Source: a virus (lineage: Duplodnaviria; Heunggongvirae; Uroviricota; Caudoviricetes). From it: DNA of 47,797 nucleotides. The translations under genes and the position numbers were made by a program. Numbering within the stretch: the first letter of the stretch is position 1; every line of letters starts with the position of its first letter. A model generated the notes under the pieces. It searched no databases. It was given only the letters and a program-made list of their open reading frames with translations, and was not told the DNA's origin. The stretch is taken from the IMG/VR virus record IMGVR_UViG_2571042438_000008. One strand, written 5' to 3'. Below are positions 1 through 47,797 of the stretch, one piece after another.

Positions 1-289
1 GGTTGAAGATGTAGTAAATAGCTTGGGTGGAGAGGTAAACATAACAGAATGGTTTGAAACATCACCACCTGGCGAACCATATACAGCCTCAATTGTTGCT
101 TCGATTAACTCTTTTGATGGTGCTGTTCCTTCGAAAGAGATGTTGGAGGATACGTTAAGAAGTATCAAGAGTGCAAAGTCGGCAAGAACACTATTTACAT
201 TTTCGCAAGCAACCAATGTTTCAGGTGGTGTTGGTATTGTCGGTGCTTTCCAGCCTGTGTCTTATGTACGATTAATTGGTGAGTGCTAA
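1..289 (+). CDS. 3' end of P2 gpI-like baseplate protein gene; continuation of 47254..47797 across the circular junction (1..251 duplicates 47547..47797)
   Basis: In-frame continuation of the ORF open at the window end; motif NITEWFETSPPGEPY resembles the P2 gpI family as recalled; stop at 287-289. Confidence 0.6.
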   Translation, partial: VEDVVNSLGGEVNITEWFETSPPGEPYTASIVASINSFDGAVPSKEMLEDTLRSIKSAKSARTLFTFSQATNVSGGVGIVGAFQPVSYVRLIGEC

Positions 290-319
290 TTTGCGATTTG
301 TTAATCCAAGGAATTAAGC

Positions 320-3166
320 GTGAGTAAATTATTATTTACGATGACTGACGCCGGGCGTAAGGCGCTGGTTAATGCCAACAAGACTGGAACAAATAAAGTT
401 GAGATCGTTTCTGTTGGTTTAGGTAGTAGATATTATGCCACATCAACCACACAAACAAAAATAACAGATGAAATAAAGCGACTTACCACAATAGGAGGCA
501 AAGTCGTTTCTCCTGATACCATTCATGTAACTGCGAAGGATGATAGTAAAGATGAGTATGCTGTCCATACAATAGGTTTGTATACAAATAAAGGAACATT
601 GTTTGCTGTATACTCGCAAGAACAAGTAATAATAAATAAAGCATCTTCTACAATTGCTTTAATATCAAGTGATATAGCAATTAAAAATCTTGATACTAAA
701 AACATTACATTTGGTGATGTTGAGTTTATTAACCCTCCCGCAACCGAAACTGTTGTTGGAGTAGCAAGATTTGCTAATGAACAAGAAATTGATGCAGGTA
801 CAGATGATTCCCTGGCTGTTTCAGCAAAGCGGCTTAAGCAAGCTATTGTAAAACATGAGCAATCACGTAATCATCCTGATGCAACTTTAACATCAAAAGG
901 CATTGTTCAACTCAGTAATGCCACCAATAGCACGTCTGAAAAGCTCGCAGCGACGCCTAAGGCTGTTAAGGCTGCATATGACCTGGCTGACGGAAAATAT
1001 ACCGCCCAGAATGCCACCACGGCACAAAAAGGGATAGTTCAGCTCAGTAGTGCCACTAACAGTACGTCTGAAACGCAGGCGGCAACGCCAAAAGCGGTCA
1101 AGGCAGCAAATGACAACGCAAATTCACGTCTGGCGAAAAATCAGAACGGTGCAGATATCCAGGATAAATCAGCTTTTCTGGACAATGTTGGCGTTACCAG
1201 CCTGACGTTTATGAAAAACAATGGCGAAATGCCGCTTGATGCTGATCTGAATACGTTTGGTCCTGTTAAGGCTTATTCAGGTATCTGGTCTAAAGCAACA
1301 TCCACCAACGCAACACTGGAGAAAAATTTCCCGGAAGATAATGCTGTCGGTGTGCTTGAGGTTTTTGCTGCCGGCAATTTTGCAGGTACGCAACGCTTTA
1401 CCACGAGAGACGGCAATGTATACATGCGTAAACTCGCCAATAAGTGGAATGGCACTGATGGTCCGTGGGGCGTATGGCGTCACACTCAATCTGCTACCCG
1501 CCCTTTGAGTACGACTATAGACCTGAATACGCTTGGAGCCGCCGAGCATCTTGGTTTATGGCGTAACAGTAGCTCAGCTATAGCTTCATTTGCCCGCAAT
1601 TATCCGGAAGAAGGGAGCTATGCTCAGGGGATTCTCGAAGTTCTTGAAGGCGGCGGATATTCGCGAACACAGCGTTACACTACCAGTCGTGGAAATATGT
1701 ATGTACGCTGCCTTACCGCAAGCTGGGATGCATCAAATCCGCAGTGGGGACAGTGGCTAAGAATCGGCAGCCAGACTGCAAGCGGTTTCTTTGAAGGCGA
1801 TCTGAATAATCTGACCGATCCTGGTATTTACAGTGTTACAGGAAAGGCAACAAACGGTCCGATGCTGGACGCTGCTGGGGCGACATTGCTTGGGATACTG
1901 GAAGTAATCAGGCGTTTTGATGGTGTATCTGTCTGGCAGCGTTACACAACCACAGGAAAATCAGAAACCACACAGGGGCGCACTTTTGAGCGCGTCTACG
2001 CCGGGAGCACATGGACCGAATGGCGAGAAGTGTATAACTCCTTTTCGTTGCCCCTGAATCTGGGTATTGGCGGCGCAGTGGCAAAACTCACCAGCCTGGA
2101 CTGGCAGACCTACGACTTTGTGCCGGGCAGTCTGATAACCGTTCGGCTTGATAACATGACCAACATTCCCGACGGTATGGACTGGGGCGTCATTGATGGT
2201 AACCTGATAAACATCGCTGTTGGCCCAAGTGATGATACCGGTACGGGGCGCTCAATGAAGGTATGGCGCAGCACTGTAAGTAAAGCCAACTACCGCTTTT
2301 TTATGGTGCGCATTTCAGGAAATCCGGGAAGCCGCACGATCACAGCAAGACGAGTACCAATCATTGACGAAGCCCAGACATGGGGCGCGGAACAGACATT
2401 CAGCGGTGGTCTTTCAGGCGAACTATCCGGCAATGCTGCTACAGCAACAAAGCTGAAAACGGCAAGGACAATTAACGGCGTAAAATTTGACGGCTCGGCA
2501 AATATTGAAGCGTTTCCGCCAGGTGTTCCGCTGCCGTGGCCATCAGATACGCCACCTGCAGGTTATGCAATCATGCAGGGGCAGACGTTTGATAAGGCAG
2601 CATATCCGAAACTGGCTATTGCCTATCCTTCTGGTGTTATTCCAGATATGCGCGGCTGGACAATCAAGGGCAAACCCGCCAGTGGTCGGGCCGTATTGTC
2701 TCAGGAACAGGATGGCATTAAATCGCACACCCACAGTGCCAGCGCATCCAGTACGGATTTGGGTACGAAAACCACATCGTCGTTTGATTACGGTACTAAA
2801 TCAACGAATAACACAGGTGCACATACCCACAATGTATCTGGTACTGCAAATAGTGCTGGCGCACATACTCATACCGTTCCATTAAGGAGACCAAACAGTG
2901 GCGGTATGAATTTCGACTGGCTGGATGGTTCATCAAGTGGCACGGTGGTGGGGAATGGAACTGTGCCTTCTTCTGGCGCACATACCCACTCAGTATCAGG
3001 TACCGCTACAAGTGCTGGGGCACATGCACACACTGTTGGTATTGGCGCTCATACGCACTCTGTTAAGATTGGTTCACATGGACACACCATCACCGTTAAC
3101 GCTGCTGGTAACGCGGAAAACACCGTTAAAAACATCGCATTTAATTATATTGTGAGGCTTGCATAA
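320..3166 (+). CDS. Tail fiber protein (P2 gpH / Mu S-like), 948 aa
   Basis: Position after the gpJ/gpI baseplate genes; two copies of the phage tail fibre repeat ([25 protein letters not shown]); three beta-rich internal repeats; C-terminal His-rich GAHTH.V repeats. Confidence 0.85.
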
Positions 3167-3783
3167 TGGCATTCAGAATGAGTGAACAATCACGTACCGT
3201 AAAAATTTATAACCTGCTGGCCGGAACTAATGAGTTTATTGGTGAAGGTGACGCATATATTCCACCTCATACAGGGCTGCCAGCTAATTCTACAGATATC
3301 GCCCCACCGGAAATTCCTGCTGGCTTTGTGGCAGTTTTTAACAGTGAAAATGAATCGTGGAATATTGTTGAAGACCATCGTGGTAAAACGGTCTATGACG
3401 TGGCGTCGGGGGACGCATTGTTTATTTCTGAACTCGGACCGCTACCAGAGAATGTCACCTGGTTGTCGCCAGCAGGGGAGTATCAGAAGTGGGACGGCGT
3501 ATCCTGGGTGAATGATGAGGAAGCAGAAAAACTGTTTCGGATACGGGAAGCGGAAGAGAAAAAGGCAAGGTTGATCCAGGAAGCAACAGATAACATCGCA
3601 ATTCTGCAGGATGCAGTTAATCTTGAAATAGCAACAAACGAGGAAAATTCACAACTGGATTCCTGGAGAAAATACAGAGTATTAGTGAGTAGAATTGACA
3701 CCAGTACAGCTCCGGATATCGTATGGCCAGAGCTGATGAATCAGGGTTATGTTCGGGAGGACGAGCAGATAACTTCAGACTGA
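3166..3783 (+). CDS. Tail fiber assembly protein (gpG/Tfa-like)
   Basis: Start overlaps the fiber stop (TAATG); size and position typical of Tfa chaperones. Confidence 0.65.
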
Positions 3784-4310
3784 AATTTAGTGATGAATGT
3801 TGAATCATCAGGAATATCATGCAATACCAATGCATGAGCACCTATTGTGACATTGTTTCCTATACGCACTTTGCCACCAAGAATGGTGGCATTACAACCA
3901 ATGGTCACATTATGCCCTATAACAATATCCATATCATTAAATTCCCCGCGAAGTCCAATAGTTACTCCGGGCTTAATTGAACAATTTTCACCGATTGTTA
4001 CTTTGTGACCGATAACAACACTGTTGAGATAAGAAATATCAAAGCCTTTCCCTATATTTACAGTTAAAGGGACTGTTACATTATATTTATCAAGAATGAA
4101 ACGTTCTATTTTTCCCGCAATCTTCCGACAGTATCCGCCTTTATCAAAAAGGTATTTGGCTATGCGCCACCAAAATAAATAACGAACCCTTCTATGTTTT
4201 ATTGCGCGAACAATTGCCTTTCGCCAGGAGAAAGGACGCTCGCTACCGATTACTTCATAGTGAATACAGTCTTTAAGTTCATTAATATTCATATCTTTAT
4301 TATTCAGCAT
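3747..4310 (-). CDS. Hexapeptide-repeat (left-handed beta-helix) acetyltransferase, moron-like
   Basis: Repeated [LIV]-G-x-x-x-x hexapeptides ([47 protein letters not shown]); opposite strand to the tail operon. Confidence 0.6.
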
Positions 4311-4725
4311 AAGATAATCATGTGACCAATTATTGTAATAATTTTAATGGTATGTTTCTACTGGCTATCCAGCGTGTCTGATATCCAGTAACAAATCGTC
4401 AACACGGGTGCAATCAAATGGTGAGTGTTAAGACTGACCACTTATTACCAGGTATGAGTGGCCAGCATTAAATCAGAACAGCCCTTTAACTGAACTGGCC
4501 GCGCTGTTAAGGGATGATGTCACCTTATCTTTGAAGCCGGACAGCATATTGCTGAACGATGAGTTTACCGCAGGTTTCTGGCTGGGAATCATTGACTGGA
4601 GTTAGGCCAGTAGTATGATGCTCGCAAAACGAGATCCAATTTAGATCCTTTTACTGGTGGATTATCGTTCGATCAGTGAGAGACTTCGTGCATGACCGAA
4701 AGTGTTGTGGTAGAGTTCTCTTAAA

Positions 4726-4740
4726 ACCACGTAACGTGGT
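4726..4740. promoter_or_regulatory. Repressor-type operator dyad ACCACGTAACGTGGT in the repA upstream region
   Basis: Perfect 5-N5-5 inverted repeat identical in arms to the three dyads in the cI/cro-like intergenic region; followed directly by TATGAT (4741-4746). Confidence 0.5.
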
Positions 4741-4780
4741 TATGATTGTGGGTGTCTGGTTGGAAAGTGACCAGATATGG

Positions 4781-4861
4781 AAACAAAAAGCCCGCAGATA
4801 AATCTGCGGGCTTCTTGCGACATCCACGGAAAACCAACAACTAACCATGGGCGCCTCGACA
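4781..4861 (-). ncRNA. Candidate CopA-like antisense RNA of the repA leader (~80 nt)
   Basis: Minus-strand perfect -10 TATAAT (plus coords 4868-4873) with weak -35; minus-strand intrinsic terminator (10-bp GC-rich stem 4789-4812 followed by a U-run); lies inside a 16-bp inverted repeat of the leader (4823-4838 / 4875-4890). Confidence 0.45.
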
Positions 4862-4905
4862 ACTCCCATTATACGTTGGTTTTCCGTGGACGCAAGAGCG
4901 AACAT

Positions 4906-5754
4906 ATGGATAGACCAATGCCGTCTCTACGTTCAGCTTACGTTTGTAATTTGTCGCCGGAGTTCCAGCCTCCAAAGCACCATACGCACAAGCTGCCGCT
5001 GGTGTTATCTGATGCTTTACAGCGCATTAATGGGCGTGATCTTACGTGTGAGGTTGCGTTCTACGTTAATCAACCGTCAGAGCGGAAGCGCCGGATAAAC
5101 GAGCATCGTCGTCGGGCGATTAATGCTGTGATCGCTGCGATTTTGCACCATGTAAACATCATTTCTAAGCGGGTTCTGGCCAGTGCTGAGGCGTTGGCTG
5201 ATTTTTGCGGCCTGTCTACCGTATCCGAAGCTGGGAACAAGTCTATAACGCGCTGTACAAGGGCGTTGTCGCAACTGAAAGCGTTAGGTTTTATTGATTA
5301 TGAACGTCGCTGGGATCGGGTGAATAAACAGTATTGGCCAGCGAAAATAGAGATTCGTGATCAACTGCTGGAAACCGTTGGTATTACTGAACAAGCATGG
5401 AGACGTGCGGTTAGCCAGAAACTTAATTACTTCAATGCGAAGAATAGCGAACGGCTTAAAAAAGCGATAACGGAGGCTGATTATAAGCGTATTGTTATTC
5501 AGGAGCAGATGGAGAATGTATGGCATCAGAGGAAGACGGCCAGAGAGATAAAGGCAAAACAGAAAGCAGCGGAGAGAGCTGCGCGTCTTGTTCGGGAAAA
5601 GGGAGAGGCCGAACTTCGTCATCAAATCACTAGAGAGGTTAGCCAGGAATTTGCTGATGGCATGTATCCTGGAGCTGACCTTGCATATTTACGATCCCTC
5701 GTTGAGCAGCGTTATAACAGGTTAAGAAAGACCTGGAAATCACTCCAACATTAA
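4906..5754 (+). CDS. repA: Replication initiator RepA, IncFII (RepFIIA) family
   Basis: Translation aligns with R100/R1 RepA1 as recalled (RRRAINAVIAAIL..., SITRCTRALSQLKALGFIDYE vs SITRATRALTFLSELGLITYQ); start chosen at the in-frame ATG 4906 by length; the ORF is open upstream to 4777. Confidence 0.85.
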   Translation: MDRPMPSLRSAYVCNLSPEFQPPKHHTHKLPLVLSDALQRINGRDLTCEVAFYVNQPSERKRRINEHRRRAINAVIAAILHHVNIISKRVLASAEALADFCGLSTVSEAGNKSITRCTRALSQLKALGFIDYERRWDRVNKQYWPAKIEIRDQLLETVGITEQAWRRAVSQKLNYFNAKNSERLKKAITEADYKRIVIQEQMENVWHQRKTAREIKAKQKAAERAARLVREKGEAELRHQITREVSQEFADGMYPGADLAYLRSLVEQRYNRLRKTWKSLQH

Positions 5755-5895
5755 CCCACCTGAATGATGAATCCGGTTTTACCGGAGGATTATCTACGTC
5801 GCAATAAAATATCTGTTCAAAAAACAATCTAAATTAATTTTCTCTAAACCGGAACACAGCAAAAATATCGCCTTTACAGGCATCGGCTAATAAAG

Positions 5896-5904
5896 TTATC
5901 CACA
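5896..5904 (+). promoter_or_regulatory. DnaA box TTATCCACA in the candidate oriR downstream of repA
   Basis: Perfect 9-mer consensus ~140 bp after the repA stop in an AT-rich tract, followed by a GC-rich hairpin cluster (6004-6200). Confidence 0.5.
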
Positions 5905-6385
5905 GTTTTGATATGTATATGCAAATGGTTTTTTATAATAGATGCACTAAACAAATAAATGCAAAATCACTTTCTTTTATTAAGACTTTCTTTATTTAAC
6001 TTACGCAGGCTTTGCCTGTGAATATGTTCGCCCTTGCAGCGAGCTAAAGCTCGCGCCGGTTCGAGTCGCTACGCTCAAATATACCTCCTCCGGCACTTGC
6101 CGGAGGCATGGAGCAGCCTGATCATCCTTTTCGAAACGGCGCGTTTCGAACTATACAAAATCAATTTATATAAGGCCGAAATAAGGCCTACGGCCGGGCT
6201 TTGCAGGAGGAAGGGGCGAGCCTTATCAATAAACGTCGAGAAATACGCACACAGTAGCCATCAGAACGCGATAAAACGTAAGAAACATCATTTCCTATTA
6301 GACATAGAAAACTTGTCTTATACGCAATGTAGTAAATTTCTATTGCCACATAGGAAAAGATTTCCTACCATCGTAGATATAATAA

Positions 6386-6685
6386 ATGGAGATGGTTATG
6401 GATAAAGATACTGTTTTAAAAATGTTGAATCCGGCTTGTTTAAAAAAAGCGGATGAATGGGAATCTCCTACATGTGGAGAAGTTCGGGCAGTCATTGGCC
6501 TCACCGGAATGAGTGGCTCGCAGTTGGCCAAAAAACTAGGCTTAAAAGATAGTCGCAATGTTCGCAACTGGCAGATGTTAAAGGAGTCCACATCCAGATC
6601 CAGCATTCCGTATGCAGCCTGGGCGCTGCTGTGTTACTTCGCTGGGTTAGGGTTAATCTTCATTGATAACAAAACAGATGTTTGA
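6386..6685 (+). CDS. Small XRE-type HTH protein with hydrophobic C-terminus
   Basis: HTH-like segment LTGMSGSQLAKKLGLKDSRNVRNWQ; C-terminal AAWALLCYFAGLGLIFI. Confidence 0.4.
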   Translation: MEMVMDKDTVLKMLNPACLKKADEWESPTCGEVRAVIGLTGMSGSQLAKKLGLKDSRNVRNWQMLKESTSRSSIPYAAWALLCYFAGLGLIFIDNKTDV

Positions 6686-6972
6686 AACATGCAAATATGA
6701 GGTTTGTTATGGAACTTGTACGCAAAACACGCAAAGAGTTCTTGGACCTGTATCGCATGGGAGCTTTCACTTGTGTTGTGGCTACCCAGGACGAAGTGAC
6801 AAAAAGCTGGCGGCTTTTTGCTCTCAATAAAAAAGGGATTGCCGTTTTCATTGAAAAAGCCCGTGGTGGTATCCGCGAATGGGCGGGATTGAATTATGTG
6901 GCTGATTTTTGCGCAGCTATGGGGATTCGTCGCTGGGAAGTCCATATGCCAGGAGTAAAGTCACAAAAATAG
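6682..6972 (+). CDS. Hypothetical protein, translationally coupled to 6386..6685
   Basis: ORF with 4-nt overlap to the upstream gene; no recognisable motif. Confidence 0.3.
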   Translation: MKHANMRFVMELVRKTRKEFLDLYRMGAFTCVVATQDEVTKSWRLFALNKKGIAVFIEKARGGIREWAGLNYVADFCAAMGIRRWEVHMPGVKSQK

Positions 6973-7113
6973 GGCTTTCGCGTCGAAAATGAGGCGAAAC
7001 TGAAAACGAGATTTCATTAACAAATAAGCAACATAAAAAACGGTGGAAAACGCCCAGGAAAACATGATCTTTTGAGCGGATTTTTTAGATCCGACAATGA
7101 ACGGTGATCCGGT

Positions 7114-7141
7114 GGTGCCGATAACGTCCATTATGTTAAAT
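7114..7141. other. Xer (XerC/XerD) site-specific recombination core, dif/cer-like multimer resolution site
   Basis: GGTGCCGATAA-CGTCCA-TTATGTTAAAT; right arm identical to the dif XerD arm, left arm 9/11 to the dif XerC arm, 6-bp spacer. Confidence 0.6.
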
Positions 7142-7216
7142 AGCCCCGTTTTTCTTGAAATTATAACCCACAGGTTATATAGTTAGTGATATAAACTACA
7201 GGTTATAGGATTGAGC

Positions 7217-7564
7217 ATGTGGACGGTACTTTTTAGCCAGCGATTTGACGACTGGCTAAATGAGCAAGAAGACGCTCTTCAGGAAAAGGTTTTGGCTGAT
7301 TTGAAAAAGCTACAGGTTTACGGACCTGAGTTACCCAGGCCATATGCCGATACCGTAAAAGGTTCTCGGTACAAAAATATGAAAGAGCTTCGCGTTCAGT
7401 TTTCTGGCCGTCCGATAAGAGCCTTTTATGCGTTCGATCCGATTCGTCGGGCCATCGTTCTTTGTGCAGGAGACAAAAGTAACGATAAGCGGTTTTATAA
7501 AAAACTGGTGCGTATAGCTGAGGATGAGTTTGCAGCACATCTGAACACACTGGAGAGCAAGTAA
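7217..7564 (+). CDS. Type II toxin, HigB/RelE-like (addiction module killer family)
   Basis: ~115 aa basic protein immediately upstream of, and overlapping (TAATG), an XRE-HTH antitoxin-like gene; AGGA RBS before ATG 7217. Confidence 0.55.
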   Translation: MWTVLFSQRFDDWLNEQEDALQEKVLADLKKLQVYGPELPRPYADTVKGSRYKNMKELRVQFSGRPIRAFYAFDPIRRAIVLCAGDKSNDKRFYKKLVRIAEDEFAAHLNTLESK

Positions 7565-7863
7565 TGAGAACATTAGATGAGGTGATTGCCAGCCGTTCAC
7601 CTGAAAGCCAGGCGCGAATTAAAGAAATGGCAGATGAGATGATTCTTGAGGTCGGCTTGCAGATGATGCGTGAAGAACTCCAGTTATCACAAAAACAGGT
7701 TGCTGAGGCGATGGGTATAAGCCAGCCAGCAGTAACAAAGCTGGAGCAGCGCGGAAATGATTTAAAGCTGGCGACATTAAAGCGTTACGTTGAAGCTATG
7801 GGAGGCAAATTAAGCCTGGATGTTGAGCTTCCTACAGGAAAGCGAGTAGCGTTCCATGTCTAA
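7564..7863 (+). CDS. Type II antitoxin, HigA-like XRE-family HTH
   Basis: HTH segment LSQKQVAEAMGISQPAVTKLE; 99 aa; toxin-first gene order. Confidence 0.6.
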   Translation: MRTLDEVIASRSPESQARIKEMADEMILEVGLQMMREELQLSQKQVAEAMGISQPAVTKLEQRGNDLKLATLKRYVEAMGGKLSLDVELPTGKRVAFHV

Positions 7864-7896
7864 CATAATGTAAGGCCCCATTGGGGCCTTACTTAT

Positions 7897-8181
7897 TTAC
7901 TTACCATTTTTGCGGTTTTTTTCGGACTTCATAAGCTGGCTAACGCGCCCAGGTGTGATATTTAACATGCGGCTTACTTCAGCTTGTGATCCTACTTCCT
8001 CTACTAGCGATGCAACATAGCGAGATTTTCCTGAGGAGGTTAATCCATTATATGTTGCTCGTGCGACTTTTCCCTGAGCTTCTCTCATATCAACTAATGC
8101 CTGAGCAACCTGCTCAAAACCTTTAATTGTTACTTCTGTTAATGCTCGAATAGCATCAATTTCAGATTTTGGTTTAGCCAT
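7897..8181 (-). CDS. Small DNA-binding regulator (C-terminal HTH)
   Basis: C-terminal SQAEVSRMLNITPGRVSQL; divergent from cassette copy 1; dyad just upstream of its start. Confidence 0.45.
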   Translation of the reverse strand: MAKPKSEIDAIRALTEVTIKGFEQVAQALVDMREAQGKVARATYNGLTSSGKSRYVASLVEEVGSQAEVSRMLNITPGRVSQLMKSEKNRKNGK

Positions 8182-8228
8182 TTGGCACCTCCAATTGTTT
8201 AAAATGTGTTAATTGTAAAATTCAGCCG

Positions 8229-8247
8229 ATACCATGTTCAATGGTAT
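8229..8247. promoter_or_regulatory. Dyad ATACCAT-GTTCA-ATGGTAT upstream of the 7897..8181 regulator gene
   Basis: Perfect 7-bp inverted repeat with outer TTCAGC/GCTGAA arms (8221-8259). Confidence 0.35.
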
Positions 8248-8335
8248 ACCATTGCTGAAATGTCTTTTTCAAGACCTTGCCAATAAGCTAAACAAAAATG
8301 TTTAATGTGCAGCCTAAAAAAGCACCAGTCACTAT

Positions 8336-8448
8336 TATTTATATAATTATAGATTTATATAAAAAGTGCTTTACGGGTGGGAAAAAATTTCCTATGGTTA
8401 TACCCGAAACCGAGCGATACCCGCCCTGGTTAAACCGGAGATAACCCG
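8336..8448 (+). promoter_or_regulatory. Promoter-leader cassette, copy 1 (AT-rich dyad motif, -35 TTTACG 8370-8375, 17-nt spacer, -10 TATGGT 8393-8398, conserved leader, GGAGA RBS)
   Basis: ~88 bp near-identical to 17311-17398 and 24189-24276 (two substitutions seen in this copy); sigma70-like hexamers with 17-bp spacing. Confidence 0.55.
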
Positions 8449-8829
8449 ATGAGCATGATTAAAATCCGCAAAAACGCTTTCCTTAAAATTCAAACTATCC
8501 TGGCTGGTTCTGTCGGCGTGATTTGCCGTTCTTCTTCAAGCCGCATCGATGACGGCTACGATGATGAGTATCGTGTGTCCTCGTGCGATGAGGCTTTAAC
8601 CTGGCTGAAGGAGAATCAGGAACGTGCCCAGGTATATCTGGAAACAGAGAACGGCAATCAGATGCTGCGTATTAGCGGTCGTTATGGATTTGAAACTACA
8701 TTCATGGCCTATTTTAATCAGGCTTACTTTGACAAGGAGCTGGCCTGGTACACTGACCGCATGAGCAAAAGCGAGCCAGCCCCGATTACACCGCCGAACA
8801 ATAAACCATTTTTATTCCTCGTTAAGTAA
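8449..8829 (+). CDS. Hypothetical protein (126 aa), first gene after cassette copy 1
   Basis: ORF with GGAGA RBS 9 nt upstream; no recognisable domain. Confidence 0.5.
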   Translation: MSMIKIRKNAFLKIQTILAGSVGVICRSSSSRIDDGYDDEYRVSSCDEALTWLKENQERAQVYLETENGNQMLRISGRYGFETTFMAYFNQAYFDKELAWYTDRMSKSEPAPITPPNNKPFLFLVK

Positions 8830-8892
8830 ACACAATGCGCAAAGTGTCATTTTGACACTTTGCGAGTGTTAATATTGTTCGAGGAGGATGCT

Positions 8893-9166
8893 ATGACGGG
8901 TTATGAATTGAAATTATGGCGTCGTGGGATGAATTGGACGCAGGAGCGAGCCGCTGAAGAGTTTGGGATATCGTTGGCTACATATAAGCGATATGAGAAG
9001 GGTGAGCCGCCGAGGGGGCATTGAGATGGCCATTCGCGTTCTGTCGTTTGACGATATGGTTAAGGATCTTTCACACCTTGATAAAGATGCGATTCTGTTA
9101 AGGCTGCAAACCCTTGTATGGGAAAAGGTTAAAGTGTCGTCAGAATTGGAACAAGGGATCAAATGA
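8893..9166 (+). pseudogene. XRE-type HTH protein gene interrupted by a +1 frame change at a G5 run (9014-9018)
   Basis: GAGGAGG RBS then ATG 8893; HTH-like segment LWRRGMNWTQERAAEEFGISLATYKRYEKGE; frame 1 stops at 9022-9024 and the sequence continues in the +1 frame to 9166; removing one G would give a single 90-aa ORF. Confidence 0.4.
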
Positions 9167-9216
9167 TCCTTTACGGATCGTTTTATGGTGGTGTAATGTA
9201 AGCGCCAGAAAGACAA

Positions 9217-9239
9217 AAACCGCCTTGCCGGGCGGTTTT
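9217..9239. terminator. Hairpin terminator (possibly bidirectional) after the 8449-9166 operon
   Basis: CCGCC-TTGCCG-GGCGG stem-loop flanked by an A5 run upstream and T4 downstream. Confidence 0.5.
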
Positions 9240-9953
9240 CAGTCTGAAATTTAAATCTTGCTTGGTAGGCTGGATTTAAAAAGACACCTCTTGATTGGGG
9301 CGGCTTTCTTGCGTCTAAAGATAATCAAATCTTTTTGCGCCTGCAACCCCTTTTTTACTGGTGCCCATTTCAGACTCACGCTCGCGTCGTTGTCTTTGCC
9401 ACTTCGTTGGGTTCGGTGTTTTTGGGCGAAGTGGCGCGCGGGTATGCGTACAAGGGGAAAGTGTGCTGACGCAAGCCAGGAACAGCGATCTAAACTAAGT
9501 CGAGTCTGAGAAAGGCAGGAGTGCGACAACTCGCCTGTGCTCTATGAGCAGAAGAAGGTATATCAGACGACCAATGGCATGATTGTGGGCCACAGGGCGC
9601 ACACGGCGGCGAAGCATTGGAAACGATGTGGAGCTATCTGGTGGCATGAGTTCCGGTACTCGATCTCGAGCTTTTTTTGATGCTTTTGAGAAGGGGCCGG
9701 AACTCCGGTAAAGGGCACCCTGTATGGGGGGAGGGGGGGTTGTGTCTGAAGGGTGGCTATCGGTTATGGTGGAATTATGATGCGTAGAAAAGCGAGTTTG
9801 CTGCAAGCTATTGGGTCCATTATTTCTTTGTTTCCGGCAGTTGATCATTTTCGTCATATGGCGACACGTTCGAGTATGGGCTTGGCGCGTGACGCTGACG
9901 CTATTCGAAAGGATTTTCAGAAAGTCTCTGGTGTTGATAAGAGAGAAAAGAGT

Positions 9954-9971
9954 AAGGGGCCGTAGCCCCTT
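9954..9971 (-). terminator. Hairpin after the antirepressor gene 3' end
   Basis: AAGGGGC-CGTA-GCCCCTT stem-loop; the minus-strand transcript continues into a U-rich tract. Confidence 0.4.
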
Positions 9972-9975
9972 GTAG

Positions 9976-11175
9976 TTATGGTCTGCTTTTCTGTGCCAGC
10001 TTATCAGCACATGTTTTTATCAGATCCTGTAGTGTCCTGGCTGGCAGGTTTGCATCCAGTACGCTGAGTATGCTGTTGTGATCTGCTTGGTCGACTACTT
10101 TGCCTGTCGGTGGTAGTAGCTTGAGCTGAGGATTCAGGTTTTCGTCAAAGCTGATAAGTGCTCTGGCGTTTCTGAGCAGATCAAGAAGTAAGGCTGATAT
10201 CACATTTTCCTGAGTCATTGCTGGCAGACTTAGCGCCGCTTTGGTTTTCCCTGTTGCCTTGTCAAACTCCTTGATTAGTTCCTTCCTGTAGTTCGGTTCC
10301 GTTAATAGCCGATTATGCTCTGTTGCCGCGCGGATAATCGTTTTTTCCTGGTATAGTCGTTTAGCCAGATCACGCTCGTACTGTGTTTTTAACACGCTGC
10401 TGATAGCGTTAAAGGCTTCAATGTAGGCCAGCTTGATATCTTTCACGCCTGGACCGTCGATGCTCTCCATGAGCAAGGTAAATCCGTCTTTTGTCATGCG
10501 ATAGATTGTTATTTCGCGGTCGCTTCCTTCCAGCGGTCGTTGCTCTTTAAAGAAGTGACGCGCCGCAGCCGTGCGAGGAATGCGTAGCGCATCGATGGCC
10601 ATAACGATGGAATTGTTTGTGGTGCTGAATGCCTGGGCAACATCGGCTGAGGTTGTGAGTGGCTCGTTGTTGCACACTTTAATGTAAAACATCGGTTTGG
10701 CGTTGAGCGTATCGACAACCTCACGAGCATTGCTTGGCGAGACGGTTACGGTCGCGGCCGTTTGCGCGTTCCGGCTGAAATAGCAGTCTTCCAGCCGTTC
10801 GAACACATCCCACGCTTGGTTAGTTTCAAGCATTTTGGCGTGACGTGCAGCCCCGCGTTCTGTCCAGAGAATGAGGGAGCGGGCTTTCGGGGAAATTTGT
10901 AACCCTCTTAAAGATGGTTGCACATTTTGTGAGTTACTTAAAGTAACCCGCAAATTTTGTGAGTGACTTAAAGTCACTCGCAAAGTTTTTAACTCATCGC
11001 CAGCCACTTTGAAAAAATGCTTTCCTTCAATAAAGCGGTTTGCGTTACGTGAGTAATTTTTTTTGATGTTATCAACGTCTGTGCCGTATAGCTTTGCCAG
11101 TAGTTCAGTAGTGATAACGGGGATCTGGTTATGCAGGATAGGCTGTAGGGTGTTAACGGTCGGAAGCGTTTTCAT
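9976..11175 (-). CDS. Antirepressor-like protein (ORF6N/KilA-N-like N-terminus plus Rha-like domain)
   Basis: N-terminal VITTELLAKLYGTDVDNIKKNYSRNANRFIEGKHFFKV and a central Rha-like segment, as recalled; 399 aa. Confidence 0.65.
   Translation of the reverse strand: MKTLPTVNTLQPILHNQIPVITTELLAKLYGTDVDNIKKNYSRNANRFIEGKHFFKVAGDELKTLRVTLSHSQNLRVTLSNSQNVQPSLRGLQISPKARSLILWTERGAARHAKMLETNQAWDVFERLEDCYFSRNAQTAATVTVSPSNAREVVDTLNAKPMFYIKVCNNEPLTTSADVAQAFSTTNNSIVMAIDALRIPRTAAARHFFKEQRPLEGSDREITIYRMTKDGFTLLMESIDGPGVKDIKLAYIEAFNAISSVLKTQYERDLAKRLYQEKTIIRAATEHNRLLTEPNYRKELIKEFDKATGKTKAALSLPAMTQENVISALLLDLLRNARALISFDENLNPQLKLLPPTGKVVDQADHNSILSVLDANLPARTLQDLIKTCADKLAQKSRP
10924..10983. repeat. Two tandem 30-bp repeats inside the antirepressor gene, each carrying a palindrome (GAGTTAC-TTAAA-GTAACCC; GAGTGAC-TTAAA-GTCACTC)
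   Basis: Units 10924-10953 and 10954-10983 differ at 3 positions, two of them compensatory for the inverted repeat; a degenerate third unit lies at ~10893-10923. Confidence 0.7.
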
Positions 11176-11399
11176 TTTGCACCTCCCATAACTACTTTGG
11201 TTACGAGGGAGATTTTTGCGTCAGAAACAGCGTTATCGTTGCTGGCGATGCGCATAGCTTCGCGCTCGATGATTTCAGTCAGGCGGAATTTATCGGCGTA
11301 TGAGGCTTTCTTGAGAAGGATCTTTACGAGGTTGACGTAATAGTCATGGGGTAGGTTTGTCATTGTGATATCTCCAGTATATGGAACTATCACCGCCAT
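11172..11399 (-). CDS. Small protein upstream of, and overlapping, the antirepressor gene
   Basis: 75-aa ORF with a 4-nt overlap to the antirepressor start. Confidence 0.4.
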   Translation of the reverse strand: MAVIVPYTGDITMTNLPHDYYVNLVKILLKKASYADKFRLTEIIEREAMRIASNDNAVSDAKISLVTKVVMGGAK

Positions 11400-11658
11400 T
11401 CGAGGCTAATCAAATGGTGGTGAGCCGTACAGGGTTAGCCTTACCGGACACAATGACGAACCGGCGCGGATTTCTCCGCCCCTGTACGACCCACCATAAT
11501 TTGGGCGTAACAGTGCTCTACGCATAAAAAAACCGCTAACGCGGTATGCGCCATCGTGTTATTCAGGAGGCTAATCCCGGCCGTAGATTTTGCTACGGCT
11601 CGGAAAGTGTCCACCAATGGCGCATTTATGTCAATACGGCGGGATTTTAACAGAGACA

Positions 11659-11673
11659 ACCACATAGCGTGGG
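11659..11673. promoter_or_regulatory. Degenerate operator-like dyad ACCAC-ATAGC-GTGGG upstream of the antirepressor operon
   Basis: 9/10 arm match to the ACCAC-N5-GTGGT dyad. Confidence 0.3.
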
Positions 11674-12116
11674 TTTATTGGTAGGCAGAAACAAAAAAAC
11701 CGCCCTATTGAGGACGGTTCTTTCGTGCTGATCGGATTCGCGGTCCTTTCAGCATTACGTTGTTGTATAAACAACCACGCAAGCACAAGCAGCAAGTTAA
11801 TTTTACCCAAAAGGTAATAATAGTCCACTATTATGCTTCAAAAAATTGTGGTTCTTGTTGTGCCTGCAAACTCACAGATTGTGGGTAGGTTACTGATTTT
11901 GTGAAAATAAACGAGTTTTTTCGTTTAATTTCTTTCCTATTACTAATCTTAAAATAATCGTAAAATACCTGTGGACCTTCCCGCCGATTCGCACCCGGGC
12001 ACCGACTTTAGGGGAGGATTCTCCGTTGCCGTACATGCAAGCACAAGCAGCCGTGCTTGCTCTCGCGTTGTTTTCGTCGGTGGGGATGCCGTGAAACGGC
12101 CTGTAAGGGCCATACA

Positions 12117-12239
12117 ATGAAAAAATACTGTATGTGTATTTTTATCGTTGTTACTGGGGCTTTGTTTACGCCACATGGGGAGGGTTGGAAGATTACTGAT
12201 AACGCTCTGAATGTGACGATAAACATTAGCAGCAAGTAG
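12117..12239 (+). CDS. Small hydrophobic peptide (40 aa; MKKYCMCIFIVVTGALF...)
   Basis: ATG 12117 in an otherwise ORF-poor, hairpin-rich region; followed 7 nt later by a strong intrinsic terminator. Confidence 0.3.
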   Translation: MKKYCMCIFIVVTGALFTPHGEGWKITDNALNVTINISSK

Positions 12240-12245
12240 CGATTA

Positions 12246-12268
12246 GGCCCCTTCGGGGGCCTTTTTTT
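12246..12268 (+). terminator. Rho-independent terminator
   Basis: GGCCCC-TTCG-GGGGCC stem-loop followed by T7. Confidence 0.8.
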
Positions 12269-12278
12269 ATGGCTGAAT

Positions 12279-12461
12279 TTAAACGCTGGAGCGCATTAAG
12301 CCTTTCAGAACTGCTTCACGTACCCATTCTGGCCTGGTGGATAGCAGGGCAAATAAGCAGCCAGCTTGCAGCCGTTTGAGGTCGGTTAGACGAGTTTTCA
12401 GTAACCGTGTATATTGTTGCTCGGACATAACAAATTCCCCTTGTTGTGTCGCGACGGCCAA
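12279..12461 (-). CDS. Hypothetical small protein downstream of the partition genes
   Basis: 60-aa ORF co-oriented with parA/parG; weak. Confidence 0.3.
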   Translation of the reverse strand: MAVATQQGEFVMSEQQYTRLLKTRLTDLKRLQAGCLFALLSTRPEWVREAVLKGLMRSSV

Positions 12462-12490
12462 CAGTTGGCGCTGGAGGCCGTCACCTTCTC

Positions 12491-12739
12491 TTACTTCTGG
12501 TTGTATTGAGCCTTGAGTAACTCAAAAGACTTTGTCAGCACTTCTTTCAATGACATATCCATTGAGCTGGCGAACGTTTTGTACTCGCGTTTAAATTCAG
12601 GGTCGACGTTAAACGCCATTTGTGCCCCACCTGATTTGGTTCTGGTTGGCGTTTCAGTCGGGTCGAAAACCTGCGGTTGTTCGATCGATGGCGGTACGCC
12701 TTTGCTGTTCTTCTTTGGTGGTTTTGATGGTGCGGCCAT
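12491..12739 (-). CDS. ParG-like ribbon-helix-helix centromere-binding protein
   Basis: 82 aa; basic N-terminal tail (PSKPPKKNSKG); C-terminal FNVDPEFKREYKTFASSMDMSLKEVLTKSFELLKAQY resembles the ParG/RHH family; directly downstream of parA. Confidence 0.5.
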   Translation of the reverse strand: MAAPSKPPKKNSKGVPPSIEQPQVFDPTETPTRTKSGGAQMAFNVDPEFKREYKTFASSMDMSLKEVLTKSFELLKAQYNQK

Positions 12740-12782
12740 GTGTATCCCCTCTTATATAAATCTATAAAACTATAATTATATA

Positions 12783-13451
12783 TTATGCGGCAGTAGTCAG
12801 AGCCTCAAGCTGGTTGATAATCCCCTGAATAACGTCGTCTGCCTTTTTGCGTGGCGCAACGTATGAGCACTCAATGAGGCTTAAGCCCTTATCCTGAGCT
12901 TTGCTCAGAGCTGGCTTGTGGGGAATGTACTTATCGACAACAAAGTATGGCGTATTAGCCAGGTACTCTTGGGCTTCAATATAGTCAGCTTCGTTTTCAG
13001 CCGCGCCGGAAAACACCATGCAAATTTTCTTGATTGGTACACCCTTTTTAACGATGCCGTGAGCAGTGTTAACGGTGGTTTCCAGGTCATCGGTAGAGAA
13101 TCGGGTTGGCAAAATAACCATATCCAGAAATTCAGATAGCTTCGGTACTGATTCAGATGCGTAGGCACCGCCATCGACGATAACCAGGTCGTATACTTCT
13201 GATTCGATGATTTTCTGGACTTGTGATGGTGTGCCGCACGGCTGCGCCGCGATTGCTGGTTCGATATTGTTGGCCATTCTGCGTTGTACCCAACGCGTTA
13301 CCGTTCCGTTAAGCACATCCATATCGATCAGGCATACATTCCAGCCAGCCTTTGCATAAGCAACTGCTAAAGCACGGGCAATTGTTGATTTGGTTACGCC
13401 GCCTTTTCCGTTGAAAATACCTACAGAGATAGTCATTTGTCGAGGCTCCAT
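12783..13451 (-). CDS. parA: ParA/ParF-type partition ATPase (type Ib)
   Basis: Deviant Walker A GIFNGKGGVTKST; ~220 aa; the true start may be the ATG at 13436, which has a GGAG RBS. Confidence 0.85.
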   Translation of the reverse strand: MEPRQMTISVGIFNGKGGVTKSTIARALAVAYAKAGWNVCLIDMDVLNGTVTRWVQRRMANNIEPAIAAQPCGTPSQVQKIIESEVYDLVIVDGGAYASESVPKLSEFLDMVILPTRFSTDDLETTVNTAHGIVKKGVPIKKICMVFSGAAENEADYIEAQEYLANTPYFVVDKYIPHKPALSKAQDKGLSLIECSYVAPRKKADDVIQGIINQLEALTTAA

Positions 13452-13586
13452 GTGTTTGGTTATATAATTCTATAAATCTATATTTATAGAACGAGGTAAG
13501 CATAACCAACTTTTTGGCTGATGAAAAGCGTTTTATATAATTATATAAATCTATAATCATATAAGCGGGCGTTAGCCCGCTTGCAG

Positions 13587-13961
13587 TCAGAGGTCAGCTA
13601 TCGTTGATATCAGTTGATTTGCTAGCTGTCGCTGTTTACGTGAGAGGGTTAGAGCAGCTTCTGAGCGGTCGCTAAGAGGGGGGGTTTCATCAAGAATCAT
13701 GAGGCATACAGAAATAATAGCCCTGTTATATGCCATCAATGGCTGGCACAGCTTCGATACCGCTGGCACATCGTATTGTAAGGCCGTTTTGAGGCAGACT
13801 TTTTGTTCTGATGCCAGATGAAGGATAGATTCTATCCAGTCGATATCTTTCTCATTATCAATGATTTGGCATAACATACACTCAATCGCTATGTTCAACG
13901 CTTGGATTTCGATTCCAGCAGTGATCAGAGTTTCGTTTTTATTGGCTGTATGTAATTCCAT
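13587..13961 (-). CDS. Hypothetical protein encoded immediately downstream of the repressor gene
   Basis: 124-aa ORF; operator dyad 13997-14011 lies between it and cI; hairpin 13564-13581 after its stop. Confidence 0.45.
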   Translation of the reverse strand: MELHTANKNETLITAGIEIQALNIAIECMLCQIIDNEKDIDWIESILHLASEQKVCLKTALQYDVPAVSKLCQPLMAYNRAIISVCLMILDETPPLSDRSEAALTLSRKQRQLANQLISTIADL

Positions 13962-13996
13962 GCGTAGCCTCTTTTATACTTTTACATGTTGTCAAA

Positions 13997-14011
13997 ACCA
14001 CAAAATGTGGT
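13997..14011. promoter_or_regulatory. Operator dyad ACCACAAAATGTGGT
   Basis: Perfect ACCAC-N5-GTGGT between the cI stop and the 13961 start. Confidence 0.5.
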
Positions 14012-14053
14012 TTTTTTGAGCGTAGAAATGCACGGCTTTCGCCGTGCTGTGTA

Positions 14054-14710
14054 TCATAACCAGTTGACAACACTAACTACGCGGCCAAGAACTTTATAAC
14101 GCTTAAATTCCTCGTTATTCAGATGCTTAGTGTTCATTTCAGCATCCCTTTCGGTTGACAGCATAACAGCATTGTCACCCGGTATGACTCTACAGTGCCT
14201 CAAAACAACCAGGCCATTTCTGTCTTCAAGGGCATAGATCCCCTCATGAATCTCTGTATCGTCTGTATTAATCAGGACTTGGGAGCCTGGGGATATTGTT
14301 GGTGACATTAACTCATCGTTGCTCTGGAGAACTGACAGAGACGATGGGTTGATGTTCTTGCTTCGTAGAATCTCCTGTTCTATCGCCAGCACTGGCTTTT
14401 CTCCGGCGTGCGATGCTATGTCATTTTTTATAGCTACAAGCCCAGGAATAACAGGAGCGTTAGTATTCTGGGGTGGGAACGGGTTATCTGTTAAGCACGC
14501 GATATAAGGCGCTGATGCTTTCAGGGCGTGCGCGATTTTCTTGATGGCAGGTATAGATGGTTGTCTTAATCCGGCCTCATAGTTCTGCAAGGTGCTTAAG
14601 CCTATTCCAGTGACTTGCTGGAGATCTCCGGCAGTCATGCCGGATTGTTTCCGTAGAGTCTGAATGCGCAGACCTATTTCTTTCTTGATGTTCTCGTCGT
14701 TGCTTTTCAT
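14054..14710 (-). CDS. CI-type prophage repressor (N-terminal XRE HTH plus C-terminal S24/LexA-like peptidase domain)
   Basis: HTH-like segment MTAGDLQQVTGIGLSTLQNYEAG; 218 aa with a C-terminal S24-type fold as judged from the translation; divergent from the cro-like gene with operators between. Confidence 0.85.
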   Translation of the reverse strand: MKSNDENIKKEIGLRIQTLRKQSGMTAGDLQQVTGIGLSTLQNYEAGLRQPSIPAIKKIAHALKASAPYIACLTDNPFPPQNTNAPVIPGLVAIKNDIASHAGEKPVLAIEQEILRSKNINPSSLSVLQSNDELMSPTISPGSQVLINTDDTEIHEGIYALEDRNGLVVLRHCRVIPGDNAVMLSTERDAEMNTKHLNNEEFKRYKVLGRVVSVVNWL

Positions 14711-14747
14711 GTCTCATCAATCGTGAATGGTGGGTTATTTATACATT

Positions 14748-14762
14748 ACCACATTTAGTGGT
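14748..14762. promoter_or_regulatory. Operator dyad ACCACATTTAGTGGT (cI-proximal)
   Basis: Perfect ACCAC-N5-GTGGT in the cI/cro-like intergenic region. Confidence 0.6.
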
Positions 14763-14829
14763 TTTCACATGGTAAGACGAGAGGTGGACCACAAATAGAA
14801 GGTTATTTTTTGTTTCGCCCATTGAAAAA

Positions 14830-14865
14830 CTCACGATATGTGGTTTTAATACCACGTATCGTGGT
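14830..14865. promoter_or_regulatory. Two adjacent operator dyads (CTCACGATATGTGGT 14830-14844; ACCACGTATCGTGGT 14851-14865), cro-like proximal
   Basis: Tandem dyads with 21-bp centre spacing just upstream of the 14885 start. Confidence 0.6.
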
Positions 14866-14884
14866 TTTAACTGGAGTTCGTTAA

Positions 14885-15379
14885 ATGACCTTTCAGGAGT
14901 GGGTTGACGAAAATGGAGGCCAAATTGGTGTTGCCAGAAAGTTTTGCTTTACGTCATCACTGATTGGTGCCTGGTATCGCTTCGAGAGATTCCCTCGTGC
15001 GGATAACCTGACGCTGCTGGTGGCGTATTCGGAAGGCCGGATTAACGTCCAGCAATGGGCGGCAGATTTTGCCGAACGTCAGCGCCAGCGTAGCGATGGC
15101 ACATCGGTTCGGCAGAACAAGATCAAAGGGAATCTCCCTGTTAACTGCTTATCAAGGCTGAAAGCGGTTTTCTCTGAGCTGGGGATGCCTGCGGAGCGTT
15201 GCAATCTACGCGGTCCGCGATTCATTGCTCGCTGGAAACACTCACACGTAACCGTTTCAGAGGTTCGTGATGCGATTACCGTGCTGGAGCTTAAGAATAA
15301 AGATTCCAGCGATATCGAGCTGATTCATAAGGAGATTAGCAACGCCCGGCGTTCAGCACTTGGGAGGCTTGAGGAATGA
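14885..15379 (+). CDS. Cro-like early regulator (putative)
   Basis: First gene of the rightward operon divergent from cI; N-terminal segment GGQIGVARKFCFTSSLIGAW resembles Cro/YdaS-type HTH. Confidence 0.4.
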   Translation: MTFQEWVDENGGQIGVARKFCFTSSLIGAWYRFERFPRADNLTLLVAYSEGRINVQQWAADFAERQRQRSDGTSVRQNKIKGNLPVNCLSRLKAVFSELGMPAERCNLRGPRFIARWKHSHVTVSEVRDAITVLELKNKDSSDIELIHKEISNARRSALGRLEE

Positions 15380-15891
15380 TGATTCTGGCCTTCTTTGGTG
15401 ATAATCACCAGATTCAATCGCAGGTGGTGCACTACCTTGATCAAACGATTAAAGGATTTGTTATCGATCATATTGATAACGATAGCAAACGTCTATCTGT
15501 AGAGCAGAAAATTGGAGGTGTGCAGCGACTGGTTGCCAGCCGTAACAGACGTGACACCGTAACAGTCGTTACGGGGATTACGGAGGTCATGGAGTACCAG
15601 ATGTTGCTGCATCGTGGAGCTGTTTTCTGCGTTCTTCCTGGTATTCTGCCAGCAATTCTTGCTCGTGGTTTTGTCCCTATTGATGAGTCGTTCTTATATG
15701 TAACCCCAAGCCGTTCCCTTCTGGATACGGAGGCGAAGCGTCGCATTTATATGATGCCGGACGAGGCATTTTCTGAATGTTACCGCCGTGAAATGAGGTT
15801 GGGTAAACGAGAAGTGTCTGTTGTTCGTGATGGCAGGTTTTTAAGAAGCCGCACGGTGAAAAGCACCAGAAATGACGGGGGCCATCAATGA
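15376..15891 (+). CDS. Hypothetical early protein
   Basis: 171-aa ORF, overlapping start/stop with neighbours. Confidence 0.4.
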   Translation: MMILAFFGDNHQIQSQVVHYLDQTIKGFVIDHIDNDSKRLSVEQKIGGVQRLVASRNRRDTVTVVTGITEVMEYQMLLHRGAVFCVLPGILPAILARGFVPIDESFLYVTPSRSLLDTEAKRRIYMMPDEAFSECYRREMRLGKREVSVVRDGRFLRSRTVKSTRNDGGHQ

Positions 15892-16121
15892 GTAGTTATG
15901 TTCGCGGTGCTGCGATGCATTGCCAGAATCCCCAATTCTGGCGCTTTCTGACCAGTAAAACAGGGAAGAACGTTTCAAACAGTTCTGAGGCCTCTGTGAT
16001 TCTGCGTGAGTTTTGCGGGATCTCATCCCGTAAAGAGCTGGCAAAGAACTACGCGGCCAGAAGCATGTATGTCCAGTTAATCAACGAGTTCAACCTCTTT
16101 ATCAATGGTAAGGGGCGCTGA
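15888..16121 (+). CDS. Hypothetical early protein
   Basis: 77-aa ORF in operon context. Confidence 0.35.
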   Translation: MSSYVRGAAMHCQNPQFWRFLTSKTGKNVSNSSEASVILREFCGISSRKELAKNYAARSMYVQLINEFNLFINGKGR

Positions 16122-16525
16122 TGAACGGACGTACACCAACGAAGAAAGAGAAACTTTATATACAAGCGGTGCTCACTCACGTGGGTTGCATAGCTTGCAT
16201 TATTGATGGCCGTGAAATTGAGAATCCAGAGCTGTGGACGGAGCTACATCACGATCCTGATTACGGCAGCGTTGATGAGAATTGCCACTTCCATAGCTTT
16301 GGGTTGTGCGCACCACATCATCGCGGTGTTGTGCCTGGTGGTGGGCGTGTGCCTCCGCATATTGCCGTTCGTCACCCTCCCCTGAGTAATTGTGCTCGCT
16401 TTGTTGAGCGTTATGGCACAGATGAATTTTTGTGTGCGCAGACGTGGGAGCTGTTGCCGCAGTCAGTTAAAGACGAAATTGGGTTTGATCTTAGTCTTGG
16501 TGAAGTACCAGGGGATACCAAATGA
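16121..16525 (+). CDS. HNH/Zn-finger nuclease-like protein (Ref/NinG-like, tentative)
   Basis: CxxC ... CHFH ... C ... HH spacing (GCIACII, ENCHFHSFGLCAPHHRG). Confidence 0.4.
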   Translation: MNGRTPTKKEKLYIQAVLTHVGCIACIIDGREIENPELWTELHHDPDYGSVDENCHFHSFGLCAPHHRGVVPGGGRVPPHIAVRHPPLSNCARFVERYGTDEFLCAQTWELLPQSVKDEIGFDLSLGEVPGDTK

Positions 16526-16854
16526 GATATACCGGCTTTCGCAAACCAGCGACAAGGAAAAGCAAATACGGCAATAAAAAAACGGTTGTCGATGATATCG
16601 CTTTTGATAGCAAAAAAGAGGCTGATTACTACTGCGAACTGAAGCTACTGAGAAAAGCTGGCCGCGTTGTGACGTTTCTTATGCAGGTGCCTTTTCATCT
16701 GCCAGGTGGTGTCGTTTATAAACTTGATTTCATGGTGTTTTATGACGATGGGACGATTGATTGTGTCGACACTAAAGGTGTGCGAACAGACGTCTACATC
16801 ATGAAGAAAAAGCAGGTAGAGGCGCTTTATCCCGTCACGATACGGGAGATCTGA
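16522..16854 (+). CDS. DUF1064-like putative endonuclease/resolvase (tentative)
   Basis: N-terminal KYGNKKT and downstream D..KG..T pattern recalled for this family. Confidence 0.35.
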   Translation: MRYTGFRKPATRKSKYGNKKTVVDDIAFDSKKEADYYCELKLLRKAGRVVTFLMQVPFHLPGGVVYKLDFMVFYDDGTIDCVDTKGVRTDVYIMKKKQVEALYPVTIREI

Positions 16855-16857
16855 ACA

Positions 16858-17235
16858 GTGAGACGCGATCTGGATAGCTTGTTTGAGCTATGGGCGCTGT
16901 GGGTGCGCAATGGCTGCAACGCCCGTAGCGGTTTCGCGTCGATGTTAGAAATGATGATGGTTACGCGCTGCCAGTTTACCGGAGGGGGCGGCGCACCAAA
17001 TGACTCACTGGAAACCAGTATAGAGGGAGCGGTGACGGCCCTCACGGTAGTTGATGAGACTGCGGCGCTGGTTGTCCGAATTGAATACGGGGCGTGGGAG
17101 ATTCGGGGCCTCGACATAAATGCACCGCATATTGATAAAGCCCACGCCCTTTCTCTTAGCCTCAGACAGTATCGCCGGAAGCTGGCAAAAGCCAGGGCGT
17201 ATGTTGTCGACTATTTGAAAAAGCGAAGAGAGTAA
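16858..17235 (+). CDS. Possible late-gene regulator (Q-like antiterminator candidate, weak)
   Basis: Last gene of the early operon, immediately upstream of cassette copy 2; N-terminal LFELWALWVRNG loosely resembles small Q proteins but lacks the Cys cluster. Confidence 0.3.
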   Translation: MRRDLDSLFELWALWVRNGCNARSGFASMLEMMMVTRCQFTGGGGAPNDSLETSIEGAVTALTVVDETAALVVRIEYGAWEIRGLDINAPHIDKAHALSLSLRQYRRKLAKARAYVVDYLKKRRE

Positions 17236-17286
17236 AAGTGTCATTTTGAGCTGTTTTGATGGTGTGTAGACATCGGGAACATCGAA

Positions 17287-17404
17287 AATCTATAAATATA
17301 TAATTATAGATTTATATAAAAAGTGCTTTACAGGTGGGAAAAAATTTCCTATGGTTATACCCGAAACCGAGCGATACCCGCCCTGGTTAAACCGGAGAAA
17401 TCTG
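17287..17404 (+). promoter_or_regulatory. Promoter-leader cassette, copy 2 (dyad AAATCTATA-N12-TATAGATTT, -35 TTTACA 17327-17332, -10 TATGGT 17350-17355, conserved leader, GGAGA RBS)
   Basis: Near-identical to copies 1 and 3 over ~88 bp; 17-bp spacer. Confidence 0.55.
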
Positions 17405-18472
17405 ATGAATAAACAAGTAATTATTTCTGACTGGATCAACAACCCTAACAGCCTGTTAAGCACTGATACTGGCTACCTATTACGCCATGTTAATGGTCGT
17501 ATGGTCAAAAGCGATGAGCACGAAACCTTTTTCTTTGTTGAAGACGATGGGCGTATCTATGAGGATGGTTACTCTTATGAAGCCCAAACTGGTTGTATCC
17601 CTGCGGAGCTGGTGGACGTAACAGAAGATCTGCGCAAAGCATGGCTTGAACAGCAGCAGCGCGGAGATGATTACGTAAACACCTATCAGGAACGCCAGAA
17701 CGCGCGTCTTGCCCGATATATTGCTCGTGCAGAAAAAGCCAGAAAAGAAGGTGCGGTAGCGCATAAGCGAGCGCATGACCTGTTGGATGTGATCCCGTTA
17801 GGCCAGCCGATTTTAGTTGACCATTATAGCGCGAAAGGCCATCGCCGCCGTTTGTCTAAAGCTGATGCGTTATTCAGAAAAGCGTTTGTTGAATGCGAAA
17901 GTAAAGCATCACACTACGAGAGCAAAGCCGCAGGTGTTGGTCGTAATGGAATTTCGTCTGATGATCCTGATGCGCTATTTAAGTTGCTTCGTAAGCTGCA
18001 AGGCTGCATGAAGTCACACGTCAAAATGAAGGCCGCAAATAAGGCCATTCGCAAATACAAAAAAGACCAAATACAGCAGCTTTCTGCATTAATCGATCTC
18101 AGGTTTACAGAAAGCGAAGCCAAAGAGTTACTGGCCGGAGATTTCTGTGGGCACATCGGATTCCCTTCATACGCACTGAGCAACAATAACGCCGAAATCA
18201 AACGACTACAGAGCCGTATTAAGGAGCTTGAATCGGTCAAGTCTGTAACAGGAGCACAGCGCGAAGAATACGACGGCTTTTCTATGGAGATAGATCCAGA
18301 GGATAACCGCATCCTGTTTTATTTCCCTGGCAAACCAGAGGCAAACATTCGTTCGCTGCTTAAATCACGCGCCTTTAAGTGGAGTCCAACCCGTAATGCA
18401 TGGGTTCGCAAGATTACTCCAAACGCCCTGGCTGATGCCCGATATCTAAAAGAATCGCTATTGAAAGCCTGA
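17405..18472 (+). CDS. Large hypothetical protein (355 aa), first gene after cassette copy 2
   Basis: Start set at ATG 17405 (GGAGA RBS); the upstream ATG 17351 lies in the conserved leader. Confidence 0.6.
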   Translation: MNKQVIISDWINNPNSLLSTDTGYLLRHVNGRMVKSDEHETFFFVEDDGRIYEDGYSYEAQTGCIPAELVDVTEDLRKAWLEQQQRGDDYVNTYQERQNARLARYIARAEKARKEGAVAHKRAHDLLDVIPLGQPILVDHYSAKGHRRRLSKADALFRKAFVECESKASHYESKAAGVGRNGISSDDPDALFKLLRKLQGCMKSHVKMKAANKAIRKYKKDQIQQLSALIDLRFTESEAKELLAGDFCGHIGFPSYALSNNNAEIKRLQSRIKELESVKSVTGAQREEYDGFSMEIDPEDNRILFYFPGKPEANIRSLLKSRAFKWSPTRNAWVRKITPNALADARYLKESLLKA

Positions 18473-18482
18473 CAGTAAGCCT

Positions 18483-18504
18483 ACGGCGGGACGTCTCCCG
18501 CCGT
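18483..18504 (+). terminator. GC-rich hairpin after 17405..18472
   Basis: CGGCGGGA-CGTC-TCCCGCCG stem-loop; weak U tract. Confidence 0.35.
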
Positions 18505-18528
18505 ATATAGAATTATATATTTATACAA

Positions 18529-18831
18529 ATGTATAAGGACGCCTCGACAATGAAACGCAAAATTATTAACCCCCAAGATGTGATTAATTTCCTGACCGAT
18601 CACCCATGTTCAAAAGTGGACGTAATCGCGGAGCACATTGGTGTGTCGCAGAACTCTATGCGTTGCAGACTGAGAAGCATGGTTGCCGAAGGACAGATAA
18701 CAACCAGGAAAATAAATGGTTGCCTGTACTACTCCGCTAAACCGGAATTGCCATTTGGCATGAATCCTAACTCCATGTTGTTTAACACCTTATTAGCCAA
18801 AGTTAAGCCGTTGAGAGGGGCTGTGGCATGA
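18529..18831 (+). CDS. Putative winged-HTH protein
   Basis: 100-aa ORF; DVIAEHIGVSQNSMRCRLRSM resembles an HTH. Confidence 0.4.
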   Translation: MYKDASTMKRKIINPQDVINFLTDHPCSKVDVIAEHIGVSQNSMRCRLRSMVAEGQITTRKINGCLYYSAKPELPFGMNPNSMLFNTLLAKVKPLRGAVA

Positions 18832-19193
18832 GCATCAAAACCCATACCGGAATAATCATTACCAATGATGGTGAGAAAAGAGTGAAGTTGCGCGAAACGC
18901 CGACAACCTGGTGTGTTGGTCCGAAAGAAACATATCGCAAGGAAGATGGCCGTCGTTGTGGGGCACCACTTTCCCGCCGTCGCCTCCTTTTGAGCACGAT
19001 AAAACCTATCGGGCAGGTTGAGCAACCAACGACTCCGGTAACGAAGATTTCAGACAAGAGTCTGGCAAACCTGATCGCTGATGCGGACAAGGTGCTGGAG
19101 CGGAACACCCCCGTTGCAGATGAGGAATGGTGGCAGGATTTCCGAGCCGCAATGCTAGAGCTTCAGGAACGTCGTCGGGAGGAGTTGAAGTGA
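18828..19193 (+). CDS. Hypothetical protein
   Basis: 121-aa ORF, coupled to neighbours. Confidence 0.4.
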   Translation: MSIKTHTGIIITNDGEKRVKLRETPTTWCVGPKETYRKEDGRRCGAPLSRRRLLLSTIKPIGQVEQPTTPVTKISDKSLANLIADADKVLERNTPVADEEWWQDFRAAMLELQERRREELK

Positions 19194-19381
19194 GCAAGAA
19201 AAATGCCGGATGGGTCAGGCCAATGAAGGCGAATAAACATCATTATTTTAATGAAGGTGAAGTAACCAGCATTTGCGGCCGTTGGATGTATTTTGGTGAT
19301 TACCGTGAGCCAGACACTTTTGAGAGTCCTGATGATTGCGTGTCTTGTCGCCGGAAATTGAACAAGGTGGCTTCTAAATGA
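19190..19381 (+). CDS. Small Cys-containing protein (possible Zn ribbon)
   Basis: GTG start overlapping the upstream stop; C..C ... C..C spacing (SICGRW ... DCVSCRRK). Confidence 0.35.
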   Translation: MSKKNAGWVRPMKANKHHYFNEGEVTSICGRWMYFGDYREPDTFESPDDCVSCRRKLNKVASK

Positions 19382-19989
19382 AAGAACGTGGTGTTGTTTT
19401 TAATGACGATATGGTTAGGGCCATCCTCGAAGGAAGGAAGACGCAGACTCGCCGACCTGTAAAAAATGTCAGGGCCGATAACTGCCTGGTTATCCGTAAA
19501 CCGACAAAGAAACGCAATGGTGTCTATACCCACGTTATGGATGCACTGGAACATGGTTTATGCCCGTTCGGTAACGTTGGTGATCGCATATGGGTCCGTG
19601 AAACATTCAACGCTTTTTGGCTGGATAACGATGTCATTCAGGAAATCAAAGATGGTGTCTCTCTGGCTTCTGAACTGTGTGATTACAAGGCTGATTACTC
19701 AGATAGTAGCAAGCCAGCTGAGGGCTGGACCCCGTCGATTCACATGCCGCGCTGGGCTTCGCGTATTTTGCTGGAAATTACCGACGTGCGTGTGGAGCGG
19801 CTGCATGACATGAGCGAGGCAGATGCTAAAGCAGAAGGCGCATCTCCGGTGACGTACAAGATTACACCGCCGGAAGCTGTTTATCGCGTTGGCTTTGGTG
19901 ATATCTGGCGCGGTATTTACGGGCAAGAGAACTGGCTATCTAACCCGTGGGTATGGGTAATTGAGTTTAAGCGTATTAAGGAAGCATAA
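19378..19989 (+). CDS. ASCH/PUA-like domain protein (tentative)
   Basis: N-terminal FNDDMVRAILEGRKTQTRRP resembles the ASCH GxKxxExR motif region. Confidence 0.35.
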   Translation: MKERGVVFNDDMVRAILEGRKTQTRRPVKNVRADNCLVIRKPTKKRNGVYTHVMDALEHGLCPFGNVGDRIWVRETFNAFWLDNDVIQEIKDGVSLASELCDYKADYSDSSKPAEGWTPSIHMPRWASRILLEITDVRVERLHDMSEADAKAEGASPVTYKITPPEAVYRVGFGDIWRGIYGQENWLSNPWVWVIEFKRIKEA

Positions 19990-19991
19990 CT

Positions 19992-20336
19992 ATGAGCAAA
20001 TCACTTAACGCACGCTGCATCCGTCGCTGGACCGTCGAATTTAAAGGCCGCTGCGACTCAAAATATAGCCCGTATTGGCGTAAGCGCGACCTGCGGGGGT
20101 ACATCCGTGAGGTTGCACTGAACACCGCGGATTGCATGGTCGAGCGTATGGCCGAGGATAATGCGATGGTAGATTTTCAGGGGGCTAATCGAGGATGGTC
20201 GCCGGAGTTCTCAGCCTGGTACCACGAACGCCGTGAACAGTATCTCAAAGAGGCGCGCGACCATCTGAACGAAGACGCCACCAATGACGAGGTTGACGAG
20301 GAGATTCAGAACGAGCTGGAGGCCTGGAATGACTAA
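19992..20336 (+). CDS. Hypothetical protein with acidic C-terminus
   Basis: 114-aa ORF. Confidence 0.4.
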   Translation: MSKSLNARCIRRWTVEFKGRCDSKYSPYWRKRDLRGYIREVALNTADCMVERMAEDNAMVDFQGANRGWSPEFSAWYHERREQYLKEARDHLNEDATNDEVDEEIQNELEAWND

Positions 20337-21045
20337 CAGCACAGCAATTAACTATCAGGCACTACGTGAGATAGCAAAACAGGCAACACAAGGCGAATGG
20401 GTCGCATTTATTTCGTCGGGTACTGGTACATATGCGGTGCATACACCCGGTGATAAACGATGTGAAGACGTTATCAAATGGACCGGCTTTGACGGACAGA
20501 AAAACGCAGAGAACAACGCTCGTTATATCGCAGCTTTCAACCCAGAAGTAGTGCAGGCGTTGCTGAATGAACGGGAAGCACAAAGCAAACGCATTGCTGA
20601 ACTGGAGGCCAGTCGTGCGGCGCTGGCGGCGGAGAATGCAGGGCTTAAGGCGATATGTGATGACCGTCGCAGGTTCATCATGAATGGGGTGCAGACGGGT
20701 TATATCAAGGTGCCAACAGCGGAAACAGCTCCAGACCTTGAGACAATTCGCATTGCTATATCACCACAAAAGCCCATTCCAGCCACCGATGCTTTCCTGG
20801 CTGAAATACGTGCGGAGGCACGCAACGAGGGGATTAACTACACCGCAAGCCGTCTTGCTGCTGCGTTCAATCACGGATTTATCAATAAGTCTTTGCGTGA
20901 AGTTTTCGACGTTACACGCATGATTTTGTCAGCGAAAGAAGAGTTGGCTAATGAACCGCACCCGATTGATGGCCTGTCCGGTGAATATGCGGAGAAATCT
21001 CTTGAGGAGTGGGCGGAACAGATTCGTAAAGGAGGCGACAAGTGA
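20332..21045 (+). CDS. Ead/Ea22-like protein (tentative)
   Basis: N-terminal QALREIAKQATQGEWVAF plus a central coiled-coil-like segment; start set at ATG 20332. Confidence 0.45.
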   Translation, partial: TNSTAINYQALREIAKQATQGEWVAFISSGTGTYAVHTPGDKRCEDVIKWTGFDGQKNAENNARYIAAFNPEVVQALLNEREAQSKRIAELEASRAALAAENAGLKAICDDRRRFIMNGVQTGYIKVPTAETAPDLETIRIAISPQKPIPATDAFLAEIRAEARNEGINYTASRLAAAFNHGFINKSLREVFDVTRMILSAKEELANEPHPIDGLSGEYAEKSLEEWAEQIRKGGDK

Positions 21046-21233
21046 GCAATTTAGCGAGGCTACGAGCAGTATTTAGATATTCAGAGCGGGTAATGAGGCA
21101 CATACAACCGAAAACATGGCAGAAATTGGATTCTGTGGGAGTTAAGTTGGAGAAGATTACTCAACTTAAGCAGTGGAATATCGGCGAATATTATGGAAGT
21201 CCTGGTCGGGATGTTCAGTTGGTAAAAAGTTGA
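21042..21233 (+). CDS. Hypothetical small protein
   Basis: 63-aa ORF. Confidence 0.3.
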   Translation: MSNLARLRAVFRYSERVMRHIQPKTWQKLDSVGVKLEKITQLKQWNIGEYYGSPGRDVQLVKS

Positions 21234-21379
21234 ACATTGCTTTTTTATTGATCGATTAACCACGATATGAAGGTTTTTTTATGGGGAAACCTTGTTTTAG
21301 GTGGTAACTGGGTGTAGTGTTTCATTTAACGTAGTAAAACTGCGTTAAGCGATTACCGCGTAATTTGTTGCTTTATGAA

Positions 21380-21410
21380 GCCCTGCCTTTTTCGGCGGGG
21401 CTTTTTTTTT
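21380..21410 (+). terminator. Strong intrinsic terminator immediately upstream of the lysis cassette
   Basis: GCCCTGCC-TTTTTC-GGCGGGGC stem-loop followed by T9. Confidence 0.8.
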
Positions 21411-21423
21411 AACGAGGATTTCA

Positions 21424-21819
21424 ATGTCAGCAGAACCAATTTCCGGTACGGCCGTTGCTGCTGGTGGCCTGATGGGTGCCAGCGTTTTTGGTATTGCAAC
21501 TGGTATTGATTACGGCGTTGTATTCGGGGCATTTGCTGGCGCTGTTTTCTATGTTGCTACAGCGGTGAATATTAGCCGTCTCAAGCTGATTGGCTATTTC
21601 TTTACATCGTTCATTGTTGGAGTGATTGGAGCGCCGTTAGTTGGCTCATTTCTTGCTAAATGGACCAGCTACAACGATCGTCCTCTGGATGCGCTTGGTG
21701 CGGTTATTGTGGCTGCATTGACCATTAAAATCCTCACGTTCGTAAACAGCCAGGATCTCGGTAGCATCTTTGGAATGCTTTCCCGCTTACGTGGAGGGGG
21801 TTCAAATGGTAAGCAGTGA
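21424..21819 (+). CDS. Holin-like membrane protein
   Basis: 131 aa, several hydrophobic segments, first gene of the lysis cluster. Confidence 0.55.
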   Translation: MSAEPISGTAVAAGGLMGASVFGIATGIDYGVVFGAFAGAVFYVATAVNISRLKLIGYFFTSFIVGVIGAPLVGSFLAKWTSYNDRPLDALGAVIVAALTIKILTFVNSQDLGSIFGMLSRLRGGGSNGKQ

Positions 21820-22102
21820 CCCGTCAGCACTGATTAATGCGGTGCTTTGCACAGTAATAGTAATGGCGCTGATGCTTTATCGACGGAAAGACTCCAGGCA
21901 TCGTCCATTTGTTTCCTTTCTGGCTTATATTTACGTCATTGTATACGCCAATGTTCCCTTCCGTTATGTGTTCGGTCTTTATCAAGAATCCCACTGGCTG
22001 GTGGTTATTGGAAATCTGATTATCTGCATCGTTGTTCTGTATTTCAGGGGCAATCTGGCGCGGATAGTTGACGCATTAGGGTTTAATCATGACCAAAGAT
22101 GA
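21806..22102 (+). CDS. Second small membrane protein (holin/antiholin candidate)
   Basis: Hydrophobic segments; start set at ATG 21806 (GGAGG RBS) inside track ORF 21770..22102. Confidence 0.45.
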   Translation: MVSSDPSALINAVLCTVIVMALMLYRRKDSRHRPFVSFLAYIYVIVYANVPFRYVFGLYQESHWLVVIGNLIICIVVLYFRGNLARIVDALGFNHDQR

Positions 22103-22631
22103 GATTTTTAACAGCGTTCTTGGAAAAGAGGGCGGCTATGTGGATCACCCTGACGACAAGGGAGGCCCAACAAAGTGGGGCATTACTCAGAACACTGCCC
22201 GTGCTCATGGATACCGTGGCGATATGCGCGATTTAACCCGCGAACAGGCACTGGAAATCCTTGAGGCTGATTACTGGTACGGACCACGCTTTGATCAGGT
22301 GGCCGCATTATCCTCTGATATTGCCGCAGAGCTGTGTGATACCGGTGTGAATATGGGGCCAACAGTGGCGTCCAAAATGCTTCAACGCTGGCTGAATGTG
22401 TTCAATCTGCGTGGGAAGCTGTATCCCGATTTGGATGCAGATGGACGAATCGGTCCACGTACCATTAATGCGCTGCGTGCTTATCTTGGGAATCGGGGAA
22501 AAGACGGCGAACGGGTGATGCTGACGTCGCTGAACTGTACGCAGGGCGAACGCTATCTGGAGCTGGCGGAGAAGCGCGAGGCGAATGAGTCGTTTGTCTA
22601 CGGCTGGATGAAAGAGCGAGTGGTGGTATGA
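22089..22631 (+). CDS. Endolysin, glycoside hydrolase family 108 type with C-terminal peptidoglycan-binding region
   Basis: N-terminal EGGYVDHPDDKGGPTKWGIT motif characteristic of GH108. Confidence 0.8.
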   Translation: MTKDEIFNSVLGKEGGYVDHPDDKGGPTKWGITQNTARAHGYRGDMRDLTREQALEILEADYWYGPRFDQVAALSSDIAAELCDTGVNMGPTVASKMLQRWLNVFNLRGKLYPDLDADGRIGPRTINALRAYLGNRGKDGERVMLTSLNCTQGERYLELAEKREANESFVYGWMKERVVV

Positions 22632-22906
22632 CTGGTTTGAAGGCCGTTTTGTCATTTATTGGCACAATTATATTGGTTGCATTCGGCGCGTTTGGTTTTG
22701 GTCGTATGAAGGGGCGAGAAAAGGCCGAAGATGAAGCTGAAAAGCAGCGCATTAATGAGAATGCAGCCGCCGTAAAAGCCACTGCGGAGCGGCGTATAGA
22801 AGTGACAAAAGAGGTGGGGAATGTACATCAGAGTGTTAACCATATGGCTGATGACGATGTTGATCGCGAGCTGCGGGAGTCGTGGAAGCGTCCCGGTGGT
22901 GGTTGA
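22628..22906 (+). CDS. i-spanin (Rz-like)
   Basis: N-terminal transmembrane segment then a charged coiled-coil-like region; follows the endolysin. Confidence 0.55.
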   Translation: MTGLKAVLSFIGTIILVAFGAFGFGRMKGREKAEDEAEKQRINENAAAVKATAERRIEVTKEVGNVHQSVNHMADDDVDRELRESWKRPGGG

Positions 22907-23030
22907 TACCGCCTGTGATTGGGTAAAGCCCATCTACCTGACTGATCACGATATCGATGTTATGGACCGCCAGACAAAGAAAGATATTCTGGCTCATAAC
23001 AGGGCATGGGAAATCAACTGCCCCAAGTAA
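22821..23030 (+). CDS. o-spanin (Rz1-like lipoprotein), partly nested in the i-spanin gene in the +1 frame
   Basis: Lipobox LIASC after a hydrophobic N-terminus; starts inside 22628..22906. Confidence 0.6.
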   Translation: MYIRVLTIWLMTMLIASCGSRGSVPVVVDTACDWVKPIYLTDHDIDVMDRQTKKDILAHNRAWEINCPK

Positions 23031-23199
23031 TATATATTTCTATAATTATATAAATATATAGTTACAACATTCTATGCGCTTTTCTCATGGGCGCACGCAT
23101 CAACCATGTTTGTCTGATATGCCGCCGCGCCCAAAAATCCTGAATTTATTGGCTGGGATTTTCGTGCGCGGCGCCACACCAGACAAACAGATCAAATAT

Positions 23200-23275
23200 G
23201 GCCCCTTAGCTCAGTGGTTAGAGCAGGCGACTCATAATCGCACGGTCATCGGTTCAAATCCGGTAGGGGCCACCA
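23200..23275 (+). tRNA. tRNA with CAU anticodon (Met or Ile2/lysidine type), 76 nt including CCA
   Basis: Cloverleaf elements readable: acceptor GGCCCCT/AGGGGCC, D-arm AGCTCAGTGGTTAGAGC, anticodon loop CTCATAA, T-arm GGTTCAAATCC, 3' CCA; close to E. coli tRNA-Ile2 as recalled. Confidence 0.85.
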
Positions 23276-23482
23276 ATTCACTCTCACACATAAAGATAAG
23301 CGCGGTGGAGTTACTTCCTTCGTGCTCATCTTTATGCGTGCCTGGTGCGCATTTCGGGCGAACGTGGGGCTAAGTTACAGGCAGGGCCTGTTATCCGCAA
23401 AGGGGTAAAAGCTGGAGCGGCACGGAACTGTAGCCGTGTTACCAAAACAGCGTTGTCGGGCGATATCCGGCACACAACAGGC

Positions 23483-23515
23483 AAGGGCATTAATCAGTCT
23501 GGTTAGTGCCCTTTT
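23483..23515 (+). terminator. Hairpin in the tRNA-distal noncoding region
   Basis: AAGGGCA ... TGCCCTT stem followed by TTTTCG. Confidence 0.35.
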
Positions 23516-23583
23516 CGTTGTGTCTGCTGTAGAGCTGGCCAGCGTTATGACTGCCGGAGATCAGCGCCGGAGGCACAACTAAC

Positions 23584-24171
23584 ATGGAGGCAATTGCATT
23601 GTTTAATCTGATTTATGCAGATCCCCCCTGGGAATACAAAGATAAGTGTAAGGATGGGAATCGTGGAGCTGGTTTTAAGTATCCAACGATGAAAGCTGAG
23701 GATATTGCTCGTATTCCTGTCTGGCAGCTTGCTAATCCTGAATCGTGTTTGTTGGCCATGTGGTGGGTTCCGACTCAGCCAGAAGAAGCGTTGCTGGTGG
23801 TGAAAGCATGGGGATTCAGGCTTATGACCATGAAGGGCTTCACATGGAACAAATGTGGTAGCCGACAACCAGATAAGCTGGTGATGGGGATGGGGCATAT
23901 GACTCGTGCAAACAGTGAAGATTGCTTGTTTGCGGTAAAAGGCAAATTGCCGACCCGCCTTGATGCGGGGATCATTCAGTCGTTTACATCGCCTCGTCTG
24001 GAGCATTCTCGGAAGCCTGATGTGGTTCGTGACAAGCTGGTAAGGCTGTTAGGTGATGTTCCTCGTATTGAGCTGTTTTCTCGCGGTGATTTACCTGATG
24101 GTTGGCATGGCTGGGGCAACCAGTGCAATGGAGGTATCCAGTTGCATGATGCTCTCTGGCAAGTGGCATAA
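23584..24171 (+). CDS. MT-A70-family N6-adenine methyltransferase
   Basis: DPPW motif (LIYADPPWEY) and family-typical N-terminal layout. Confidence 0.8.
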   Translation: MEAIALFNLIYADPPWEYKDKCKDGNRGAGFKYPTMKAEDIARIPVWQLANPESCLLAMWWVPTQPEEALLVVKAWGFRLMTMKGFTWNKCGSRQPDKLVMGMGHMTRANSEDCLFAVKGKLPTRLDAGIIQSFTSPRLEHSRKPDVVRDKLVRLLGDVPRIELFSRGDLPDGWHGWGNQCNGGIQLHDALWQVA

Positions 24172-24282
24172 AATTATATAATTATATATTTATATAAAAA
24201 GTGCTTTACAGGTGGGAAAAAATTTCCTATGGTTATACCCGAAACCGAGCGATACCCGCCCTGGTTAAACCGGAGAAATCTG
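24171..24282 (+). promoter_or_regulatory. Promoter-leader cassette, copy 3 (-35 TTTACA 24205-24210, -10 TATGGT 24228-24233, conserved leader, GGAGA RBS)
   Basis: Near-identical to copies 1 and 2. Confidence 0.55.
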
Positions 24283-24552
24283 ATGAAAGTACAAGACCGT
24301 GAAGTAGTAAAAAACCTCCTGCAATACCTGACCTCAAAAAACCTGACGGGCAGCGTTGAGTTCCGTGAAGCGTTAAAACATTTCAACGTCACTACGGTTT
24401 ATCGTTGGGAAAACAAACATTCTGAAAGACCGTATGTGGTGGATGTTTTTGCGCCTGATATTGAGTGCGGTTTTGAGCGTCATTCGTTCAAGGAGAAACA
24501 TTCTGCTGATTTTTTTTGTGAGGTTGTATGTGCGGCAGGAGATGATGAGTGA
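24283..24552 (+). CDS. Hypothetical protein (90 aa), first gene after cassette copy 3
   Basis: Start set at ATG 24283; the upstream ATG 24229 lies in the conserved leader. Confidence 0.5.
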   Translation: MKVQDREVVKNLLQYLTSKNLTGSVEFREALKHFNVTTVYRWENKHSERPYVVDVFAPDIECGFERHSFKEKHSADFFCEVVCAAGDDE

Positions 24553-24749
24553 TGCGTATTTCCTTCAAACGTGCGACTGAGCAGCAACGCAAAGAGTTCC
24601 TGGCTGATGATGTTGCGGCCGTTTATGACCTCATGAAAGAGGTTGTGGAATCAGGGAACTACACGGCGGCAAAGATGCTTAAACTGCAATTCTTGCTGGG
24701 CGACCTGAAATACAAATCCGAAGTTGTCGCCGGACGACGCGAGCATTAA
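24549..24749 (+). CDS. Hypothetical small protein
   Basis: 66-aa ORF overlapping the upstream stop. Confidence 0.4.
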   Translation: MMRISFKRATEQQRKEFLADDVAAVYDLMKEVVESGNYTAAKMLKLQFLLGDLKYKSEVVAGRREH

Positions 24750-24771
24750 ACCGTAACGATAACGAACAACG

Positions 24772-24798
24772 AGCCTCGGCAATTGCCGGGGCTTTTTT
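24772..24798 (+). terminator. Intrinsic terminator
   Basis: AGCCTCGGC-AATT-GCCGGGGCT stem-loop followed by T6. Confidence 0.8.
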
Positions 24799-24823
24799 AC
24801 ATCCAGACAAAGGAGAACATGGG

Positions 24824-25123
24824 ATGCCTTCGACAAGCACCAAAAAAGAAATGGCGGTTAGTGATGTGCTTTACGCGCTTTCGACTATATGTGACGGAGC
24901 AATGATGAGGATGAAAGTCCTCCGTGAAGCATACGGAAAAAGTCACGATGAGGCAGCTAAAGAATGCCTGAATGAGATTGTGGACTTCATTGATAACCAT
25001 CGTTCAGTTATATCGCGTCAACCGACAGAGTCGTCCATCACGATTAGCGCACCGGTTATCAATATATCAGTAACTGCGGCGTGTAAATCAGCAGCGGAAG
25101 ATGATCGTGCTTATGCCGAGTGA
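24824..25123 (+). CDS. Hypothetical protein
   Basis: 99-aa ORF preceded by AGGAGA. Confidence 0.4.
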   Translation: MPSTSTKKEMAVSDVLYALSTICDGAMMRMKVLREAYGKSHDEAAKECLNEIVDFIDNHRSVISRQPTESSITISAPVINISVTAACKSAAEDDRAYAE

Positions 25124-25313
25124 TTTGTTCTGGTTTCCGCTTCCAATAAGAGATTTGTTGGTATTTCTGGCTGGCGCTTACGTCTGGAGAAAAGCGAAAG
25201 ACACCTCGTTATCTTTGAGGTTTGTCTTAGCTATATCGGTAGGAACCGCGCTGGGTACGGCGTATCTCTTGATATTACTGGAGGTATTCATTGAAAAATG
25301 GATAGTTTCATGA
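25101..25313 (+). CDS. Small membrane protein
   Basis: Two hydrophobic segments. Confidence 0.35.
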   Translation: MIVLMPSDLFWFPLPIRDLLVFLAGAYVWRKAKDTSLSLRFVLAISVGTALGTAYLLILLEVFIEKWIVS

Positions 25314-25463
25314 ATGGTCTTGGCATTTTTCTGATGATTGTGGCCGTGTGTTTTTGTATCTCGCTGGTGGTTATTGCTGGTGTCCTGTGGCGCATCTTAG
25401 TGGCGCAGAGAGCTTTTCGGCTTAAGCGGGAGCAAATGCGCCTTGATTTCTATCGAAAGTAAC
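25311..25463 (+). CDS. Small membrane protein (50 aa; MNGLGIFLMIVAVCFCISLVVIAGVLW...)
   Basis: Hand-translated ORF below the track size cutoff; hydrophobic core then a basic tail; terminator follows. Confidence 0.3.
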
Positions 25464-25470
25464 TCTTACA

Positions 25471-25499
25471 GCCTCGCGGTGTCGCGGGGCTTTTATTTT
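25471..25499 (+). terminator. Intrinsic terminator
   Basis: GCCTCGCG-GTGT-CGCGGGGC stem-loop followed by TTTTATTTT. Confidence 0.75.
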
Positions 25500-25591
25500 C
25501 AGGTGATGTTATGGAAAAGAAAGAAGATAAACCGATTGCCATTGGTGCAGAGTCTGTTCCGTTTAAGTTTGAATGATCCCAACTGGTAACA

Positions 25592-25921
25592 ATGCGTATC
25601 AGTGAAGAGTGGGGAGAAGTACAAGCCCGTGCTCAGTATGCAAATGGCGAAAACCAGTATTTGATTCACTATCAGGCGGCTGATGGTCGTGCTACCACAG
25701 AGTGGTTCGGTGAATCGATGTTGATTGCGATGGAAGATGATCGTTATCCAGGCTGCCCTGTTTTTGCCTGTGTTGATTTGCCAGAAGGCGCGGTACTTGA
25801 AGACGACAAAGAAGAATGCTCGTCTGATGGCGAACTTGTCATTACCGGAATCGTTGATGGTAAGCCGGAATACTCTCGTATTGAGGTAAATAACGGCCGC
25901 ATCCGTTTGATCCCTGCGTAA
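25592..25921 (+). CDS. Hypothetical acidic protein
   Basis: 109-aa ORF. Confidence 0.4.
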   Translation: MRISEEWGEVQARAQYANGENQYLIHYQAADGRATTEWFGESMLIAMEDDRYPGCPVFACVDLPEGAVLEDDKEECSSDGELVITGIVDGKPEYSRIEVNNGRIRLIPA

Positions 25922-26155
25922 CGCATTACAGCAGCTCTTGTGCTTATCAGGGGCTGCGATAATGCGCAAACCAAAGCTGCCTCATTAACTCCAGCTCGCT
26001 GTGGAGTTAATGCTGGTGGCTTTTTTATTACTGGAAGGTGGGCGACCGCCGTCAGTTGCGACCTGACGACAGTCATTCATACCCACAGGGTGCCGTGGAT
26101 ACAAACCGAGGCCCACTTGCTTGCACAAGCGAGGGGATTTTAGCGGATAAACGGC

Positions 26156-26779
26156 ATGACAAAACATCTTAATGTGGTTTCTTTACCACTTTCTGTGTTG
26201 ATTGGTTATGAAAAGAACGCTCGCACACACTCCGTGGAGCAGGTAGATCAGATTGTTGCCAGCATACAGGAGTACGGATGGACTAATCCGATCCTGATAG
26301 ACGAGAACAACGTTGTAATTGCTGGTCATGGTCGAATTGCTGCGGCCACTCAGTTGGGGATGGATGAGGTTCCCTGCATTGTTCTGGAAGGGCTAACGGA
26401 GAATCAGAAGAAGGCATATCGTCTGGCCGACAACCGTATTCCGCTGAATGCTGGTTGGGATGAAGAGTTGTTAAGCGCGGAGCTTGCAGATCTTGCGGCC
26501 GATGATTTTGCTCTGGACTCAATTGGTTTTACTCAGCGCGAACTGGATAACTTATTGAGTGCGGCGGTCTACGATGACACAGAGGGTATGGATATCCCAT
26601 TTGAGAAGGATGAGGCCAAATCAGGCGTAAAAGTTCAGTACCTGTCATTTGGAGGTCATAAAATCCCGGCAACGGATGAGGAAGCGGATCGTTTTGACTG
26701 CGCGGTGTCTCGTTATGTTGATGATAATGGCAGCTATATCGGATTTGTATCCGCATTGCTGGCTGGGGAGGTGTGCTGA
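26156..26779 (+). CDS. ParB N-terminal (ParB/Srx nuclease-like) domain protein, paralog 1
   Basis: LIDENNVVIAGHGRIAAATQLGMDEVPCIVL; paralogous to 29446..30036. Confidence 0.7.
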   Translation: MTKHLNVVSLPLSVLIGYEKNARTHSVEQVDQIVASIQEYGWTNPILIDENNVVIAGHGRIAAATQLGMDEVPCIVLEGLTENQKKAYRLADNRIPLNAGWDEELLSAELADLAADDFALDSIGFTQRELDNLLSAAVYDDTEGMDIPFEKDEAKSGVKVQYLSFGGHKIPATDEEADRFDCAVSRYVDDNGSYIGFVSALLAGEVC

Positions 26780-28152
26780 TGCTTCACCTCAATTACGACA
26801 TAACGCACCTACGCGGCGCGGAATATAACCCGCGTTTTATCGGTGAGGATGATCTTGCGAGGCTGGCGGAAAGCGTCAGGGAGCTGGGGCTTGTGAAGCC
26901 ATTGATAGTGCGCGGCGATTTGCTGGTGGCGGGACACCAAAGGACGAAGGCGCTACGTAAGTTGGGAATAACGCGTGCTGCGGTGTATGTGTTGCCCTGT
27001 GAAACGACGGTATACGACGAAGTACGGTTTAACCAACTGCATAACGGAACGGATTTTGATAGCGGAGATGAGCGTTGCAGGGTGTCCGGTCTGGAAGATA
27101 AGCATGGTTTTGTTCAGGTATCGGCAAGCCAGATCTCAGGCAATATGCGCGCGAAAATGGCATATGTTCGAAAGAACATAGCGGAACTGGTTATCAAGTA
27201 TGGTCCGTGGGGTGGTTGTGTTGCTACTCAGTCTGGCGAGGTTATTCACTGTGCTCAGTATGCATTAGCAGCGAAGATGACGCGCACACCGCTAACGGTG
27301 TTTGTGATCCCTGATGTTGAGAAGGAAAAATACCAAAGTTATCTGAATAAAACTTATGGTGTATTTGAGTATTCTCATCTGGAGAAAACAACATACATCC
27401 AGACGTATGCGCAGCTTATGCGGTTGCGTAATGGTGGCAGCCTGAAATCAAACCTGTATGAGTCGTTGATCCTCCCGATCATTGCCAAGACGCCAAGAGG
27501 AATTGATTTTGGTTCGGGGCAGGGAGACTACGCGCGAATGCTCAGGGCAAAGGGATATAACCTGCATGATCTCGAGCTTTTCCGCCGTAAGGGCGCTGGA
27601 AACACTCTGGATAGGACCGCAACAAACCGGATGATTGATACGCTGGTGGACGACTTAAAAACGCGAGGGCGTTACGACTACGTGATTTGCGATAGCGTTT
27701 TGAACTCGGTCGATAGTGTCGAGGCTGAATGGTCCGTTCTGACGGTTCTGAAAGGCTTGTGTAAAGCTGGTGGGTCAATATTCTTTTCTGGCCGTAGCCG
27801 TGGAGAGCTGGAAACCGTCCTGAAACAAACACAAGCGGCGAGTTCCAAAAGCCGGCTTTATTTTATTGATCATAACGGTTTTACCGCGTTGTACCGGAAG
27901 GGGCACTGGTTTTACCAGAAGTTTCACTCTGATGATGAAGTGAAGCAGTTGTGTCGTGTACATGGTTTCAGGATTAAGCGGTCAATATTCAACTGTAAGA
28001 GCTGGTATTTGCACGTCATTAACGATGATTCCCTTAGTTGGGCGAGTCTGGAGAAAGCTGTTCGTTTTGAGTTTGAGTTGCCGTTGCCTGGTGGTTCAAC
28101 AATCGGACGATCTGATGATGTGCTGGCGGCTTTCCGGCCGTTGATTAAGTAG
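26773..28152 (+). CDS. ParB N-terminal domain fused to a putative SAM-dependent methyltransferase domain
   Basis: N-terminal LVKPLIVRGDLLVAGHQRTKALRKLG (ParB-like); glycine-rich IDFGSGQGDYARML (motif I-like); no DPPY/NPPY seen. Confidence 0.55.
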   Translation: MLMLHLNYDITHLRGAEYNPRFIGEDDLARLAESVRELGLVKPLIVRGDLLVAGHQRTKALRKLGITRAAVYVLPCETTVYDEVRFNQLHNGTDFDSGDERCRVSGLEDKHGFVQVSASQISGNMRAKMAYVRKNIAELVIKYGPWGGCVATQSGEVIHCAQYALAAKMTRTPLTVFVIPDVEKEKYQSYLNKTYGVFEYSHLEKTTYIQTYAQLMRLRNGGSLKSNLYESLILPIIAKTPRGIDFGSGQGDYARMLRAKGYNLHDLELFRRKGAGNTLDRTATNRMIDTLVDDLKTRGRYDYVICDSVLNSVDSVEAEWSVLTVLKGLCKAGGSIFFSGRSRGELETVLKQTQAASSKSRLYFIDHNGFTALYRKGHWFYQKFHSDDEVKQLCRVHGFRIKRSIFNCKSWYLHVINDDSLSWASLEKAVRFEFELPLPGGSTIGRSDDVLAAFRPLIK

Positions 28153-28168
28153 TGTGTAGGAGGCGCTG

Positions 28169-28888
28169 GTGGCTGACAGAATTGAGATAAAGATGGATTT
28201 TTCTTCTCAGGATATTCAACGACAACTCCAGCGCCTTGAAGAACGCGAATTGCCGTTCGCAATGGCGCTTGCGGCAACCAGAACGGCAAAGGCTTCTCAG
28301 GCTGCGATTAAGAATGAAATTAATCGGGTATTTGACAGGCCCACGCCGTGGATTCAGAACTCTACTTACGTTTTGGCCGCAAAGAAGAGTGATCCTACAG
28401 CCATTGTGTATGCTCGTGAATGGGGAGGAACGCCAGCCCCTGTAACGTTGACTCCGCAAATCGAAGGTGGACAACGACAGTACAAACGCTCAGAAGGGGC
28501 GCTAAGGGCTGGTGGATATTTGCCTAACGGCTGGCAGCTTGCTCCTGGTCCCGGTGCAAAGCTGGACAAATACGGGAATATTTCGCGGGGGCAATTACAG
28601 CAGGTCTTATCTGGCCTAAGAGTTCAGCGAGATGCGCATCAAAATCGCCGTCAGGGCAAGCCTACGGAGTTTTTTGTTGTTCGACCTGGTACAAGTAACC
28701 CGCTTCAACCAGGCGTCTGGCAGCGCGTTGGGCGGCGTCCTACGTTGATCCTTACGTTTATCCAGCAACCTAACTATTCGCAGCGTCTTGATTGGCATGG
28801 CGTGGCGCTGCGTGCTGGTGAGGATGCGTTTGCTGATGAAGTCACAAAGGCTATTGATGACATTCTTTCTAAGACTTTCTCTCGTTAA
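28169..28888 (+). CDS. Hypothetical protein
   Basis: 239-aa ORF after the ParB-methyltransferase fusion. Confidence 0.45.
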   Translation: MADRIEIKMDFSSQDIQRQLQRLEERELPFAMALAATRTAKASQAAIKNEINRVFDRPTPWIQNSTYVLAAKKSDPTAIVYAREWGGTPAPVTLTPQIEGGQRQYKRSEGALRAGGYLPNGWQLAPGPGAKLDKYGNISRGQLQQVLSGLRVQRDAHQNRRQGKPTEFFVVRPGTSNPLQPGVWQRVGRRPTLILTFIQQPNYSQRLDWHGVALRAGEDAFADEVTKAIDDILSKTFSR

Positions 28889-29445
28889 TCATCGTGTGGT
28901 TGATGGTGTTGTTATGCAGAGTGTATTCACTGTGTTCTGTAGCGTCGCTCGCTGGCTGTCTGTGGGTGGGCACGAGCATCGTTTCATCGTCCGGCAGAAT
29001 TGGGTCCTTCTGGCCAAAAGCGTTGGATGCGGGTCATTCGAACCCCGATGTTCGGCTAGCTAAACGTGAAAAAAGTTAGGTTAAAAGTTGCGGTAAAAGA
29101 AATTTACCCATCTCATTGAAAAATATTGGGAAAACGTGATTTTTTGCTGTGCTTGTGATGGTGAAAAGAAAGTAGAGAATTTTCTTTTAGATCATCAAGA
29201 TACGCGCAGATCTTTAACCAATGCAAGGCTGTTTTGATAAAAATCTTTATAAATCATGCAAATACATCCAATCTTTTAACCAAAACACCATCGGAAGATC
29301 CTTTTTACTTATAAAAACTTAATAAAACCAGATAATTATGCTGGTTTGTGTGATTTTTTATGAGTAAAAAGATCGTCATTTTTCTCTTTTAGTATCAATA
29401 AGTTAAACATTTTTCTTTAACCTGTTGTGTTATGGCGGTTAAAAA

Positions 29446-30036
29446 ATGGCTCTAAAAATCGAATATTTACCAGTCGGTAAGCTGCTCAGATATGCCAAAA
29501 ATTCACGGACTCATTCAGATGAGCAAGTTGAACAGTTGGTGAACAGTATCCGTGAGTTCGGTTTCACTAATCCTGTGCTGATCGATGAAAAGAATGAACT
29601 GATTGCGGGGCATGGGCGGCTTGCAGCAGCCGAAATTCTGGAAATGGATAAAGTTCCGGCGATTCGGTTGAGTAACCTTTCTGAAAAACAGAAGAAGGCG
29701 TACAGGATTGCAGATAACAAGCTGGCCTTAAATGCTGGCTGGGATATGCAGCTTCTGGCCGAAGAAGTCAAAGAGTTAATGGATGATGATTTTGATATTG
29801 ATCTGCTTGGGTTTAATGATGCAGAGCTTGACGAAATGTTAAGCGATGAACAGCCGCAGGAAGAAGACGATAATTCTTCCCCTGTTGTTCAAATTAAGTA
29901 CCTGGCTATTGATAAAGAACGTATTCCCGCGACGGATATGGAAATTGCATTGTTGCTGGATGTTTATCGTCAGTACCACGACGCGCATGAAACGCATGAG
30001 GGATTTGTTCAGTATCTTGCTAATGGTTGCAAGTAA
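29446..30036 (+). CDS. ParB N-terminal domain protein, paralog 2, immediately upstream of terminase
   Basis: LIDEKNELIAGHGRLAAAEILEMDKVPAIRL; clearly alignable with paralog 1 over the N-terminal ~110 aa by eye. Confidence 0.7.
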   Translation: MALKIEYLPVGKLLRYAKNSRTHSDEQVEQLVNSIREFGFTNPVLIDEKNELIAGHGRLAAAEILEMDKVPAIRLSNLSEKQKKAYRIADNKLALNAGWDMQLLAEEVKELMDDDFDIDLLGFNDAELDEMLSDEQPQEEDDNSSPVVQIKYLAIDKERIPATDMEIALLLDVYRQYHDAHETHEGFVQYLANGCK

Positions 30037-30587
30037 TGGCCATCGTCAGTAAGTCAGAGTTTGCCCGCCGGAAAGGTATTTCTCCGGCAATGGTTACGAA
30101 GCTCTGTCGTTCCGGTCGCATTCCAGTGCTGAAAAGCGGCAAGCTGGATTTTGATAAAGCCAGTGCGGCTTATGAAGCGAGCCGACAGGTTGGTCGTGAG
30201 GTATCTGCTGAAAATGGAAAAAGAGGGCATGGGATATCTTCGGAACAACCAGAGTTACCCGCTGATGATGCCGGATTAGCTGGTGGTACTTCCGGTGTTG
30301 CGGTGCAATTCAACAAGGCTAAGACCGCAGAAAAAATTTATCAGGCAAAGCTGAAACGCCTTGAATTTGAAGAAAAGGAAGGCTCTCTCATCGCTAAAGA
30401 TGCGGTCAGGGATGATGCATTTCTGGCAGCTAATGAATTGCGTAGCCGCTTATTTAGTATTGCTCCAAGAGCAGCTCCCCGTTGTGAAGGCAAAACAGCC
30501 AGGGAGATCGAACGCATTATTGAAGACGAGATTAATTTTGCGCTTCAGGCGCTCCAGGAATCCCGATTTATTAAGCAGGAAGAATAA
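30027..30587 (+). CDS. Terminase small subunit (Nu1-like, putative)
   Basis: N-terminal HTH-like SKSEFARRKGISPAMVTKLCRSGRIP; directly upstream of the large terminase; alternative start ATG 30036. Confidence 0.6.
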   Translation: MQVMAIVSKSEFARRKGISPAMVTKLCRSGRIPVLKSGKLDFDKASAAYEASRQVGREVSAENGKRGHGISSEQPELPADDAGLAGGTSGVAVQFNKAKTAEKIYQAKLKRLEFEEKEGSLIAKDAVRDDAFLAANELRSRLFSIAPRAAPRCEGKTAREIERIIEDEINFALQALQESRFIKQEE

Positions 30588-30592
30588 ACCTC

Positions 30593-32449
30593 ATGGGCGA
30601 AACAGTATGGAGCACCGCTTTTTTCCGTGCGCTTCGCCCTAAATCACGGCTAACTGTTTCCGAATGGGCTGATAAGTATCGTCATGTAGCGCCGGGAACG
30701 TCTCCAGAGCCAGGGCCGTGGCGTACAAGCCGAGTGCCATATTTGCGTGAACCAATGGATGTTATTGGTGACGCTGATACAGAAACAGTAGTGATGCAAT
30801 GTAGCTCGCAAATTGGTAAATCCGAATTACAGCTAAATGTTATGGGTTACTTTGCAGATCAGGAGCCATCTCCTCAGTTGATGATTTATCCAACGGTAGA
30901 GGCGGCTGAGGCTTTTTCAAAGGAGCGTATTGATCCGACGTTCAAATATTCCCCTGGTTTGAAACACAAGCTGCATGAAGGGAAAGAGGGGCGCGGTGCA
31001 GCCAAAAAGTCCAGCACGACTATACGTATGAAGCATTACGCTGGTGGATATATAGCACTTGTTGGTGCTAATTCCCCAGCAGGTCTTGCATCCAGGCCAA
31101 TTCGAATACTGTTAGCTGATGAGATTGATCGTTACGGTGTGACGCAGGAGGGCGACCCACTAAAACTAGGTATTCAGCGTACTACCAACTTTCATAATCG
31201 TAAGAAAGTTTTTGTTTCTACTCCTGTTTTGGAGGAAACGAGCAAAATCCACAAGTGGTTTAAGCTCTCCGATCAGCGTTACTACCATGTTCCTTGCCCA
31301 TGTTGTGGCACCATGCAGGTGATGAAATGGTCGCAAGTCAGATGGGATAAGAGCGATTCAGGTGAGGCGTTACCGGAAACGGCCAGATATGAGTGCTGTG
31401 AGTGCGGCGGGATTATGCGCGGATCTGGTAAACCAGACGTTGATTGGTTGGCGAAGGGGGTATGGATAGCTGAACATACTGGAGTTAAAGGTATTGTTGG
31501 TTTTCATATTAACAGTCTTTACTCCCCGTGGGTTGCATTGTCAGAGCTGGTTGAAGAATTTACGGAAGCAACCAGAAACCGCGATAAAAATGGATTAATG
31601 GAGTTTATTAACCTTAAGCTGGGTGAGCCATGGAAAGAGGATGCTAAAGACGATATCGATCCTGAATACTTGTTGCAACGCAGAATAAGGTTTGAAGAGT
31701 TTTTACCAGATGATGTTTTATTGTTAAGTGCTGGTGTTGACGTACAGGACACGTATTTAGTTTGTGAATTGGTCGGTTGGGGAAAAGGTAAGGAGTCATG
31801 GGGGATAGAATATAAAATATTCCCAGGTGATCCCGCACAAGATGTTGTCTGGAAACAACTTGATGAATACTTACTCCGTAGCTGGTCATTCCGTGACGGT
31901 CGAAAATTACAGATTTCTTCCGTTTGTATTGACTCTGGTGGGCATTTTACGACAGAGGTATATCGCTTTACTAAGCCGAGAGAATCAAGGCGAATATACT
32001 CTATCAGGGGGCGTGGTGGGGTAGGTTTACCGTTTATAGGAAAGCCAAGTAATAATAACCGTGTGGGTGCTATGTTGTTTAATTTGGGGGTTGATGATGG
32101 TAAAGGGACCATCATGGCAAGAATTAAACTACATGATCCTGGTCCTGGTTATATGCATTTCCCATTAGATTCTGACAGAGGATATGATACCGAATACTTT
32201 AAAGGATTATTATCAGAGAAGAAAATATTTGAATATAAAAATGGGCAGACAAAAGAAAAGTGGGTAAAAGTCTACGAGCGTAACGAGCCTCTTGATTGCC
32301 GTAACTATGCAACTGCCGCGATGGAAATTCTGAACCCTAATTTTAACTGGCTTGCCGAACAGGAAATGCGAGGTAATGTGTATGTGCAGAACTCGTCAGG
32401 TATACGTAGAAGACGCCGTAGAGTTATAAGTAAAGGCGTAACCATATAG
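30593..32449 (+). CDS. Terminase large subunit (lambda gpA family)
   Basis: 618 aa; gpA-like motifs in the translation (VSEWADKYRHV..., LADEIDRY); position before gpW-like and portal. Confidence 0.85.
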   Translation: MGETVWSTAFFRALRPKSRLTVSEWADKYRHVAPGTSPEPGPWRTSRVPYLREPMDVIGDADTETVVMQCSSQIGKSELQLNVMGYFADQEPSPQLMIYPTVEAAEAFSKERIDPTFKYSPGLKHKLHEGKEGRGAAKKSSTTIRMKHYAGGYIALVGANSPAGLASRPIRILLADEIDRYGVTQEGDPLKLGIQRTTNFHNRKKVFVSTPVLEETSKIHKWFKLSDQRYYHVPCPCCGTMQVMKWSQVRWDKSDSGEALPETARYECCECGGIMRGSGKPDVDWLAKGVWIAEHTGVKGIVGFHINSLYSPWVALSELVEEFTEATRNRDKNGLMEFINLKLGEPWKEDAKDDIDPEYLLQRRIRFEEFLPDDVLLLSAGVDVQDTYLVCELVGWGKGKESWGIEYKIFPGDPAQDVVWKQLDEYLLRSWSFRDGRKLQISSVCIDSGGHFTTEVYRFTKPRESRRIYSIRGRGGVGLPFIGKPSNNNRVGAMLFNLGVDDGKGTIMARIKLHDPGPGYMHFPLDSDRGYDTEYFKGLLSEKKIFEYKNGQTKEKWVKVYERNEPLDCRNYATAAMEILNPNFNWLAEQEMRGNVYVQNSSGIRRRRRRVISKGVTI

Positions 32450-32460
32450 AGGAAATATAA

Positions 32461-32700
32461 ATGAACAATGAAGCATTTTCTCTGACTGAAGCCAGAGAGA
32501 TGTTATCTGTCTGGCGGGAAGCATATCGCGCTATTGCTATTGGCGGTCAGTCATATAAATTTGGTACGCGGCAGTTAACTCGTGCGGATTTATCAGAAGT
32601 CAGAAAAGAGATGGATTACTGGCGTAATGAAGTAGAAAGATTATCAGCAGGTATACGCCGAGGCCCACGAATTAAACGAGTGGTGATAAGAGATTTATGA
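32461..32700 (+). CDS. Head-tail joining protein (lambda gpW-like)
   Basis: 79-aa ORF between terminase and portal, as in lambda. Confidence 0.5.
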   Translation: MNNEAFSLTEAREMLSVWREAYRAIAIGGQSYKFGTRQLTRADLSEVRKEMDYWRNEVERLSAGIRRGPRIKRVVIRDL

Positions 32701-34271
32701 ATATTCTTGATCGAGTTATTGCGCCGTTTTCACCTCAGAGGGCATTAAATCGAGCTTTGGCAAGAAAACGGTTAGAAGCACTTGAAGGTATTAATAACCT
32801 TGGATATTCACGTCATGGTGCAAGCACTCATAAAAAATCATTAAGGGGTTGGTTTAGTAAAGCTGGTTCTCCTGATGATGATATTGTTAAAAATATAGAT
32901 AAATTGCGTGAGCGTTCTCGTGATCTCTTCATGGGAAACCCGCTATCGGTTGGCGCAATAAAAACTATCAGGACAAACGTTGTTGGTTCCGGTTTAAAAC
33001 TAAATGCGAACATTGATGCCGATTTCTTGGGGATGACGCAGGAAGAAGCGCGAGCATGGGAAAAGCATGTTGAGCGTGAGTTTAGATTATGGGCTGATTC
33101 TCCAAATTGTGATGCATCAAGAATGTGTACTTTTGGACAATTGCAATCATTGGTCCAAATATCTGCGTTAACATCTGGCGATATATTTGCTGCGCTACCA
33201 GTTATTAAGCGTAAGGGTGTTATATATGATTTGTGCGTCTATTTAATTGAAGGTGATCGTGTTTGCAATCCAGAGGATCGTTTTATACCAAATCTTTACG
33301 GTGGCGTAGAGGTTGGTGAATTTAGCGAGCCTGTGGCGTACTGGGTTGCAAAACATCACCCAGCCGGGACTTCTGGTTTTGTAACCCGCAAGTGGGAACG
33401 TATTCCCGCATATGGGAGTAAAACAGGAAGAAGAAATATTCTGCATGTCATGCAGGATTTTGAAAGGCCTGGGCAACGCCGTGGCGTTCCTGTCCTTGCT
33501 CCTGTAATTGAAGCATTGAAGCAGTTAGGACGATACACCGATGCTGAATTGGTTGCTGCGGTTGTGTCAGGGATGTTTACTGTCTTTATTAAAACAGACG
33601 CTCCTGATGGGCCAGTCGGTGAATCGGGTATCCCTCAGTACGAGCAGATCGATAACCATGATGATAACACCCAAGAAATGGGGAATGGCTCCATAGTAAG
33701 TTTGGGTGAAGGTGAGTCGATAGATACAGCAAATCCCGGGCGACCAAATACGGCATTTGATGGTTTTGTTGTCGCCATATGCCGTCAAATTGGGGCTGCT
33801 TTAGAACTCCCTTACGAACTCTTGGTAAAGCATTTTACAGCAAGTTATAGCGCAAGCAGGGCCGCATTACTTGAAGCCTGGAAAATGTTCCGTATGCGAC
33901 GTGACTGGATGGTTCAGTCATTTTGCCAACCGATCTATGAGGAATGGTTGGCCGAAGCCGTTGCTAAAGGTCGTGTTATTGCCCCTGGTTTTTTTTATGG
34001 GCCTGAATATCGCGCTGCATGGAGTGGCGCTCAATGGTATGGCCCATCACAAGGCCAATTAGATCCCCTTAAAGAAGTCAAAGCTGCAAAACTGCGTGTT
34101 GAGGAAACATTCTCTACCCGTGAAAAAGAAGCGGCTGAAATGTCAGGTCTTAACTGGGAAGAAACCGCACAAATCTGTGGCAGAGAAGAGAATGCTCGCC
34201 GTGAGTTGGGGCTTATTACACCTCCTGTTTCTGAGGTAAATGAACAAAATATGGAGACTGATGATGCCTAA
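32697..34271 (+). CDS. Portal protein (lambda gpB-like)
   Basis: 524 aa; gene order and size. Confidence 0.8.
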   Translation: MNILDRVIAPFSPQRALNRALARKRLEALEGINNLGYSRHGASTHKKSLRGWFSKAGSPDDDIVKNIDKLRERSRDLFMGNPLSVGAIKTIRTNVVGSGLKLNANIDADFLGMTQEEARAWEKHVEREFRLWADSPNCDASRMCTFGQLQSLVQISALTSGDIFAALPVIKRKGVIYDLCVYLIEGDRVCNPEDRFIPNLYGGVEVGEFSEPVAYWVAKHHPAGTSGFVTRKWERIPAYGSKTGRRNILHVMQDFERPGQRRGVPVLAPVIEALKQLGRYTDAELVAAVVSGMFTVFIKTDAPDGPVGESGIPQYEQIDNHDDNTQEMGNGSIVSLGEGESIDTANPGRPNTAFDGFVVAICRQIGAALELPYELLVKHFTASYSASRAALLEAWKMFRMRRDWMVQSFCQPIYEEWLAEAVAKGRVIAPGFFYGPEYRAAWSGAQWYGPSQGQLDPLKEVKAAKLRVEETFSTREKEAAEMSGLNWEETAQICGREENARRELGLITPPVSEVNEQNMETDDA

Positions 34272-35328
34272 TTGGTGGGAAATAAAAAATAGCACGGGTG
34301 AAGATGACTCTCCGGCTGAACTTTTAATTTACGGGTATATTGGTGAATTTGATGAGGTTTCTTCTTCTGACATAGTTAATAAATTAAAGGATATTTCATC
34401 AAATACTATCAACGTAAAAATTAATAGTTATGGTGGTTCTGTTTTTACTGCTCAAGCTATTCTTTCATCATTAAAGCGTCATAAGGCGAATATTACGGTT
34501 TATATCGACGGGATTGCTGCATCGGCTGCAACTATTATTGCAATGGCGGGTGATAAAATTATTATCCCATCTAATGCTATGATGATGATCCATAATCCGT
34601 GGACATTTGCTGCTGGCGATGCGGATGAATTGCGTGATATTGCTGAGATGATGGATAAGATACGCAATAGTATTTTATCTGCATATAAGGAGAAAACAGG
34701 GCTTTCTGAGGATAAATTAATTGAACTAATGGATCAGGAAACATGGCTAAATGCAGAAGAGGCTGTAGAGCTTGGATTTGCTGACGAAGTTGAAAAACCA
34801 ATACGCTTATCCGCTTCTATAAAGGAAGGGATGCTTTCGCTTAATGGAATAACTTTTGAAGCATCAAGGTTTTCAAAATTACCTGATTCACTCGCAAAGT
34901 TGCCGCAAAATAAAAATGAGTTATCTACTGAATCAAATGAACAAAATGAGGACGATATTGTGACTCTTGATGAATTAAAAAATAAATATCCAGAATTATA
35001 CAATCAGGTTTTTAATGCTGGTAAAGACGAGGGCGTTAAATCAGAACGCGAGCGCATTGAAACAATCGAGAATAGCGTGATTCCTGGTCATGACGACCTG
35101 GTTAAGAATGCAAAATTCAAAACAGGAGTTTCTGCGGCTGAACTTGCTTTGGAAATTATGAATGCAGAGCGAGCGCGTAACAAAAACTTTCTTAATCAAC
35201 GGCAAGAAGACGCAAGTGAGGTGAATGATTCAGTTGATGTTAATCAACCAGAAAACAACGGCAACAAACAGGCTGAAGCAGTAAAAAATGTTATTGGGTC
35301 AGTATTTAAAAACCGCGATAAAAATTAA
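34240..35328 (+). CDS. Prohead protease / scaffold (S49 or ClpP-like, lambda gpC-like)
   Basis: KINSYGGSVFTAQAI ... IAASAATIIAMAGDKIII ... MMIHNPW is typical of the S49/ClpP fold; acidic C-terminal region. Confidence 0.75.
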   Translation: MNKIWRLMMPNWWEIKNSTGEDDSPAELLIYGYIGEFDEVSSSDIVNKLKDISSNTINVKINSYGGSVFTAQAILSSLKRHKANITVYIDGIAASAATIIAMAGDKIIIPSNAMMMIHNPWTFAAGDADELRDIAEMMDKIRNSILSAYKEKTGLSEDKLIELMDQETWLNAEEAVELGFADEVEKPIRLSASIKEGMLSLNGITFEASRFSKLPDSLAKLPQNKNELSTESNEQNEDDIVTLDELKNKYPELYNQVFNAGKDEGVKSERERIETIENSVIPGHDDLVKNAKFKTGVSAAELALEIMNAERARNKNFLNQRQEDASEVNDSVDVNQPENNGNKQAEAVKNVIGSVFKNRDKN

Positions 35329-35337
35329 GGTGAGTTT

Positions 35338-35721
35338 ATGCGAGAGTCTTTTTCATTTGAACCAGATAATCTGATTATTTCTGGTGGTATGCCAGCAATT
35401 CCAACAAGTATTAAACTTGCCAGCGGTAAAGTAAAACGGGGTGAGTTACTTGCTTTTGTCAGTATTGATCAGACAACAAATGTTGTCACTGTGGCGCCAA
35501 TAAATCTCTCTGGTGAAGGGGAGGCAAAAGAACCGTATTGTATCGCTCAACACAATATTGATGCGACTGATTCAGCGCAAGTTGGAACAGCATGGCTGAC
35601 CGGAATGTTCAATGCACATGCGGTTATCCTTCCTGAATCAGCAAAGATTGCCGATGTATATCTGGCTTGCCGGAAGGTTGGGATATTCCTTAATACCGCA
35701 CAACAAAATCCATCTGCATAA
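35338..35721 (+). CDS. Head decoration protein (gpD-like, putative)
   Basis: 127-aa ORF between protease and major capsid. Confidence 0.45.
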   Translation: MRESFSFEPDNLIISGGMPAIPTSIKLASGKVKRGELLAFVSIDQTTNVVTVAPINLSGEGEAKEPYCIAQHNIDATDSAQVGTAWLTGMFNAHAVILPESAKIADVYLACRKVGIFLNTAQQNPSA

Positions 35722-35741
35722 TATAAAGAGGTCGTATTTTT

Positions 35742-36785
35742 ATGCCGAATATTGATATTTTTGAACGACGTACAATGCTTGAGCCTGTTATTCAGAATTT
35801 CAAGGCTCGTCGTTTTCTTCTTCGTACCTTTTTTCCTGGTGTTCAGACCTTTAATACAAAGAAAGTTGATCTGGATTTTGTTCGCGGGGGCCGTACTATG
35901 GCTCCGTTTGTTGGTAAAGGTTTTGGCTCAAAAACCGTTGAGCGACGCGGCTTTGTAACGAGAACTCTGGAGCCACCACTTGTTGCACCTGATTTGGTAA
36001 CAACAGCCGAGCTGCTTTTAAACAGGCTTCCGGGTGAGAATATTTACAACGCAAAATCGCCAGAAGAACGAGCCGCCGAGCAATTAGGTAAAGATTTGCT
36101 TGAGCTTGATGAAATGGTTAACCGCCGTGAAGAATGGATGTGTGCACAAGTCTTGTTTACGGGGCAGGTTGATATTGTTGGTGAAGGAGTGGATGACACA
36201 GTTTATTTTTGGCCTGAAGAGGAAGGAGATAAACCATATCTTGAACTGACAGGTGATGATTTATGGAGTGCAGCAAAATCAGATCCGTTGGTCAATGTTC
36301 GCAACTGGAAACGTCGGGTATCACTAACTTCAGGTTTTACACCTCGTGTTGCCGTAATGGGCGCAAAAGTTGTTGATGCCTTCGTTAAAAATGAAGCAGT
36401 AACTAAATATCTTGATAATCGCCGAAAAGAGCTTGGGTATATTGAGCCTAAGGAGTTAGAAGAAGGCGTAACTCATTATGGCAATCTTGAAGGTGTCGAT
36501 TTTTATGGTTACGACGAACTTATTCGCAATGATAAAACAGGAAAACCAGAACCATTAGTACCGGAAGATAAGATCCTCTTTGGCTCTCCTGGTCGAGGAA
36601 CGATGCTGTATGGTGCTGTAGAGCTTGTAGATGACGCCGAAAAGACTCTAACGATTGTTGAGTCGCCACGAGTTCCAGACACCTGGGTAACTCGTAAGCC
36701 GGCTGGCCGTTATGTTGCCATGAAGTCATCTCCACTGCCTAATCCTGGTGTGGCTGATGCCTATCTGGTGGCTAAGGTGGTTTAA
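35742..36785 (+). CDS. Major capsid protein (lambda gpE family)
   Basis: N-terminal ARRFLLRTFFPG and C-terminal PDTWVTRKPAGR resemble gpE as recalled; 347 aa. Confidence 0.85.
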   Translation: MPNIDIFERRTMLEPVIQNFKARRFLLRTFFPGVQTFNTKKVDLDFVRGGRTMAPFVGKGFGSKTVERRGFVTRTLEPPLVAPDLVTTAELLLNRLPGENIYNAKSPEERAAEQLGKDLLELDEMVNRREEWMCAQVLFTGQVDIVGEGVDDTVYFWPEEEGDKPYLELTGDDLWSAAKSDPLVNVRNWKRRVSLTSGFTPRVAVMGAKVVDAFVKNEAVTKYLDNRRKELGYIEPKELEEGVTHYGNLEGVDFYGYDELIRNDKTGKPEPLVPEDKILFGSPGRGTMLYGAVELVDDAEKTLTIVESPRVPDTWVTRKPAGRYVAMKSSPLPNPGVADAYLVAKVV

Positions 36786-37178
36786 ATGGCCAGACTGATT
36801 AAAAACATTGATACGATAAGCCACGGCTCGCTAAAAGCGGGCCGTTTGCTTAATGGGCTAATGGATAACTCCAGAATTGCCGAACTGATTGCGTCAGGAC
36901 ATGCTATTGCCACCGAAGAGGATGGTGATTTGGCATCGGCTGGGGGCTATGATGCTGCTAAGTTAGCTTTTGAGCATGGATACGCATCTGCTGTTAATGA
37001 TGCTGTGGACGCAGGGTTGATTACGCGAACGGAGGCGGGTAGCTGTGTATTCGAGGTTGAGTTTGAGGATGATGGCGGCAATGAGGAAATGGTTGCTGAT
37101 GATTCATCTGAGTCTGTAGCTACTTCTGATACCAGTAATGCGAAAAAATCAACGCAAAAAAAAGGTAATAAGAAGTAA
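36786..37178 (+). CDS. Hypothetical head/neck protein with acidic C-terminus
   Basis: Position between capsid and tail genes. Confidence 0.35.
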   Translation: MARLIKNIDTISHGSLKAGRLLNGLMDNSRIAELIASGHAIATEEDGDLASAGGYDAAKLAFEHGYASAVNDAVDAGLITRTEAGSCVFEVEFEDDGGNEEMVADDSSESVATSDTSNAKKSTQKKGNKK

Positions 37179-37522
37179 TGAACTCCTTCAAAGAGGTTAT
37201 AGCGCAAGATATTTCTGCAATATTCCTCAATGAAAAAGAGTTTGCCGATACATATAACATAGACGGCAAGGATATCCTTGCCGTTATTGATACAGACCTT
37301 ATTCATGAGCGTAATAAACGCTCATATGCTGAGTTTGCAGAGGGAATAAATCAGGGGCAAATAATATTATTTGTTTCAAGAAAAGATTTTCCTGTTCTCC
37401 CTGTCAAAGACCAGTCAATGAAAATCAACGGTAAAAGTTATATTGTTGATGAAGTATCAGATAATGTTGGTGTATTGGAAATAACTCTCACTGTTAATAC
37501 TAACAGAGGAATGCCGATTTGA
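37178..37522 (+). CDS. Putative head-tail connector/adaptor
   Basis: Position and size only. Confidence 0.3.
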   Translation: MNSFKEVIAQDISAIFLNEKEFADTYNIDGKDILAVIDTDLIHERNKRSYAEFAEGINQGQIILFVSRKDFPVLPVKDQSMKINGKSYIVDEVSDNVGVLEITLTVNTNRGMPI

Positions 37523-38004
37523 TTAATCTTTTGATAGATGCAATAAAAAATCGGTTGGAACATGAGGTTTTCCATGATTTATTAGTGCAGGGGCCTCCTT
37601 ATGATGAAACAGACAGCGATATTAAATTGTTTGTTCCAACAATATTTAAAGGGTACTTGCCTCCTAAATCACAACCATCTCCAGATAAACCGCCAGAATT
37701 TCCTCATGTGATTATCAGACCCACGGAAGGAGGAATGCAGCCTGAAACGGATGAAGTTAAGGTTAAGTTTCTTCTAGGTGGTTTTTGTGAGGACCATACT
37801 GGGTATGAATGGGTAATGGCTCTTCTTGAAAGGATGATGTTTCATTTTCAGGAGAAGCCTTTACTTGAAGAGAAATTTCTCTTTCAGGGTGATATCAGAT
37901 GGCGAATGTTTGATGATCAACCATATCCATATTGGATAACGGAAGCAACTGGAACGTGGCTAGTATTAAAGCCTCAGAATATTCAGTCTCAGGAGTTTAT
38001 CTAA
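37519..38004 (+). CDS. Putative tail completion/neck protein
   Basis: Position and size only. Confidence 0.3.
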   Translation: MINLLIDAIKNRLEHEVFHDLLVQGPPYDETDSDIKLFVPTIFKGYLPPKSQPSPDKPPEFPHVIIRPTEGGMQPETDEVKVKFLLGGFCEDHTGYEWVMALLERMMFHFQEKPLLEEKFLFQGDIRWRMFDDQPYPYWITEATGTWLVLKPQNIQSQEFI

Positions 38005-38295
38005 ATGGCTAATAAGAAAAGTAGTAAAGAAGATATAGAAAAGAAGGAAGATGTTGCTCAAACATTTGTATATATAGGACCAACAATCCCTCAACTCTCA
38101 ATTTTGAAGCATAAACTATTTAAGAATGGCTTATCTCCAGAGTGTGAAAAATTAATATCACATATTCCTGGTGCAAAGTGTTTGTTTGTGGCAACCAGTG
38201 ATTTTGCAGATGCAGAAAAAAGACTTTCTGATAAAACCAGTGTCGAGTATGTAATGTACTCTAGAGTTTCTTCTTCTATCATGGAGATTAAATAA
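38005..38295 (+). CDS. Hypothetical protein
   Basis: 96-aa ORF preceding the sheath gene. Confidence 0.3.
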   Translation: MANKKSSKEDIEKKEDVAQTFVYIGPTIPQLSILKHKLFKNGLSPECEKLISHIPGAKCLFVATSDFADAEKRLSDKTSVEYVMYSRVSSSIMEIK

Positions 38296-39758
38296 TGGGA
38301 TATCGCCACGGTATTTATATATCTGAGCTGGCTACATCTATAACTCCTCCAGTACAAGTTAGTGCTGGGTTGATTGTCGCATTTGGTACAGCTCCTGTTA
38401 ATCAGTTAGAAGATCCAGCCTCAGCGGTAAATAAACCTATCATTGCTTATACATACGCAGAGGCCGTATCTAAAATAGGATATAGCACAAACTTCGAGAA
38501 ATATACTTTAAGCGAAGTAATTAAAGTCGCATTTGGAATATATGGTGTTGCGCCAGTTGTATTTATCAATGTGCTTGATCCAGCAAAGCATAAGAAAGAC
38601 GTAACTGATGAGGTAGTAAAACTTTCTGGCGGGAAAGGTACGCTCTCTAACGATGGTGTCTTATATAAATCTGTTGTTGTGAAAAAAGCAGATGGTGATT
38701 CGGCAGGGTTAACGGTTGATACCGATTATGTGCTGGCGCTGGATGATAATGGCTATACGGTCATTACCGCTATTAGCGGAGGAAAAATTACCGAAAAAGA
38801 CGCTACTCTTAAGGTTAGTTATACACATCTTGATCCCGGTGCCGTAACTAAAAATGACATTATCGGTGGTGTGGATTCCAACACTAAAGCCAATACAGGG
38901 CTTGAGTTACTGTCTGATGTGTATCCCCGCTTCAAGTTGGTTCCTGGACAAGTGATTGCGCCTGGATTTAGTTCTGATAGTGAAGTTGGTCAGCTAATGG
39001 CGGCTAAAGCCGCGTTGATTAGTGAATTGTTCAAAGCAGAAGCCATAACTGATGCACCGACCGATAAATCTACTATCAGTGATTACTCGGCTGTTCCTGA
39101 ATGGAAACAGAACAATAATCACATGGCCGCTAACCAGACAGTGTGCTGGCCGATGGTGAAACTTGGTGACAATATTTACCATCACTCAACCCATTTAGCG
39201 GCCGCAACATGCTTGCTGGATAGTCAGTATGGCGATATTCCATCACGTTCTCCGTCAAATATAAAACTACAGATGGACGGTGCTGTACGTAAAGATGGCA
39301 GTGAAGTATGGCTTAACATTAGCCAGGCAAACTACTTAAATGGACAGGGGATTGTAACAAGCCTTAATTTTGATGGTTGGAAATCATGGGGAAACCGTAA
39401 TGCTATTTATCCAACATCTACAGACCCCAAAGACGCATTTCGTGTTTGCCGACGTATGTTTAACTGGGTGGGTAATACGTTAATTCTTTCGCATTGGTCA
39501 AAAATAGACAATCCTGCAAACCGTCGATTAATTGAATCGATTGTTACAAGTGCGAATATTTGGCTTAACGGCCTCACAGGTAATCAGGATATTGCAGGTG
39601 GTGTTGTTACCTTTGATCAGTCTGAAAACACGATTACGTCATTGATGGACGGGATTGTTAAATTCCATGTAAAAATGACACCATTCTCACCTGCCAGAGA
39701 TATAGAGTTCGTCATGGAATATAATCCTGATTATCTGCTGAACTTGTTTTCTGAATAA
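38295..39758 (+). CDS. Tail sheath protein
   Basis: 487 aa; precedes tube and chaperone/tape-measure genes. Confidence 0.75.
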   Translation: MGYRHGIYISELATSITPPVQVSAGLIVAFGTAPVNQLEDPASAVNKPIIAYTYAEAVSKIGYSTNFEKYTLSEVIKVAFGIYGVAPVVFINVLDPAKHKKDVTDEVVKLSGGKGTLSNDGVLYKSVVVKKADGDSAGLTVDTDYVLALDDNGYTVITAISGGKITEKDATLKVSYTHLDPGAVTKNDIIGGVDSNTKANTGLELLSDVYPRFKLVPGQVIAPGFSSDSEVGQLMAAKAALISELFKAEAITDAPTDKSTISDYSAVPEWKQNNNHMAANQTVCWPMVKLGDNIYHHSTHLAAATCLLDSQYGDIPSRSPSNIKLQMDGAVRKDGSEVWLNISQANYLNGQGIVTSLNFDGWKSWGNRNAIYPTSTDPKDAFRVCRRMFNWVGNTLILSHWSKIDNPANRRLIESIVTSANIWLNGLTGNQDIAGGVVTFDQSENTITSLMDGIVKFHVKMTPFSPARDIEFVMEYNPDYLLNLFSE

Positions 39759-39774
39759 ATAATAGGAGGTTGCT

Positions 39775-40296
39775 TTGAGCAATCAAATTCCTGAGAGACT
39801 TATTAACTTTACAGTATACGGTGAGGGAAACCGTATTATCGGTGTTGCTGACGCAAAGCTGCCATCAATTGAGATGATGACAGAAACTGTTAGTGGTGCA
39901 GGTATCGCTGGAGAGCTTGATAGCGGAACGCTGGGGCATTTCAAACCAATGACTGTCTCTCTTAAATGGCGAACTCTGACCTCTGCTGGTACAAAATTAT
40001 TTCTATCCTCATCGCATCAGGTAGATTTTCGCGGTAGCCAGCAGGTTTATGATGCCGGAACAGGAAAATATAAAACGGTTCCTATTCGAGCTTCAATGAA
40101 GCTAAATCCTAAAAAACTGGATTTGGGTTCGCTACAGGTAGCAAAGGCCACTGATTCAGAAAATGAATTCGAAGTTCTCTATATCAAATTATTTATTGAT
40201 GGGAAAGAAGTCTTAGAAATTGATAAGTTGAACTTTATTTGTATCTTTGATGGCGAAGATATATTAAAAACTGTTCGTGATGATTTAGGTTTATAA
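39775..40296 (+). CDS. Tail tube protein
   Basis: 173 aa; between sheath and chaperone. Confidence 0.65.
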   Translation: MSNQIPERLINFTVYGEGNRIIGVADAKLPSIEMMTETVSGAGIAGELDSGTLGHFKPMTVSLKWRTLTSAGTKLFLSSSHQVDFRGSQQVYDAGTGKYKTVPIRASMKLNPKKLDLGSLQVAKATDSENEFEVLYIKLFIDGKEVLEIDKLNFICIFDGEDILKTVRDDLGL

Positions 40297-40305
40297 GGTG
40301 AAAAA

Positions 40306-40587
40306 ATGGAAACCGTTAAATTAAGTAAAGAATATCGTTTTGAAGACTTTGAGCCAGTGACTGAACTCAACCTTGATTTAGACAACCTAAAAGGCAGTGA
40401 TATTTTAGAGGTATCGGACTTACTGCAATCTCAAGGGCATGTTTCAGTTCAAACATCACTTGATAATAAAGTCCATGCAGCCTTGGCTGCTCGCTGTATT
40501 GGTCGTCCAATAGAGTATCTGAATGGATTACCAGCGAAAGACTTTGTTAAAGTTTGTCAAAAGGTACAGAATTTTTTGCTCTCGTAG
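40306..40587 (+). CDS. Tail assembly chaperone (gpE/gpG-like), frame-0 product
   Basis: Small acidic protein directly upstream of the tape measure gene; slippery T_TTT_TTG at 40572-40578. Confidence 0.6.
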   Translation: METVKLSKEYRFEDFEPVTELNLDLDNLKGSDILEVSDLLQSQGHVSVQTSLDNKVHAALAARCIGRPIEYLNGLPAKDFVKVCQKVQNFLLS

Positions 40588-40736
40588 GTTTTGATGAGCA
40601 AAAACCTATTGATAAGCAAATAATGAGGGCCGCGAGTTCTCTATCTCAATCATCTCAATCAACACCTATATCCTACTGGCTTTCGCTTCGGTTGAGGCGA
40701 ATCGTCGCATGGATTGACGTGTTTAATGAGGATTAA
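40554..40736 (+). CDS. Tail assembly chaperone -1 frameshift extension (gpE+E'/gpGT-like)
   Basis: Overlapping -1 frame ORF continuing from the slippery heptamer to 40736. Confidence 0.45.
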   Translation: MSKGTEFFALVGFDEQKPIDKQIMRAASSLSQSSQSTPISYWLSLRLRRIVAWIDVFNED

Positions 40737-40741
40737 TACTA

Positions 40742-43534
40742 ATGGCCAGCAATAAGAACTTTAAGCTGGCTTTTGAAATTGGCGGCAAAGTTGCCGCCTC
40801 TCTCCCCAAAAGTTTTACTACAGCTAATCAGGCTGTTGCTAAATTAAATGCCGAGCTTGCTGGATTAACGAAAGAACATGGGGAAATTCAAAAGCTACAA
40901 TCTGTAAAAGTAAAGGTTGGACAGACTGCCCTCGAATATCATAAAGCTGCCGCTCGCGTTGAAGAGTTACAGAAGCAAATAAAAAACACGGCCAATCCAA
41001 CCAGAGCGATGCTTCGTGACTTTGAGAAGGCAAAAACACATTCATCGAATTTACGAGCATCACTACGTTCTCAGCGTGAAGAACTGGCCGCTTTAAAGTC
41101 TGCCTATCAGGGAGCTGATACATCTGCCAGAGCTTTGGCCTCAAGAGAGAAAGAGCTTAAAGCCAGCATTGATCGTAATCGTGAGGCTCAGGCCCGTAGC
41201 GTTGAGCAGGTTAACCGCTACAGAACGGCTTTGGCTTTAGCCAGAGCAAATGTTCAGCAAGTGAAAAAACAGCAGGAGGAACTTAACCGGGCATTAGAAA
41301 AACAACGTATTGATAAAATTAACAGCTATAAAAATGCGTTGGCTGAAGCACGGAAAAATGTTCTTGCAGTAAAACGTGCTCAGGAGGAGTTAAACCGCGC
41401 GTTGGAAAGGCAGCGTGAATTGAAGCGAGAGCATCTTGGTGAGGCAAAGAGTCAACTTGTAAGGTCAGGATTACAAACTGGTGCTGTAGCGGCTGGTGCA
41501 TTTGCTGCTGCTAACAATGCAGCAAATTTCAATCGTGAAAACAAAATGATTGGTCTTACGGCAGATATGAAGCCGGAAGAAGTTCAGGCGATGGGGCAGG
41601 CGATGCTTGTTACCGGAACGGCTACCAACCAGTTTGCATCTGATATTCAGGCCGCTCAGGGTTTTCTCGTCGCTGCTGGGCAGGATTATAAAGAGGCTCA
41701 GGCGAATCTACTAACTATTGGGCGAACAGCTACAGCTACTGGCTCTGATATCCTCGATGTCTCGAAAGCATCATTTACATTAAGTGACTCATTGAAGATT
41801 GATCCATCTCAAATGAAGTCTGCAATGGGGATTCTGGTTCAGGCAGGGAAAGAGGGGAACTTTGAATTTAAAGATATGGCCAAAAATCTTCCTGTGCTTG
41901 GTGCTCAGTTCCAGGCATTAAAAATGGGAGGTAAAGAAGCAGCCGCGACGATGGGTGCAGCTTTGCAGATAGCTCGCAAGGGGGCTGCAACTTCGGATGA
42001 GGCTGCTAATAATATGAACAACTTTTTGGCAAAAATACTTTCCCCTGAAACACTAAAAAAAGCAAAGAAAAATTTCGGTGTAGATTTATATAAAATTGTT
42101 ACAACAGCGCAGAAAAAAGGGAAGAATCCATTCGAAGCTGCAATGCATTCTGTCATGAAAATGACTAAGAACGGAGATCAGAAGTTACTTGGTGAACTAT
42201 TTGGCGATATGCAGGTTCAGAACTTTGTTCGTCCGATGATTCAAAACTGGAAGGAATACCAGAGAATCAAAGCAACATCTCTTGGAGCTGGAAGTGCTGT
42301 TATTGACCGCGATTTTGCCAACATAACGAAAGATAATGCGGAGCGATTGAAACAATTACGTATTCAGGCTAGCAATGCATCATTAAGTTTTGGTCAGGCC
42401 TTGCAACCTGCTTTGAATGCCGCGCTTAGTGTTTTGGTTCCGCTGATTACAAAAATTAGTGAATTTGTAGCTAACAACCCCAATTTTGTGTCTCAGATAG
42501 TGATGGCGGCAGGTGCGTTTCTAACCATGAAAAGTGTGGTTATAGCGTGTAGGGTAGCTATGCTGGCTTTATCTGTAGCGACAAAGCTAACACCCTTCGG
42601 GTGGATTCAGATGGCTATATCTGCGCTGGTTGCCGCAGGAATATTGCTCTATCAGAATTGGGATAAGATCAGAGATTATGCTGTCAGAGTTTGGCCTTCT
42701 GTTAAGGAATATACAGTTAAATCATTTGAGGCTATAAAAAACTTTATCTTAAACTTTGACCTCAATGGATGGATTATATCTATGTTTGGTAAAGCATGGG
42801 ATTATCTTTCCAACATAAACTGGAGTTCGGCAGGTGTAAGAATTTACAGTACATTAATTAGTGCTTTTAAATGGATGTCTCCGCTTCCGTTCTTAATTAA
42901 AGCATTTAAAATTACAACAAATTACCTTTCTGGCATTAACTGGAGCGAAACAGGAAAGAAAATCATAGATACACTGGTATCTGTTTTTATGCGTTTTTCA
43001 CCAGTTGGACTCTTTATAAGAGCATTCCAATCTGTAACGACTTATTTATCTGGAATAAACTGGAGTGAGTCAGGCGCAAAAATAATTGAGACGTTAATCA
43101 CTGGGATAAAATCAAAAGCAAATGCTTTAATTAATGAAGTGAAAGGCGTTTTTTCTTCTGTACGTGAGTATTTACCGTTCTCTGACGCGAAAAAAGGTCC
43201 ATTCTCACAGCTAACAAAGTCAGGTGGTGCAATAATGACTACTCTGGCATCAGGTGTTAGCAGGAATAACAGCTTACAGAATGCAATAGCAAGCAAGTTC
43301 GGGCAATCAAATTTATCACCTCACGGGATATCTGCCGCCGGGACTTCTGGACCTCGCCAGAACGTTAACGCTGTGACTGGTGGAATAACCTATTCACCTG
43401 TAATCAATCTTCCGGCTGGTTCACCAAAGGAAACTGAGGCGGCAGCTAAAAGAGCATTAGATGCGGGATATTCTGATTTTGAGAAGAAATTGAGTGCTCA
43501 TATGTTCCAACAACGGAGATTAAGTTTTGGATGA
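40742..43534 (+). CDS. Tail tape measure protein
   Basis: 930 aa; long coiled-coil-like N-terminal half, hydrophobic segments, repeated W-containing motifs (GINWSE). Confidence 0.85.
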   Translation: MASNKNFKLAFEIGGKVAASLPKSFTTANQAVAKLNAELAGLTKEHGEIQKLQSVKVKVGQTALEYHKAAARVEELQKQIKNTANPTRAMLRDFEKAKTHSSNLRASLRSQREELAALKSAYQGADTSARALASREKELKASIDRNREAQARSVEQVNRYRTALALARANVQQVKKQQEELNRALEKQRIDKINSYKNALAEARKNVLAVKRAQEELNRALERQRELKREHLGEAKSQLVRSGLQTGAVAAGAFAAANNAANFNRENKMIGLTADMKPEEVQAMGQAMLVTGTATNQFASDIQAAQGFLVAAGQDYKEAQANLLTIGRTATATGSDILDVSKASFTLSDSLKIDPSQMKSAMGILVQAGKEGNFEFKDMAKNLPVLGAQFQALKMGGKEAAATMGAALQIARKGAATSDEAANNMNNFLAKILSPETLKKAKKNFGVDLYKIVTTAQKKGKNPFEAAMHSVMKMTKNGDQKLLGELFGDMQVQNFVRPMIQNWKEYQRIKATSLGAGSAVIDRDFANITKDNAERLKQLRIQASNASLSFGQALQPALNAALSVLVPLITKISEFVANNPNFVSQIVMAAGAFLTMKSVVIACRVAMLALSVATKLTPFGWIQMAISALVAAGILLYQNWDKIRDYAVRVWPSVKEYTVKSFEAIKNFILNFDLNGWIISMFGKAWDYLSNINWSSAGVRIYSTLISAFKWMSPLPFLIKAFKITTNYLSGINWSETGKKIIDTLVSVFMRFSPVGLFIRAFQSVTTYLSGINWSESGAKIIETLITGIKSKANALINEVKGVFSSVREYLPFSDAKKGPFSQLTKSGGAIMTTLASGVSRNNSLQNAIASKFGQSNLSPHGISAAGTSGPRQNVNAVTGGITYSPVINLPAGSPKETEAAAKRALDAGYSDFEKKLSAHMFQQRRLSFG

Positions 43535-43745
43535 TTATAGAACGGTTCAAGGGGACTCATGGGATAGTATCGCTTTAAAGTTGTATGGTAATGAGTACCT
43601 GTCTTATCTTCTTATTGATGCTAATACTGAGCACCGCTTTACGGTGCTTTTTTCTGCGGGAATTATTCTTAAAGTTCCTGATGCTCCGGTTATGCCAATA
43701 TCAGTAAACAATTTTCCTCCGTGGAGACGCAATAGTGTTACGTAA
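43527..43745 (+). CDS. Tail protein X (LysM-like, P2 gpX-like)
   Basis: 72 aa; YRTVQGDSWDSIALKLYG resembles gpX/LysM. Confidence 0.55.
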   Translation: MDDYRTVQGDSWDSIALKLYGNEYLSYLLIDANTEHRFTVLFSAGIILKVPDAPVMPISVNNFPPWRRNSVT

Positions 43746-44736
43746 AACGCTTTTTGATGTTATATATCAGAATGTAAATATTACCGCTCATATGTCACCT
43801 GATGTTTTGTCAATGTCTTATACAGATAATGAAGATGGTCAGGTCGATGATATTTCTATTATATTAAAAAATGATGATGGGAAATGGTCTGGAGACTGGA
43901 CACCTAAAAAGGGTGATTTTATTGATTTGAGCTTTAAGCCTATAAATCAAATCGTCCTTGAGTGCGGGAAATTCCAGGTAGATGGCATAACTTGCTCTGG
44001 ACCACCTTCTGTGGTTGAGGTAACTGCTGTTTCTGTTCCTATTTCATCAGGCATTAGACGTGATTTAAAAAGTAATGCATGGGAAAAAACAACTCTTAAA
44101 GATATAGCAACTTCTATAGCTAAATTAGCTAACCTTGAACTGTTGTTTCTTATTGATGGTGATAGTAATCCATATTATGCACGTGAAGATCAAATGGAGG
44201 AAAGCGATTTAAAATTTCTCCATCGACTTTGCCAGGATGAAGGGTTGTCGTTAAAGGTCACTGATAGCCAATTAATAATATTTGCTCAAGAGATGTTTGA
44301 GCAAAAAGATCCTATCGCTACGCTTACGTTAGGTATTGATGAGATAATCAGATATAGCTTTAGCACACAATCTACAGATTTGTATAAAAGTTGCACGTGC
44401 AAATATCGCGTACCTAAAAAAAGAAAGTCGCTTTCGTATACTTGGGTAGATCCATCCGTAGAAGAAGGGTCGAATCTTAAGATAAGAAAACTGGTAGCTA
44501 ATTTAGATGAAGCAAAACGTAAGGCAAAGGCTGCTTTGCGGCTTAAAAATAGATATCAAAATACCGGATCTTTAGTATTGGTTGGAGACACCAGATTGGT
44601 AGCTGGTGTAACTATAAATCTGGAGGGATTCGGTTCATTTTCTGGAAAATATCTTATATCGAAAGCTGTGCATTCAATTGGGACTAGTGGTTATACCACC
44701 TCGATTGATGTCCGAAGAGTAATTAATGGGTATTAA
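43735..44736 (+). CDS. Baseplate hub / late control D-like protein (P2 gpD-like)
   Basis: 333 aa; position after gpX-like; central EESDLKFLHRLCQDEGL resembles the gpD family as recalled. Confidence 0.65.
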   Translation: MLRKTLFDVIYQNVNITAHMSPDVLSMSYTDNEDGQVDDISIILKNDDGKWSGDWTPKKGDFIDLSFKPINQIVLECGKFQVDGITCSGPPSVVEVTAVSVPISSGIRRDLKSNAWEKTTLKDIATSIAKLANLELLFLIDGDSNPYYAREDQMEESDLKFLHRLCQDEGLSLKVTDSQLIIFAQEMFEQKDPIATLTLGIDEIIRYSFSTQSTDLYKSCTCKYRVPKKRKSLSYTWVDPSVEEGSNLKIRKLVANLDEAKRKAKAALRLKNRYQNTGSLVLVGDTRLVAGVTINLEGFGSFSGKYLISKAVHSIGTSGYTTSIDVRRVINGY

Positions 44737-44738
44737 TT

Positions 44739-45359
44739 ATGAATGATTTAGAAACATTATTACGTCAGACTATAAGAGTTGGCGTTGTTTCTGATATTGA
44801 TGATGGTGATGTTACAGCAAGAGTTACTTTCGATGATCAGGATAACGTCACTTCGGCAAAGTTATCAGTTATTGTGAAAAATACAGATAAGAATGCTGAT
44901 TACTGGATGCCAGATATTGGTGAGCAAGTTTTGTGTATCTTTCATCCCGCGGGGCCGCAACAAGGTTTTATTCTTGGTAGTTTTTATGATGAAACACAGA
45001 AGCCGCCATCTAATACTGTTAATAAACGCGTCATTAGATTTAATAACGGAACTCGTATTGAGATAGACAGAGAATCTAATTTACTCCTTGTTGATGCTGT
45101 CGGAGATGTAACCATTAAGGCTACAGGAACCGTAACTATTGATGCTCCAGAAACCATCATTACCGGAAATGCTACAGTTGAAGGATTACTAACCTTCAAA
45201 GGTGGAATGAAAGGATCTTCTGCTGGAGGTGTTGCAGCTACAATTTCTGGGAATGTTAAGGTTGTTGGTGGTGATATAGATGTTGATGGGATTAAATCTA
45301 AAGGCCACCATCACACAGCTCAGGGGGAATACGCTCCGACAACGGAGGCTCAGGCATGA
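44739..45359 (+). CDS. Baseplate spike (P2 gpV-like)
   Basis: IGEQVLCIF motif and Gly-rich C-terminal beta-helix-like repeats. Confidence 0.65.
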   Translation: MNDLETLLRQTIRVGVVSDIDDGDVTARVTFDDQDNVTSAKLSVIVKNTDKNADYWMPDIGEQVLCIFHPAGPQQGFILGSFYDETQKPPSNTVNKRVIRFNNGTRIEIDRESNLLLVDAVGDVTIKATGTVTIDAPETIITGNATVEGLLTFKGGMKGSSAGGVAATISGNVKVVGGDIDVDGIKSKGHHHTAQGEYAPTTEAQA

Positions 45360-45823
45360 TTGTGGGTATGCTTGGTACAATGCCTTTTGTTGCCTCATCA
45401 ATAGTGGTGAATACGTTCAACAATTTTAAAAGGACGTCAAAGCGTCGTGTAGCGCGCCATGATGTTATTGGGCTTAAACCTGTTCTGGAGGATATAGGTC
45501 CAGATCTGGATGAAGTTAGTTTTAATATGCGGTTGGATACAACACTTGGCATTGTTCCATTGGCTGCGCTTTCATTACTTAGGACAATGCAATCAATTCA
45601 GGAAGTAAATCCTGTTGTAATTGGTATTCAGTATTTTGGTAATTTTATAATTACAGATATAGAGGAATCATGGACTTATTTCGGTCCAACTGGGAATCCA
45701 CGAGTGATTATCGTCGGCATTAAATTACAGGAAGTCGGACAGACCTCTCTGAAAGAAGCATTAGTTGATATTGCTGGCAATATAGAGTCAAAAACTAGAA
45801 GTGCGTTAGGTAAATTATTATGA
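45356..45823 (+). CDS. Baseplate-associated protein (uncharacterised)
   Basis: 155-aa ORF between gpV-like and gpW-like genes. Confidence 0.4.
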   Translation: MIVGMLGTMPFVASSIVVNTFNNFKRTSKRRVARHDVIGLKPVLEDIGPDLDEVSFNMRLDTTLGIVPLAALSLLRTMQSIQEVNPVVIGIQYFGNFIITDIEESWTYFGPTGNPRVIIVGIKLQEVGQTSLKEALVDIAGNIESKTRSALGKLL

Positions 45824-46140
45824 ATAATACGTTTACCATATCATCACCTTCTTACTCGATTGATTGGTCGCCCAAAACAGTTGTAGAAGAAGTTTTGCAA
45901 AATGTCTCTACTATTATTAATACTCAAATTGGCACTGTACCATATGCCAGAAAATTAGGAATTAATTCAAGTCTTGTTGATAGCCCTAGTCCAATTTTTA
46001 TTGCTACAGCAACACGAGAAATAATTCAAAAAATTAGTGAGTTTGAGCCTAGAGCGATTATCCATTCTGTTACTTTTGAAAGAACGGACGTTTCTGATGG
46101 TTTTATTAGGCCAAAACTTGTGATAGGAGTTAGAGAATGA
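45820..46140 (+). CDS. Baseplate wedge protein (GPW/gp25-like)
   Basis: 106 aa; position before gpJ-like. Confidence 0.55.
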   Translation: MNNTFTISSPSYSIDWSPKTVVEEVLQNVSTIINTQIGTVPYARKLGINSSLVDSPSPIFIATATREIIQKISEFEPRAIIHSVTFERTDVSDGFIRPKLVIGVRE

Positions 46141-47261
46141 CGTTGCCGCGTGGTGGTTTGCCAGATATTACTTTCGCAGATTCTAACCCGACTGATATAA
46201 CAACTCGTTCAATCAGGGCTTTTGAGAGTATAACAGGTGAAACATTAGCACCTGCTGATCCACGTAGATTATTCATCTTATCATTGTGTGAGATTATTAT
46301 ACAGCAAAGAAAAGCTATCGATTTTTCTGCAAAACAAAACCTTCTTACATATGGTGAAGGTGAATATCTCGACCATATAGGCTATCTGACGGATACGCCT
46401 AGGCTGGAAGCTCAATCTGCCTTGACTACATTTGAGTTTAATCTGTCAACAAAATTATCGGGGATATATACAATACCTGCTGGCACTCAAGTTTCAACTG
46501 GAAATGGTGTTATTTTCCAAACAGATATTTTGTTGGAAATACCTGCTGGGAAAACAGTTGGTACAGTCTCAGGATATGCTGTTATACCTGGTTTATCTGG
46601 GAATGGCTTTTTACCAGGGCAAATAAATGAGTTGGTGACTCCGTTGCCGTATGTTTCCAGCGTAAGGAATGTAACAACATCTAATTCTGGTGCTGATACG
46701 GAGTCAGATGATAATTATGCTGAAAGAATAAAACTGTCGCCGGAAAAACTGTCTACAGCAGGGCCGGAGGATTCTTATAAATATTGGACAAGAACAGCCA
46801 ATCAGAATATAAAAGATGTGAATGTATATACACCATCGCCCGGAATTGTAGAAATCCGTTCTTTGTTAGAGAACGGAGATATACCTTCTAATGAACTATT
46901 AGAGCAGATAAATAGCGTTCTCTCTGCAACTAATATTCGACCATTCACAGATAAAGTTCTTGTTAAGAAACCAGAGAGCATTGAATACGATATAATAATT
47001 AAATACTGGATTAACTCATCGGACAAAAACAGAACAACTTTAATTCAAAGTGAGGTTGAGAAAGCTATTGATGAGTATAAACAATGGCAACGTTCGGTTA
47101 TGGGAAGAGATATAAATCCAGATGAAATTATTCAACGTTTAAAAAATGCTGGGGCTAAAAGATTAGAAATATCAAGTCCTGTTTTTACTGTGATTGGAGA
47201 GACACAGGTCGCCAGAGAGAGAAATATAAATTGCCAGTATGCGGGGTTAGAGGATGGCTGA
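46137..47261 (+). CDS. Baseplate protein J-like
   Basis: 374 aa; position before gpI-like and tail fiber. Confidence 0.7.
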   Translation: MTLPRGGLPDITFADSNPTDITTRSIRAFESITGETLAPADPRRLFILSLCEIIIQQRKAIDFSAKQNLLTYGEGEYLDHIGYLTDTPRLEAQSALTTFEFNLSTKLSGIYTIPAGTQVSTGNGVIFQTDILLEIPAGKTVGTVSGYAVIPGLSGNGFLPGQINELVTPLPYVSSVRNVTTSNSGADTESDDNYAERIKLSPEKLSTAGPEDSYKYWTRTANQNIKDVNVYTPSPGIVEIRSLLENGDIPSNELLEQINSVLSATNIRPFTDKVLVKKPESIEYDIIIKYWINSSDKNRTTLIQSEVEKAIDEYKQWQRSVMGRDINPDEIIQRLKNAGAKRLEISSPVFTVIGETQVARERNINCQYAGLEDG

Positions 47262-47797
47262 TATCTTTAATGTTAGCTTGTTGGATGTTTTACCTCCTAA
47301 CTTAGCTAGCGATCCCAACGTGATAGCTATGTCGAAAGCTATTGATGATGAACTACAAGCAATTAACAATTTAATATATAAGACAGAAATATATAGCGTT
47401 GTTGATAACCTGGACTCAGTTGTTCTCGATCATTTAGCTTGGCAATGGAATGCTGATACATGGAGGGATAGTTGGCCTGTATTGTTAAAGCGTTCTGTTT
47501 TTAAATCAATAATACGAACAAAGCGAATAAAGGGTACAAGGGCAGCGGTTGAAGATGTAGTAAATAGCTTGGGTGGAGAGGTAAACATAACAGAATGGTT
47601 TGAAACATCACCACCTGGCGAACCATATACAGCCTCAATTGTTGCTTCGATTAACTCTTTTGATGGTGCTGTTCCTTCGAAAGAGATGTTGGAGGATACG
47701 TTAAGAAGTATCAAGAGTGCAAAGTCGGCAAGAACACTATTTACATTTTCGCAAGCAACCAATGTTTCAGGTGGTGTTGGTATTGTCGGTGCTTTCC
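47254..47797 (+). CDS. Baseplate gpI-like protein, 5' part (open at window end; continues at 1..289 through the terminal duplication)
   Basis: ATG 47254 overlapping the gpJ-like stop; ORF not terminated within the window; frame matches 23..289. Confidence 0.65.
   Translation, partial: MADIFNVSLLDVLPPNLASDPNVIAMSKAIDDELQAINNLIYKTEIYSVVDNLDSVVLDHLAWQWNADTWRDSWPVLLKRSVFKSIIRTKRIKGTRAAVEDVVNSLGGEVNITEWFETSPPGEPYTASIVASINSFDGAVPSKEMLEDTLRSIKSAKSARTLFTFSQATNVSGGVGIVGAF
47547..47797. repeat. Terminal direct repeat: 47547..47797 is identical to 1..251
   Basis: Read directly: both begin ggttgaagatgtagtaaatagc and end gtcggtgctttcc. Confidence 0.9.

Follow-up and report, generated by a model that had tools for sequence, protein, structure and literature searches.

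How might a temperate phage persist in its host when it carries no detectable integrase and no O/P-type replication genes? This question is raised by the stretch of viral DNA analysed here (47,797 nt, hereafter the window). In a self-comparison of the window, bases 1-251 proved identical to bases 47547-47797, and the end of tail gene I passes through this overlap to position 289. Since the 251-bp terminal overlap is exact, the DNA is taken as a closed circle with a true unit of 47,546 bp. On this circle, full packaging, head, tail and lysis modules are present together with a maintenance set comprising a RepA/ori replicon, ParA with a small partner, an Xer site, HigBA and a timP-like locus. 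Neither integrase, recombinase and transposase families nor O/P, DnaB/C and primase families were found in any gene scanned, the family scans having covered all predicted genes and all open reading frames of at least 180 aa except one antisense frame inside TerL. The absence of integrase, transposase and O/P-type replication genes, as given in the original prediction, is thus borne out, and the anatomy set out there was largely right, most of the listed features being present where they had been placed. The window is very probably a complete and apparently intact phage-plasmid, i.e., a temperate myovirus kept in E. coli, in its prophage state, as a low-copy circular plasmid; for this particular copy, we infer virion production and the plasmid state from its relatives and the closed circle.

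Judged by sequence, the element is not new, because public databases already contain near-identical copies, one of them from the reference strain ATCC 25922. The combination of modules, which the original prediction did not recognise as a described group, is already deposited several times over. E. coli plasmid p142_C (NZ_CP048340.1) is collinear with the window and nearly identical, the first difference lying at base 1406. Further members of the lineage are the 48.5-kb plasmid of ATCC 25922 (NZ_CP009073.1), RCS82_pI of ECOR-39 and pECO-b75, and these three, like Yersinia phages vB_YpM_39, 41 and 44, share the whole backbone with the window at 97-99% identity. The Yersinia genomes were entered as phages, their host being Y. 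pestis EV76-CN. More than 60 plasmids on deposit share sequence of this kind: in PLSDB, the virion half is matched by 63 records, in 42 cases over at least 80% of that half, and repA DNA occurs, among PLSDB plasmids, only in the same plasmid set as the virion module. In 5,426 complete E. coli genomes, the virion module was found in 72 and the replicon in 71, the latter at 82 places on plasmids and at none on a chromosome, in agreement with a phage-plasmid without integration machinery. The Escherichia/Salmonella/Klebsiella lineage is widespread, always on plasmid records and also deposited as phage genomes, and the maintenance and immunity backbone is kept across Escherichia, Salmonella, Klebsiella and Citrobacter lineages with RepA 60-85% identical. 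Relatives of the p142_C/ATCC 25922 type differ in cargo and variable segments, with variation around 8-12 kb in the antirepressor region and among the small genes. No paper describing this lineage or how the element works was found, and no described phage-plasmid group was found to hold it, tyPPing's ten curated types being without this lineage. Likewise, the proposed check against P1, N15 and SSU5 revealed no relative among them in DNA and TerL comparisons.

The lambda-like head order Nu1-A-W-B-C-D-E originally proposed holds for the module, but not for each of its genes. A ParB-like nuclease recognised by family scan (29446-30036, +) is followed by a small terminase (30027-30587, +), which matches PHROG 57 and gave no Nu1 Pfam match, and by a large terminase of the lambda gpA type with GpA_ATPase and GpA_nuclease domains (30593-32449, +). 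The head and head-tail joining genes (32461-38295, +) encode adaptor, portal, protease, decoration protein, capsid and four connector/completion proteins. Here, the gene at the W position is a DUF6148 head-tail adaptor, the portal belongs to the lambda family, the match between decoration protein and D is weak, the major capsid protein belongs to Phage_cap_E, and the protease is of the ClpP type, unlike the S49 protease of lambda C. A candidate cos region lies at 29033-29100: the deposited Yersinia phage genomes begin at 29033 or 29045, 12 nt apart, the left genome end of Vibrio phage X29 resembles 29044-29066, and 12-mer repeats (29071-29099) come after the candidate cos ends. The contractile tail genes (38295-47797, +) run from sheath through FII tube, chaperone, tape measure, X, D, V, U, W and J to I, which begins at 47253 and runs across the junction to 289, and continue with tail fibre gene H (320-3166, +) and fibre assembly gene G (3166-3783, +). 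Of the P2/Mu tail order described earlier, the genes were found in what we take to be the Mu order and not the P2 order, with a gpU-family gene between V and W that had been missing from the list; by gene content, the tail is contractile and consists of P2-family proteins arranged as in Mu. In its middle part, H shares 85-92% DNA identity with P2-like phages. A hexapeptide-repeat acyltransferase follows as cargo gene (3747-4310, -), whereas many relatives carry a Hin-type invertase, an invertible fibre segment and a second fibre-assembly gene at this position. The GC drop reported for the tail module is present (0.38-0.44) but extends across the whole virion module (about 31-47 kb), GC rising again in the P2-like fibre gene.

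The same virion module occurs in the same order in X29 and its relatives phi 2, Rostov 7 and vB_VpaM_XM1, from ParB-like nuclease, TerS, gpA-type TerL, adaptor, portal, ClpP protease, decoration protein and E-type capsid to the sheath and through to the fibre, with TerL 63-65% identical to that of the window. The X29 annotation includes two integrases, an O-like initiator and a DnaC-like loader, which the window lacks, whereas plasmid RepA, ParA and a toxin-antitoxin module, all present in the window, are not annotated in X29. A fresh mosaic assembly with head and tail of separate origin is therefore not upheld, as the whole head-plus-tail unit recurs in X29 and both parts travel together even in an integrative phage.

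The early rightward operon (14885-21045, +) encodes a Ref-type RecA-dependent nuclease, preceded by two genes, as well as DUF1064, DUF3560, MarR-like and Ead/Ea22-like proteins, but no recognisable replication initiator. The cro-like gene assumed earlier could not be confirmed, the first early gene (164 aa) being without HTH match, and instead of nin-like genes the Ref nuclease, DUF1064, DUF3560 and Ead/Ea22 genes were found. The expected lysis cassette (21424-22906, +) is present with two holins, a GH108 endolysin with PG_binding_3 domain and an Rz-like spanin. Downstream lie a tRNA-Met with CAU anticodon (23200-23275, +) and a group of orphan methyltransferases and small genes (23584-28152, +), including an MT-A70 gene (23584-24171, +), a ParB_N protein (26156-26779, +) and a ParB_N plus methyltransferase protein (26773-28152, +).

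For plasmid replication, the RepA initiator (4906-5754, +) matches PF02387 (IncFII_repA) at 1.2e-43; the annotated start at 4777 is probably 43 codons too far upstream, with ATG 4906 or 4918 as the likely start. A promoter-like site for the repA transcript (4592-4619, +; TTGACT-16-TATGAT), kept in the Salmonella lineage, is followed by two conserved GATC sites (4633-4647). On the opposite strand, a candidate antisense (counter-transcript) RNA (4778-4873, -) shows an invariant TATAAT (4873-4868) with a weak -35, a two-hairpin fold (-69.5 kcal/mol, z = -9.7 for the region) and an intrinsic terminator (4818-4783) followed by a T run. Pairing of the terminator stem is preserved through five double changes, and hairpin I is preserved in the Citrobacter lineage even though its stems there are of wholly different sequence. 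A perfect DnaA box occurs just once in the window, TTATCCACA (5896-5904); it lies about 140 bp 3' of the repA stop and is followed by an AT-rich stretch, together forming an oriR-like region (5896-6000). With the IncFII plasmids R1 and R100, the element hence shares a PF02387 RepA, a predicted antisense RNA opposite the repA leader and an origin with DnaA box and AT-rich region just downstream of repA. It differs from them in that no CopA Rfam match was obtained for the antisense region and neither a copB gene nor a short tap-like leader peptide was found near repA. Of the IncFII repA with antisense control claimed before, the family and the predicted antisense RNA stand, but 'IncFII replicon' is overstated because RepA shares just 27-41% identity with its classical IncFII counterpart (across 29-67% of the protein) and MOB-suite assigned no replicon cluster; from its predicted features, the replicon is IncFII-like in layout only.

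Stable inheritance may be served by several further loci. The partition locus (12491-13564, -) consists of ParA (13451-12783, -), an 82-aa partner (12739-12491, -) and flanking runs of 8-bp AT-rich repeats (13460-13564 and 12755-12775), which are candidate centromeres. ParA was correctly proposed, whereas the partner resembles ParG in size, position and predicted architecture only. The Xer (cer/dif-like) site that had been noted, GGTGCCGATAA-CGTCCA-TTATGTTAAAT (7114-7141, +), has a perfect XerD arm, with 0 sites of such quality expected by chance, and probably serves multimer resolution. The HigB/HigA-like pair was also recovered by family match, as a HigB-like toxin of the Gp49 family (7211-7564, +) and a HigA-like HTH antitoxin (7564-7863, +). 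A ryfA/timP-like RNA (11971-12267, +) with a hydrophobic 40-codon ORF (12117-12239), absent from the original prediction, is a candidate type I toxin locus.

Although we favour an intact phage-plasmid, a cryptic or defective plasmid prophage, kept as a plasmid without yielding infectious particles, has to be considered, as most records label these plasmids 'unnamed' or ordinary plasmids and some relatives have acquired IS or Tn elements or are shortened to 31-39 kb. This is unlikely for the window, whose structural, packaging and lysis genes are all full-length with family matches from end to end, and whose virion half is 98.7% identical to the deposited Yersinia phages of Y. pestis EV76-CN. 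A recent chimera of an IncFII plasmid backbone, a lambdoid prophage and a P2/Mu tail module would fit the GC differences between modules, the fibre gene clearly exchanged with P2-like phages, the membership of RepA in the Pfam family of IncFII initiators and the presence of a 63%-identical RepA on a VirB-type conjugative plasmid contig. It is nevertheless quite unlikely given the X29 unit with its identical gene order and 63% TerL identity, the confinement of repA DNA to plasmids with the virion module, the backbone kept across four genera and the low identity of RepA to its classical IncFII counterparts. It is extremely improbable, and already contradicted, that the window is an integrative phage whose excised circle was captured, or a virion genome with terminal redundancy that the assembler closed: a circularly permuted or redundant genome would also yield the 251-bp overlap, and one of 93 virion-module matches in complete E. 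coli genomes is chromosomal, but no integrase or excisionase appeared in any of the family scans, the element has replication, partition, Xer and toxin-antitoxin functions as a full set, and the replicon was never chromosomal at its 82 places.

Within the intact phage-plasmid, lysogeny appears to rest on a cI-like repressor (14054-14710, -), as foreseen, with an N-terminal HTH_3 match and a C-terminal S24-like domain matched below threshold. It is probably not self-cleaving because the usual Ser-Met motif reads Leu-Met, the loss of the catalytic serine having been read from a motif alignment made by eye. The switch region (14748-14865) contains operators at 14748-14762, 14830-14844 (two mismatches) and 14851-14865 and a PR-like promoter (TTGAAA, 14822-14827; 17 bp; TTTAAT, 14845-14850), and another operator-type palindrome (13997-14011) lies just upstream of a conserved 124-aa gene (13587-14011, -). 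The same motif, ACCAC-N5-GTGGT, is found in the repA leader (4726-4740). Altogether, seven matches compare with 0.81 expected by chance, and Salmonella and K. aerogenes lineages keep the half-sites but differ in the centres between them. In a heteroimmune Citrobacter lineage (locus L020), whose repressor is 30% identical to that of the window, the switch region carries TTGTAGT five times; a further copy was found only once in 20.8 kb, within the repA leader, where it takes the place corresponding to the site in the window, the palindrome there being ACTAC-N5-GTAGC. The repA-leader operator thus changes along with the immunity-region operators, which suggests, on a covariation of two operator types only, that the prophage repressor gates plasmid replication through this candidate operator. 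Alternatively, the palindrome could be a site for RepA autoregulation or a CopB-like repressor, its likeness to the cI operators being coincidental. In IncFII-type replicons, the repA promoter is under repressor control (CopB in R1), the comparison covers just two operator types, and the palindrome is not obviously within a strong promoter. We consider this possible but doubtful, as the window has no CopB-like gene 5' of repA, Pfam otherwise limits repressor-like genes to two HTH_3 proteins (the HigA-like antitoxin and ORF 8860-9024), the leader motif is identical to the switch-region operators, and GTGGT is replaced by GTAG at both loci together in Citrobacter.

A second, P1 immI-like immunity module (9976-11673, -), whose C4 RNA with antirepressor had not been noticed before, comprises, in transcription order, an operator-like site (11659-11673), an isrK-like RNA (11599-11526), the C4 antisense RNA (11501-11413), a 75-aa ORF (11399-11172) and an ORF6N+Rha antirepressor (11175-9976). 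No LexA box tying the antirepressor to SOS was found. Like P1, the element would combine a plasmid prophage and a contractile tail (here from genes alone) with two-part immunity, i.e., a main repressor and a C4 RNA upstream of an antirepressor, and it shares the Ref-type nuclease and, in its relatives, the invertible fibre segment. The main repressor of P1 also controls the P1 lytic replicon. The window resembles P1 neither in DNA nor in TerL and is about half as large; it further differs by cos/gpA packaging with a lambda-type head, a single IncFII-like replicon instead of an iteron replicon plus repL, and Xer instead of Cre-lox. N15 uses one RepA for plasmid and lytic replication under its prophage repressor and is induced via an antirepressor, a design like that proposed here; however, N15 is a linear plasmid with protelomerase, which the window lacks, and a siphovirus, and the RepA families are unrelated. 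SSU5, pSLy3 and pHCM2 are likewise enterobacterial phage-plasmids often reported as cryptic plasmids, but are about 100-110 kb, classed as Siphoviridae and typed IncFIB, and none is among the DNA or TerL matches of the window.

In the proposed life cycle, linear virion DNA with cos ends near 29033-29045, cut by the gpA-type terminase, would circularise after injection. RepA would then fire the DnaA-box/AT-rich origin just downstream of its own gene, with antisense RNA against the repA leader limiting RepA synthesis as in IncFII-type replicons. ParA and its partner would segregate copies via the repeat arrays, Xer would resolve dimers, and plasmid loss would be penalised by HigBA and perhaps timP. 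Lysogeny would be held by the repressor at operators in the early promoter, upstream of the par-side operon, in the C4/antirepressor operon promoter and in the repA leader, and induction would probably proceed through the antirepressor and not by self-cleavage of the repressor. Alternatively, a lytic replication function may hide in the first two early genes. Under the proposed repressor control, the operator in the repA leader is the most interesting result: loss of the repressor would release repA too, so that plasmid maintenance and lytic replication would share one replicon.

The first 251 bases of the window are repeated exactly at its end, which shows the contig to be circular, one unit measuring 47,546 bp. 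The E. coli plasmid p142_C (47,545 bp) is collinear with the rotated window, the first difference occurring at base 1406. By megablast, the virion half is matched by 63 plasmid records, and at least 80% of it is covered in 42 of these; nearly all are non-mobilizable Escherichia plasmids of 46-52 kb, accompanied by a few from Salmonella and one from Klebsiella aerogenes. Among the plasmids of this lineage are pECO-b75, RCS82_pI of ECOR-39 and the 48.5-kb plasmid carried by E. coli ATCC 25922. The backbone is likewise found, at 97-99% identity, in the complete genomes of Yersinia phages vB_YpM_39, 41 and 44 with Y. pestis EV76-CN as recorded host, and the phage collection also yields matches to two partial E. 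coli prophage records. Only close relatives were obtained from IMG/VR, and a RepA scan of the GTDB species representatives gave no match. Across 5,426 complete E. coli genomes, the virion module is present in 72 (92 of 93 places being plasmids) and the replicon in 71, all 82 places lying on plasmids and none on a chromosome. Exceptions in size or location are NZ_CP032086.1 (94.2 kb), an IMG/VR contig of 68.5 kb (L013) and one chromosomal match of the virion module; dimers, cointegrates or integration of a relative may account for them.

Family scans showed the virion, packaging and lysis genes to be complete and accompanied by plasmid-type replication and partition genes (RepA, ParA), and they turned up no integration genes. 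Judged by this gene content, the element is a phage-plasmid, that is, a temperate phage kept as a plasmid. Infectious virions of it may be predicted, indirectly, from its 97-99% identity to the Yersinia phages vB_YpM_39, 41 and 44, whose records are those of phage genomes. Since the circle is closed and the replicon was encountered exclusively on plasmids, the lineage can be regarded as extrachromosomal in the lysogen; for this particular copy, the same state is predicted by extension.

In the original prediction, the combination of modules was not recognised as a described phage-plasmid group. This stands with regard to the groups compared, but the sequence itself has been deposited many times. 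Members of the N15 group encode a protelomerase and form linear prophages, whereas the window is circular and its scans yielded no protelomerase family. P1 and SSU5 are absent among the DNA matches of the window and among its listed TerL relatives, and pSLy3 was ruled out as a matching group because it belongs to the SSU5 supergroup. The 'plasmid-like' Yersinia phage HQ103 is a different phage with a genome of about 32 kb. Nor does the lineage occur among the ten curated phage-plasmid types of tyPPing. No description of it was found in the literature covered, with Gilcrease and Casjens 2018 and the supplements of phage-plasmid catalogues lying largely outside that scope; a bioRxiv paper naming vB_EcoM-613R2 and -473R2 remarks on a ParB gene alone. 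The element is a phage-plasmid, and so of a known kind, yet an uncurated one, whose sequence is already public and for which no describing paper was found.

The idea of a fresh mosaic, in which a lambda-like head has been newly joined to a P2/Mu-like tail, has to be abandoned, as the whole unit is present in the same gene order in Vibrio phage X29, whose TerL is 63% identical. In contrast to the window, X29 carries integrases as well as O-like and DnaC-like genes, and its annotators already noted a likeness to E. coli plasmid proteins. Head and tail therefore constitute an old unit found with either lifestyle. The plasmid half, in turn, occurs with another tail: Citrobacter freundii and Logan contigs of a sister lineage (L019, L020 and L022) have the chassis of repA, toxin-antitoxin, antirepressor, par and repressor genes in common with the window, while their tail genes are of the true Mu family (DNA_circ_N, Mu_Gp45, GP46, Mu_Gp48) and those of the window of the P2 family. 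These contigs additionally carry a 162-aa RepA-N paralogue overlapping the start of repA.

Packaging and head genes are arranged in the order ParB-like nuclease, TerS, TerL, adaptor, portal, protease, decoration protein and capsid protein. The proposed lambda-type head is borne out by a gpA-type TerL (PF05876/PF20454), a lambda-family portal (PF05136), an E-family capsid protein (PF03864) and the A-W-B-C-D-E order, with a DUF6148 adaptor at the W position, but several of its finer assignments do not hold. TerS, taken for Nu1, has no Pfam match; the protease is of ClpP type (PF00574) instead of the lambda gpC (S49) type, for which the match is sub-threshold only; and the decoration protein is only weakly D-like (19.7 bits, the cut-off being 29.1). 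The first base of the deposited Yersinia phage genomes corresponds to window position 29033 or 29045, a difference of 12 nt, and X29 has a left end resembling window 29044-29066. As these ends converge, a candidate cos site with 12-nt overhangs can be placed at 29033-29045, within a stretch (29033-29100) where 12-mer repeats follow the candidate spot.

The tail genes, as identified by family scans, run from sheath, FII tube, chaperone and tape measure to X, D, V, U, W, J, I, H and G, the gpU-family gene between V and W having been overlooked before. The expected P2/Mu order is thus correct as far as the proteins for tube, U, D, V, W, J and I belong to P2 families (PF04985, PF06995, PF05954, PF04717, PF04965 (weak), PF04865 and PF09684), but not in terms of P2 gene order, as sheath and tube come first. 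This is the arrangement of Mu, whereas in P2 the sheath and tube genes are preceded by those for baseplate and fibre. Similarly, the GC content is indeed low in the tail, but it is low (0.38-0.44) over the entire virion module, head included. The fibre gene is 85-92% identical to those of P2-like phages. A hexapeptide acyltransferase gene (3747-4310, minus strand) occupies the slot which in the ATCC 25922 plasmid, the Yersinia phages and Salmonella plasmids holds a Hin-type invertase gene as well as a second, inverted gene for fibre assembly; hence, the fibre of the window copy would be fixed, and the acyltransferase gene may be cargo for surface modification.

Several maintenance functions could be confirmed. 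An Xer site at 7114-7141 displays a perfect XerD arm and a 6-bp spacer, a quality of which no instance is expected by chance, and it is followed by both members of the HigB/HigA pair. Regarding the presumed ParA/ParG-like partition, ParA is present and followed by an 82-aa protein, but the ParG identity of the latter is predicted at most: it has no ParG Pfam match and no sequence match in the PDB, and its structure model (disordered N-terminus and two helices, pLDDT 74) gave no significant Foldseek match. The model is compatible with a ParG-like ribbon-helix-helix protein. Runs of an AT-rich 8-bp repeat flank the parA/partner pair, and such arrays (TATAAATC / TTATATAA type) also recur in several other intergenic spacers, the positions being 8337-8359, 12755-12775, 13463-13564, 17286-17320, 23031-23064 and 24168-24197. 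A role as centromeres or as binding sites of a global regulator is conceivable. A ryfA/timP-like RNA was detected with Rfam at 11971-12267 on the plus strand (RF00126, 141.8 bits), in which a 40-codon hydrophobic ORF (12117-12239, i.e. +147 to +269 of the RNA) lies at the position of the TimP toxin ORF, published as about +145 to +261 (PMC7667032). By this likeness, the locus may be a plasmid-borne type I toxin locus additional to HigBA.

The lysis cassette is complete in the window, as had been stated. In the lambdoid early region, neither the cro-like nor the nin-like genes could be recovered: the first early gene encodes 164 aa without an HTH match and with an unusable structure model (pLDDT 38), and the early operon carries Ref nuclease, DUF1064, DUF3560 and Ead/Ea22 instead of nin-like genes. 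The absence of integration and replication genes of the O/P type, on the other hand, was upheld, as no integrase, recombinase, transposase, O/P, helicase-loader or primase family was found in any scan of all predicted genes and all ORFs of at least 180 aa, except one antisense ORF inside TerL. The DUF3560 protein was considered as a hidden primase or initiator and rejected; it has no PDB relative, and since its homologues are fused to ArdC-N and polyvalent-protein domains, it looks like an establishment or anti-restriction factor. Orphan DNA methyltransferases are encoded within 23584-24171 and 26156-28152, namely an MT-A70 protein and a ParB_N plus methyltransferase protein located behind a ParB_N-only gene; these probably serve anti-restriction functions. 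PADLOC reported methyltransferase and weak toxin-antitoxin-type matches only. For p142_C, the PLSDB gene table contains no MT-A70 entry. A tRNA-Met (CAU) gene (23200-23275, plus strand), which is annotated in Yersinia phage vB_YpM_39, too, is situated between lysis cassette and methyltransferase gene.

For the replicon, an IncFII-type repA with antisense control had been proposed. The family assignment (PF02387, IncFII_repA, E = 1.2e-43) and a downstream origin with DnaA box and AT-rich stretch agree with this, the box at 5896-5904 being the only perfect one in the window and situated 140 bp after repA. Close kinship to IncFII, in contrast, is not seen, as RepA is merely 27-41% identical to classical IncFII RepA proteins over part of its length, MOB-suite assigns no replicon cluster to the lineage, CopA has no Rfam match at the gathering score nor at E up to 10, and neither a CopB repressor gene nor tap leader peptide ORFs occur in 4310-4906. 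The layout of the replicon is nevertheless IncFII-like despite the distant RepA. Within PLSDB, repA DNA is confined to this phage-plasmid lineage; the Enterobacter plasmid with the next-closest RepA outside it (36%) carries T4SS and resistance genes and does not count as a phage-plasmid. The clade of the window RepA nevertheless extends beyond phage-plasmids, since a protein 63% identical to it is encoded on a contig of a VirB-type conjugative plasmid (L023), where its gene follows two HTH genes of the Xre type.

Upstream of repA, a promoter-like site is located at 4592-4619, giving a leader of about 290 nt. The annotated RepA start at 4777 is probably wrong and 43 codons too far upstream, the likelier start being ATG 4906 or 4918, and in the Salmonella relatives RepA starts at the equivalent of 4918. 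The stretch 4777-4905 contains the antisense-RNA target. Opposite the leader, an invariant TATAAT (4873-4868) and an intrinsic terminator accompany a two-hairpin fold of -69.5 kcal/mol (z = -9.7). Pairing of the terminator stem is kept across lineages through five double changes, and the long first hairpin persists with wholly different stem sequences and a conserved loop. Antisense control of repA is thus a well-supported prediction, to be ascribed to a candidate RNA outside the CopA family given that Rfam finds no CopA. Two or three GATC (Dam) sites are found just after the repA promoter (window 4633-4647), at the same position in the related loci L008, L019, L020, L022 and L023; their conservation in every lineage, the conjugative plasmid with related RepA included, hints at methylation-sensitive control of repA.

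The cI assignment is supported by a cI-like repressor gene at 14054-14710 (minus strand), whose product has an HTH_3 domain and a sub-threshold S24 match. In its S24-like domain, the GDSMxPT of self-cleaving repressors is replaced by DELMSPT, so that the Ser-Met position of S24 proteases is Leu-Met here and Leu-Leu in the Citrobacter homologue. In both proteins the catalytic serine appears to be missing, which makes repressor self-cleavage doubtful. LexA boxes are not enriched in the window (17 found versus 13.8 expected). A second immunity module, which had escaped notice before, is encoded on the minus strand at 11413-11599 and 9976-11399 and comprises an isrK-like RNA, a C4 antisense RNA (RF01695, 70.8 bits, gathering score 45), a 75-aa ORF and an antirepressor with ORF6N and Rha domains. 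The order of isrK-like and C4 RNA, small ORF and antirepressor is that of P1 immI; by this layout the module is P1-immI-like, with the small ORF likened to icd by position only. Induction is more likely to proceed via the antirepressor, we infer.

Immunity and plasmid replication may be linked at repA. The palindrome ACCAC-N5-GTGGT, allowing up to one mismatch, occurs seven times in the window versus 0.81 times expected. Five of these copies fall in regulatory spacers: two in the switch region between the repressor gene and the early rightward operon, one upstream of the par-side operon, one at the C4/antirepressor promoter and one in the repA leader (4726-4740). The remaining two lie inside coding sequence and are not conserved in relatives; a further copy with two mismatches sits within the PR-like promoter of the switch region. 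The half-sites, but not the five bases between them, are conserved in the lineages of Salmonella (RepA 85% identical) and K. aerogenes (83%). The Citrobacter lineage, whose RepA is 60% and whose repressor is 30% identical, has TTGTAGT five times in its switch region instead, and the sole further copy in the 20.8-kb Citrobacter locus is located in the repA leader, where it reads ACTAC-N5-GTAGC at the same distance to the conserved TAGAGTTC as the window site. Switch-region half-sites comprise six GTGGT and no GTAGT in the window versus one GTGGT and four GTAGT in the Citrobacter locus. That leader and switch-region operators change together is the best evidence for the predicted binding of the prophage repressor to the repA leader, as judged from the two operator types compared.

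In the mechanism proposed, the repA-leader operator would track immunity, being ACCAC-N5-GTGGT in Escherichia, Salmonella and Klebsiella, whereas the heteroimmune Citrobacter lineage has ACTAC-N5-GTAGC. With antisense RNA and repressor both damping it, one IncFII-like replicon would provide low-copy plasmid maintenance in lysogeny, and antirepressor-driven induction would lead to runaway replication from it. A single repressor-gated replicon serving both states would also explain the absence of O/P-type genes. Taken together, that the repressor directly gates the plasmid replicon, and that the shared chassis with its two tail modules represents a distinct phage-plasmid family, uncurated so far as checked, is a tentative reading to which we would give slightly less than an even chance.

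The element is ordinary as sequence and under-studied as biology. It is carried by about 1.3% of complete E. coli genomes, including ECOR-39 and ATCC 25922, the latter being the global reference strain for susceptibility testing, and phage genomes deposited with Yersinia pestis as host share its virion backbone. IS and Tn elements have already entered some relatives. As the lineage is absent from the ten curated types of current typing tools, surveillance pipelines will call it a cryptic plasmid. With 47 kb and a single replicon, it would offer a compact model for coupling a lysis-lysogeny switch to copy-number control, the repressor-repA coupling being its testable point.

Follow-up and report, generated by a model that had tools for sequence, protein, structure and literature searches.

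The window analysed here, a stretch of 47,797 nucleotides, is a complete ~47.8-kb E. coli phage-plasmid, and the fibre encoded near its start is very probably a receptor-binding mosaic belonging to a P2-like contractile-tail phage-plasmid, built from an anchor, a shaft, four knobs, a linker and a tip of the T4 gp37/lambda Stf type. The gene joins an N-terminus of the plasmid's own family, knobs of Peduovirus gene H, and a P1-like tip that is followed by a tail fibre assembly chaperone (Tfa) gene and an acetyltransferase gene. The tip family and its modularity have already been published (PMC9659904), the fibre itself is already annotated, and the underlying biology is that of textbooks. The locus offers a clean natural example of a tail-fibre mosaic in which the recombination junctions can be read straight from the sequence.

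The phage-plasmid and its fibre gene

The element encodes an IncFII-type RepA at 4777-5754 (Pfam E=1.2e-43). P2-like tail and baseplate genes close a run of large intact open reading frames (ORFs) at the 3' end of the window and continue round to a gpI fragment at 23-289. The baseplate J/I module, at 95% identity or more, is common to 59 PLSDB plasmids of 46-52 kb. Assignment of the window to the family of pSLy3 was considered and found unsupported, the pSLy3 group being part of the SSU5 supercommunity.

The fibre gene is preceded by the sequence AAGGA, 8 nt 5' of its GTG start. NCBI already holds the identical 948-aa protein, annotated as 'tail fiber protein', and the ORF matches PHROG 295 of the same name with E=4e-221. 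Promoter and terminator scans of positions 1-5200 gave matches at chance level only, and an Rfam search of the fibre region returned zero RNA family matches. The features of the locus and the segments of homology that cross it are collected in Table 1.

Table 1. Segments of homology and features of the fibre locus, in window coordinates
Feature	Position	Strand	Basis or remark
Match to the 48.5-kb plasmid of ATCC 25922, same family	1..1114		92% identity
Match to Peduovirus P24E6b gene H	1023..2475		91% identity
Match to P1-like IncY plasmid pHYEC7-mcr1 (tip, tfa and convergent acetyltransferase)	2534..4380		93.8% identity
Renewed match to the ATCC 25922 plasmid	4564 onwards		98.5% identity
Tail fibre gene	320..3166	+	948 aa, GTG start; ORF list, PHROG 295, identical NCBI protein
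Putative N-terminal baseplate-anchor region, aa 1-186	320..877	+	specific to the ~48-kb plasmid family; within the window 1-1114 match
Two Phage_fiber_2 shaft repeats, aa ~187-230 and 233-274	878..1141	+	Pfam PF03406, DNA repeat, Mu S match
Predicted knob domain 1 (K1), aa 301-392	1220..1495	+	repeat alignment and fold
Predicted knob domain 2 (K2), aa 393-485	1496..1774	+	repeat alignment and fold
Predicted knob domain 3 (K3), diverged copy, aa 486-575	1775..2044	+	K2/K3 z=5, K1/K3 z=2; confident beta model
Predicted fourth knob-like domain, aa 576-690	2045..2389	+	recognised by fold alone
Conserved linker NAATATKL…INGVKFDGS	2390..2521	+	knob/tip recombination junction
Collar domain, aa 735-800	2522..2719	+	Pfam PF07484; 77% identical to T4 gp37 over aa 732-800
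Ascending needle strand, HxH 1-3 (His 803/805, 835/837, 849/851)	2720..2872	+	72.5% identical to T4 gp37
Putative head (receptor-recognition) insert, aa 852-887	2873..2980	+	11% identical to T4 gp37; hypervariable
Descending needle strand, HxH 4-7, and invariant C-terminus	2981..3163	+	75% identical to T4 gp37
Tail fibre assembly chaperone Tfa	3166..3783	+	start overlaps fibre stop; Pfam Caudo_TAP E=1.1e-39
Hexapeptide-repeat acetyltransferase	3747..4310	-	convergent with tfa, 37-nt overlap; Pfam Hexapep
3' remnant of a Cin/Gin-type DNA invertase gene (VYRRFLAGNH*)	4563..4592	+	tblastn, last 10 residues

Mosaic structure

Homology along the locus changes source abruptly. The BLAST boundaries are sharp, with similarity to Peduovirus H stopping at 2475 and similarity to the P1-like plasmid beginning at 2534. 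The second Phage_fiber_2 repeat contains one junction and the NAATATKL…INGVKFDGS linker the other; the linker motif matches again elsewhere in the P1-like fibre and has low pLDDT in the monomer model. In other plasmids of similar size, divergence sets in at nt ~650-1114 of the gene. At least 80% of the fibre plus tfa is carried by at most 19 PLSDB plasmids, with or without the shared backbone, as against the 59 that carry the baseplate module.

Each of the exchanged parts is also found in other combinations. The knob module has also been joined to gp37_C tips, to Gp34_trimer plus Peptidase_S74 tips and to Collar/HxH tips, and it occurs on a genuine P2-type N-terminus as well. The same tip is found on the fibres of lambda-like, P1-like, P2-like, T4-like and Klebsiella phages, where the head alone is hypervariable. 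The first-pass annotation had suggested that the modular layout reflects host-range swapping, and this is supported by the sharp mosaic boundaries, by the pairing of the knob module with at least three other tip classes and by the occurrence of the tip on many fibre types.

N-terminus, shaft and knob domains

Residues 1-186 are likely to form the baseplate anchor, a function suggested by their position and by comparison with P2 gpH. The Pfam model Phage_tail_fib (PF12571) scores 20.1 bits (E=6.7e-4) against the fibre N-terminus, below its 23-bit cut-off, while true P2-type H proteins score ~194 bits. Beyond the anchor, Phage_fiber_2 (PF03406) matches with E=4.3e-41 and 138.7 bits (cut-off 22) in two tandem stretches. 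The Pfam unit spans 42 aa with a conserved core of ~29 aa, and the two diverged ~30-aa fibre repeats that had been proposed from the first reading are real and lie close to where they were placed. Their DNA copies, at 895-982 and 1027-1114, form a direct repeat of 88 nt that is 80% identical at a spacing of 132 nt, and an alignment of the two copies as protein scores z=19.9 relative to shuffled sequence. Residues 213-296 match the tail fibre S of phage Mu (5YVQ/8JU3, E~1e-15).

The middle of the fibre is poorly represented in family databases: residues 295-715 gave zero Pfam matches even at E<=10, and neither the fibre nor Tfa had any NCBIfam match. A search with the same residues recovered 264 matching cluster representatives out of 1.84 billion at E<=0.001. 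Repeat alignment of K1 with K2 gave z=30, and K3 aligned with z=5 to K2 and z=2 to K1, which points to two clear copies of a beta repeat and one strongly diverged copy. An AlphaFold monomer model of this region, made with 34 diverse homologues, is confident (pLDDT 84) and mostly beta, and in a Foldseek search with it the R1 and R2 pyocin fibres (6CL5, 6CL6) ranked top. The knob fold described for R-pyocin fibres (PMC6116203), an antiparallel sheet of five to six strands with covering loops, arranged in tandem, was found in fold searches with the monomer models. On these models, each of the three sequence repeats is a knob domain like those of R-pyocin fibres, and the predicted knob-like domains number four. 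The three beta-rich internal repeats noted earlier therefore stand as sequence repeats, and the count of domains has to be raised by one that is recognised by its fold. A lectin foot was considered for aa 576-690 and was rejected in favour of the fourth knob-like domain on the basis of fold searches.

The His-rich tip

Residues 716-948 match chain residues 16-242 of 2XGF_A, the crystallised fragment of T4 gp37 (residues 785-1026), with a phmmer E-value of 2.7e-82 against the PDB, and 144 of the 233 residues (62%) are identical. The Pfam Collar model (PF07484) matches aa 735-782 with E=3.3e-10 and 40.2 bits (cut-off 24), and Phage_fiber is a further Pfam match of the protein beside Collar and Phage_fiber_2. 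Judged by this alignment, the segment is a homologue of the iron-stapled receptor-binding tip of T4 gp37.

Seven HxH motifs begin at aa 803, 835, 849, 888, 902, 911 and 920, an array far beyond chance. They are confined to the tip, with none in the rest of the fibre, and hold 14 of the 20 histidines of the protein. Five of the seven have the form GAH[T/A]HxV, and the segment that contains them spans aa 803-948; the first-pass annotation had recognised the motif and set the length of this C-terminal segment at ~130 aa, where it is 146 aa. A DNA repeat (2816-2878 and 2975-3037) mirrors the paired HxH units on either side of the head.

All seven motifs align one to one with T4 HxH at 883, 915, 929, 966, 980, 989 and 998, and H849 is aligned with T4 H929, an iron ligand. 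In the needle of T4 gp37, HxH triplets contributed by three chains coordinate iron, with seven atoms along the needle (PMC6957217). The first reading had pointed to metal coordination by HxH arrays in the T4 gp37 tip when it proposed that the tip here may be metal-stabilised. The 2XGF match and the seven-for-seven alignment of the motifs support metal stabilisation of the present tip by strong homology. T4 residues 933-953, which contact LPS and OmpC by mutagenesis and are located in the head (PMC6957217), map onto the aa 852-887 head of the fibre, which is likely to be the receptor-contact part here as well.

Conservation across the wider family was assessed in an alignment of eight tips, from the window fibre, a P1-like plasmid, two lambda-like phages, Fels-1, a Peduoviridae phage, T4 and a Klebsiella phage. 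The collar, the stems and the C-terminus are conserved among the eight, and the head differs from tip to tip in length as well as in sequence. The histidine columns of HxH 1, 2, 6 and 7 are conserved in all eight tips and those of motif 5 in seven, while the flanking residues vary. The head of the window fibre is identical to that of P1-like pHYEC7-mcr1.

Chaperone, acetyltransferase and the probable loss of an invertible switch

The Tfa encoded directly downstream of the fibre is 81% identical to the lambda-type Tfa of HK630 and 53% identical to ORF5 of phiNP. Its identity to T4 gp38 is 28% (E=7e-20), and its C-terminus matches Mu U (5YVQ_B). The convergent acetyltransferase falls under every NCBIfam cut-off, with EpsC, CysE and WcaB nearest, and it matches PHROG 2154 with E=7e-79. 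In pHYEC7-mcr1 the acetyltransferase lies within the same 93.8%-identical block as the tip and tfa, and more distant homologues occupy the same convergent position in phiNP and in P1-like JL22.

On the plasmid of ATCC 25922 the corresponding locus has the order fibre-tfa-tfa(-)-recombinase-repA, which is an invertible switch of the Mu/P1 type. When the recombinase of that plasmid was used in tblastn against the window, only its last 10 residues (30 nt) matched. No inverted repeats bracketing the fibre segment were found in the window, nor was a second tfa or an alternative tip on the opposite strand, where the gene that follows tfa is the acetyltransferase. An invertible host-range switch is thus rejected for the window, and the specificity of its fibre is fixed. 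Because the invertase is reduced to its last 10 codons and bracketing inverted repeats are missing, the tip block appears to have replaced the switch.

A more speculative suggestion is that 2534-4380, with its tip, Tfa and acetyltransferase genes, constitutes a mobile three-gene host-range cassette that has displaced invertible segments in at least two phage-plasmid backbones, the acetyltransferase modifying the surface sugar of the lysogen that the tip recognises. We regard this as unlikely. If true, the cassette would couple receptor specificity to superinfection exclusion, and the sugar would belong to the LPS core, the O-antigen or the capsule.

Variation among relatives and alternative explanations

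Close relatives of the fibre were sampled as the 119 top-scoring full-length matches, 94-100% identical to it, a set biased in favour of proteins that carry this tip. Positions at which the window fibre differs from the majority of these relatives cluster in aa 424-575 and 630-691, that is in knobs 2, 3 and 4. The window departs from most of its close relatives from aa ~424, within knob 2, the differences are densest in knob 3, and the tip (aa 716-948) is nearly invariant. The idea that the tip alone might vary among relatives therefore holds for the head in the wider tip family and fails for this closest set, where knobs 2-3 and the fourth domain differ.

Such a pattern gives some weight to a different division of labour, in which the knobs, chiefly 2, 3 and the fourth, would bind receptor or saccharide and set fine host range, and the tip would make a conserved secondary or irreversible contact, in a two-site binding as proposed for R-pyocin fibres. 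It accords with the mapping of R1/R2 pyocin diversity to Knob2 and the C-terminal domain and with the binding of sialic acid by a knob-like domain of the K1F endosialidase (both PMC6116203). Weighing against it are the skew of the relative set towards the same tip and the resemblance of the clustered knob differences to one recombination tract, as opposed to a series of independent changes. The receptor contacts of T4 lie in the head (PMC6957217), and it is the head that is hypervariable across the wider tip family, both in the eight aligned tips and in published work (PMC9659904). We therefore consider knob-determined host range possible but somewhat unlikely. The head may nonetheless not be the sole determinant of specificity, and the knobs could contribute to it, as has been proposed for pyocin Knob2.

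A second alternative is that the element is defective or domesticated and forms no infectious particles, its host-range architecture being a functionless relic. In its favour, the records searched document no isolated virion of the window's family, and the locus no longer has its invertase. vB_EcoM-613R2, the nearest record listed as a phage, is a prophage predicted by computation and was rejected as proof of real virions. Against this reading, the ORFs of the fibre, of Tfa and of the baseplate genes upstream are all intact. The window carries a run of large intact ORFs, and for the tail and baseplate portion of this run a close relative has a gene-by-gene annotation. Full-length relatives of the 948-aa fibre, more than 100 in number, are conserved at 94-100% identity on contigs of about 47-49 kb, and the top matches are free of truncations with the exception of one 901-aa entry. 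A functionless relic is, on this evidence, quite improbable.

The notion that the HxH array is a mere low-complexity repeat of Gly, Ala, His and Thr with no role in metal binding, to which the internal repetition of short DNA units might lend itself, is almost certainly wrong, as each HxH is matched, position by position, to an iron-coordinating HxH in the crystal structure of T4 gp37 and the histidine columns named above are kept across unrelated phages while their flanks vary.

Proposed model and implications

The favoured reading, a receptor-binding mosaic with a tip of the gp37/Stf type, leads to the following model of the fibre. By homology, the protein would most likely act as a homotrimer whose N-terminus docks on the baseplate and continues into a thin shaft bearing the two Phage_fiber_2 repeats. 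The shaft would be followed by four tandem knob-like domains, the conserved linker and the T4 gp37/lambda Stf-type tip. Within the tip, a collar would give way to a six-stranded needle, in which each chain is expected to run outward, make the small head and return. Along the trimer axis, the seven HxH of each chain would create seven His6 metal sites of octahedral geometry, occupied by iron in T4, that hold the needle together like staples. Receptor specificity would reside in the ~36-aa head, which separates HxH 3 from HxH 4. Judging from characterised members of the family, the fibre probably recognises a sugar of the LPS core, an outer-membrane porin or both. The lambda-type Tfa would serve as the folding chaperone on which the tip presumably depends. 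The gene was probably put together through recombination at conserved linker motifs, the tip block having replaced an ancestral Mu/P1-style invertible segment together with its invertase.

The ~48-kb IncFII-type and the P1-like IncY phage-plasmid families exchange the same tip and chaperone block. For host-range engineering, the fibre adds another head variant to the well-understood gp37 scaffold, and its practical value is limited.

Comparison with known systems

The G-segment switch of Mu and the C-segment switch of P1 (S/U, S'/U', Gin/Cin) resemble the window in the type of locus and in a Phage_fiber_2, Mu S-like shaft, and in P1-like JL22 an acetyltransferase homologue adjoins stf-tfa inside a locus of the invertible type. 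The window differs from these switches in being without an invertase, a second tfa, an alternative tip and flanking inverted repeats.

The R-type pyocin fibres (PA0620; 6CL5, 6CL6, 6CU2) consist of two knobs, a shaft containing a single iron, and a foot resembling a lectin, whereas in the window fibre four predicted knob-like domains lead into a collar and needle of the gp37 type. Zero Pfam or sequence-level matches link the two.

The gpH proteins of P2-like phages (P24E6b and the Yersinia vB_YpM phages) share the central part of the fibre. Window 1023-2475 (aa ~235-719), which includes the second fibre repeat, the four knob-like domains and the linker, is 84-92% DNA-identical to their genes. 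Unlike the window fibre, these proteins have their own P2-type N-terminus (PF12571, E~1e-57), and the H of the P24E6b type ends in a gp37_C tip rather than in a Collar/HxH tip.

T4 gp37 (2XGF) and lambda Stf share with the window fibre the collar, a six-stranded HxH needle, a head, the seven HxH and the invariant C-terminus, as well as a gp38/Tfa-type chaperone gene directly downstream and divergence confined to the head. At 11% identity the head of the window fibre is unrelated to that of T4, which it exceeds by 2 residues in the alignment, and the T4 receptor can therefore not be assumed for it. The present tip sits on the baseplate fibre of a P2-like phage-plasmid, in contrast to the long tail fibre of T4 and the side fibre of lambda, and its chaperone is of the lambda type (81%) and not of the gp38 type (28%). 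This arrangement corresponds to the 'T4- and lambda-based RBP family' of Magaziner and Salmond (2022), in which a receptor-specific insert of 30-70 aa lies between conserved parts of the tip and the chaperone gene follows directly downstream (PMC9659904).

Variation within the tail fibre

When the 948-aa tail fibre was compared with 119 near-identical relatives (its top-scoring full-length matches, 94-100% identical), about 45 positions were found at which most of the relatives depart from the window, all of them in knobs 2-4 and spanning aa 424-691 (nt ~1589-2392). Outside aa 424-691 the fibre, including its T4 gp37-like tip, is almost invariant among these relatives. The clustered differences look like a recombination tract within the knob module.

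Tandem Phage_fiber_2 repeats, spaced at 132 nt in the shaft N-terminal of the knobs, number four to five in the fibre of the sister plasmid from E. coli ATCC 25922 (L002 6576-7049) and two in the window, and the repeat array is both variable in copy number and a recombination junction. The sister plasmid also carries an intact invertase (compare L002 10595-11149) and a second tfa on the opposite strand, an arrangement that is an invertible fibre segment, whereas only the 3' end of the invertase gene persists in the window. Window positions 4381-4563 matched none of the loci compared.

Features located in the window
Feature	Position (nt)	Strand	Remarks
Hexapeptide-repeat acetyltransferase	3747-4310	-	Pfam Hexapep; convergent with tfa
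Cin/Gin-type invertase gene, 3'-end remnant	4563-4592		30 nt
Strong hairpin 1	4784-4817		16-nt arms, 94% complementarity, 2-nt loop
Strong hairpin 2	4823-4890		16-nt arms, 100% complementarity, 36-nt spacer
C4 antisense RNA	11413-11501	-	Rfam, gathering level
isrK Hfq-binding RNA	11526-11599	-	Rfam, gathering level
ryfA RNA	11971-12267	+	Rfam, gathering level
tRNA-Met (CAT) gene	23200-23275	+	

Replication region and probable immunity region

Both hairpins fall within the annotated 5' end of repA, the IncFII-type replication gene, and the Pfam IncFII_repA match to its product does not begin until aa 52. Hairpin 1 is followed on the minus strand by TTTTTG. Together the hairpins resemble the stem-loop and terminator found in a CopA-like antisense control RNA, but an Rfam search returned no match at these hairpins. 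Further along the window, the C4, isrK and ryfA matches all lie inside ~900 nt. C4 antisense RNA is the P1/P7-type immunity RNA, and the cluster probably marks where the phage-plasmid has its immunity/antirepressor region.

Acetyltransferase gene beside tfa

The 3' ends of the acetyltransferase gene and of the chaperone gene tfa overlap by 37 nt. The acetyltransferase belongs to PHROG 2154 ('unknown function') and fell under all NCBIfam cut-offs, the nearest families being EpsC, CysE and WcaB. The gene may serve in lysogenic conversion or receptor modification. In the P1-like plasmid pHYEC7-mcr1, a single 93.8%-identical block holds the acetyltransferase together with the tip and tfa. Homologues that are 39% (Citrobacter phage phiNP) and 36% (P1-like JL22) identical to it are likewise convergent with tfa and adjoin it, but that of ESSI2_ev015 lies away from the fibre.

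Follow-up and report, generated by a model that had tools for sequence, protein, structure and literature searches.

At the end of the tail operon of an E. coli phage-plasmid of ~47 kb (the window, i.e. the whole stretch of 47,797 nucleotides that was analysed) lies a minus-strand open reading frame for a protein of the left-handed beta-helix (LbH) acetyltransferase family, which raises the question of whether such a gene alters the surface of the lysogen. The original prediction had placed this ORF at 3747-4310, convergent with the tail-fibre assembly gene and overlapping it by ~37 bp, and the ORF was confirmed by the ORF list, a match to the Pfam family Hexapep and an AF2 model, and the annotation of an identical public plasmid bore out its location where the tail operon ends. 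The longest ORF (3747..4310, minus strand) encodes 187 aa and its stop codon occupies 3747-3749. The convergent tfa gene (3166..3783, plus strand), which matches Caudo_TAP at 1.1e-39 and is so named in the identical plasmid, stops at 3781-3783, so that the 3' ends of the two genes overlap by exactly 37 bp (3747-3783). The tail-fibre gene itself is located at 320-3166 on the plus strand and carries a Collar domain at aa 735-782. The noncoding stretch before the replicon, previously given as ~340 bp, in fact measures 466 bp up to the annotated repA start (4777), or ~595 bp if the true start of RepA is at 4906, the point from which the Pfam and NCBIfam models align to it.

The LbH gene likely starts at the ATG at 4292 (Met7), giving a CDS at 3747..4292 (minus strand) for 181 aa; homologous proteins and PGAP predictions begin at this residue, and the upstream ATG is absent from an 88% variant in a prophage remnant (L012). 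The ORF is a real gene rather than a chance one, given its full-length match to the phage protein family phrog_2154, its presence in 316 of 5426 complete E. coli genomes (~6%) and its dN/dS of 0.02-0.12, which corresponds to strong purifying selection. The same dN/dS values, together with intact copies in four different contexts, rule out a decaying pseudogene. The LbH gene has a G+C content of 0.34-0.39 and the fibre gene one of ~0.50, a difference consistent with a moron of foreign origin. A sigma-70-like promoter was predicted by a consensus scan at 4332..4360 on the minus strand (TAGAAA, a 17-nt spacer and TACAAT). This promoter-like site is kept in the P1-like and remnant copies, where the -10 element reads TATAAT, and the sequence farther upstream diverges.

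The family assignment is supported by several matches. The LbH protein scores 47.5 bits against Hexapep (1.1e-12; cutoff 27), and imperfect tandem hexapeptide repeats ([LIV]-G-x4) are visible when it is laid out in 18-residue rows. Its AF2 monomer model (mean pLDDT 91) consists of four N-terminal helices followed by the LbH domain, and the best solved-structure matches to this model are serine acetyltransferases (TM ~0.7, Foldseek probability 1.00); the best PDB sequence matches are likewise CysE enzymes (E 3e-12). The junction between the helical domain and the LbH and the active-site loop are found in the same places in CysE. The best NCBIfam matches are EpsC, CysE and WcaB, and a weak Pfam match to LbH_EIF2B was also observed, whereas a Foldseek search of viral structures (BFVD) gave nothing useful. 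With a maximum 19-residue hydropathy of 1.06 the protein has no transmembrane segment; it is soluble and probably trimeric, the LbH acyltransferase superfamily being characterised by homotrimers that bind acyl-CoA at their subunit interfaces. It is a full-length member of phrog_2154 (6.9e-79; residues 5-186 on profile positions 2-184 of 185), which PHROGs labels as "unknown function", so that membership offers no mechanistic explanation. Literature searches found no functional study of phrog_2154, and published mentions of the family speak of a "serine acetyltransferase" of unknown purpose.

The origin of the LbH protein is best explained by descent from short WcaB-like or serine-acetyltransferase-like O-acetyltransferases. 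WcaB, the E. coli colanic-acid O-acetyltransferase, and the short LbH enzymes (~145-190 aa) of Wzx/Wzy clusters have the same architecture, with a few N-terminal helices, approximately five LbH coils and one loop insertion. Similarly to WcaB, the protein is soluble, falls within the tested size range (~160-190 aa) and can be aligned end to end. Its distant cellular relatives P0087 and P0025 are encoded among glycosyltransferase, Wzy and flippase genes of polysaccharide clusters. The substrates of short WcaB-like O-acetyltransferases are lipid-linked units of surface polysaccharides, which these enzymes modify at the cytoplasmic face of the inner membrane. However, identity to WcaB is 25%, the TIGR04016 and PRK10191 profiles give 60-62 bits against cutoffs of 195-196, the position of WcaB His74 is occupied by Tyr and that of its Glu/Asp partner by Thr, and the gene belongs to a phage cassette between tfa and a plasmid replicon, whereas genes of the WcaB type reside in a polysaccharide cluster.

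Comparison with other elements demonstrated that the LbH gene travels with the receptor-binding genes. A mobile host-range cassette at 2534..4380 comprises the distal fibre tip from the Collar domain onward (2534..3166, plus strand; the 3' part of the fibre gene), tfa, the LbH gene and its promoter. Homology with P2-like and P1-like elements begins at 2515/2534, and the shared cassette, which includes the LbH gene and its promoter, is 1.85-2.05 kb long. It is 95.7% identical to a P2-like prophage (L010) over 2515-4563, 93.8% identical to a P1-like plasmid (L011) over 2534-4380, and 85.8% identical to the prophage remnant L012 over 2968-4361. Judging from these alignments, the fibre tip, tfa and the LbH gene recombine as one unit between unrelated temperate myovirus backbones.

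The linkage also extends to distant homologues. Those of 34-53% identity adjoin tfa or fibre genes, often convergently, in other, unrelated phages, for example in Hafnia yong2, Citrobacter phiNP, a P1-like phage, a Salmonella prophage remnant and Streptococcus thermophilus 987-group phages. Among viral loci encoding the His-type protein and having enough downstream sequence, a convergent tfa or fibre gene lies immediately downstream in 22 of 37. Owing to both cassette mobility and this repeated fibre adjacency, the tie to receptor-binding genes is stronger than originally assumed. Some homologues adjoin integrase or repressor genes instead, and one Tyr-type copy, still intact, is found by itself between rcdA and ybjL with no phage genes around it, suggesting a benefit to the cell that does not depend on a virion. 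Of the 5426 genomes, 3925 contain related fibre tip and tfa modules, mostly without the LbH gene, so that the coupling is not obligatory; furthermore, late-operon ends are generic sites of moron insertion, and part of the linkage could therefore be hitch-hiking.

The active site of the LbH protein is remodelled. Tyr94 in the 187-aa numbering (codon TAT at 4029..4031, minus strand) aligns with the catalytic general-base His (His158 of CysE), and Thr79 (codon ACA at 4074..4076, minus strand) aligns with its Asp partner (CysE Asp143). Altogether, CysE residues Asp92, Asp143, Asp157, His158, Arg192 and His193 correspond to Pro26, Thr79, Ser93, Tyr94, Met127 and Asp128, where His and Asp are the catalytic pair of CysE and the roles of the serine-binding residues are taken from PMC9547175. 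A structural paper from 2011 described the catalytic His as common to all crystallised LbH transferases (PMC3046976). The column of the catalytic His in 99 aligned homologues contains H in 87, Y in 8, N in 3 and S in 1. Tyr is present at position 94 in all 8 members of the query clade as against His in all 13 sister phage proteins, and the column of the Asp partner has T, K or V in the Tyr clade versus D or E in the sister phage clade. The changes shared across the clade are, in CysE numbering, His158 to Tyr, Asp143 to Thr, Lys or Val, Gln178 to Pro, and the Arg192-His193 loop to Met-Asp. Another histidine, His102, is close to Tyr94 and is not kept in yong2, P0013 and P0014. With the catalytic dyad replaced by Tyr and Thr, acetyl transfer cannot be assumed, and the chemistry of the protein is probably altered; turnover may be much slower, for example, or the reaction may use another base or an acceptor of higher reactivity, such as an amine.

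In a set of 231 homologues, made up of close and representative ones, Tyr94 occurs in the query clade and in one outlier but nowhere else. A wider family with Tyr and a relocated His was considered, as three Flavobacteriia loci seemed to share the Tyr; this was an alignment shift of one residue, and in the ungapped comparison these loci have Gly at the catalytic column and His at a different, family-typical position. A scan of species-representative genomes found no further Tyr-clade diversity, only His-type relatives with at most 45% identity.

Several phage systems are known in which acetylation converts the host surface. The classical seroconverting O-acetylases Sf6 Oac and GtrC/OafA belong to the integral-membrane proteins of the Acyl_transf_3 family and work at or across the membrane. 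A membrane O-acetylase was excluded for our locus, as the protein has neither an Acyl_transf_3 match nor a transmembrane segment, and the likeness to these enzymes is a possible functional analogy. In general, glycan acetylation by temperate phages can change phage adsorption and serotype (PMC12373910), and acetyltransferase-like proteins of prophages have been associated with capsule types in Klebsiella. The best functional precedent is NeuO of the E. coli K1 prophage CUS-3, a soluble, prophage-borne LbH polysialic-acid O-acetyltransferase that acetylates the K1 capsule and brings about lysogenic conversion (PMC3046976). NeuO belongs to the MAT/GAT/OatWY-type LbH subfamily, pairs its catalytic His with a Trp and undergoes phase variation by means of a heptanucleotide repeat (PMC3046976), whereas the protein described here is of the serine-acetyltransferase-like subfamily and has Tyr at the catalytic position. 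No tandem repeats were found in 3600-4800, which excludes phase variation of the NeuO kind. NeuO is not among the best 40 of 51 phage-database homologues (E<=1e-5).

Modification of a surface glycan in the lysogen is the best explanation for the LbH gene, one that we hold tentatively and at slightly less than an even chance. A role in cell-surface acetylation is plausible but unproven because the usual catalytic His is replaced by Tyr. The proposed reading as a surface-modifying moron stands in part: it is supported by a convergent LbH-family moron at the end of the tail operon, by a predicted promoter of its own and by relatives in polysaccharide clusters. The accompanying generalisation, that O-antigen is a common target of acetyltransferases encoded at such a site in prophages, found no backing for phrog_2154, and a single specific O-antigen as the target is argued against by the many serotypes of the carriers, which span O6, O121, O80, O145 and O78. 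We propose that in the plasmid-prophage state the late operon is silent and the predicted promoter would drive antisense transcription of the LbH gene, whereas in lytic growth late transcription through tfa would oppose its expression. The protein may act on a widely conserved envelope glycan intermediate, such as LPS core, ECA or colanic-acid-type units, rather than on one particular O-antigen, and the changed cell surface would in turn change the adsorption of phages or tailocins with related fibre tips. The missing general-base His and Asp partner count against surface modification, as do the diversity of carrier O-serotypes and the absence of the LbH gene from most related tip and tfa modules. 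Lambda-type Stf tips related to this fibre tip bind OmpC; this receptor is a protein, so that a sugar acetyltransferase would not modify it directly.

A non-catalytic role is a serious rival to surface acetylation, although we regard it as somewhat unlikely: the Tyr-type protein would be a pseudoenzyme that performs no acyl transfer and is kept for binding. It could, for example, sequester a lipid-linked glycan intermediate or acetyl-CoA, or block a host enzyme or an incoming phage component, and could still give a surface or exclusion phenotype without catalysis. Such a protein would be expected to look as it does here, with several active-site positions altered together in one clade while strong purifying selection continues to act on the fold and the gene; the weak LbH_EIF2B match points in the same direction, and non-catalytic LbH proteins do exist, including dynactin p25/p27, the LbH domain of eIF2B epsilon/gamma and inactive gamma-carbonic-anhydrase-like subunits. 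However, Tyr94 is strictly invariant though the Tyr clade has diverged to 53% identity, as are the C-terminal coils, the best-conserved part of the protein, whose counterparts in serine acetyltransferases form the wall of the CoA tunnel; the pattern resembles a ligand site that has been retained more than it does a simple scaffold. His-type and Tyr-type genes also share the genomic niche, sometimes beside similar fibre tips, suggesting that they do the same job. It is unlikely, too, that the gene is cargo with no relation to the receptor, i.e. an acyltransferase whose acceptor is an antibiotic, a metabolite or some small molecule, or else an intracellular anti-phage or anti-defence factor. Adjacency to tfa would then arise only because the late-operon end tolerates insertions and fibre modules recombine often, and this would agree with the many tip and tfa modules that lack the gene, with the homologues beside integrase or repressor genes and with the orphan chromosomal copy. 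Weak NCBIfam matches to Vat, CatB and the maltose and galactoside acetyltransferases also favour it, but the xenobiotic-acetyltransferase matches cover ~40 residues of generic LbH at 22-33 bits, far below cutoffs of 300-475, and an antibiotic acetyltransferase of the Vat/CatB type was rejected on this ground. In addition, none of the defence-system families in PADLOC-DB 2.0 matches the protein at E<=0.01, and the recurrence of tfa or fibre adjacency at 34-53% identity, in different genera and with unrelated fibres, is hard to explain by hitch-hiking alone.

The tight linkage with tfa, including the 37-bp overlap, would also suit a virion-related factor that modifies or assembles the tail fibre or Tfa in lytic growth. 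In line with this scenario, the homologue is flanked, co-directionally, by a structural gene and the holin gene in the S. thermophilus 987-group phages, whose records contain no integrase in the stretch examined and which we take to be virulent, and it follows the fibre genes co-directionally in the Salmonella prophage remnant. Nevertheless, the scenario is improbable: in enterobacterial phages the LbH gene is convergent with the late operon and has a predicted promoter of its own, copies that are intact and under selection persist in a remnant lacking a complete fibre gene and at a chromosomal site with no phage genes, and most related fibres manage without it. Finally, a genuine CysE-like serine O-acetyltransferase, carried as an auxiliary metabolic gene, is what the public annotations imply and what the closest PDB sequences and folds would suggest, but its probability is minimal. 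The TIGR01172 score is 71.5 bits against a cutoff of 210.65 and that of PRK11132 is 44.7 against 397; neither the catalytic His nor any serine-binding residue is present; the protein has 181 aa compared with the 273 aa of CysE, with the C-terminal tail and the greater part of the N-terminal domain missing; and its relatives are located in polysaccharide clusters. A true CysE was thus excluded on residues, size and family scores, and the label "serine acetyltransferase" on almost all public records is wrong, a mis-annotation.

A further evolutionary scenario, which we consider doubtful, is that the Tyr94 subclade represents a neofunctionalised LbH protein that arose by a single switch from His to Tyr with loss of the partner Asp. 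It would perform a non-canonical acyl transfer or one to a new acceptor, or would bind glycan or CoA without catalysis, and its job would be matched to the co-transferred fibre tip, as self-protection or exclusion against phages and tailocins with the same tip. The tip, Tfa and the LbH gene would then form an "attack plus shield" cassette among P1-like, P2-like and other phage-plasmids.

Overall, the LbH gene is best regarded as a phage accessory gene, i.e. a moron. Its carriers include many P1-like and other phage-plasmids, some of them clinical and resistance-bearing. If the gene alters the cell surface, it would affect phage susceptibility, with consequences for phage therapy and the spread of phage-plasmids, as well as serology and the joint evolution of receptor-binding modules and matching protection. 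The replacement of His by Tyr under strong purifying selection provides a tractable test case for either LbH-mediated transfer without the canonical base or the conversion of an enzyme into a binding protein.

The window represents a ~47 kb E. coli phage-plasmid, whose region 3000–5000 is 100% identical to many non-mobilizable plasmids of 47–50 kb, such as pSCU-204-5. In the public annotation of pSCU-204-5, a contractile-tail operon (sheath/tube, tape measure, baseplate V/W/J/I, tail fibre and tail-fibre assembly protein) is followed by the LbH gene, an IncFII-like repA, a RelE/ParE toxin-antitoxin pair, ParA, and lysis and regulatory genes. An otherwise identical plasmid from the plasmid collection, CP125027.1, carries an IS3-family transposase inside 3000–5000, which splits the match in two pieces. 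The tail-fibre gene (320–3166) and the tail-fibre assembly gene tfa (3166–3783; Caudo_TAP match, 1e-39) occupy the plus strand of the window, and the gene for a left-handed beta-helix (LbH) protein of 187 aa lies on the minus strand at 3747–4310. This ORF is real, and the convergent 3' ends share exactly 37 bp, in agreement with the original prediction, whereas the spacer before the replicon, put there at ~340 bp, measures 466 bp to the annotated repA start. In the 88% variant from a prophage remnant, a 10-bp gap takes the place of the overlap. Translation likely begins at Met7 (ATG at 4292), since homologues begin there, PGAP uses this start in three other genomes, and the 88% variant has lost the upstream ATG. 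The LbH gene is AT-rich (G+C 0.34–0.39 vs ~0.50 in the fibre gene) and is preceded by a promoter-like site, TAGAAA-17-TACAAT (4360–4332, minus strand). Other phage backbones that carry the gene conserve this site as well (the -10 element is TATAAT in two of them), and sequence further upstream diverges. No terminator was found between the two convergent genes, and transcription of either one presumably must run antisense into the other. Within tfa, positions 3509–3707 (plus strand) match the putative sRNA family IS009 (RF02111) over the full model length but below threshold (81.5 bits vs a gathering score of 117), most likely reflecting homology to the cryptic-prophage tfa that defined IS009 rather than a separate RNA gene.

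On the replicon side, RepA family matches start only at aa 52–57 of the product of the annotated repA ORF (4777–5754), which makes the ATG at 4906 the probable true start and the publicly annotated one too early. Inside this ORF, at 4784–4817 on the minus strand, a perfect 8-bp GC-rich hairpin (GCCCGCAG-N6-CTGCGGGC) followed by a T-run gives a partial match to a CsrC-terminator-like Rfam model and resembles the terminator of an antisense RNA that controls copy number. A well-matching plus-strand promoter-like site, TTGACT-16-TATGAT, is located at 4592–4619.

The LbH protein matches Pfam Hexapep (1.1e-12) and, over its full length, the PHROGs family phrog_2154 of "unknown function" (6.9e-79); the best NCBIfam models all score far under their cutoffs (EpsC, 81 bits vs 150; CysE, 71 vs 211; WcaB, 62 vs 196), and PADLOC returned no match. 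It contains no hydrophobic segment and no tandem repeat. The AlphaFold2 model built from a 99-sequence alignment is confident (pLDDT 91) and shows four helices at the N-terminus and, after them, an LbH domain containing a single inserted loop; its top matches among solved structures are serine acetyltransferases (TM ~0.7). We aligned the protein with CysE and WcaB of E. coli MG1655. The CysE serine-binding residues Asp92, Asp157, Arg192 and His193 (PMC9547175) correspond to Pro26, Ser93, Met127 and Asp128 in the query, which also lacks most of the CysE N-domain and the C-terminal tail; the public label "serine acetyltransferase" is therefore wrong. More distant cellular relatives (~185 aa, 30–35% identity) are flanked by glycosyltransferase, Wzy and flippase genes, which places the ancestry of the protein among the WcaB-like polysaccharide O-acetyltransferases.

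The catalytic pair of CysE consists of the general base His158 and the partner residue Asp143 (PMC9547175); the catalytic His is common to all crystallised LbH transferases according to a 2011 structural paper (PMC3046976). PDB alignments, a 25-sequence alignment including CysE and WcaB, and the 99-sequence alignment place Tyr94 and Thr79 of the query at these positions; the His column of the last contains 87 H, 8 Y, 3 N and 1 S. The Tyr residues at this column fall in one small clade, diverged to 53% identity, that includes the query, its E. coli variants, P0007–P0010, P0013, P0014 and the protein of Hafnia phage yong2. It is invariant in eight of eight clade members, with His in all 13 sister phage proteins, and the partner position holds T/K/V in the Tyr clade vs D/E in the sister clade. 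Two more active-site positions are altered as well: Gln178 is replaced by Pro, and the Arg192-His193 loop by Met-Asp. Among 1.84 billion cluster representatives searched exhaustively, only four clusters reached E<=1e-30, so the clade must be tiny and of recent origin. All five E. coli alleles (73–97% nucleotide identity, four genomic contexts) keep the Tyr, their pairwise dN/dS is 0.02–0.12, and the protein is not decaying; within the clade, conservation is highest in the C-terminal coils. The nearby His102 could in principle serve as a replacement base but is not conserved across the clade, being Leu or Arg in yong2, P0014 and P0013.

Elsewhere in the family, three metagenomic proteins of 193 aa (P0083, P0099 and P0106) carry Asn in the column of the catalytic His and Tyr in that of Asp143, which makes them a second case, independent of the first, in which the canonical dyad was abandoned. 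Very short LbH proteins (143–146 aa) with the motif FGYGGIGVVLHK occur in polysaccharide clusters of Flavobacteriia (L135, 3986–4417; L153, 3923–4363). In an ungapped alignment the canonical column is without His in these proteins, but seven residues further on they retain one, at a position where the wider family alignment has a His consensus too; it may be a second conserved active-site His of the family.

The LbH gene is convergent to tfa in Hafnia phage yong2 (53% identity), Citrobacter phiNP (39%) and a P1-like phage (36%); a homologue directly follows fibre genes in a Salmonella prophage remnant, and another (~30% identity) lies between a large structural gene and the holin in S. thermophilus 987-group phages. 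Among 80 IMG/VR loci scored, 41 encode Tyr-type proteins (at least 89% identity) and 39 His-type proteins (34–52% identity). A convergent tfa lies immediately downstream in 40 of the 41 Tyr-type loci. In 37 of the 39 His-type loci the sequence extended far enough downstream to be scored: a convergent tfa lies within 100 bp in 16 of them, a convergent tail fibre in six and another tail gene in three, and the remainder adjoin integrase, repressor or unknown genes. The LbH gene was detected in 316 of the 5426 complete E. coli genomes, its places numbering 291 on chromosomes and 59 on plasmids. Two observations limit inference from the linkage to fibre genes. Related modules of fibre tip and tfa, 82–90% identical in nucleotide sequence to stfR/tfaR/tfaQ, were found in 3925 of the same 5426 genomes, mostly without the LbH gene, the homology then ending inside tfa. 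In addition, P1-like phage vB_EcoM-Ro157c2YLVW pairs a similar tip and tfa (85–87% nucleotide identity to those of the window) with a His-type gene only 36% identical. This gene (3926–4498 of that locus) occupies the same convergent position, as in JL22 and many P1-like plasmids (H106–H122), and stands in for part of the invertible S/U tail-fibre segment of P1; such LbH genes are common cargo of P1-like phage-plasmids.

Sharp homology borders delimit the segments that the window shares with two unrelated elements, a P2-like chromosomal prophage (2515–4563, 95.7% identity) and a ~100 kb P1-like plasmid (2534–4380, 93.8% identity). The exchanged unit comprises the tip of the fibre, starting at the Collar domain (aa 735), together with tfa and the LbH gene with its promoter. 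In the prophage remnant, the 88% variant persists adjoining tfa and a fibre fragment. Homology to the widespread tfaR/tfaQ genes ends at about window 3563–3672, so the last 40–70 codons of tfa, including the 37-bp overlap, are specific to LbH-bearing cassettes.

Two papers name homologues, only as a "serine acetyltransferase" of unexplained presence or a "fitness" gene (PMC9603915; PMC6456863), and our literature search found no functional study of this gene family, a known but uncharacterised phage family. Two features had no description in the literature found: the co-mobility of fibre tip, Tfa and LbH gene as one cassette, which spans P1-like, P2-like and the present phage-plasmid backbones, and the clade-specific Tyr/Thr in place of the catalytic His/Asp under strong purifying selection.

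The observation behind the original prediction was confirmed, and its interpretation is partly supported. A surface-modifying prophage protein is, in this general form, the best-supported reading; the specifics call for revision. A single O-antigen is an unlikely target because carriers include O6, O121, O80, O145 and O78. Classical phage O-antigen acetylases belong to a different, membrane-bound family. With the His/Asp pair missing, acetyl transfer cannot be taken for granted, and the protein is either an enzyme whose chemistry is non-canonical or a pseudoenzyme retained for binding. As a rival to the best-supported reading, the pseudoenzyme, which the altered active site favours, seems rather unlikely. 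Cargo unrelated to receptors would fit the many modules without an LbH gene and sits poorly with recurrent fibre linkage, and we consider it unlikely. A virion or fibre factor, suggested by the proximity to tfa, is improbable: a Tyr-type copy (73% nucleotide identity; ~70 E. coli records in that identity band) stands alone between rcdA and ybjL, intact and with no phage genes nearby on the E. coli EC974 chromosome (5956–6507 of the locus compared). This copy is apparently domesticated, and the protein must, to judge from it, benefit the cell even where no virion is involved. A true CysE is scarcely credible, the structural resemblance being offset by the replaced serine-binding residues.

We therefore return to the glycan-altering reading, held tentatively and at less than even confidence, to which the polysaccharide-acetyltransferase ancestry, the gene's own promoter, the convergent orientation, the fibre linkage repeated at deep divergence and the persistence without phage all point. 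Precedents are NeuO, a prophage LbH acetyltransferase (PMC3046976), and acetyltransferase-like prophage proteins that show an association with capsule type in Klebsiella. As an accessory gene, it would be expressed in the lysogen and its product would change an envelope glycan, which in turn may alter the encounter of the cell with phages or tailocins carrying related fibres.

Follow-up and report, generated by a model that had tools for sequence, protein, structure and literature searches.

A phage-type operator dyad at the repA promoter of a circular IncFII_repA-family phage-plasmid and its probable link to lysogenic immunity

Features of the element and its relatives

The window (the whole stretch of DNA that was analysed, 47,797 nucleotides) was a circular phage-plasmid with myovirus tail genes. 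Its family was present in 71 of 5426 complete E. coli genomes, in the plasmid form in every case, and the reference strain ATCC 25922 was among the E. coli carriers; the dyad in its 48.5-kb plasmid NZ_CP009073 was identical to that of the window. Sequence databases also list some members of the family as Yersinia phage genomes, giving Y. pestis EV76-CN as the host. A literature search on this phage-plasmid family found no paper that addresses how it replicates or maintains immunity. The relatives that share an ACCAC-type dyad at repA (elements from E. coli, two Salmonella lineages, K. aerogenes and C. amalonaticus, and the IMG/VR contig L033) made up five to six lineages, with RepA proteins that were 81-85% identical. 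A distant Citrobacter-type lineage (L009 type) had a RepA 60% identical and a repressor 29% identical to those of the window. The coordinates of the features of the window are given in Table 1.

Table 1. Features of the repA control region, the immunity region and the associated dyads in the window
Feature	Position	Strand	Remarks
Promoter-like element P1, TTGACT-16-TATGAT	4592..4619	+	consensus scan, 10/12 matches; predicted start near 4626
GATC pair, 11 bp apart	4633..4647	.	directly downstream of P1
Candidate repA promoter P2, extended -10 TGGTAGAGT	4708..4716	+	predicted start near 4723
Operator-type dyad (O-rep) ACCACGTAACGTGGT	4726-4740	.	exact ACCAC-N5-GTGGT; matrix score and conservation in text
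TATGAT hexamer	4741..4746	+	non-conserved
Short hairpin TCTGGT...ACCAGA	4755..4775	+	in predicted repA leader
Predicted antisense RNA, ~79 nt	4783..4861	-	stem-loop (15-nt loop), then terminator hairpin and U-run
Long hairpin, 16-bp arms, loop GGGCGCCTCGACAACTCCCATTATA	4823..4890	+	inverted repeat I1 in repA leader
repA, IncFII_repA family initiator	4906..5754	+	Pfam PF02387, E = 1.2e-43
Origin-like region: DnaA box TTATCCACA (5896-5904), then AT-rich stretch	5896..6000	.	
One-mismatch dyad ACCACATAGCGTGGG	11659-11673	.	upstream of antirepressor (ORF6N/Rha) operon
Exact dyad	13997-14011	.	between cI terminator and 124-aa/ParA operon
cI-like lysogeny repressor	14054..14710	-	Pfam HTH_3 residues 16-69; C-terminal S24-like region
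Immunity operator	14748-14762	.	exact
Immunity operator (CTCAC...GTGGT)	14830-14844	.	2 mismatches
Immunity operator	14851-14865	.	exact
cro-position gene	14885..15379	+	164 aa, no Pfam family

The repA gene, its leader and the putative origin

The initial annotation had described repA as an IncFII-type gene. Its product did belong to the same Pfam family (PF02387), but the relationship was only a distant one, with 40% identity to R100 RepA over 97 aa, no CopA match and no copB. The start of repA is probably at 4906 or 4918, and the RefSeq-annotated start at 4777 is probably too far upstream, since the Pfam RepA domain began at residue 52 of the ORF read from 4777 and the Salmonella homologues are annotated with 277 aa. 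The DnaA box of the origin-like region was the only perfect one in the window and lay about 140 bp downstream of the repA stop codon. PHROGs annotation of the early operon found no initiator or helicase.

The predicted antisense RNA folded at -39.2 kcal/mol (z = -5.95), and its promoter (TTGCGT-16-TATAAT, minus strand 4895-4868) was kept in all lineages. An Rfam search of positions 4300-6400 at E <= 1 did not find CopA (RF00042), which the same search detected at 106 bits in R100 as a control; terminator-like partial matches (Thr_leader and CsrC) were set aside as chance matches on the antisense terminator. The long hairpin showed compensatory arm changes in Salmonella and kept its loop in all lineages, and it is the likely target of the antisense RNA. 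The short hairpin had a lineage-specific sequence in which a stem was still possible, with G-U pairs, in our reading, only on the plus strand. An ORF of the leader that starts at 4847 had about 20 conserved codons and a stop 32 to 83 codons on, depending on the lineage, and had no ATG in the L009 group.

Promoters upstream of repA

Both hexamers of the distal promoter-like element P1 were kept in all lineages, the distant L009 group having TTGACG-16-TAGAAT, and a GATC pair or triplet was present at the location of 4633-4647 in all aligned lineages. For the proximal region, it had been proposed that the perfect dyad abuts a TATGAT hexamer serving as a -10 about 165 bp upstream of repA. The dyad and the adjoining hexamer were both found as described, and the distance is true for the ATG at 4906. 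The reading of the hexamer as a -10 did not hold up: other ACCAC-type lineages had TATGAA, TAAGAA or TAAGTA at this position, the L009 type had no counterpart, and a functional role of TATGAT as a -10 is unlikely.

The better candidate for the -10 is the extended element TGnTAGAGT at 4708-4716, which was found in nearly all elements examined (n = G, A or C), 9-10 bp upstream of the dyad; the one exception, L026, had TGCTAAAGT. No recognisable -35 was found for this promoter (P2), which is why a simple consensus scan missed it. With the conserved extended -10 at 4708-4716, the dyad would occupy about +4 to +18, which would put the operator shortly after the transcription start and outside the promoter spacer.

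Sequence of the repA dyad and its fit to the operator model

The window contained five exact ACCAC-N5-GTGGT dyads, compared with an expectation of 0.01 estimated by 100 dinucleotide shuffles, which agreed with the earlier statement that such a dyad is rare by chance; when up to one mismatch was allowed, seven were found against 0.81 expected. An operator matrix was trained solely on the immunity-region sites of seven elements, with the repA site left out. The repA site scored 30.0 bits with this immunity-trained matrix, which was the third score in the window, compared with a shuffled maximum of 12.0, and it outscored two of the matrix's own training sites. Its central GTAAC was also that of the matrix consensus, so that the site as a whole was the consensus of the immunity operators.

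Homology common to elements with different upstream genes began at about 4564, and the dyad therefore belongs to the replication module. A GTGGT at 4707-4711 was considered as part of a second, weak operator near 4726 and was rejected in our reading, being not conserved and without a partner half-site.

The immunity region and the other dyads

The repressor gene was divergent from the cro-position gene, with three operators in the 174-bp intergenic region. This was a lambda-type layout, namely an HTH repressor gene, a divergent cro-position gene and several dyads at the intervening promoters, and the same layout of repressor, cro-position gene and operators was seen in all relatives. The same dyad had been reported three times between these two genes; the copies at 14748 and 14851 were exact, but the sequence at 14830-14844 was CTCACGATATGTGGT, a variant with two mismatches. 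By our own reading, the sites at 14830 and 14851 flank a PR-like promoter made up of TTGAAA (14822-14827), a 17-nt spacer and TTTAAT (14845-14850).

Peptidase_S24 was not called by Pfam in the window repressor, and a weak match to it was obtained in the L009 homologue. By eye, the repressor had a candidate Ala-Gly and Ser motif, with Leu/Arg at the usual Lys position. Comparison of the repressor with solved structures gave generic HTH_3 matches only, which were uninformative on specificity.

Both reported copies outside the intergenic region were recovered. The one downstream of cI was an exact match, and this location held a perfect dyad in every ACCAC-type lineage. The degenerate one upstream of the antirepressor operon had a single mismatch, scored 18.4 bits (over the shuffled maximum of 12), lay about 20 bp upstream of a minus-strand TTGACA hexamer and was a perfect dyad in L007. 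A tail gene contained one more exact dyad (44001-44015), which the initial annotation had missed. This copy was rejected as an operator, being degenerate in close relatives, absent in the Salmonella relatives and outside the top 14 matrix matches, and is probably non-functional.

Conservation of the repA dyad across lineages

Both half-sites of the repA dyad were invariant in the five to six diverged lineages, and the central 5 bp varied, the spacers seen across the ACCAC-type lineages being GTAAC, GTTGT, GATGC and GATGT. GTAGT was the predominant half-site of the immunity operators in the Citrobacter-type lineage, whose aligned repA position read ACTACAAAACGTAGC (ACTAC-N5-GTAGC). ACCAC and GTGGT pentamers were absent from the L009 repA control region (one element checked). 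The HTH of the Citrobacter-type repressor differed immediately ahead of the recognition helix.

Strict covariation of the half-sites was softened by L032, which showed that GTAGT-type elements also have some GTGGT halves, and the covariation appears modest, at one base per half-site. A matrix for the GTAGT-type lineage had five training sites, which is too few; the repA site was its best non-training match at 13.6 bits, a score within the genome-wide null (maximum 16.3), so that this lineage lends support through the place of the site in the alignment. A small RNA or DNA hairpin would likewise be kept by the symmetric substitutions of the distant lineage. In L010, a conjugative plasmid with a RepA 63% identical and two HTH genes upstream, the leader could not be aligned and the operator slot was uninformative.

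Proposed control of repA by the immunity repressor

Taken together, we think it quite likely that the dyad at 4726-4740 is an operator of the element's own cI-like repressor, with repA repressed in the lysogen and derepressed when the repressor is scarce. The earlier proposal of an immunity-repressor operator that ties plasmid replication to lysogeny is thus supported at the sequence level by the matrix fit, the invariant half-sites and the match in the GTAGT lineage. The repressor most likely represses repA transcription in addition to the antisense-RNA control, and replication from repA is probably tied to the switch between the dormant and the active state.

In the proposed mechanism, the dyad lies about 100 bp downstream of P1 and immediately after the predicted start of P2, and both promoters would read into repA. 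In a lysogen, repressor sitting on the dyad would prevent initiation at P2, the proximal promoter, and may also be a roadblock to transcripts from the distal promoter P1. As long as the repressor is present, repA expression would be low and the copy number would be set by the antisense RNA, which runs from about 4861 to 4783 on the minus strand. The repressor would become scarce on entry into a new cell, after inactivation by the antirepressor, or at a drop in copy number, since the repressor dose follows the gene dose. Scarcity would derepress repA and make the origin downstream of it, with its DnaA box at 5896, fire more often. Because the element has no other recognisable replication initiator, the burst of repA would probably also feed lytic replication.

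A wider reading is put forward more tentatively: the transcriptional arm of an IncFII-like copy-control circuit may have passed from CopB, a dedicated plasmid protein, to the phage immunity repressor, so that one antisense-controlled replicon does two jobs and one protein coordinates replication, segregation and induction. If so, the replicon would be copy-controlled as a plasmid with the repressor and would become a lytic or establishment replicon without it, and the repressor would in addition act on the operons for partition (through 13997) and antirepressor (through 11659).

Alternative readings of the dyad

The site at repA could be bound mainly by another protein, either the cro-position protein or the 124-aa protein encoded beside the 13997 dyad, both without a known family; we regard this as unlikely. 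With the Cro counterpart as the ligand, the shutdown or modulation of repA would fall in lytic growth and not in lysogeny. Cro uses the operators of the repressor in lambda-type switches, and the 13997 dyad lies directly upstream of the 124-aa/ParA operon, a frequent spot for autoregulatory partition proteins. Against these points, three sites interleaved with divergent promoters between an HTH repressor gene and a cro-position gene form the classic repressor arrangement, a single dyad is atypical for a centromere, and no centromere-like array of repeats was found when the surroundings of the dyads were searched. In PY54 and phiKO2, moreover, Cro binds OR3 only and not the repA-proximal OL region (PMC4488713, PMC4997575).

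It is very unlikely that the repressor uses the dyad as a remote auxiliary operator of the lambda OL kind, looping to the cI-cro operators some 10 kb off or to 13997 and so tightening immunity, with no part in the control of repA. Isolated single operators do exist at 13997 and 11659 as well, a lone operator would be a weak repressor site by itself, and long-range cooperation between OR and OL has been posed as an open question for phiKO2 CB. A helper site would not, however, need the exact placement seen here, where the dyad keeps a constant spacing of 9-10 bp to a conserved -10 element within the replication module of all lineages. The distance of about 9-10 kb also far exceeds that in lambda.

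Least probable of all is a leader hairpin (5-bp stem, 5-nt loop) acting, for example, in mRNA stability or processing and resembling an operator by coincidence: although the dyad would be transcribed from P1 or from a start near 4723, the C-to-T and G-to-A changes of the distant lineage retain four of the five pairs, and the adjoining leader has other structured elements, a 5-bp stem is marginally stable, and such a hairpin leaves unexplained why, in either immunity type, the stem has the operator half-sites of that lineage, why the A/T-rich flanks and spacer fit the operator matrix at 30 bits, and why, across five to six lineages, the stem never drifted to different complementary pairs.

Comparison with known systems

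Phage-plasmids must reconcile strict plasmid copy control with rapid phage amplification, and to our knowledge the switch between the two replication regimes is known in just a few models (P1 and N15). In phage P1, the C1 immunity repressor gates repL, the lytic replicon of the plasmid prophage. The other replicon of P1, the iteron-controlled plasmid replicon repA/oriR, is separate from repL and is not known to be under C1. The window resembles P1 in that an immunity repressor is predicted to gate a replication function of a plasmid prophage, and differs from it in that its only recognisable initiator carries the operator.

The likeness to R1 and R100 lies in tandem promoters into repA, of which the proximal one is the predicted target of a dosage-dependent repressor, in a predicted antisense RNA from within the leader, and in a putative origin with a DnaA box downstream of repA, where the IncFII oriR is likewise located. 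The R100 promoter downstream of copB, TGCTAGATT, has the same extended -10 type as TGnTAGAGT of the window. The initial annotation had placed the dyad where classical IncFII replicons hold the CopB operator. The two do share the same promoter slot, but not the same position within the promoter: the CopB operator overlaps the -35 of its promoter, and the dyad lies downstream of the -10. About 110 bp separate the two promoters in the window, where R100 has the 84-aa copB (repA2) gene; no plus-strand ORF of at least 60 aa was found at 4620-4710. Unlike in R1 and R100, the predicted repressor of the window is a phage immunity protein encoded 9 kb away. A Tap-like coupled leader peptide was not clearly evident.

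If the proposed control is correct, the family would represent a third, independent solution, in which an IncFII-like antisense-controlled replicon has a phage repressor in the CopB slot of R1/R100. It would then also matter for the typing of these elements as plasmids in clinical genomes, for their incompatibility and for estimates of their copy number.

That a prophage repressor can control repA is a principle already known from N15 and phiKO2, and the family of the window would add a variant of it. The prophage repressor CB of N15 and phiKO2 binds OL operators that overlap the repA promoter, as shown by EMSA, and in N15 CB at OL lowers repA transcription and copy number (PMC4488713, PMC4997575). 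As in these phages, an operator of the same type as those of the immunity region lies at the repA promoter of the window, a single repA apparently serves the element, and an antirepressor locus is present. The window has one operator at repA, compared with the two OL sites in N15, and repression could be weak. N15 is a siphovirus whose linear genome has telomeres. The window, by contrast, is a circular myovirus, and its RepA is a small initiator of the IncFII_repA family, predicted to be antisense-controlled and unrelated to N15 RepA. To judge from the RepA family, the circular myovirus element and the differing operator sequence, the resemblance to the telomere phages is functional and not by descent. 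The single operator of the window lies just downstream of the predicted start and has the form ACCAC-N5-GTGGT, in contrast to the 16-bp T-A-N10-T-A sites of N15.

Operator-like dyads in the window

The dyad upstream of repA, ACCACGTAACGTGGT, occupied positions 4726-4740 and was directly followed by TATGAT, as described in the initial annotation. Exact copies of ACCAC-N5-GTGGT were found at five positions (4726, 13997, 14748, 14851, and 44001), where shuffled sequence gave an expectation of 0.01, and the occurrence of the dyad is thus real and far beyond chance, as had been claimed. Allowing one mismatch added sites 11659 and 26185. The three copies previously placed between cI and the cro-like gene were two exact copies (14748 and 14851) and a two-mismatch variant at 14830-14844, CTCACGATATGTGGT, while the copy downstream of cI was exact (13997) and the degenerate copy upstream of the antirepressor operon was the one-mismatch site 11659. 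The exact match at 44001-44015 (ACCACCTTCTGTGGT) had been overlooked. It lies within a VgrG/gpD-like tail gene and was not among the top 14 matches to the operator matrix; close relatives have GTTGT there, and Salmonella relatives lack the site; given this location, lack of conservation and poor score, it was treated as non-functional and is probably a chance or coding-sequence occurrence.

A 23-column operator matrix was trained on sites from seven elements, taken from the cI-cro region and from downstream of cI, with all repA sites excluded. The 4726 site scored 30.0 bits, the third-best value in the window and better than two of the training sites taken from the window itself, and its GTAAC centre was the matrix consensus. 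The best score among 20 shuffled windows was 12.0. At 11659, in front of the antirepressor (ORF6N/Rha) operon, the score was 18.4 bits.

Anatomy of the repA control region

Elements that differ in their upstream genes (acetyltransferase or DNA invertase) were homologous from ~4564 onward; therefore, everything past this point was assigned to the replication module, whose features are listed in the table.

Features of the repA control region in 5' to 3' order
Feature	Position	Remarks
Distal promoter, consensus-like TTGACT-16-TATGAT	4592-4619	Kept in all lineages
GATC pair, 11 bp apart	4633-4647	Directly downstream of distal repA promoter
Extended -10 motif, TGnTAGAGT (candidate proximal promoter)	4708-4716	Only n variable; exception is TGCTAAAGT in one element, L026
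Dyad	4726-4740	9-10 bp past extended -10; ~+4 to +18 of predicted start
Short leader hairpin		After dyad, before antisense terminator
Antisense RNA (terminator and body), predicted 79-80 nt	Minus strand; promoter 4895-4868	Conserved promoter TTGCGT-16-TATAAT
Long leader hairpin with conserved loop		Before repA
repA, then the window's sole perfect DnaA box and AT-rich stretch		DnaA box downstream of repA

The TATGAT following the dyad had been read as a -10-like hexamer. It is unlikely to be the -10, since it is changed or lost in relatives, which have TATGAA, TAAGAA, TAAGTA, or none. The predicted antisense RNA folded into a stem-loop and terminator (-39.2 kcal/mol, z = -5.95). Among E. coli elements otherwise 98-99% identical here, its predicted loop and the leader complement (4836-4846) varied by substitutions and by indels of 3 bp, a pattern expected if the loop sets incompatibility and diversifying selection acts on it. 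All lineages, the distant Citrobacter type among them, had a GATC pair or triplet at the same position, which could be a Dam/SeqA-sensitive element timing repA transcription after replication. RefSeq places the repA start at ATG 4777 (325-326 aa), and such a protein would span the antisense terminator and leader hairpin. The Pfam domain begins at residue 52 of this ORF, homologues from Salmonella, Klebsiella, and Citrobacter are 277 aa long, and translation probably begins at 4906 or 4918.

Comparison across lineages

Divergent relatives were drawn from PLSDB, public assemblies, and IMG/VR. The repA-upstream dyad was never missing in the five to six lineages with ACCAC-type half-sites (E. coli with E. 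albertii, two Salmonella lineages, K. aerogenes and C. amalonaticus elements, and IMG/VR contig L033), in which RepA was 81-85% and the repressor 60-66% identical. Its half-sites were invariant throughout, with GTAAC, GTTGT, GATGC, or GATGT as the spacer.

A distant group, which includes the Citrobacter freundii contig L009 and metagenomic contigs, had unchanged gene order with 60% identity in RepA and 29% in the repressor. The ACCAC-N5-GTGGT dyad was found in none of the three loci scanned (L008-L010); TTGTAGT was abundant in the cI-cro region of the distant group, and ACTACAAAACGTAGC stood at the position aligned with the window's dyad. The repressor HTH diverged immediately before the recognition helix (GLSTLQNYE vs PRSTIQNYE). 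The covariation involves no more than a single base in each half-site, GTGGT halves also occur in the immunity region of a second member of this group (L032), and the repA site falls inside the genome-wide null of a small matrix for the group; half-site covariation is therefore supportive and not decisive, the weight coming from exact positional homology.

In L009, and also L008 and L011, a 162-aa ORF with weak IncFII_repA similarity (L009 9516-10004) lies between the antisense target and repA, overlapping the repA start (ATGA), and looks like a long coupled leader gene replacing the short leader peptide. A conjugative (type IV secretion) plasmid contig, L010 (8780-10000), encodes a RepA 63% identical to that of the window, with two tandem HTH_3 genes directly upstream and a LexA-box-like CTGTATAAATAAACAG upstream of both. 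Here a related initiator may be regulated in another way.

Comparison with IncFII

R100, retrieved as the IncFII control, showed the order copB, promoter TTGAGT-17-TAGATT preceded by TGC, CopA (Rfam match, 106 bits), tap, and repA. The promoter after copB is of the extended -10 type, matching that of the window. The window shares the RepA family and overall logic, but has no copB, no Rfam match to CopA, no clear Tap, and a RepA only 40% identical to that of R100 over 97 aa. The replicon, initially called IncFII-type, is therefore better described as distantly IncFII-like. The earlier placement of the IncFII CopB operator here fits the promoter slot but not the exact position, since the CopB operator overlaps the -35 of its promoter. 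At the proximal repA promoter, a phage-type operator appears, from sequence, to replace the CopB site.

Proposed regulation of repA

In a lysogen, the cI-like repressor would bind 4726-4740 and repress the proximal repA promoter, possibly also hindering transcripts from the distal promoter, with fine copy control by the antisense RNA. Where the repressor is absent or diluted, repA would be derepressed. As no other initiator or helicase was recognisable in the early operon, RepA and its origin are probably also used for establishment and lytic replication.

The main ligand of the site could instead be the cro-position protein or the 124-aa protein adjoining the 13997 dyad, the site could support immunity through looping, or it could be an RNA hairpin resembling the operators by coincidence. 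Each is poorer at jointly explaining the matrix fit, the fixed spacing from the conserved -10, and the lineage-specific half-site. Repressor-operator control of repA, with the promoter geometry corrected, is the supported reading.

The proposal follows the same logic as N15/phiKO2, in which experiments showed that the prophage repressor CB binds two OL operators overlapping the repA promoter and reduces copy number, and that these operators are not bound by Cro (PMC4488713, PMC4997575). The likeness is convergent because the components are unrelated. The regulatory principle is already known; what is new is a variant in a common phage-plasmid family.

Nature and spread of the element

The window matched at 100% circular plasmids of E. 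coli that are ~47-49 kb long and non-mobilizable (e.g. NZ_CP040921, NZ_CP048340). Phage functions made up nearly all of their annotation (terminase, portal, capsid, sheath, tube, baseplate, tail fibres, and holins), with RepA, ParA, and a toxin-antitoxin pair in addition. Of 5426 complete E. coli genomes, 71 contained the repA control region, ATCC 25922 among them, always on a plasmid and never on the chromosome. The phage gene set with RepA/ParA and the plasmid-only location identify the element as a phage-plasmid, and the family is common. The repA region was also 99% common to three Yersinia phage records, vB_YpM_39, 41, and 44 (host Y. pestis EV76-CN), which points to virion-forming members. 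Literature searches found no paper describing these three phages and no study of this phage-plasmid family.

Other candidate regulatory sites and repressor features

The 13997-14011 dyad, perfect in all ACCAC-type lineages, lies between the cI terminator and an operon coding for the 124-aa protein, a ParA of type Ib, and an 82-aa protein; partition genes may therefore also be under the control of the immunity repressor, or the site may be an OL-like helper. A hybrid site, AACCAC-N5-GAAGGTT (one operator half-site plus GAAGG), occurred exactly twice in every ACCAC-type element scanned, in the cI-cro intergenic region (14788-14804) and in the gap ahead of the holin/lysis genes (21259-21275), with conserved ends and a variable central 5 bp. 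A different regulator, or a mixed complex, may bind there and link the switch to late genes.

The antirepressor operon starts (11525-11640, minus strand) with a hairpin and intrinsic terminator (ACCGCGTTAGCGGT then a T-run), which precede any long ORF and lie downstream of both the 11659 dyad and a TTGACA hexamer. This arrangement is reminiscent of how a small RNA and terminator control the ant genes of P1/P7 (c4) and N15. The C-terminal half of the repressor (14054-14710) is S24-like in appearance, with a linker Ala-Gly and a LMSPTISPGSQVLI motif. Pfam called no S24 domain, Leu/Arg stands where LexA-type proteins have the catalytic Lys, and induction may proceed via the ORF6N/Rha antirepressor instead of self-cleavage.

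Follow-up and report, generated by a model that had tools for sequence, protein, structure and literature searches.

How does a phage-plasmid with an only distantly IncFII-like initiator adjust the synthesis of that initiator to its own copy number? The question is raised by the leader of the repA gene in the window (that is, the whole stretch of 47,797 nucleotides analysed here), which is a ~48-kb phage-plasmid of Escherichia coli and for which an initial annotation had proposed a CopA/CopT-like antisense RNA as in the copy control of IncFII plasmids. Our analysis supports this proposal in part: the element appears to be an antisense copy-control RNA, but neither a member of the CopA/CopT family nor R1-like in its working. 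Literature searches retrieved no description of the control region of this replicon, and copy-number control of these phage-plasmids is apparently undescribed so far.

The replicon and its initiator

The region round the repA leader is 98-100% identical to ~60 circular, non-mobilizable plasmids of 47-49 kb, among them the 48.5-kb plasmid of E. coli ATCC 25922 (NZ_CP009073), and is likewise matched by three phages isolated on Yersinia pestis (vB_YpM_39, 41 and 44). The replicon is present in 71 of 5426 complete E. coli genomes, plasmid-borne and in single copy every time, and phage-plasmids of the family are also represented among plasmid records from Salmonella, Klebsiella and Escherichia albertii/fergusonii. 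Replicon typing fails here: MOB-suite assigned a replicon to none of these elements. The pSLy3 phage-plasmid group was rejected as a relative, since it belongs to the unrelated SSU5 supergroup.

The sense transcription unit comprises the following features:

4592..4619, plus strand: predicted sigma-70 promoter of the repA mRNA, TTGACT-16-TATGAT (promoter scan)
4918..5754, plus strand: repA, initiator of the IncFII_repA family (Pfam PF02387 and start-codon comparison)

RepA yields a full-length match to Pfam PF02387 (IncFII_repA) with E = 7.2e-44 and 150.7 bits, well above the curated cut-off of 22.9, which covers profile positions 2-272 of 275. With RepA1 of R100 it is alignable over 97 aa only (40% identity), and its nearest annotated plasmid relatives outside its own clade, which are of the pKPC_CAV1042-44 type, are 37% identical. 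Judged by these alignments, RepA is a divergent member of IncFII_repA and only distantly IncFII-like.

PGAP places the start of repA at ATG 4777, giving a RepA of 325-326 aa whose frame crosses the control region. This codon is not conserved in the Salmonella, Klebsiella and metagenomic lineages, is frame-shifted off repA in four of nine E. coli variants, and was rejected as the start. The alternative AUG 4906 is in frame with repA in the window and out of frame in five of eight lineages, and AUG 4918 is the only start that is conserved in frame across lineages. We infer from this comparison, which corrects a widespread annotation of RepA, that AUG 4918 serves as the start of repA. Its Shine-Dalgarno sequence is weak (UGGA, at a spacing that varies from 7 to 13 nt across lineages), and the UGGA probably acts as such. 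Transcription from the sense promoter is predicted to start at ~4626, resulting in a leader of ~290 nt; the promoter hexamers are kept in the Salmonella, Klebsiella and metagenomic lineages and read TTGACT...TAT(G/C)AT throughout the leaders of the window's type. Direct reading of the sequence 3' of the hairpins described below gave no convincing second sense promoter.

Comparative sample

Leaders of the window's type are referred to as Type A. Sixteen distinct sequences were collected from plasmid records (L001-L003), from IMG/VR loci found with the protein (L004-L013), from assemblies encoding RepA homologues (L017-L021) and by a pattern scan of metagenomes and IMG/VR (L023-L043), with RepA identities ranging from 100% down to 62% (L018); scans of genome contigs yielded none. 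Pairing was counted in an alignment of 15 sequences. As 9 of these are nearly the same and the structures under test had been taken from the window sequence, the alignment amounts to ~6 informative lineages. Three upstream designs occur within one RepA clade of ~60% mutual identity: Type A (the window and L018), Type B (L014), which represents the classical design, and Type C (L015, L016 and L045-L048), in which a Type-A-like antisense/helix module is followed by a 162-aa RepA-N-like ORF overlapping repA by ATGA. The latter ORF was called in L015, L016, L045 and L046, and not in L047 and L048.

A predicted antisense gene in the repA leader

On the minus strand, a putative transcription unit lies opposite the leader:

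4890..4895, minus strand: -35 hexamer TTGCGT of the antisense promoter (direct reading of the reverse complement)
4868..4873, minus strand: -10 hexamer TATAAT of the antisense promoter (direct reading; plus strand ATTATA)
4781..4860, minus strand: predicted antisense RNA (countertranscript) of 76-80 nt (fold, 16-variant comparison, RNAalifold, covariance model)
4784..4817, minus strand: intrinsic terminator hairpin of the antisense RNA, with its core at 4790-4799/4802-4811 (repeat search, fold, Rfam partial alignments)

The initial annotation had noted the TATAAT in the loop of an inverted repeat, the weak -35 and, about 80 nt downstream, a 10-bp GC-rich hairpin followed by a U-run, and all of these are confirmed. 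The TATAAT does not vary among the 16 Type A variants, nor among the relatives of Type C. The -35 hexamer agrees with the consensus at three of six positions and retains TTG; among 15 sequences this site (GGACGCAAG) is invariant, and the 16-nt spacer (4874-4889), which is the 3' arm of the inverted repeat itself, is free of indels. Since the consensus scanner needs at least four of six matches in each hexamer, the promoter was not listed by it. The terminator arms GCCCGCAGAT/ATCTGCGGGC (4790-4799/4802-4811) form a G+C-rich core of 10 bp that can be extended to 16 bp at 4784-4817, and the hairpin is followed on the minus strand by the U-run UUUUUGUUU (4781-4789); its omission by the scanner is probably due to part of the T-run being taken into the maximal stem. 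At one terminator pair, A-U is replaced by G-C in 4 of 15 sequences, a compensatory change, and there is no minus-strand gene upstream for which the terminator could serve. The terminator halves of the Rfam families Thr_leader and CsrC align to it; as identities of the RNA, Thr_leader, CsrC and miRNA families were rejected, because their matches (at permissive E-values) are sub-threshold and driven by the generic shape of a hairpin plus terminator. Promoter and intrinsic terminator together constitute a predicted countertranscript gene in the repA leader that is conserved in all variants.

The predicted countertranscript has a length of 76-85 nt across the 16 variants and consists of a 5' tail, a first stem-loop (SL-I; stems 4819-4822/4852-4855 and 4824-4829/4845-4850, with a 15-nt loop) and a second stem-loop (SL-II), which is the terminator. 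The 80-nt RNA of the window folds into these two hairpins with -39.2 kcal/mol (z = -6.15 compared with shuffled sequences). The two-hairpin fold recurs in the 16 variants, SL-I being kept despite differing stem and loop sequences, and the RNAalifold consensus of SL-I and SL-II exhibits (i) three covarying pairs and (ii) five invariant G.U pairs, of which two are at the base of SL-I, two in SL-II and one, predominantly U.G, near the SL-I loop. Because these G.U pairs would be C.A mismatches on the plus strand, the fold is specific to the minus-strand RNA. A covariance model built on this consensus gives 100-107 bits with the sequences it was trained on, as is to be expected by construction, and 31 bits with the Type C locus L015, which was not among them.

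An antisense transcript long enough to include both arms of the repeat was rejected, as no promoter-like minus-strand site occurs at 4891-5300; so was a coding role, the sole AUG being devoid of a Shine-Dalgarno sequence and of a stop before the terminator, and its frame being shifted by indels. Based on the sequence comparison, the antisense RNA very probably exists, presumably transcribed from the predicted promoter, and an ~80-nt RNA directed against the repA leader and acting in copy-number control is the strongly favoured reading.

The inverted repeat as a helix of the sense leader

The 16-bp inverted repeat reported in the initial annotation is perfect: 4823-4838 (TCCACGGAAAACCAAC) and 4875-4890 (GTTGGTTTTCCGTGGA), 36 nt apart, are 100% complementary over 16 nt. 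No perfect inverted repeat with a loop of at most 60 nt is longer in the 47.8-kb window, and repeats of at least 16 bp appeared in 0 of 200 Markov-1 random sequences, where the count of those of 12 bp or more averaged 0.18. With its start inside the loop, the antisense RNA holds one arm only, both arms being present only in the sense leader; the repeat is a helix of the sense leader and not part of the antisense RNA. Three segments of the leader are involved in what follows:

4813..4838, plus strand: 5' half of the ON helix (anti-sequestor), comprising an extension (4813-4819) and the 5' arm (4823-4838) (minimum-free-energy fold, RNAalifold, alignment)
4874..4897, plus strand: 3' arm with extension, the switching strand (constrained folds, covariation)
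4905..4920, plus strand: start-region box, UAUGGA with the Shine-Dalgarno-like UGGA, then AGACCAAUG with AUG 4918 (constrained folds, alignment)

Together with seven further pairs beyond a 3-nt bulge (4813-4819 with 4891-4897), the repeat forms a 23-bp helix, hereafter the ON helix, the 5' half of which falls within the antisense target. It is the dominant feature of the leader's minimum-free-energy fold (z = -8.8) and is recovered independently by RNAalifold on seven lineages. In the 15-sequence alignment, 97.8% of its cells are paired, compared with 32-46% in controls slid by 1-3 columns, and two-sided changes are seen at three pairs (alignment columns 48/117, 50/115 and 58/112), namely G-C to A-U or C-G, A-U to G-C, and A-U to U-A. 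U.G wobbles and a bulge are tolerated among the lineages. The Type C relatives possess an interrupted 16-bp repeat round the same TATAAT with entirely different arm sequences (core CTCGACAACTCCGATTATA, flanked by TTGTCAGCC..GCCACAC and GTGTGGC..GGCTGACAA), and compensatory differences are observed among the Type C members. Since complementarity is conserved where sequence is not, and since wobbles are tolerated, an RNA helix is favoured over a protein-binding site.

A predicted second fold covering the start region

The antisense target ends at 4860, 58 nt before AUG 4918, that is, upstream of the ribosome-binding site and without overlapping it. When the target (4781-4860) was blocked in the folding calculation, the freed 3' arm folded onto the start region in eight of eight lineages, with -15.6 to -20.2 kcal/mol; in the window, this OFF hairpin pairs 4874-4888 with 4905-4920 and encloses a small CGC/GCG hairpin. 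Blocking lowered the mean unpaired probability at positions -13 to +5 relative to AUG 4918 from 0.52-0.65 to 0.13-0.47. In silico, occupation of the target is thus predicted to induce a hairpin over the Shine-Dalgarno sequence and AUG. In L002, L019 and L021 the hairpin stops just short of the AUG, whose own pairing is not predicted to increase. The OFF state was not robustly predicted in the Type C relatives, which support only the ON helix and the antisense architecture.

In the alignment, 93.1% of the cells of the OFF hairpin are paired, compared with 25-49% in slid controls, with two compensatory and six one-sided changes. At two positions of the 3' arm, covariation extends to both alternative partners: where 4880 changes from U to A, its ON partner 4834 and its OFF partner 4914 both change from A to U, and where 4885 changes from C to U, its partners 4828 (ON) and 4908 (OFF) both change from G to A. 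Such covariation of a single strand with two partners that exclude each other is to be expected of a switch. The pairing of the CAUGGA box with the 3' arm also accounts for the conservation of this box, which includes AUG 4906, although that AUG is so often out of frame. With -22 to -40 kcal/mol, the ON helix far exceeds the OFF hairpin in stability; to be effective, the antisense RNA would therefore need to act on nascent RNA or invade the 23-bp helix. Transcription attenuation was considered and rejected, there being no U-run after either the ON helix or the OFF hairpin.

A hypervariable patch as candidate recognition site

The loop of the repeat contains a short stretch of exceptional variability:

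4839..4846, no strand assigned: hypervariable patch, candidate recognition/incompatibility determinant (allele count, enrichment, joint unpaired probability)

Among 15 E. coli-type sequences, which are ~99% identical over 1.17 kb, eight patch alleles were distinguished, among them AACTAA (the window), AACAACAAT (ATCC 25922), AATTAA, AACAATAT, AAACATAT, AAAACAAT and AACAAT. The variable columns lie between 4833 and 4844 (the tract being ~4833-4846) and are enriched in the patch with p = 4e-12; all internal indels of the 1.17-kb region likewise fall in it. According to the calculated unpaired probabilities, 4839-4844 is the only sizeable site that is single-stranded in both RNAs, being located in the SL-I loop of the antisense RNA and in the 5' part of the ON-hairpin loop of the sense RNA. 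A second site, 4856-4860, is unpaired in the antisense 5' tail and in the sense loop, and the other jointly single-stranded sites are confined to the 4-nt terminator loop and the 3' tail.

The pattern is that expected of a specificity determinant for a kissing-loop interaction diversifying under incompatibility, and we regard the patch as a candidate for this role; slippage of (CAA)n in an unconstrained loop could alternatively suffice to explain the variability, without selection. None of the 71 E. coli genomes carries two patch alleles, a count that is uninformative about compatibility at a prevalence of 1.3%.

A proposed three-helix switch and its alternatives

It is tempting to combine these elements into a translational switch made of three helices and driven by the antisense RNA, a reading to which we assign a probability of roughly 0.55. 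A constitutive minus-strand promoter (TTGCGT-16-TATAAT) in the repA leader would give rise to a 76-80-nt antisense RNA (4860 to ~4781), with SL-I as recognition and SL-II as terminator stem-loop, and the leader would adopt either of two mutually exclusive folds. In the ON fold, 4813-4838 would be paired with 4875-4897, leaving the UGGA box and AUG 4918 accessible. The antisense RNA would nucleate at the loop 4839-4844, perhaps also at 4856-4860, and then pair with the 5' arm, upon which the freed 3' arm would fold onto 4905-4920 and sequester the start region (OFF). A rise in copy number would raise the concentration of the antisense RNA and lower RepA synthesis, thereby closing a negative feedback loop. 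The switch would then consist of an anti-sequestor (5' arm), a sequestor (3' arm) and the start region, and would require neither a leader peptide nor a pseudoknot. Sequence and comparison establish the elements with their conservation and covariation; the binding of the antisense RNA and the direction of regulation are inferred. Speaking against the model are the weak -35 of the antisense promoter, the gap in stability between the two folds, the weak Shine-Dalgarno sequence with its variable spacing, the three lineages whose AUG stays outside the OFF hairpin, the less robust OFF state in Type C, and the small number of informative lineages. Two conserved elements are not accounted for by the model: the tract 4849-4860 is invariant, and a conserved AAGAG together with AUG 4906 has no clear role in it.

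An extended perfect RNA duplex is a substrate of RNase III, and the antisense RNA might thus act mainly through decay of the mRNA, or else through transcriptional interference, with the ON and OFF helices mattering little. The perfect 80-bp duplex would suit RNase III, the convergent promoters, ~240 bp apart, could interfere with each other, and the plus-strand reading of the terminator hairpin, which is followed by UUCUU, might attenuate sense transcripts. Such a mode of action leaves unexplained, however, the conservation of the OFF hairpin and the three-way covariation, as well as the placing of the arms on either side of the promoter, which is common to leaders of Types A and C. We consider it unlikely as the main mode; it is compatible with the three-helix switch as an added layer.

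A second alternative is suggested by relatives of the replicon. In the plasmids IncI1, IncB and IncL/M, an activator pseudoknot is added to the R1-type scheme (PMC8053102), and exactly the arrangement of the IncB/IncI-alpha/IncL-M type, in which the antisense RNA blocks both a leader peptide and a pseudoknot between a UUGGCG target loop and a site adjoining the repA ribosome-binding site, is found in L022 (pKPC_CAV1042-44, RepA 37% identical) and in L014 (RepA 63% identical). These two score 56.7 and 49.3 bits, respectively, with the Rfam model PK-repBA (gathering score 45) and contain an ORF of 15-17 codons whose stop overlaps the repA start. The ON helix is functionally similar as well, being a long-range pairing adjoining the ribosome-binding site with which the antisense RNA would compete. 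Asano and Mizobuchi reportedly described, in 1998, the UUGGCG target loop and the complementary CGCCAA adjoining the ribosome-binding site; TTGGCG, CGCCAA and even TTGGC and GCCAA are all absent from 4626-4960. Neither the window nor L018 is matched by PK-repBA or PK-repZ in Rfam, no leader peptide is conserved, and the long-range pairing is a plain nested helix of 23 bp instead of a pseudoknot. For the window, this type of control is quite improbable. Since Type B occurs both inside and outside the clade, it is probably ancestral, with Type A derived or acquired.

The R1/R100-type mechanism that the initial annotation had in mind is well established for R1, in which CopA blocks translation of tap, repA is coupled to tap, and CopB represses a second promoter (PMC5717011). 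It has in its favour that an antisense gene lies in the repA leader of an initiator belonging to IncFII_repA, and that ATG 4847 is located inside the antisense target and opens a frame spanning the 3' arm and the repA start. The comparison with CopA of R1/R100 turned out differently: at E<=10 the Rfam CopA model (gathering score 60 bits) finds no match in the window at 4300-5300, against 106.3 bits for R100 as positive control and 34-37 bits for the Type B relatives. Nor do the ORFs of the leader support a tap-like peptide. ATG 4847 lacks a Shine-Dalgarno sequence and gives way to CTG in L019 and L021, and the end of its ORF varies between +29 and +181, counted from the repA AUG; the ORFs starting at AUG 4906 end between +29 and +328 and are out of frame with repA in the five lineages mentioned; a mini-ORF of 9-10 codons at ~4692 is broken in L010, L017 and L019; and the patch indels of +2 and +5 nt shift every ORF that crosses the patch. 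In none of eight lineages does an ORF end at the repA start so as to permit translational coupling, in agreement with the initial annotation, which had found no tap-like peptide there. By lineage comparison, the leader contains no copB-like ORF and, between the promoter at 4592-4619 and repA, no conserved ORF at all; a CopB repressor with a second, repressible repA promoter was not found. Hence the ~80-nt antisense RNA of the initial proposal stands, supported by the invariant promoter, the compensated terminator and the conserved SL-I, and its identification as CopA/CopT, for which the limited similarity of RepA to that of R100 (97 aa, 40%) likewise offers no basis, does not; an R1-type mechanism is very improbable here.

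Finally, it is barely credible that the inverted repeat is a DNA-level element, be it a pair of half-sites for a dimeric regulator or a cruciform controlling the promoter in the loop, without any RNA switch: the arms do flank the minus-strand -10, one of them forms the promoter spacer, and symmetric half-sites would also change together on both arms, but the centres of the half-sites would be separated by 52 bp, the tolerated U.G wobbles and bulge are mismatches in DNA, the arms of Types A and C differ completely while their complementarity is kept, covariation extends to a third partner, a direct repeat at the start codon, and no conserved regulator gene adjoins the locus, upstream of which the genes vary by lineage (acetyltransferase, invertase or tail-fibre assembly).

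Relation to known control systems

Like CopA of R1/R100 (RF00042), the predicted antisense RNA of the window belongs to a size class of ~80-90 nt, would be made constitutively, comprises two stem-loops with an intrinsic terminator and originates from the leader of an IncFII_repA gene, and it presumably inhibits RepA synthesis post-transcriptionally as a sensor of copy number (PMC5717011). Unlike R1/R100, the window is devoid of a tap leader peptide and of copB, and its candidate recognition loop belongs to the 5' and not to the terminator stem-loop. The antisense 5' end is also 58 nt away from the repA AUG, whereas the CopA match of R100 ends 18 nt from the tap start. With IncB, IncI-alpha and IncL/M (RF01089 PK-repBA, RF01087 PK-repZ), the window would share the principle that an antisense RNA opposes a long-range pairing that adjoins the ribosome-binding site and is needed for translation (PMC8053102); it differs from them in lacking a leader peptide, the UUGGCG/CGCCAA pair and a pseudoknot topology, the activating pairing being a nested 23-bp helix that is predicted to form without the help of a ribosome.

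The control logic of the window is best matched, in our reading of the evidence, by RNAI of pSK41 and the pre-emptor of pT181, and not by R1. In pSK41, a hairpin induced by the antisense RNA sequesters the ribosome-binding site; this antisense RNA is ~83 nt long, forms two stem-loops and, as proposed for the window, pairs with the leader at some distance upstream of the start region (PMC5703833). In both pSK41 and pT181, the antisense RNA occupies one strand of a pre-emptive helix so that a downstream hairpin forms, as proposed here. Neither the initiator families (RepA_N, Rep_trans) nor the hosts are related to those of the window, however, and the sequences are not homologous. Moreover, the induced hairpin of pT181 is a transcription terminator, whereas the OFF hairpin of the window has no U-run. 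A further likeness exists to the IncI2 repR-repA system (pHNSHP45), which follows an IncFII-like logic with an antisense RNA of ~108 nt and lacks the IncI1-type pseudoknot (PMC8053102); IncI2 needs a 19-aa leader peptide overlapping repA as well as a ProQ/FinO protein, neither of which is evident in the window.

Implications

Taken as a whole, the locus may represent an undescribed, leader-peptide-independent control module of the IncFII_repA family, that is, a three-helix switch with an ~80-nt countertranscript whose promoter lies in the loop of the ON helix, which would be convergent in its logic on pSK41 and pT181 of Gram-positive bacteria, would have replaced an ancestral antisense/leader-peptide/pseudoknot module in one RepA clade, and in which alleles of a loop-loop patch of 6-8 nt may define incompatibility types. 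In this full form the proposal is tentative, and we rate its odds at somewhat short of even.

If true, it would add a leader-peptide-free design to a family in which each characterised member (R1, IncI1, IncB, IncL/M and IncI2) couples RepA to a leader peptide, and it would imply that control modules have been swapped on a single RepA clade, as the occurrence of Types A, B and C at ~60% RepA identity would then indicate. It would likewise provide a compact switch made entirely of nucleic acid with a clear mutational test. Finally, the patch allele would become a candidate sequence marker for incompatibility typing of these elements.

Start of RepA and sequence constraint in its leader

RefSeq/PGAP places the RepA start of the related E. 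coli plasmids at ATG 4777, giving a product of 325-326 residues (4777-5754 in the window); the corresponding protein cluster, P0001, comprises 525 member sequences. The resulting N-terminal extension crosses both the antisense gene (the predicted minus-strand RNA from 4860 to ~4781) and the switch (the proposed ON and OFF folds of the repA leader). The Salmonella and Klebsiella lineages lack it, and in four of nine E. coli variants its frame with repA is lost through indels of +2 or +5 nt in the hypervariable patch (~4833-4846). The RepA call from ATG 4777 is probably over-extended.

Positions 4847-4878, GGGCGCCTCGACA(A/C)CTCCCATTATACGTTGG, are unchanged in all 16 variants of Type A, that is, of window-like leaders. 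The antisense -10 element and transcription start account for this invariance only in part, and that of 4849-4860 needs a further sequence-specific constraint, which could be a site for a chaperone or protein or an additional site of nucleation. The minus strand of 4781-4891 also yields a sub-threshold match to the Rfam family Thr_leader (31.8 bits versus 55), the 16-bp repeat (4823-4838/4875-4890) and the terminator that follows mimicking the shape of an attenuator on that strand; since no minus-strand promoter was found upstream of 4891, we judged the match to be one of generic shape and rejected this identity.

Surroundings of the replicon

Features in and around the repA leader (window coordinates)
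3747-4310, minus strand: hexapeptide-repeat acyltransferase gene, in place of invertase and second tail-fibre-assembly genes
4633-4650: conserved motif pair GATCC-N7-GATCC, at the predicted repA mRNA start
4725-4741: conserved leader hairpin AACCACG-N4-CGTGGTT, with variable loop
7211-7863: RelE/ParE-family toxin and HTH antitoxin pair just 3' of the replicon, from the annotation of related plasmids

Additional GATC sites lie close to the GATCC pair in other lineages, suggesting a possible involvement of Dam or SeqA. Further upstream, similarity to ATCC 25922-type plasmids begins only at 4564, in the 3'-terminal ~30 nt of the DNA-invertase gene that those plasmids carry. Their invertase and second, inverted tail-fibre-assembly gene are replaced in the window (3747-4600) by the acyltransferase gene, accompanied by ~250 nt of non-coding DNA, and tail-fibre inversion has apparently been lost in this variant. 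Downstream of repA, an A+T-rich stretch (~5800-6000) is followed by several G+C-rich hairpins, e.g., CCTCCGGCACTTGCCGGAGG and TTTCGAAACGGCGCGTTTCGAA; by analogy with IncFII replicons, 5800-6200 is a plausible candidate for the origin or priming-signal region. The window contains only three perfect short-loop inverted repeats of at least 12 bp, two in the repA leader and one at 8838-8864 (CGCAAAGTGTCA, 3-nt loop).

Apparent exchange of control modules among relatives

In a RepA group from Citrobacter freundii and metagenomes, ~60% identical to RepA of the window (L015, L016, L045 and L046), an ORF of 158-162 residues with weak IncFII_repA similarity (2016-2504 in L015) lies ahead of repA, overlaps the repA start via ATGA and resembles a duplicated RepA N-terminal domain. 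The Type-A-like module of antisense gene and helix lies 5' of this ORF and not of repA. Locus L014 encodes a RepA 63% identical to that of the window, and its control region (2359-2500) is of the classical IncL/M type: it matches PK-repBA, carries a UUGGCG loop and has a leader ORF of 15 codons that overlaps a GTG start codon. This classical region is shared with a pKPC_CAV1042-44-type plasmid (L022, 1850-1980), whose RepA is 37% identical to that of the window. Initiators and control modules appear to be swapped as units.

Follow-up and report, generated by a model that had tools for sequence, protein, structure and literature searches.

A probable IncFII-type replication origin with a conserved hairpin module downstream of repA in a phage-plasmid

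Positions 5896 to about 6224 of the window (the whole 47.8-kb stretch of DNA that was analysed) probably form the vegetative origin (oriR) of an IncFII-family theta replicon, in which a series of hairpins and a primase start site prime the leading strand. We put the probability of this reading at roughly 65%. Judged from its sequence, this origin is most likely of the ordinary IncFII type, unannotated, and equipped with priming signals that resemble a G-site. One part of it, an irregular hairpin of 37 nt, may be new. The features that support this reading are collected in Table 1.

Table 1. Features of repA and of the putative origin in the window
Feature	Position	Strand	Remarks
repA	4906..5754	+	IncFII_repA-family initiator; stop codon 5752-5754; RefSeq start at 4777
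Hairpin TCCGG-TTTTA-CCGGA, then GGAGG...ACGTC	5772..5786	+	CIS-like spacer element just after the repA stop
DnaA box TTATCCACA, consensus	5896..5904	+	repA-proximal edge of the origin
A+T-rich tract	5905..6003		75-77% A+T; presumed unwinding element
Three phased TGCA(A/C) repeats	5917..5970	+	TGCA at 5920, 5943 and 5960; candidate RepA-binding sites
Direct 15-mers in the A+T tract	5969-5983; 5985-5999		direct repeat; ACTTTCTTTTATTAA and ACTTTCTTTATTTAA
Hairpin 1, CGCAGGC-TTT-GCCTGTG	6004-6020		likely right edge of the minimal origin
Inverted degenerate DnaA box TGTGAATAT	6017-6025		overlapped by hairpin 1
37-nt irregular hairpin	6028..6064	-	family-conserved; 6-bp stem of 6039-6044 with 6049-6054, TTTA loop, outer helices
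Second CTG	6039-6037	-	within CTGCAAGG; ends the 37-nt hairpin
Single bulged T in the 37-nt hairpin	6038	-	inside 5'-CTGCAAGG
SL II, CCTCCGGC-AAGT-GCCGGAGG	6087..6106	-	hairpin
SL III, TTCGAAACG-NNN-CGTTTCGAA	6130..6150	-	hairpin
Overlapping GGCC hairpins	6173-6189; 6184-6194		AGGCC...GGCCT and GGCC-TAC-GGCC; phage-plasmid clade only
G4/alpha3-like primer-start element	6196..6224	-	CCTCCTGCAAAGCC at 6210-6197; CTG at 6206-6204, T at 6205

The element, its initiator gene and the core origin

Around the origin, the sequence shows 99-100% identity to non-mobilizable plasmids of E. coli with lengths of 47-49 kb (for example p142_C) and to the Yersinia myophage vB_YpM_44. The 5' end of the window carries phage tail-fibre genes. 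The window is therefore a phage-plasmid of about 48 kb. The pSLy3 phage-plasmid group, which we considered as a possible identity of this element, is part of the SSU5 supergroup (PMC7969092). A 351-bp stretch of the origin region is present, in each case on a plasmid, in 71 of 5426 complete E. coli genomes. None of the records examined, including these 71 genome matches, carries an annotation of the origin stretch, and p142_C, the one record whose typing was read, has no MOB-suite replicon type. An open reading frame for 123 amino acids at 6034-6405 was rejected as a gene: it has no family match and overlaps the hairpins.

The repA gene lies immediately upstream of the origin and in the same orientation. 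Its product matches Pfam PF02387 (IncFII_repA) with an E-value of 1.2e-43 over residues 52-318 of the reading frame that begins at 4777, and this match spans 271 of the 275 profile positions. The homologue from Salmonella starts at the equivalent of 4906. RepA is 86% identical to the protein of a Salmonella phage-plasmid relative, 37% to that of pKPC_UVA01, 26% to that of R100 and 16% to that of pGDT4. The hairpin that follows the repA stop codon, together with a GGAGGC...CACGTCTG sequence, is also found in R100, IncFII(K), Kluyvera and Salmonella relatives. Upstream of repA, where a CopA-type antisense RNA would be expected to control such a gene, a minus-strand terminator hairpin (4784-4817) and the stem-loop before it gave Rfam similarity to generic terminators only, and no match to CopA.

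The regions downstream of repA were compared between R100 and about 24 other replicons of the IncFII family, which span at least ten genera. This set included Salmonella and metagenomic phage-plasmids, pKPC_UVA01, IncFII(K) and pGDT4, as well as plasmids from Proteus, Citrobacter, Pantoea, Yersinia, Serratia, Kluyvera, Mixta, Erwinia and Fukatsuia. A single-RepA scan of viral contigs contributed two useful divergent relatives. From a genome collection searched with the pattern GCAGCG-N10-16-CGCGCCGGTTCG, the only useful Enterobacterales loci were L022, L030 and L058; almost all of the 120 matches to this pattern were chance hits in high-GC genomes and were rejected, the pattern being too GC-rich. 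The elements found in common follow the same order: a post-repA hairpin, a forward DnaA box, (A/C)TGCAA repeats, an A+T tract with short direct repeats, and a hairpin that overlaps an inverted box. An earlier note on this DNA had proposed an IncFII-type origin after repA, and both the IncFII_repA match and this order of elements, which is that of R100 and about 20 replicons, support the proposal.

The same note had described a consensus DnaA box in AT-rich surroundings some 140 bp after the repA stop. We find a perfect consensus box (TTATCCACA) 141 nt past the stop codon, and no other perfect box in the window. In R100 the same sequence occurs 176 nt past the repA stop. Because boxes with one mismatch or fewer are not enriched in the window (11 observed, 13 expected), the weight of this box derives from its position and its conservation. 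A forward DnaA box lies 133-210 nt upstream of the 37-nt hairpin in almost all of the 21 related replicons examined. It is followed by two to three (A/C)TGCAA repeats in every clade compared; most replicons have 15 nt between the box and the first repeat, and the phage-plasmid clade has 25 nt, one helical turn more. The AT-rich surroundings are also evident, with a GC content of 0.23-0.25 across 5890-6009 that rises to 0.52-0.58 across 6010-6159. R100 and its relatives contain TCTTTTAAA-type repeats equivalent to the direct 15-mers of the window.

The right edge of the core is probably marked by hairpin 1. In many of the relatives an inverted box (TGTGGATAA) is located about 20 nt before the conserved 37-nt hairpin. 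The R100 counterpart of hairpin 1 is CTGTCC-TGT-GGACAG (L007, ~40016-40030), about 170-185 nt from the DnaA box of that plasmid, close to the end of the 188-bp minimal oriR. A complete DnaA box within a stem, as in the A-site of the ABC primosome, was not found here: TGTGAATAT is degenerate, and the stem of hairpin 1 includes no more than its first 4 nt. In the alignment with the Salmonella relative (RepA ~86% identical), 75% identity is confined to 5894-6208, which runs from the DnaA box as far as the last motif, and the flanks are unalignable. This alignment provides an independent delimitation of what is probably the functional block. Within it, the homology of layout with oriR of the R1/R100 type suggests that 5896 to about 6026 is the core origin.

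A conserved module of covarying hairpins

Beyond the A+T tract, the earlier note had listed five GC-rich hairpins. All five are present within 2-3 nt of where they had been placed, as perfect Watson-Crick hairpins at 6006-6018 (5 bp), 6039-6054 (6 bp), 6087-6106 (8 bp), 6130-6150 (9 bp) and 6173-6189 (5 bp). The interval 6000-6215 thus holds five hairpins with 33 stem base pairs, compared with means of 0.82 and 4.4 in shuffled sequences, and none of 2000 shuffles reached the observed values. Folding of the whole region gave z-scores of -2.5 and -3.1. The cluster is more than chance would produce, and it is a conserved module under structural selection.

The most informative member of this module is the 37-nt hairpin. 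Positions 6029-6063 read CGCCCTTGCAG-CGAGC-TAAA-GCTCG-CGCCGGTTCG, and a BLAST search for distant matches returned 206 plasmid records. The hairpin is found in at least 24 distinct IncFII-family replicons with RepA identities of only 16-37%. It lies about 270-370 nt past the repA stop in all loci, just beyond the A+T tract. In an alignment of 15 distinct replicons (alignment A2), 98.5% of the cells at its 13 base pairs are paired, and eight of the 13 pairs have undergone compensatory change. None of 500 shuffles did as well, and registers that were slid along the alignment pair in 25-46% of cells. Eight different inner stems occur among these 15 replicons. Little or no variation is seen in the loops, in a G/G mismatch and an AA/AA internal loop, in the bulged T or in the asymmetric flanks. 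R100 lacks this hairpin; compared with its close relatives, about 52 nt are missing there.

Since the flanks and loops are near-invariant while RepA is only 16-37% identical, the reader of the 37-nt hairpin should be a host factor. A further-reaching interpretation, which we hold only tentatively, is that the minus strand of this hairpin constitutes an undescribed single-stranded DNA signal that is read by a conserved host replication protein and is standard in most IncFII-family origins of Enterobacterales. Such a signal could serve as a second, origin-proximal primase start or as a cue for loading of the helicase or primosome. On this interpretation it would have been overlooked because the model plasmids R1 and R100 do not contain it.

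The more distal hairpins are also conserved, to differing extents. SL II occurs in all replicons, R100 included; in 24 replicons it has 16 distinct stems, all of which pair and are located 13-35 nt from the 37-nt hairpin. SL III is replaced at the same place by compensated variants in L139 (GCGAAAAG/CTTTTCGC) and L161 (ACAAAACG/CGTTTTGT), and is missing from the pKPC_UVA01 clade. The GGCC-TWC-GGCC sequence of the last hairpin pair is kept only in L003 and L135.

Priming of the leading strand and competing explanations

Phages G4 and alpha3, whose origins are homologous, share the sequence CCTNCTGCWAAGCC at the primer start. The minus strand of the window fits this sequence exactly at 6210-6197, and none of 100 shuffles of the whole window contained a match. 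Local alignment of this strand to the alpha3 origin of complementary-strand synthesis (oric) scored 34 against a null mean of 17.1 (sd 2.1; 0 of 300) and extended into the 3' half of stem-loop I; the plus strand gave no significant similarity to alpha3 or G4. According to the G4 GenBank record, the complementary-strand primer starts at the T of a CTG just 3' of stem-loop I. On the template of the window, the CTG at 6206-6204 is preceded by a short 4-bp AAGG...CCTT stem, a remnant of G4 stem-loop I. When G4 oric was aligned by the Smith-Waterman method with the sequences downstream of repA in six replicons, only the 14-mer of the window reached significance; alpha3 gave the clearer signal. A BLAST search for diverged G4-type origins in phages returned only relatives more than 90% identical to G4 and hence no conservation profile. 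The idea that the GC-rich hairpins act as single-strand initiation signals, raised in the earlier note, gains support from their conservation, their covariation and this consensus match on the minus strand.

Related motifs close the module in other replicons. A C-rich CCTG-NA(A/G) motif is found at +150 to +178 nt in 12 of 13 proximal-type replicons, and at +247 in Pantoea. In R100-type replicons the CCTG motif lies about 400 nt beyond the position of the conserved hairpin, and GC hairpins are found in the same strongly conserved block. The R100 motif is 550 nt past its DnaA box; the start motif of the window is about 310 nt past the DnaA box. We presume that the R100 motif lies at about the position of the R1 G-site and leading-strand start. 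This G-site, as Masai and Arai in 1989 and Bernander et al. in 1992 are said to have found, is a primase-only leading-strand start about 400 bp beyond the 188-bp oriR.

The position of the strong hairpins relative to the best CTG is a weak point of a G4-type mechanism. The CTG at 6206-6204 has its strong hairpins on the 3' side of the template, opposite to the arrangement in G4, and on its 5' side only the 4-bp stem and no conserved sequence. The second CTG (6039-6037) does have covarying hairpins on its 5' side, namely the 37-nt hairpin, SL II and SL III, which is the topology of G4. Its likeness to G4 is limited to CTGCAAG, and it is partly sequestered, with the C in a stem, the T bulged and the G paired.

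Which strand folds can be judged from the wobble pairs. The internal wobbles of SL II are G-T only when the minus strand is read, with a recurrent G-T at stem position 4, and the wobble cells of the 37-nt hairpin comprise five G-T on the minus strand versus two on the plus strand. These pairs are suggestive of folding of the minus strand, without being decisive. The minus strand also folds more stably in 17 of 18 and in 14 of 14 loci, but we rejected folding energy as evidence for the strand, since composition-matched shuffles gave -2.4 kcal/mol versus the observed -2.8 kcal/mol. The probable assignment to the minus strand rests on a few wobble pairs, the G4/alpha3 motif and geometry. If replication proceeds rightward, away from repA, as in R1, the minus strand would be the expected leading-strand template.

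In R1, binding of DnaA to its box requires that RepA occupy the sequence immediately downstream, and replication is of the unidirectional theta type (PMC5883639). What the sequences show directly is the anatomy of the stretch, its conservation across replicons, the covariation in the hairpins and the statistically significant likeness of 6196-6224 (minus strand) to the complementary-strand origins of G4 and alpha3. By analogy with R1/R100, we infer the binding of RepA and DnaA, the direction of replication, the action of the hairpins as single-stranded DNA, and primase as the reader. RepA made from the adjacent gene would bind the three TGCA repeats beside the DnaA box and, together with DnaA, would open the A+T tract. 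DnaB would unwind the duplex rightwards, away from repA, and the displaced minus strand would fold into hairpin 1, the 37-nt hairpin, SL II and SL III. The folded hairpins may keep the bubble open, position SSB and expose the primase start site. DnaG alone would then synthesize the first primer of the leading strand at a 5'-CTG of the G4 type. The likeliest start would be T6205, yielding a primer pppAGGAGGAAGG... that grows away from repA, with the bulged T6038 as a second possible start. Synthesis would be unidirectional, to the right.

Other explanations assign the hairpins to a different reader. They could form a PriA-dependent primosome assembly site of the phiX174 type, at which PriA reads the 37-nt hairpin on the displaced strand and assembles PriB, DnaT, DnaB and DnaC. 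An irregular element with conserved internal loops and a bulge has the look of n'-type sites, which reportedly share little consensus, and near-invariant unpaired bases imply a conserved host protein. We nevertheless consider this unlikely, given the exact G4/alpha3 primer-start consensus on the same strand; moreover, R1 replication is said to be independent of the phiX-type primosome, and direct reading of the 37-nt element reveals no AAGCGG-type motif of the kind reported for n' sites. The inverted repeats might also act as duplex DNA, that is, as palindromic sites for RepA, another plasmid protein or a host regulator of firing or transcription. Perfectly palindromic stems suit a dimeric protein on double-stranded DNA as well as they suit hairpins, covariation that keeps the palindrome would be expected for such a protein too, and the clade differences in SL III could track a plasmid-specific protein. 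However, in the 37-nt hairpin it is the inner stem that varies, and the loops, bulge and asymmetric flanks that stay invariant despite RepA identities of 16-37%. In addition, some Watson-Crick pairs of this hairpin and of SL II have given way to G-T wobbles, mostly on one strand, and 16 SL II stems at one position are hard to square with one binding specificity. Double-stranded sites are on these grounds quite improbable.

A structured small RNA, the other possibility raised in the earlier note, or a structured part of an mRNA, would account for the conserved covarying secondary structure, and the minus-strand pairs compatible with G-U would suit an RNA transcribed leftward. This proposal fared poorly and we regard it as very improbable. 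Between 5900 and 6300 there is no Rfam 15 match at E-values up to 10 save two chance-level eukaryotic ones (E 0.8 and 8.5). No promoter-like site occurs on either strand within the module, nor any promoter at its conserved edge, and the sequence beyond its right edge is unconserved between clades. The sole terminator-like call, SL II on the minus strand, has a weak T-run that is missing from relatives, and the position of the module is fixed relative to the A+T tract of the origin. Equally remote is the explanation that DnaA box and hairpins are incidental and the true origin is to be sought elsewhere, such as upstream of repA or at a separate phage lytic origin. A lone DnaA box is indeed statistically unremarkable in 48 kb. 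Yet repA is followed by the same ordered elements in about 24 replicons, which represent at least ten genera, the block 5894-6208 is conserved between unconserved flanks, and the stretch matches R100, whose oriR is experimentally defined, element by element.

Significance and comparison with known origins

An IncFII-type oriR at 5896 to about 6224 would place the plasmid-mode origin of a phage-plasmid lineage found in 71 of 5426 complete E. coli genomes. Replicon typing, the construction of mini-replicons and studies of copy number all benefit from a mapped origin. Many clinically important IncFII-family plasmids, among them IncFII(K) and pKPC_UVA01-type plasmids, share the strongly conserved covarying hairpin module beside the origin. 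Since the textbook R1/R100 origin is without part of this module, the comparison offers a testable handle on leading-strand priming in IncFII-family replicons.

Among the closest known systems is the RepFIIA oriR of R1 and R100 (NR1). Like the window, it has an IncFII_repA initiator and an origin past repA, separated by a spacer of about 140-180 nt that opens with a hairpin. R100 also shares the repA-proximal DnaA box, the adjoining TGCAA sites, the A+T tract and a closing TGTGGA hairpin, as well as SL II and the C-rich CCTG motif on the leading-strand template. The origin of the window is shorter than that of R100 (about 131 versus 188 bp from the DnaA box to hairpin 1), has one more helical turn between the DnaA box and the first repeat, and contains the 37-nt hairpin that R100 is without. 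No Ter site (GTTGTAAC) lies near the origin of the window, whereas R100-type replicons have two.

With G4 and alpha3 the window shares the exact CCTNCTGCWAAGCC sequence with its CTG on the template, the remnant of stem-loop I, GC hairpins on the same strand, and a primer orientation that corresponds to growth in the expected direction of the fork. In these phages three strong hairpins lie 5' of the CTG, whereas in the window the strong hairpins lie 3' of the best-matching CTG. The origins of pKPC_UVA01-type, IncFII(K) and pGDT4/IncFII(Y) plasmids resemble the window in the 37-nt hairpin with near-identical flanks and in SL II. IncFII(K)-type origins differ in the presence of Ter sites and in a CCTG motif that is located much further out, whereas the proximal-type replicons have, like the window, a closing GCAGGA..GGGG motif at 150-178 nt.

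Start of repA and the element behind its stop codon

The RefSeq start of repA falls in a strong terminator-like hairpin of the minus strand. This hairpin is preceded by a second stem-loop, and together the two structures resemble a CopA-type antisense RNA gene. Because position 4777 lies inside the hairpin, the Pfam match of RepA begins only at residue 52 (counted from 4777), and the Salmonella homologue starts at a position equivalent to 4906, we consider 4906 the probable true start of the protein. At the other end of the gene, a different hairpin, TCCGG-TTTTA-CCGGA with GGAGG...ACGTC after it, is kept in R100 and in IncFII(K), Kluyvera and Salmonella relatives, although the RepA proteins are very different. 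This element is probably the counterpart of the CIS element of R1.

Features around the replicon (window positions unless R100, L007, is named)
Feature	Position	Remark
Acetyltransferase-like gene	3747-4310	minus strand; annotation 'transferase'
repA start in RefSeq	4777	
Terminator-like hairpin	4784-4817	minus strand
Hairpin plus preceding stem-loop	4781-4891	minus strand
Hairpin TCCGG-TTTTA-CCGGA, then GGAGG...ACGTC	5772-5795	directly 3' of repA stop
DnaA box to first TGCAA repeat	5905-5920	
12-nt inverted repeat	6287-6298 / 6350-6361	with sigma-70-like site: 6287-6371
Sigma-70-like site	6343-6371	only one in region
Small ORF	6386-6685	
HigB-like toxin and HTH antitoxin genes	7211-7863	
Ter-like sites GTTGTAACTA	L007 40070-40095 and 40211-40230	also at the corresponding sites of L005, L006, L141 and L148 (R100-type replicons)

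Neighbouring genes and a possible operator

To the right of the origin, an inverted repeat flanks a sigma-70-like site, and the small ORF downstream of both gives a faint helix-turn-helix or sigma-like match. Repeat and site look like an autoregulated operator. Some 1 kb beyond the origin come the toxin-antitoxin genes, which probably form an addiction module for plasmid maintenance; the toxin is annotated as HigB2 in the Yersinia phage record. The acetyltransferase-like gene sits between a tail-fibre assembly gene and repA. In its place Yersinia phage vB_YpM_44 carries a hin invertase together with other, alternative genes for tail fibres, so this stretch adjoining the replicon is a region of variable cargo or host-range genes.

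Comparison with R100-type origins

The distance from the DnaA box to the first TGCAA repeat, a candidate RepA-binding site, is 10 bp (one helical turn) longer in the phage-plasmid clade than in all other clades, with the helical phase between them preserved. R100-type replicons contain two Ter-like sites in opposite orientations between the origin and the distal C-rich CCTG motif. No such site occurs near the window's origin, and GTTGTAAC matches the window only at 23061 and 42098. R100 is without a segment of about 52 nt containing the conserved 37-nt irregular hairpin (L007 40010-40080, compared with the IncFII-family loci L058, L005 and L141), whereas its close IncFII relatives have this segment between hairpin 1 and SL II. 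The textbook origin of R100 is the family's exception as to this segment.
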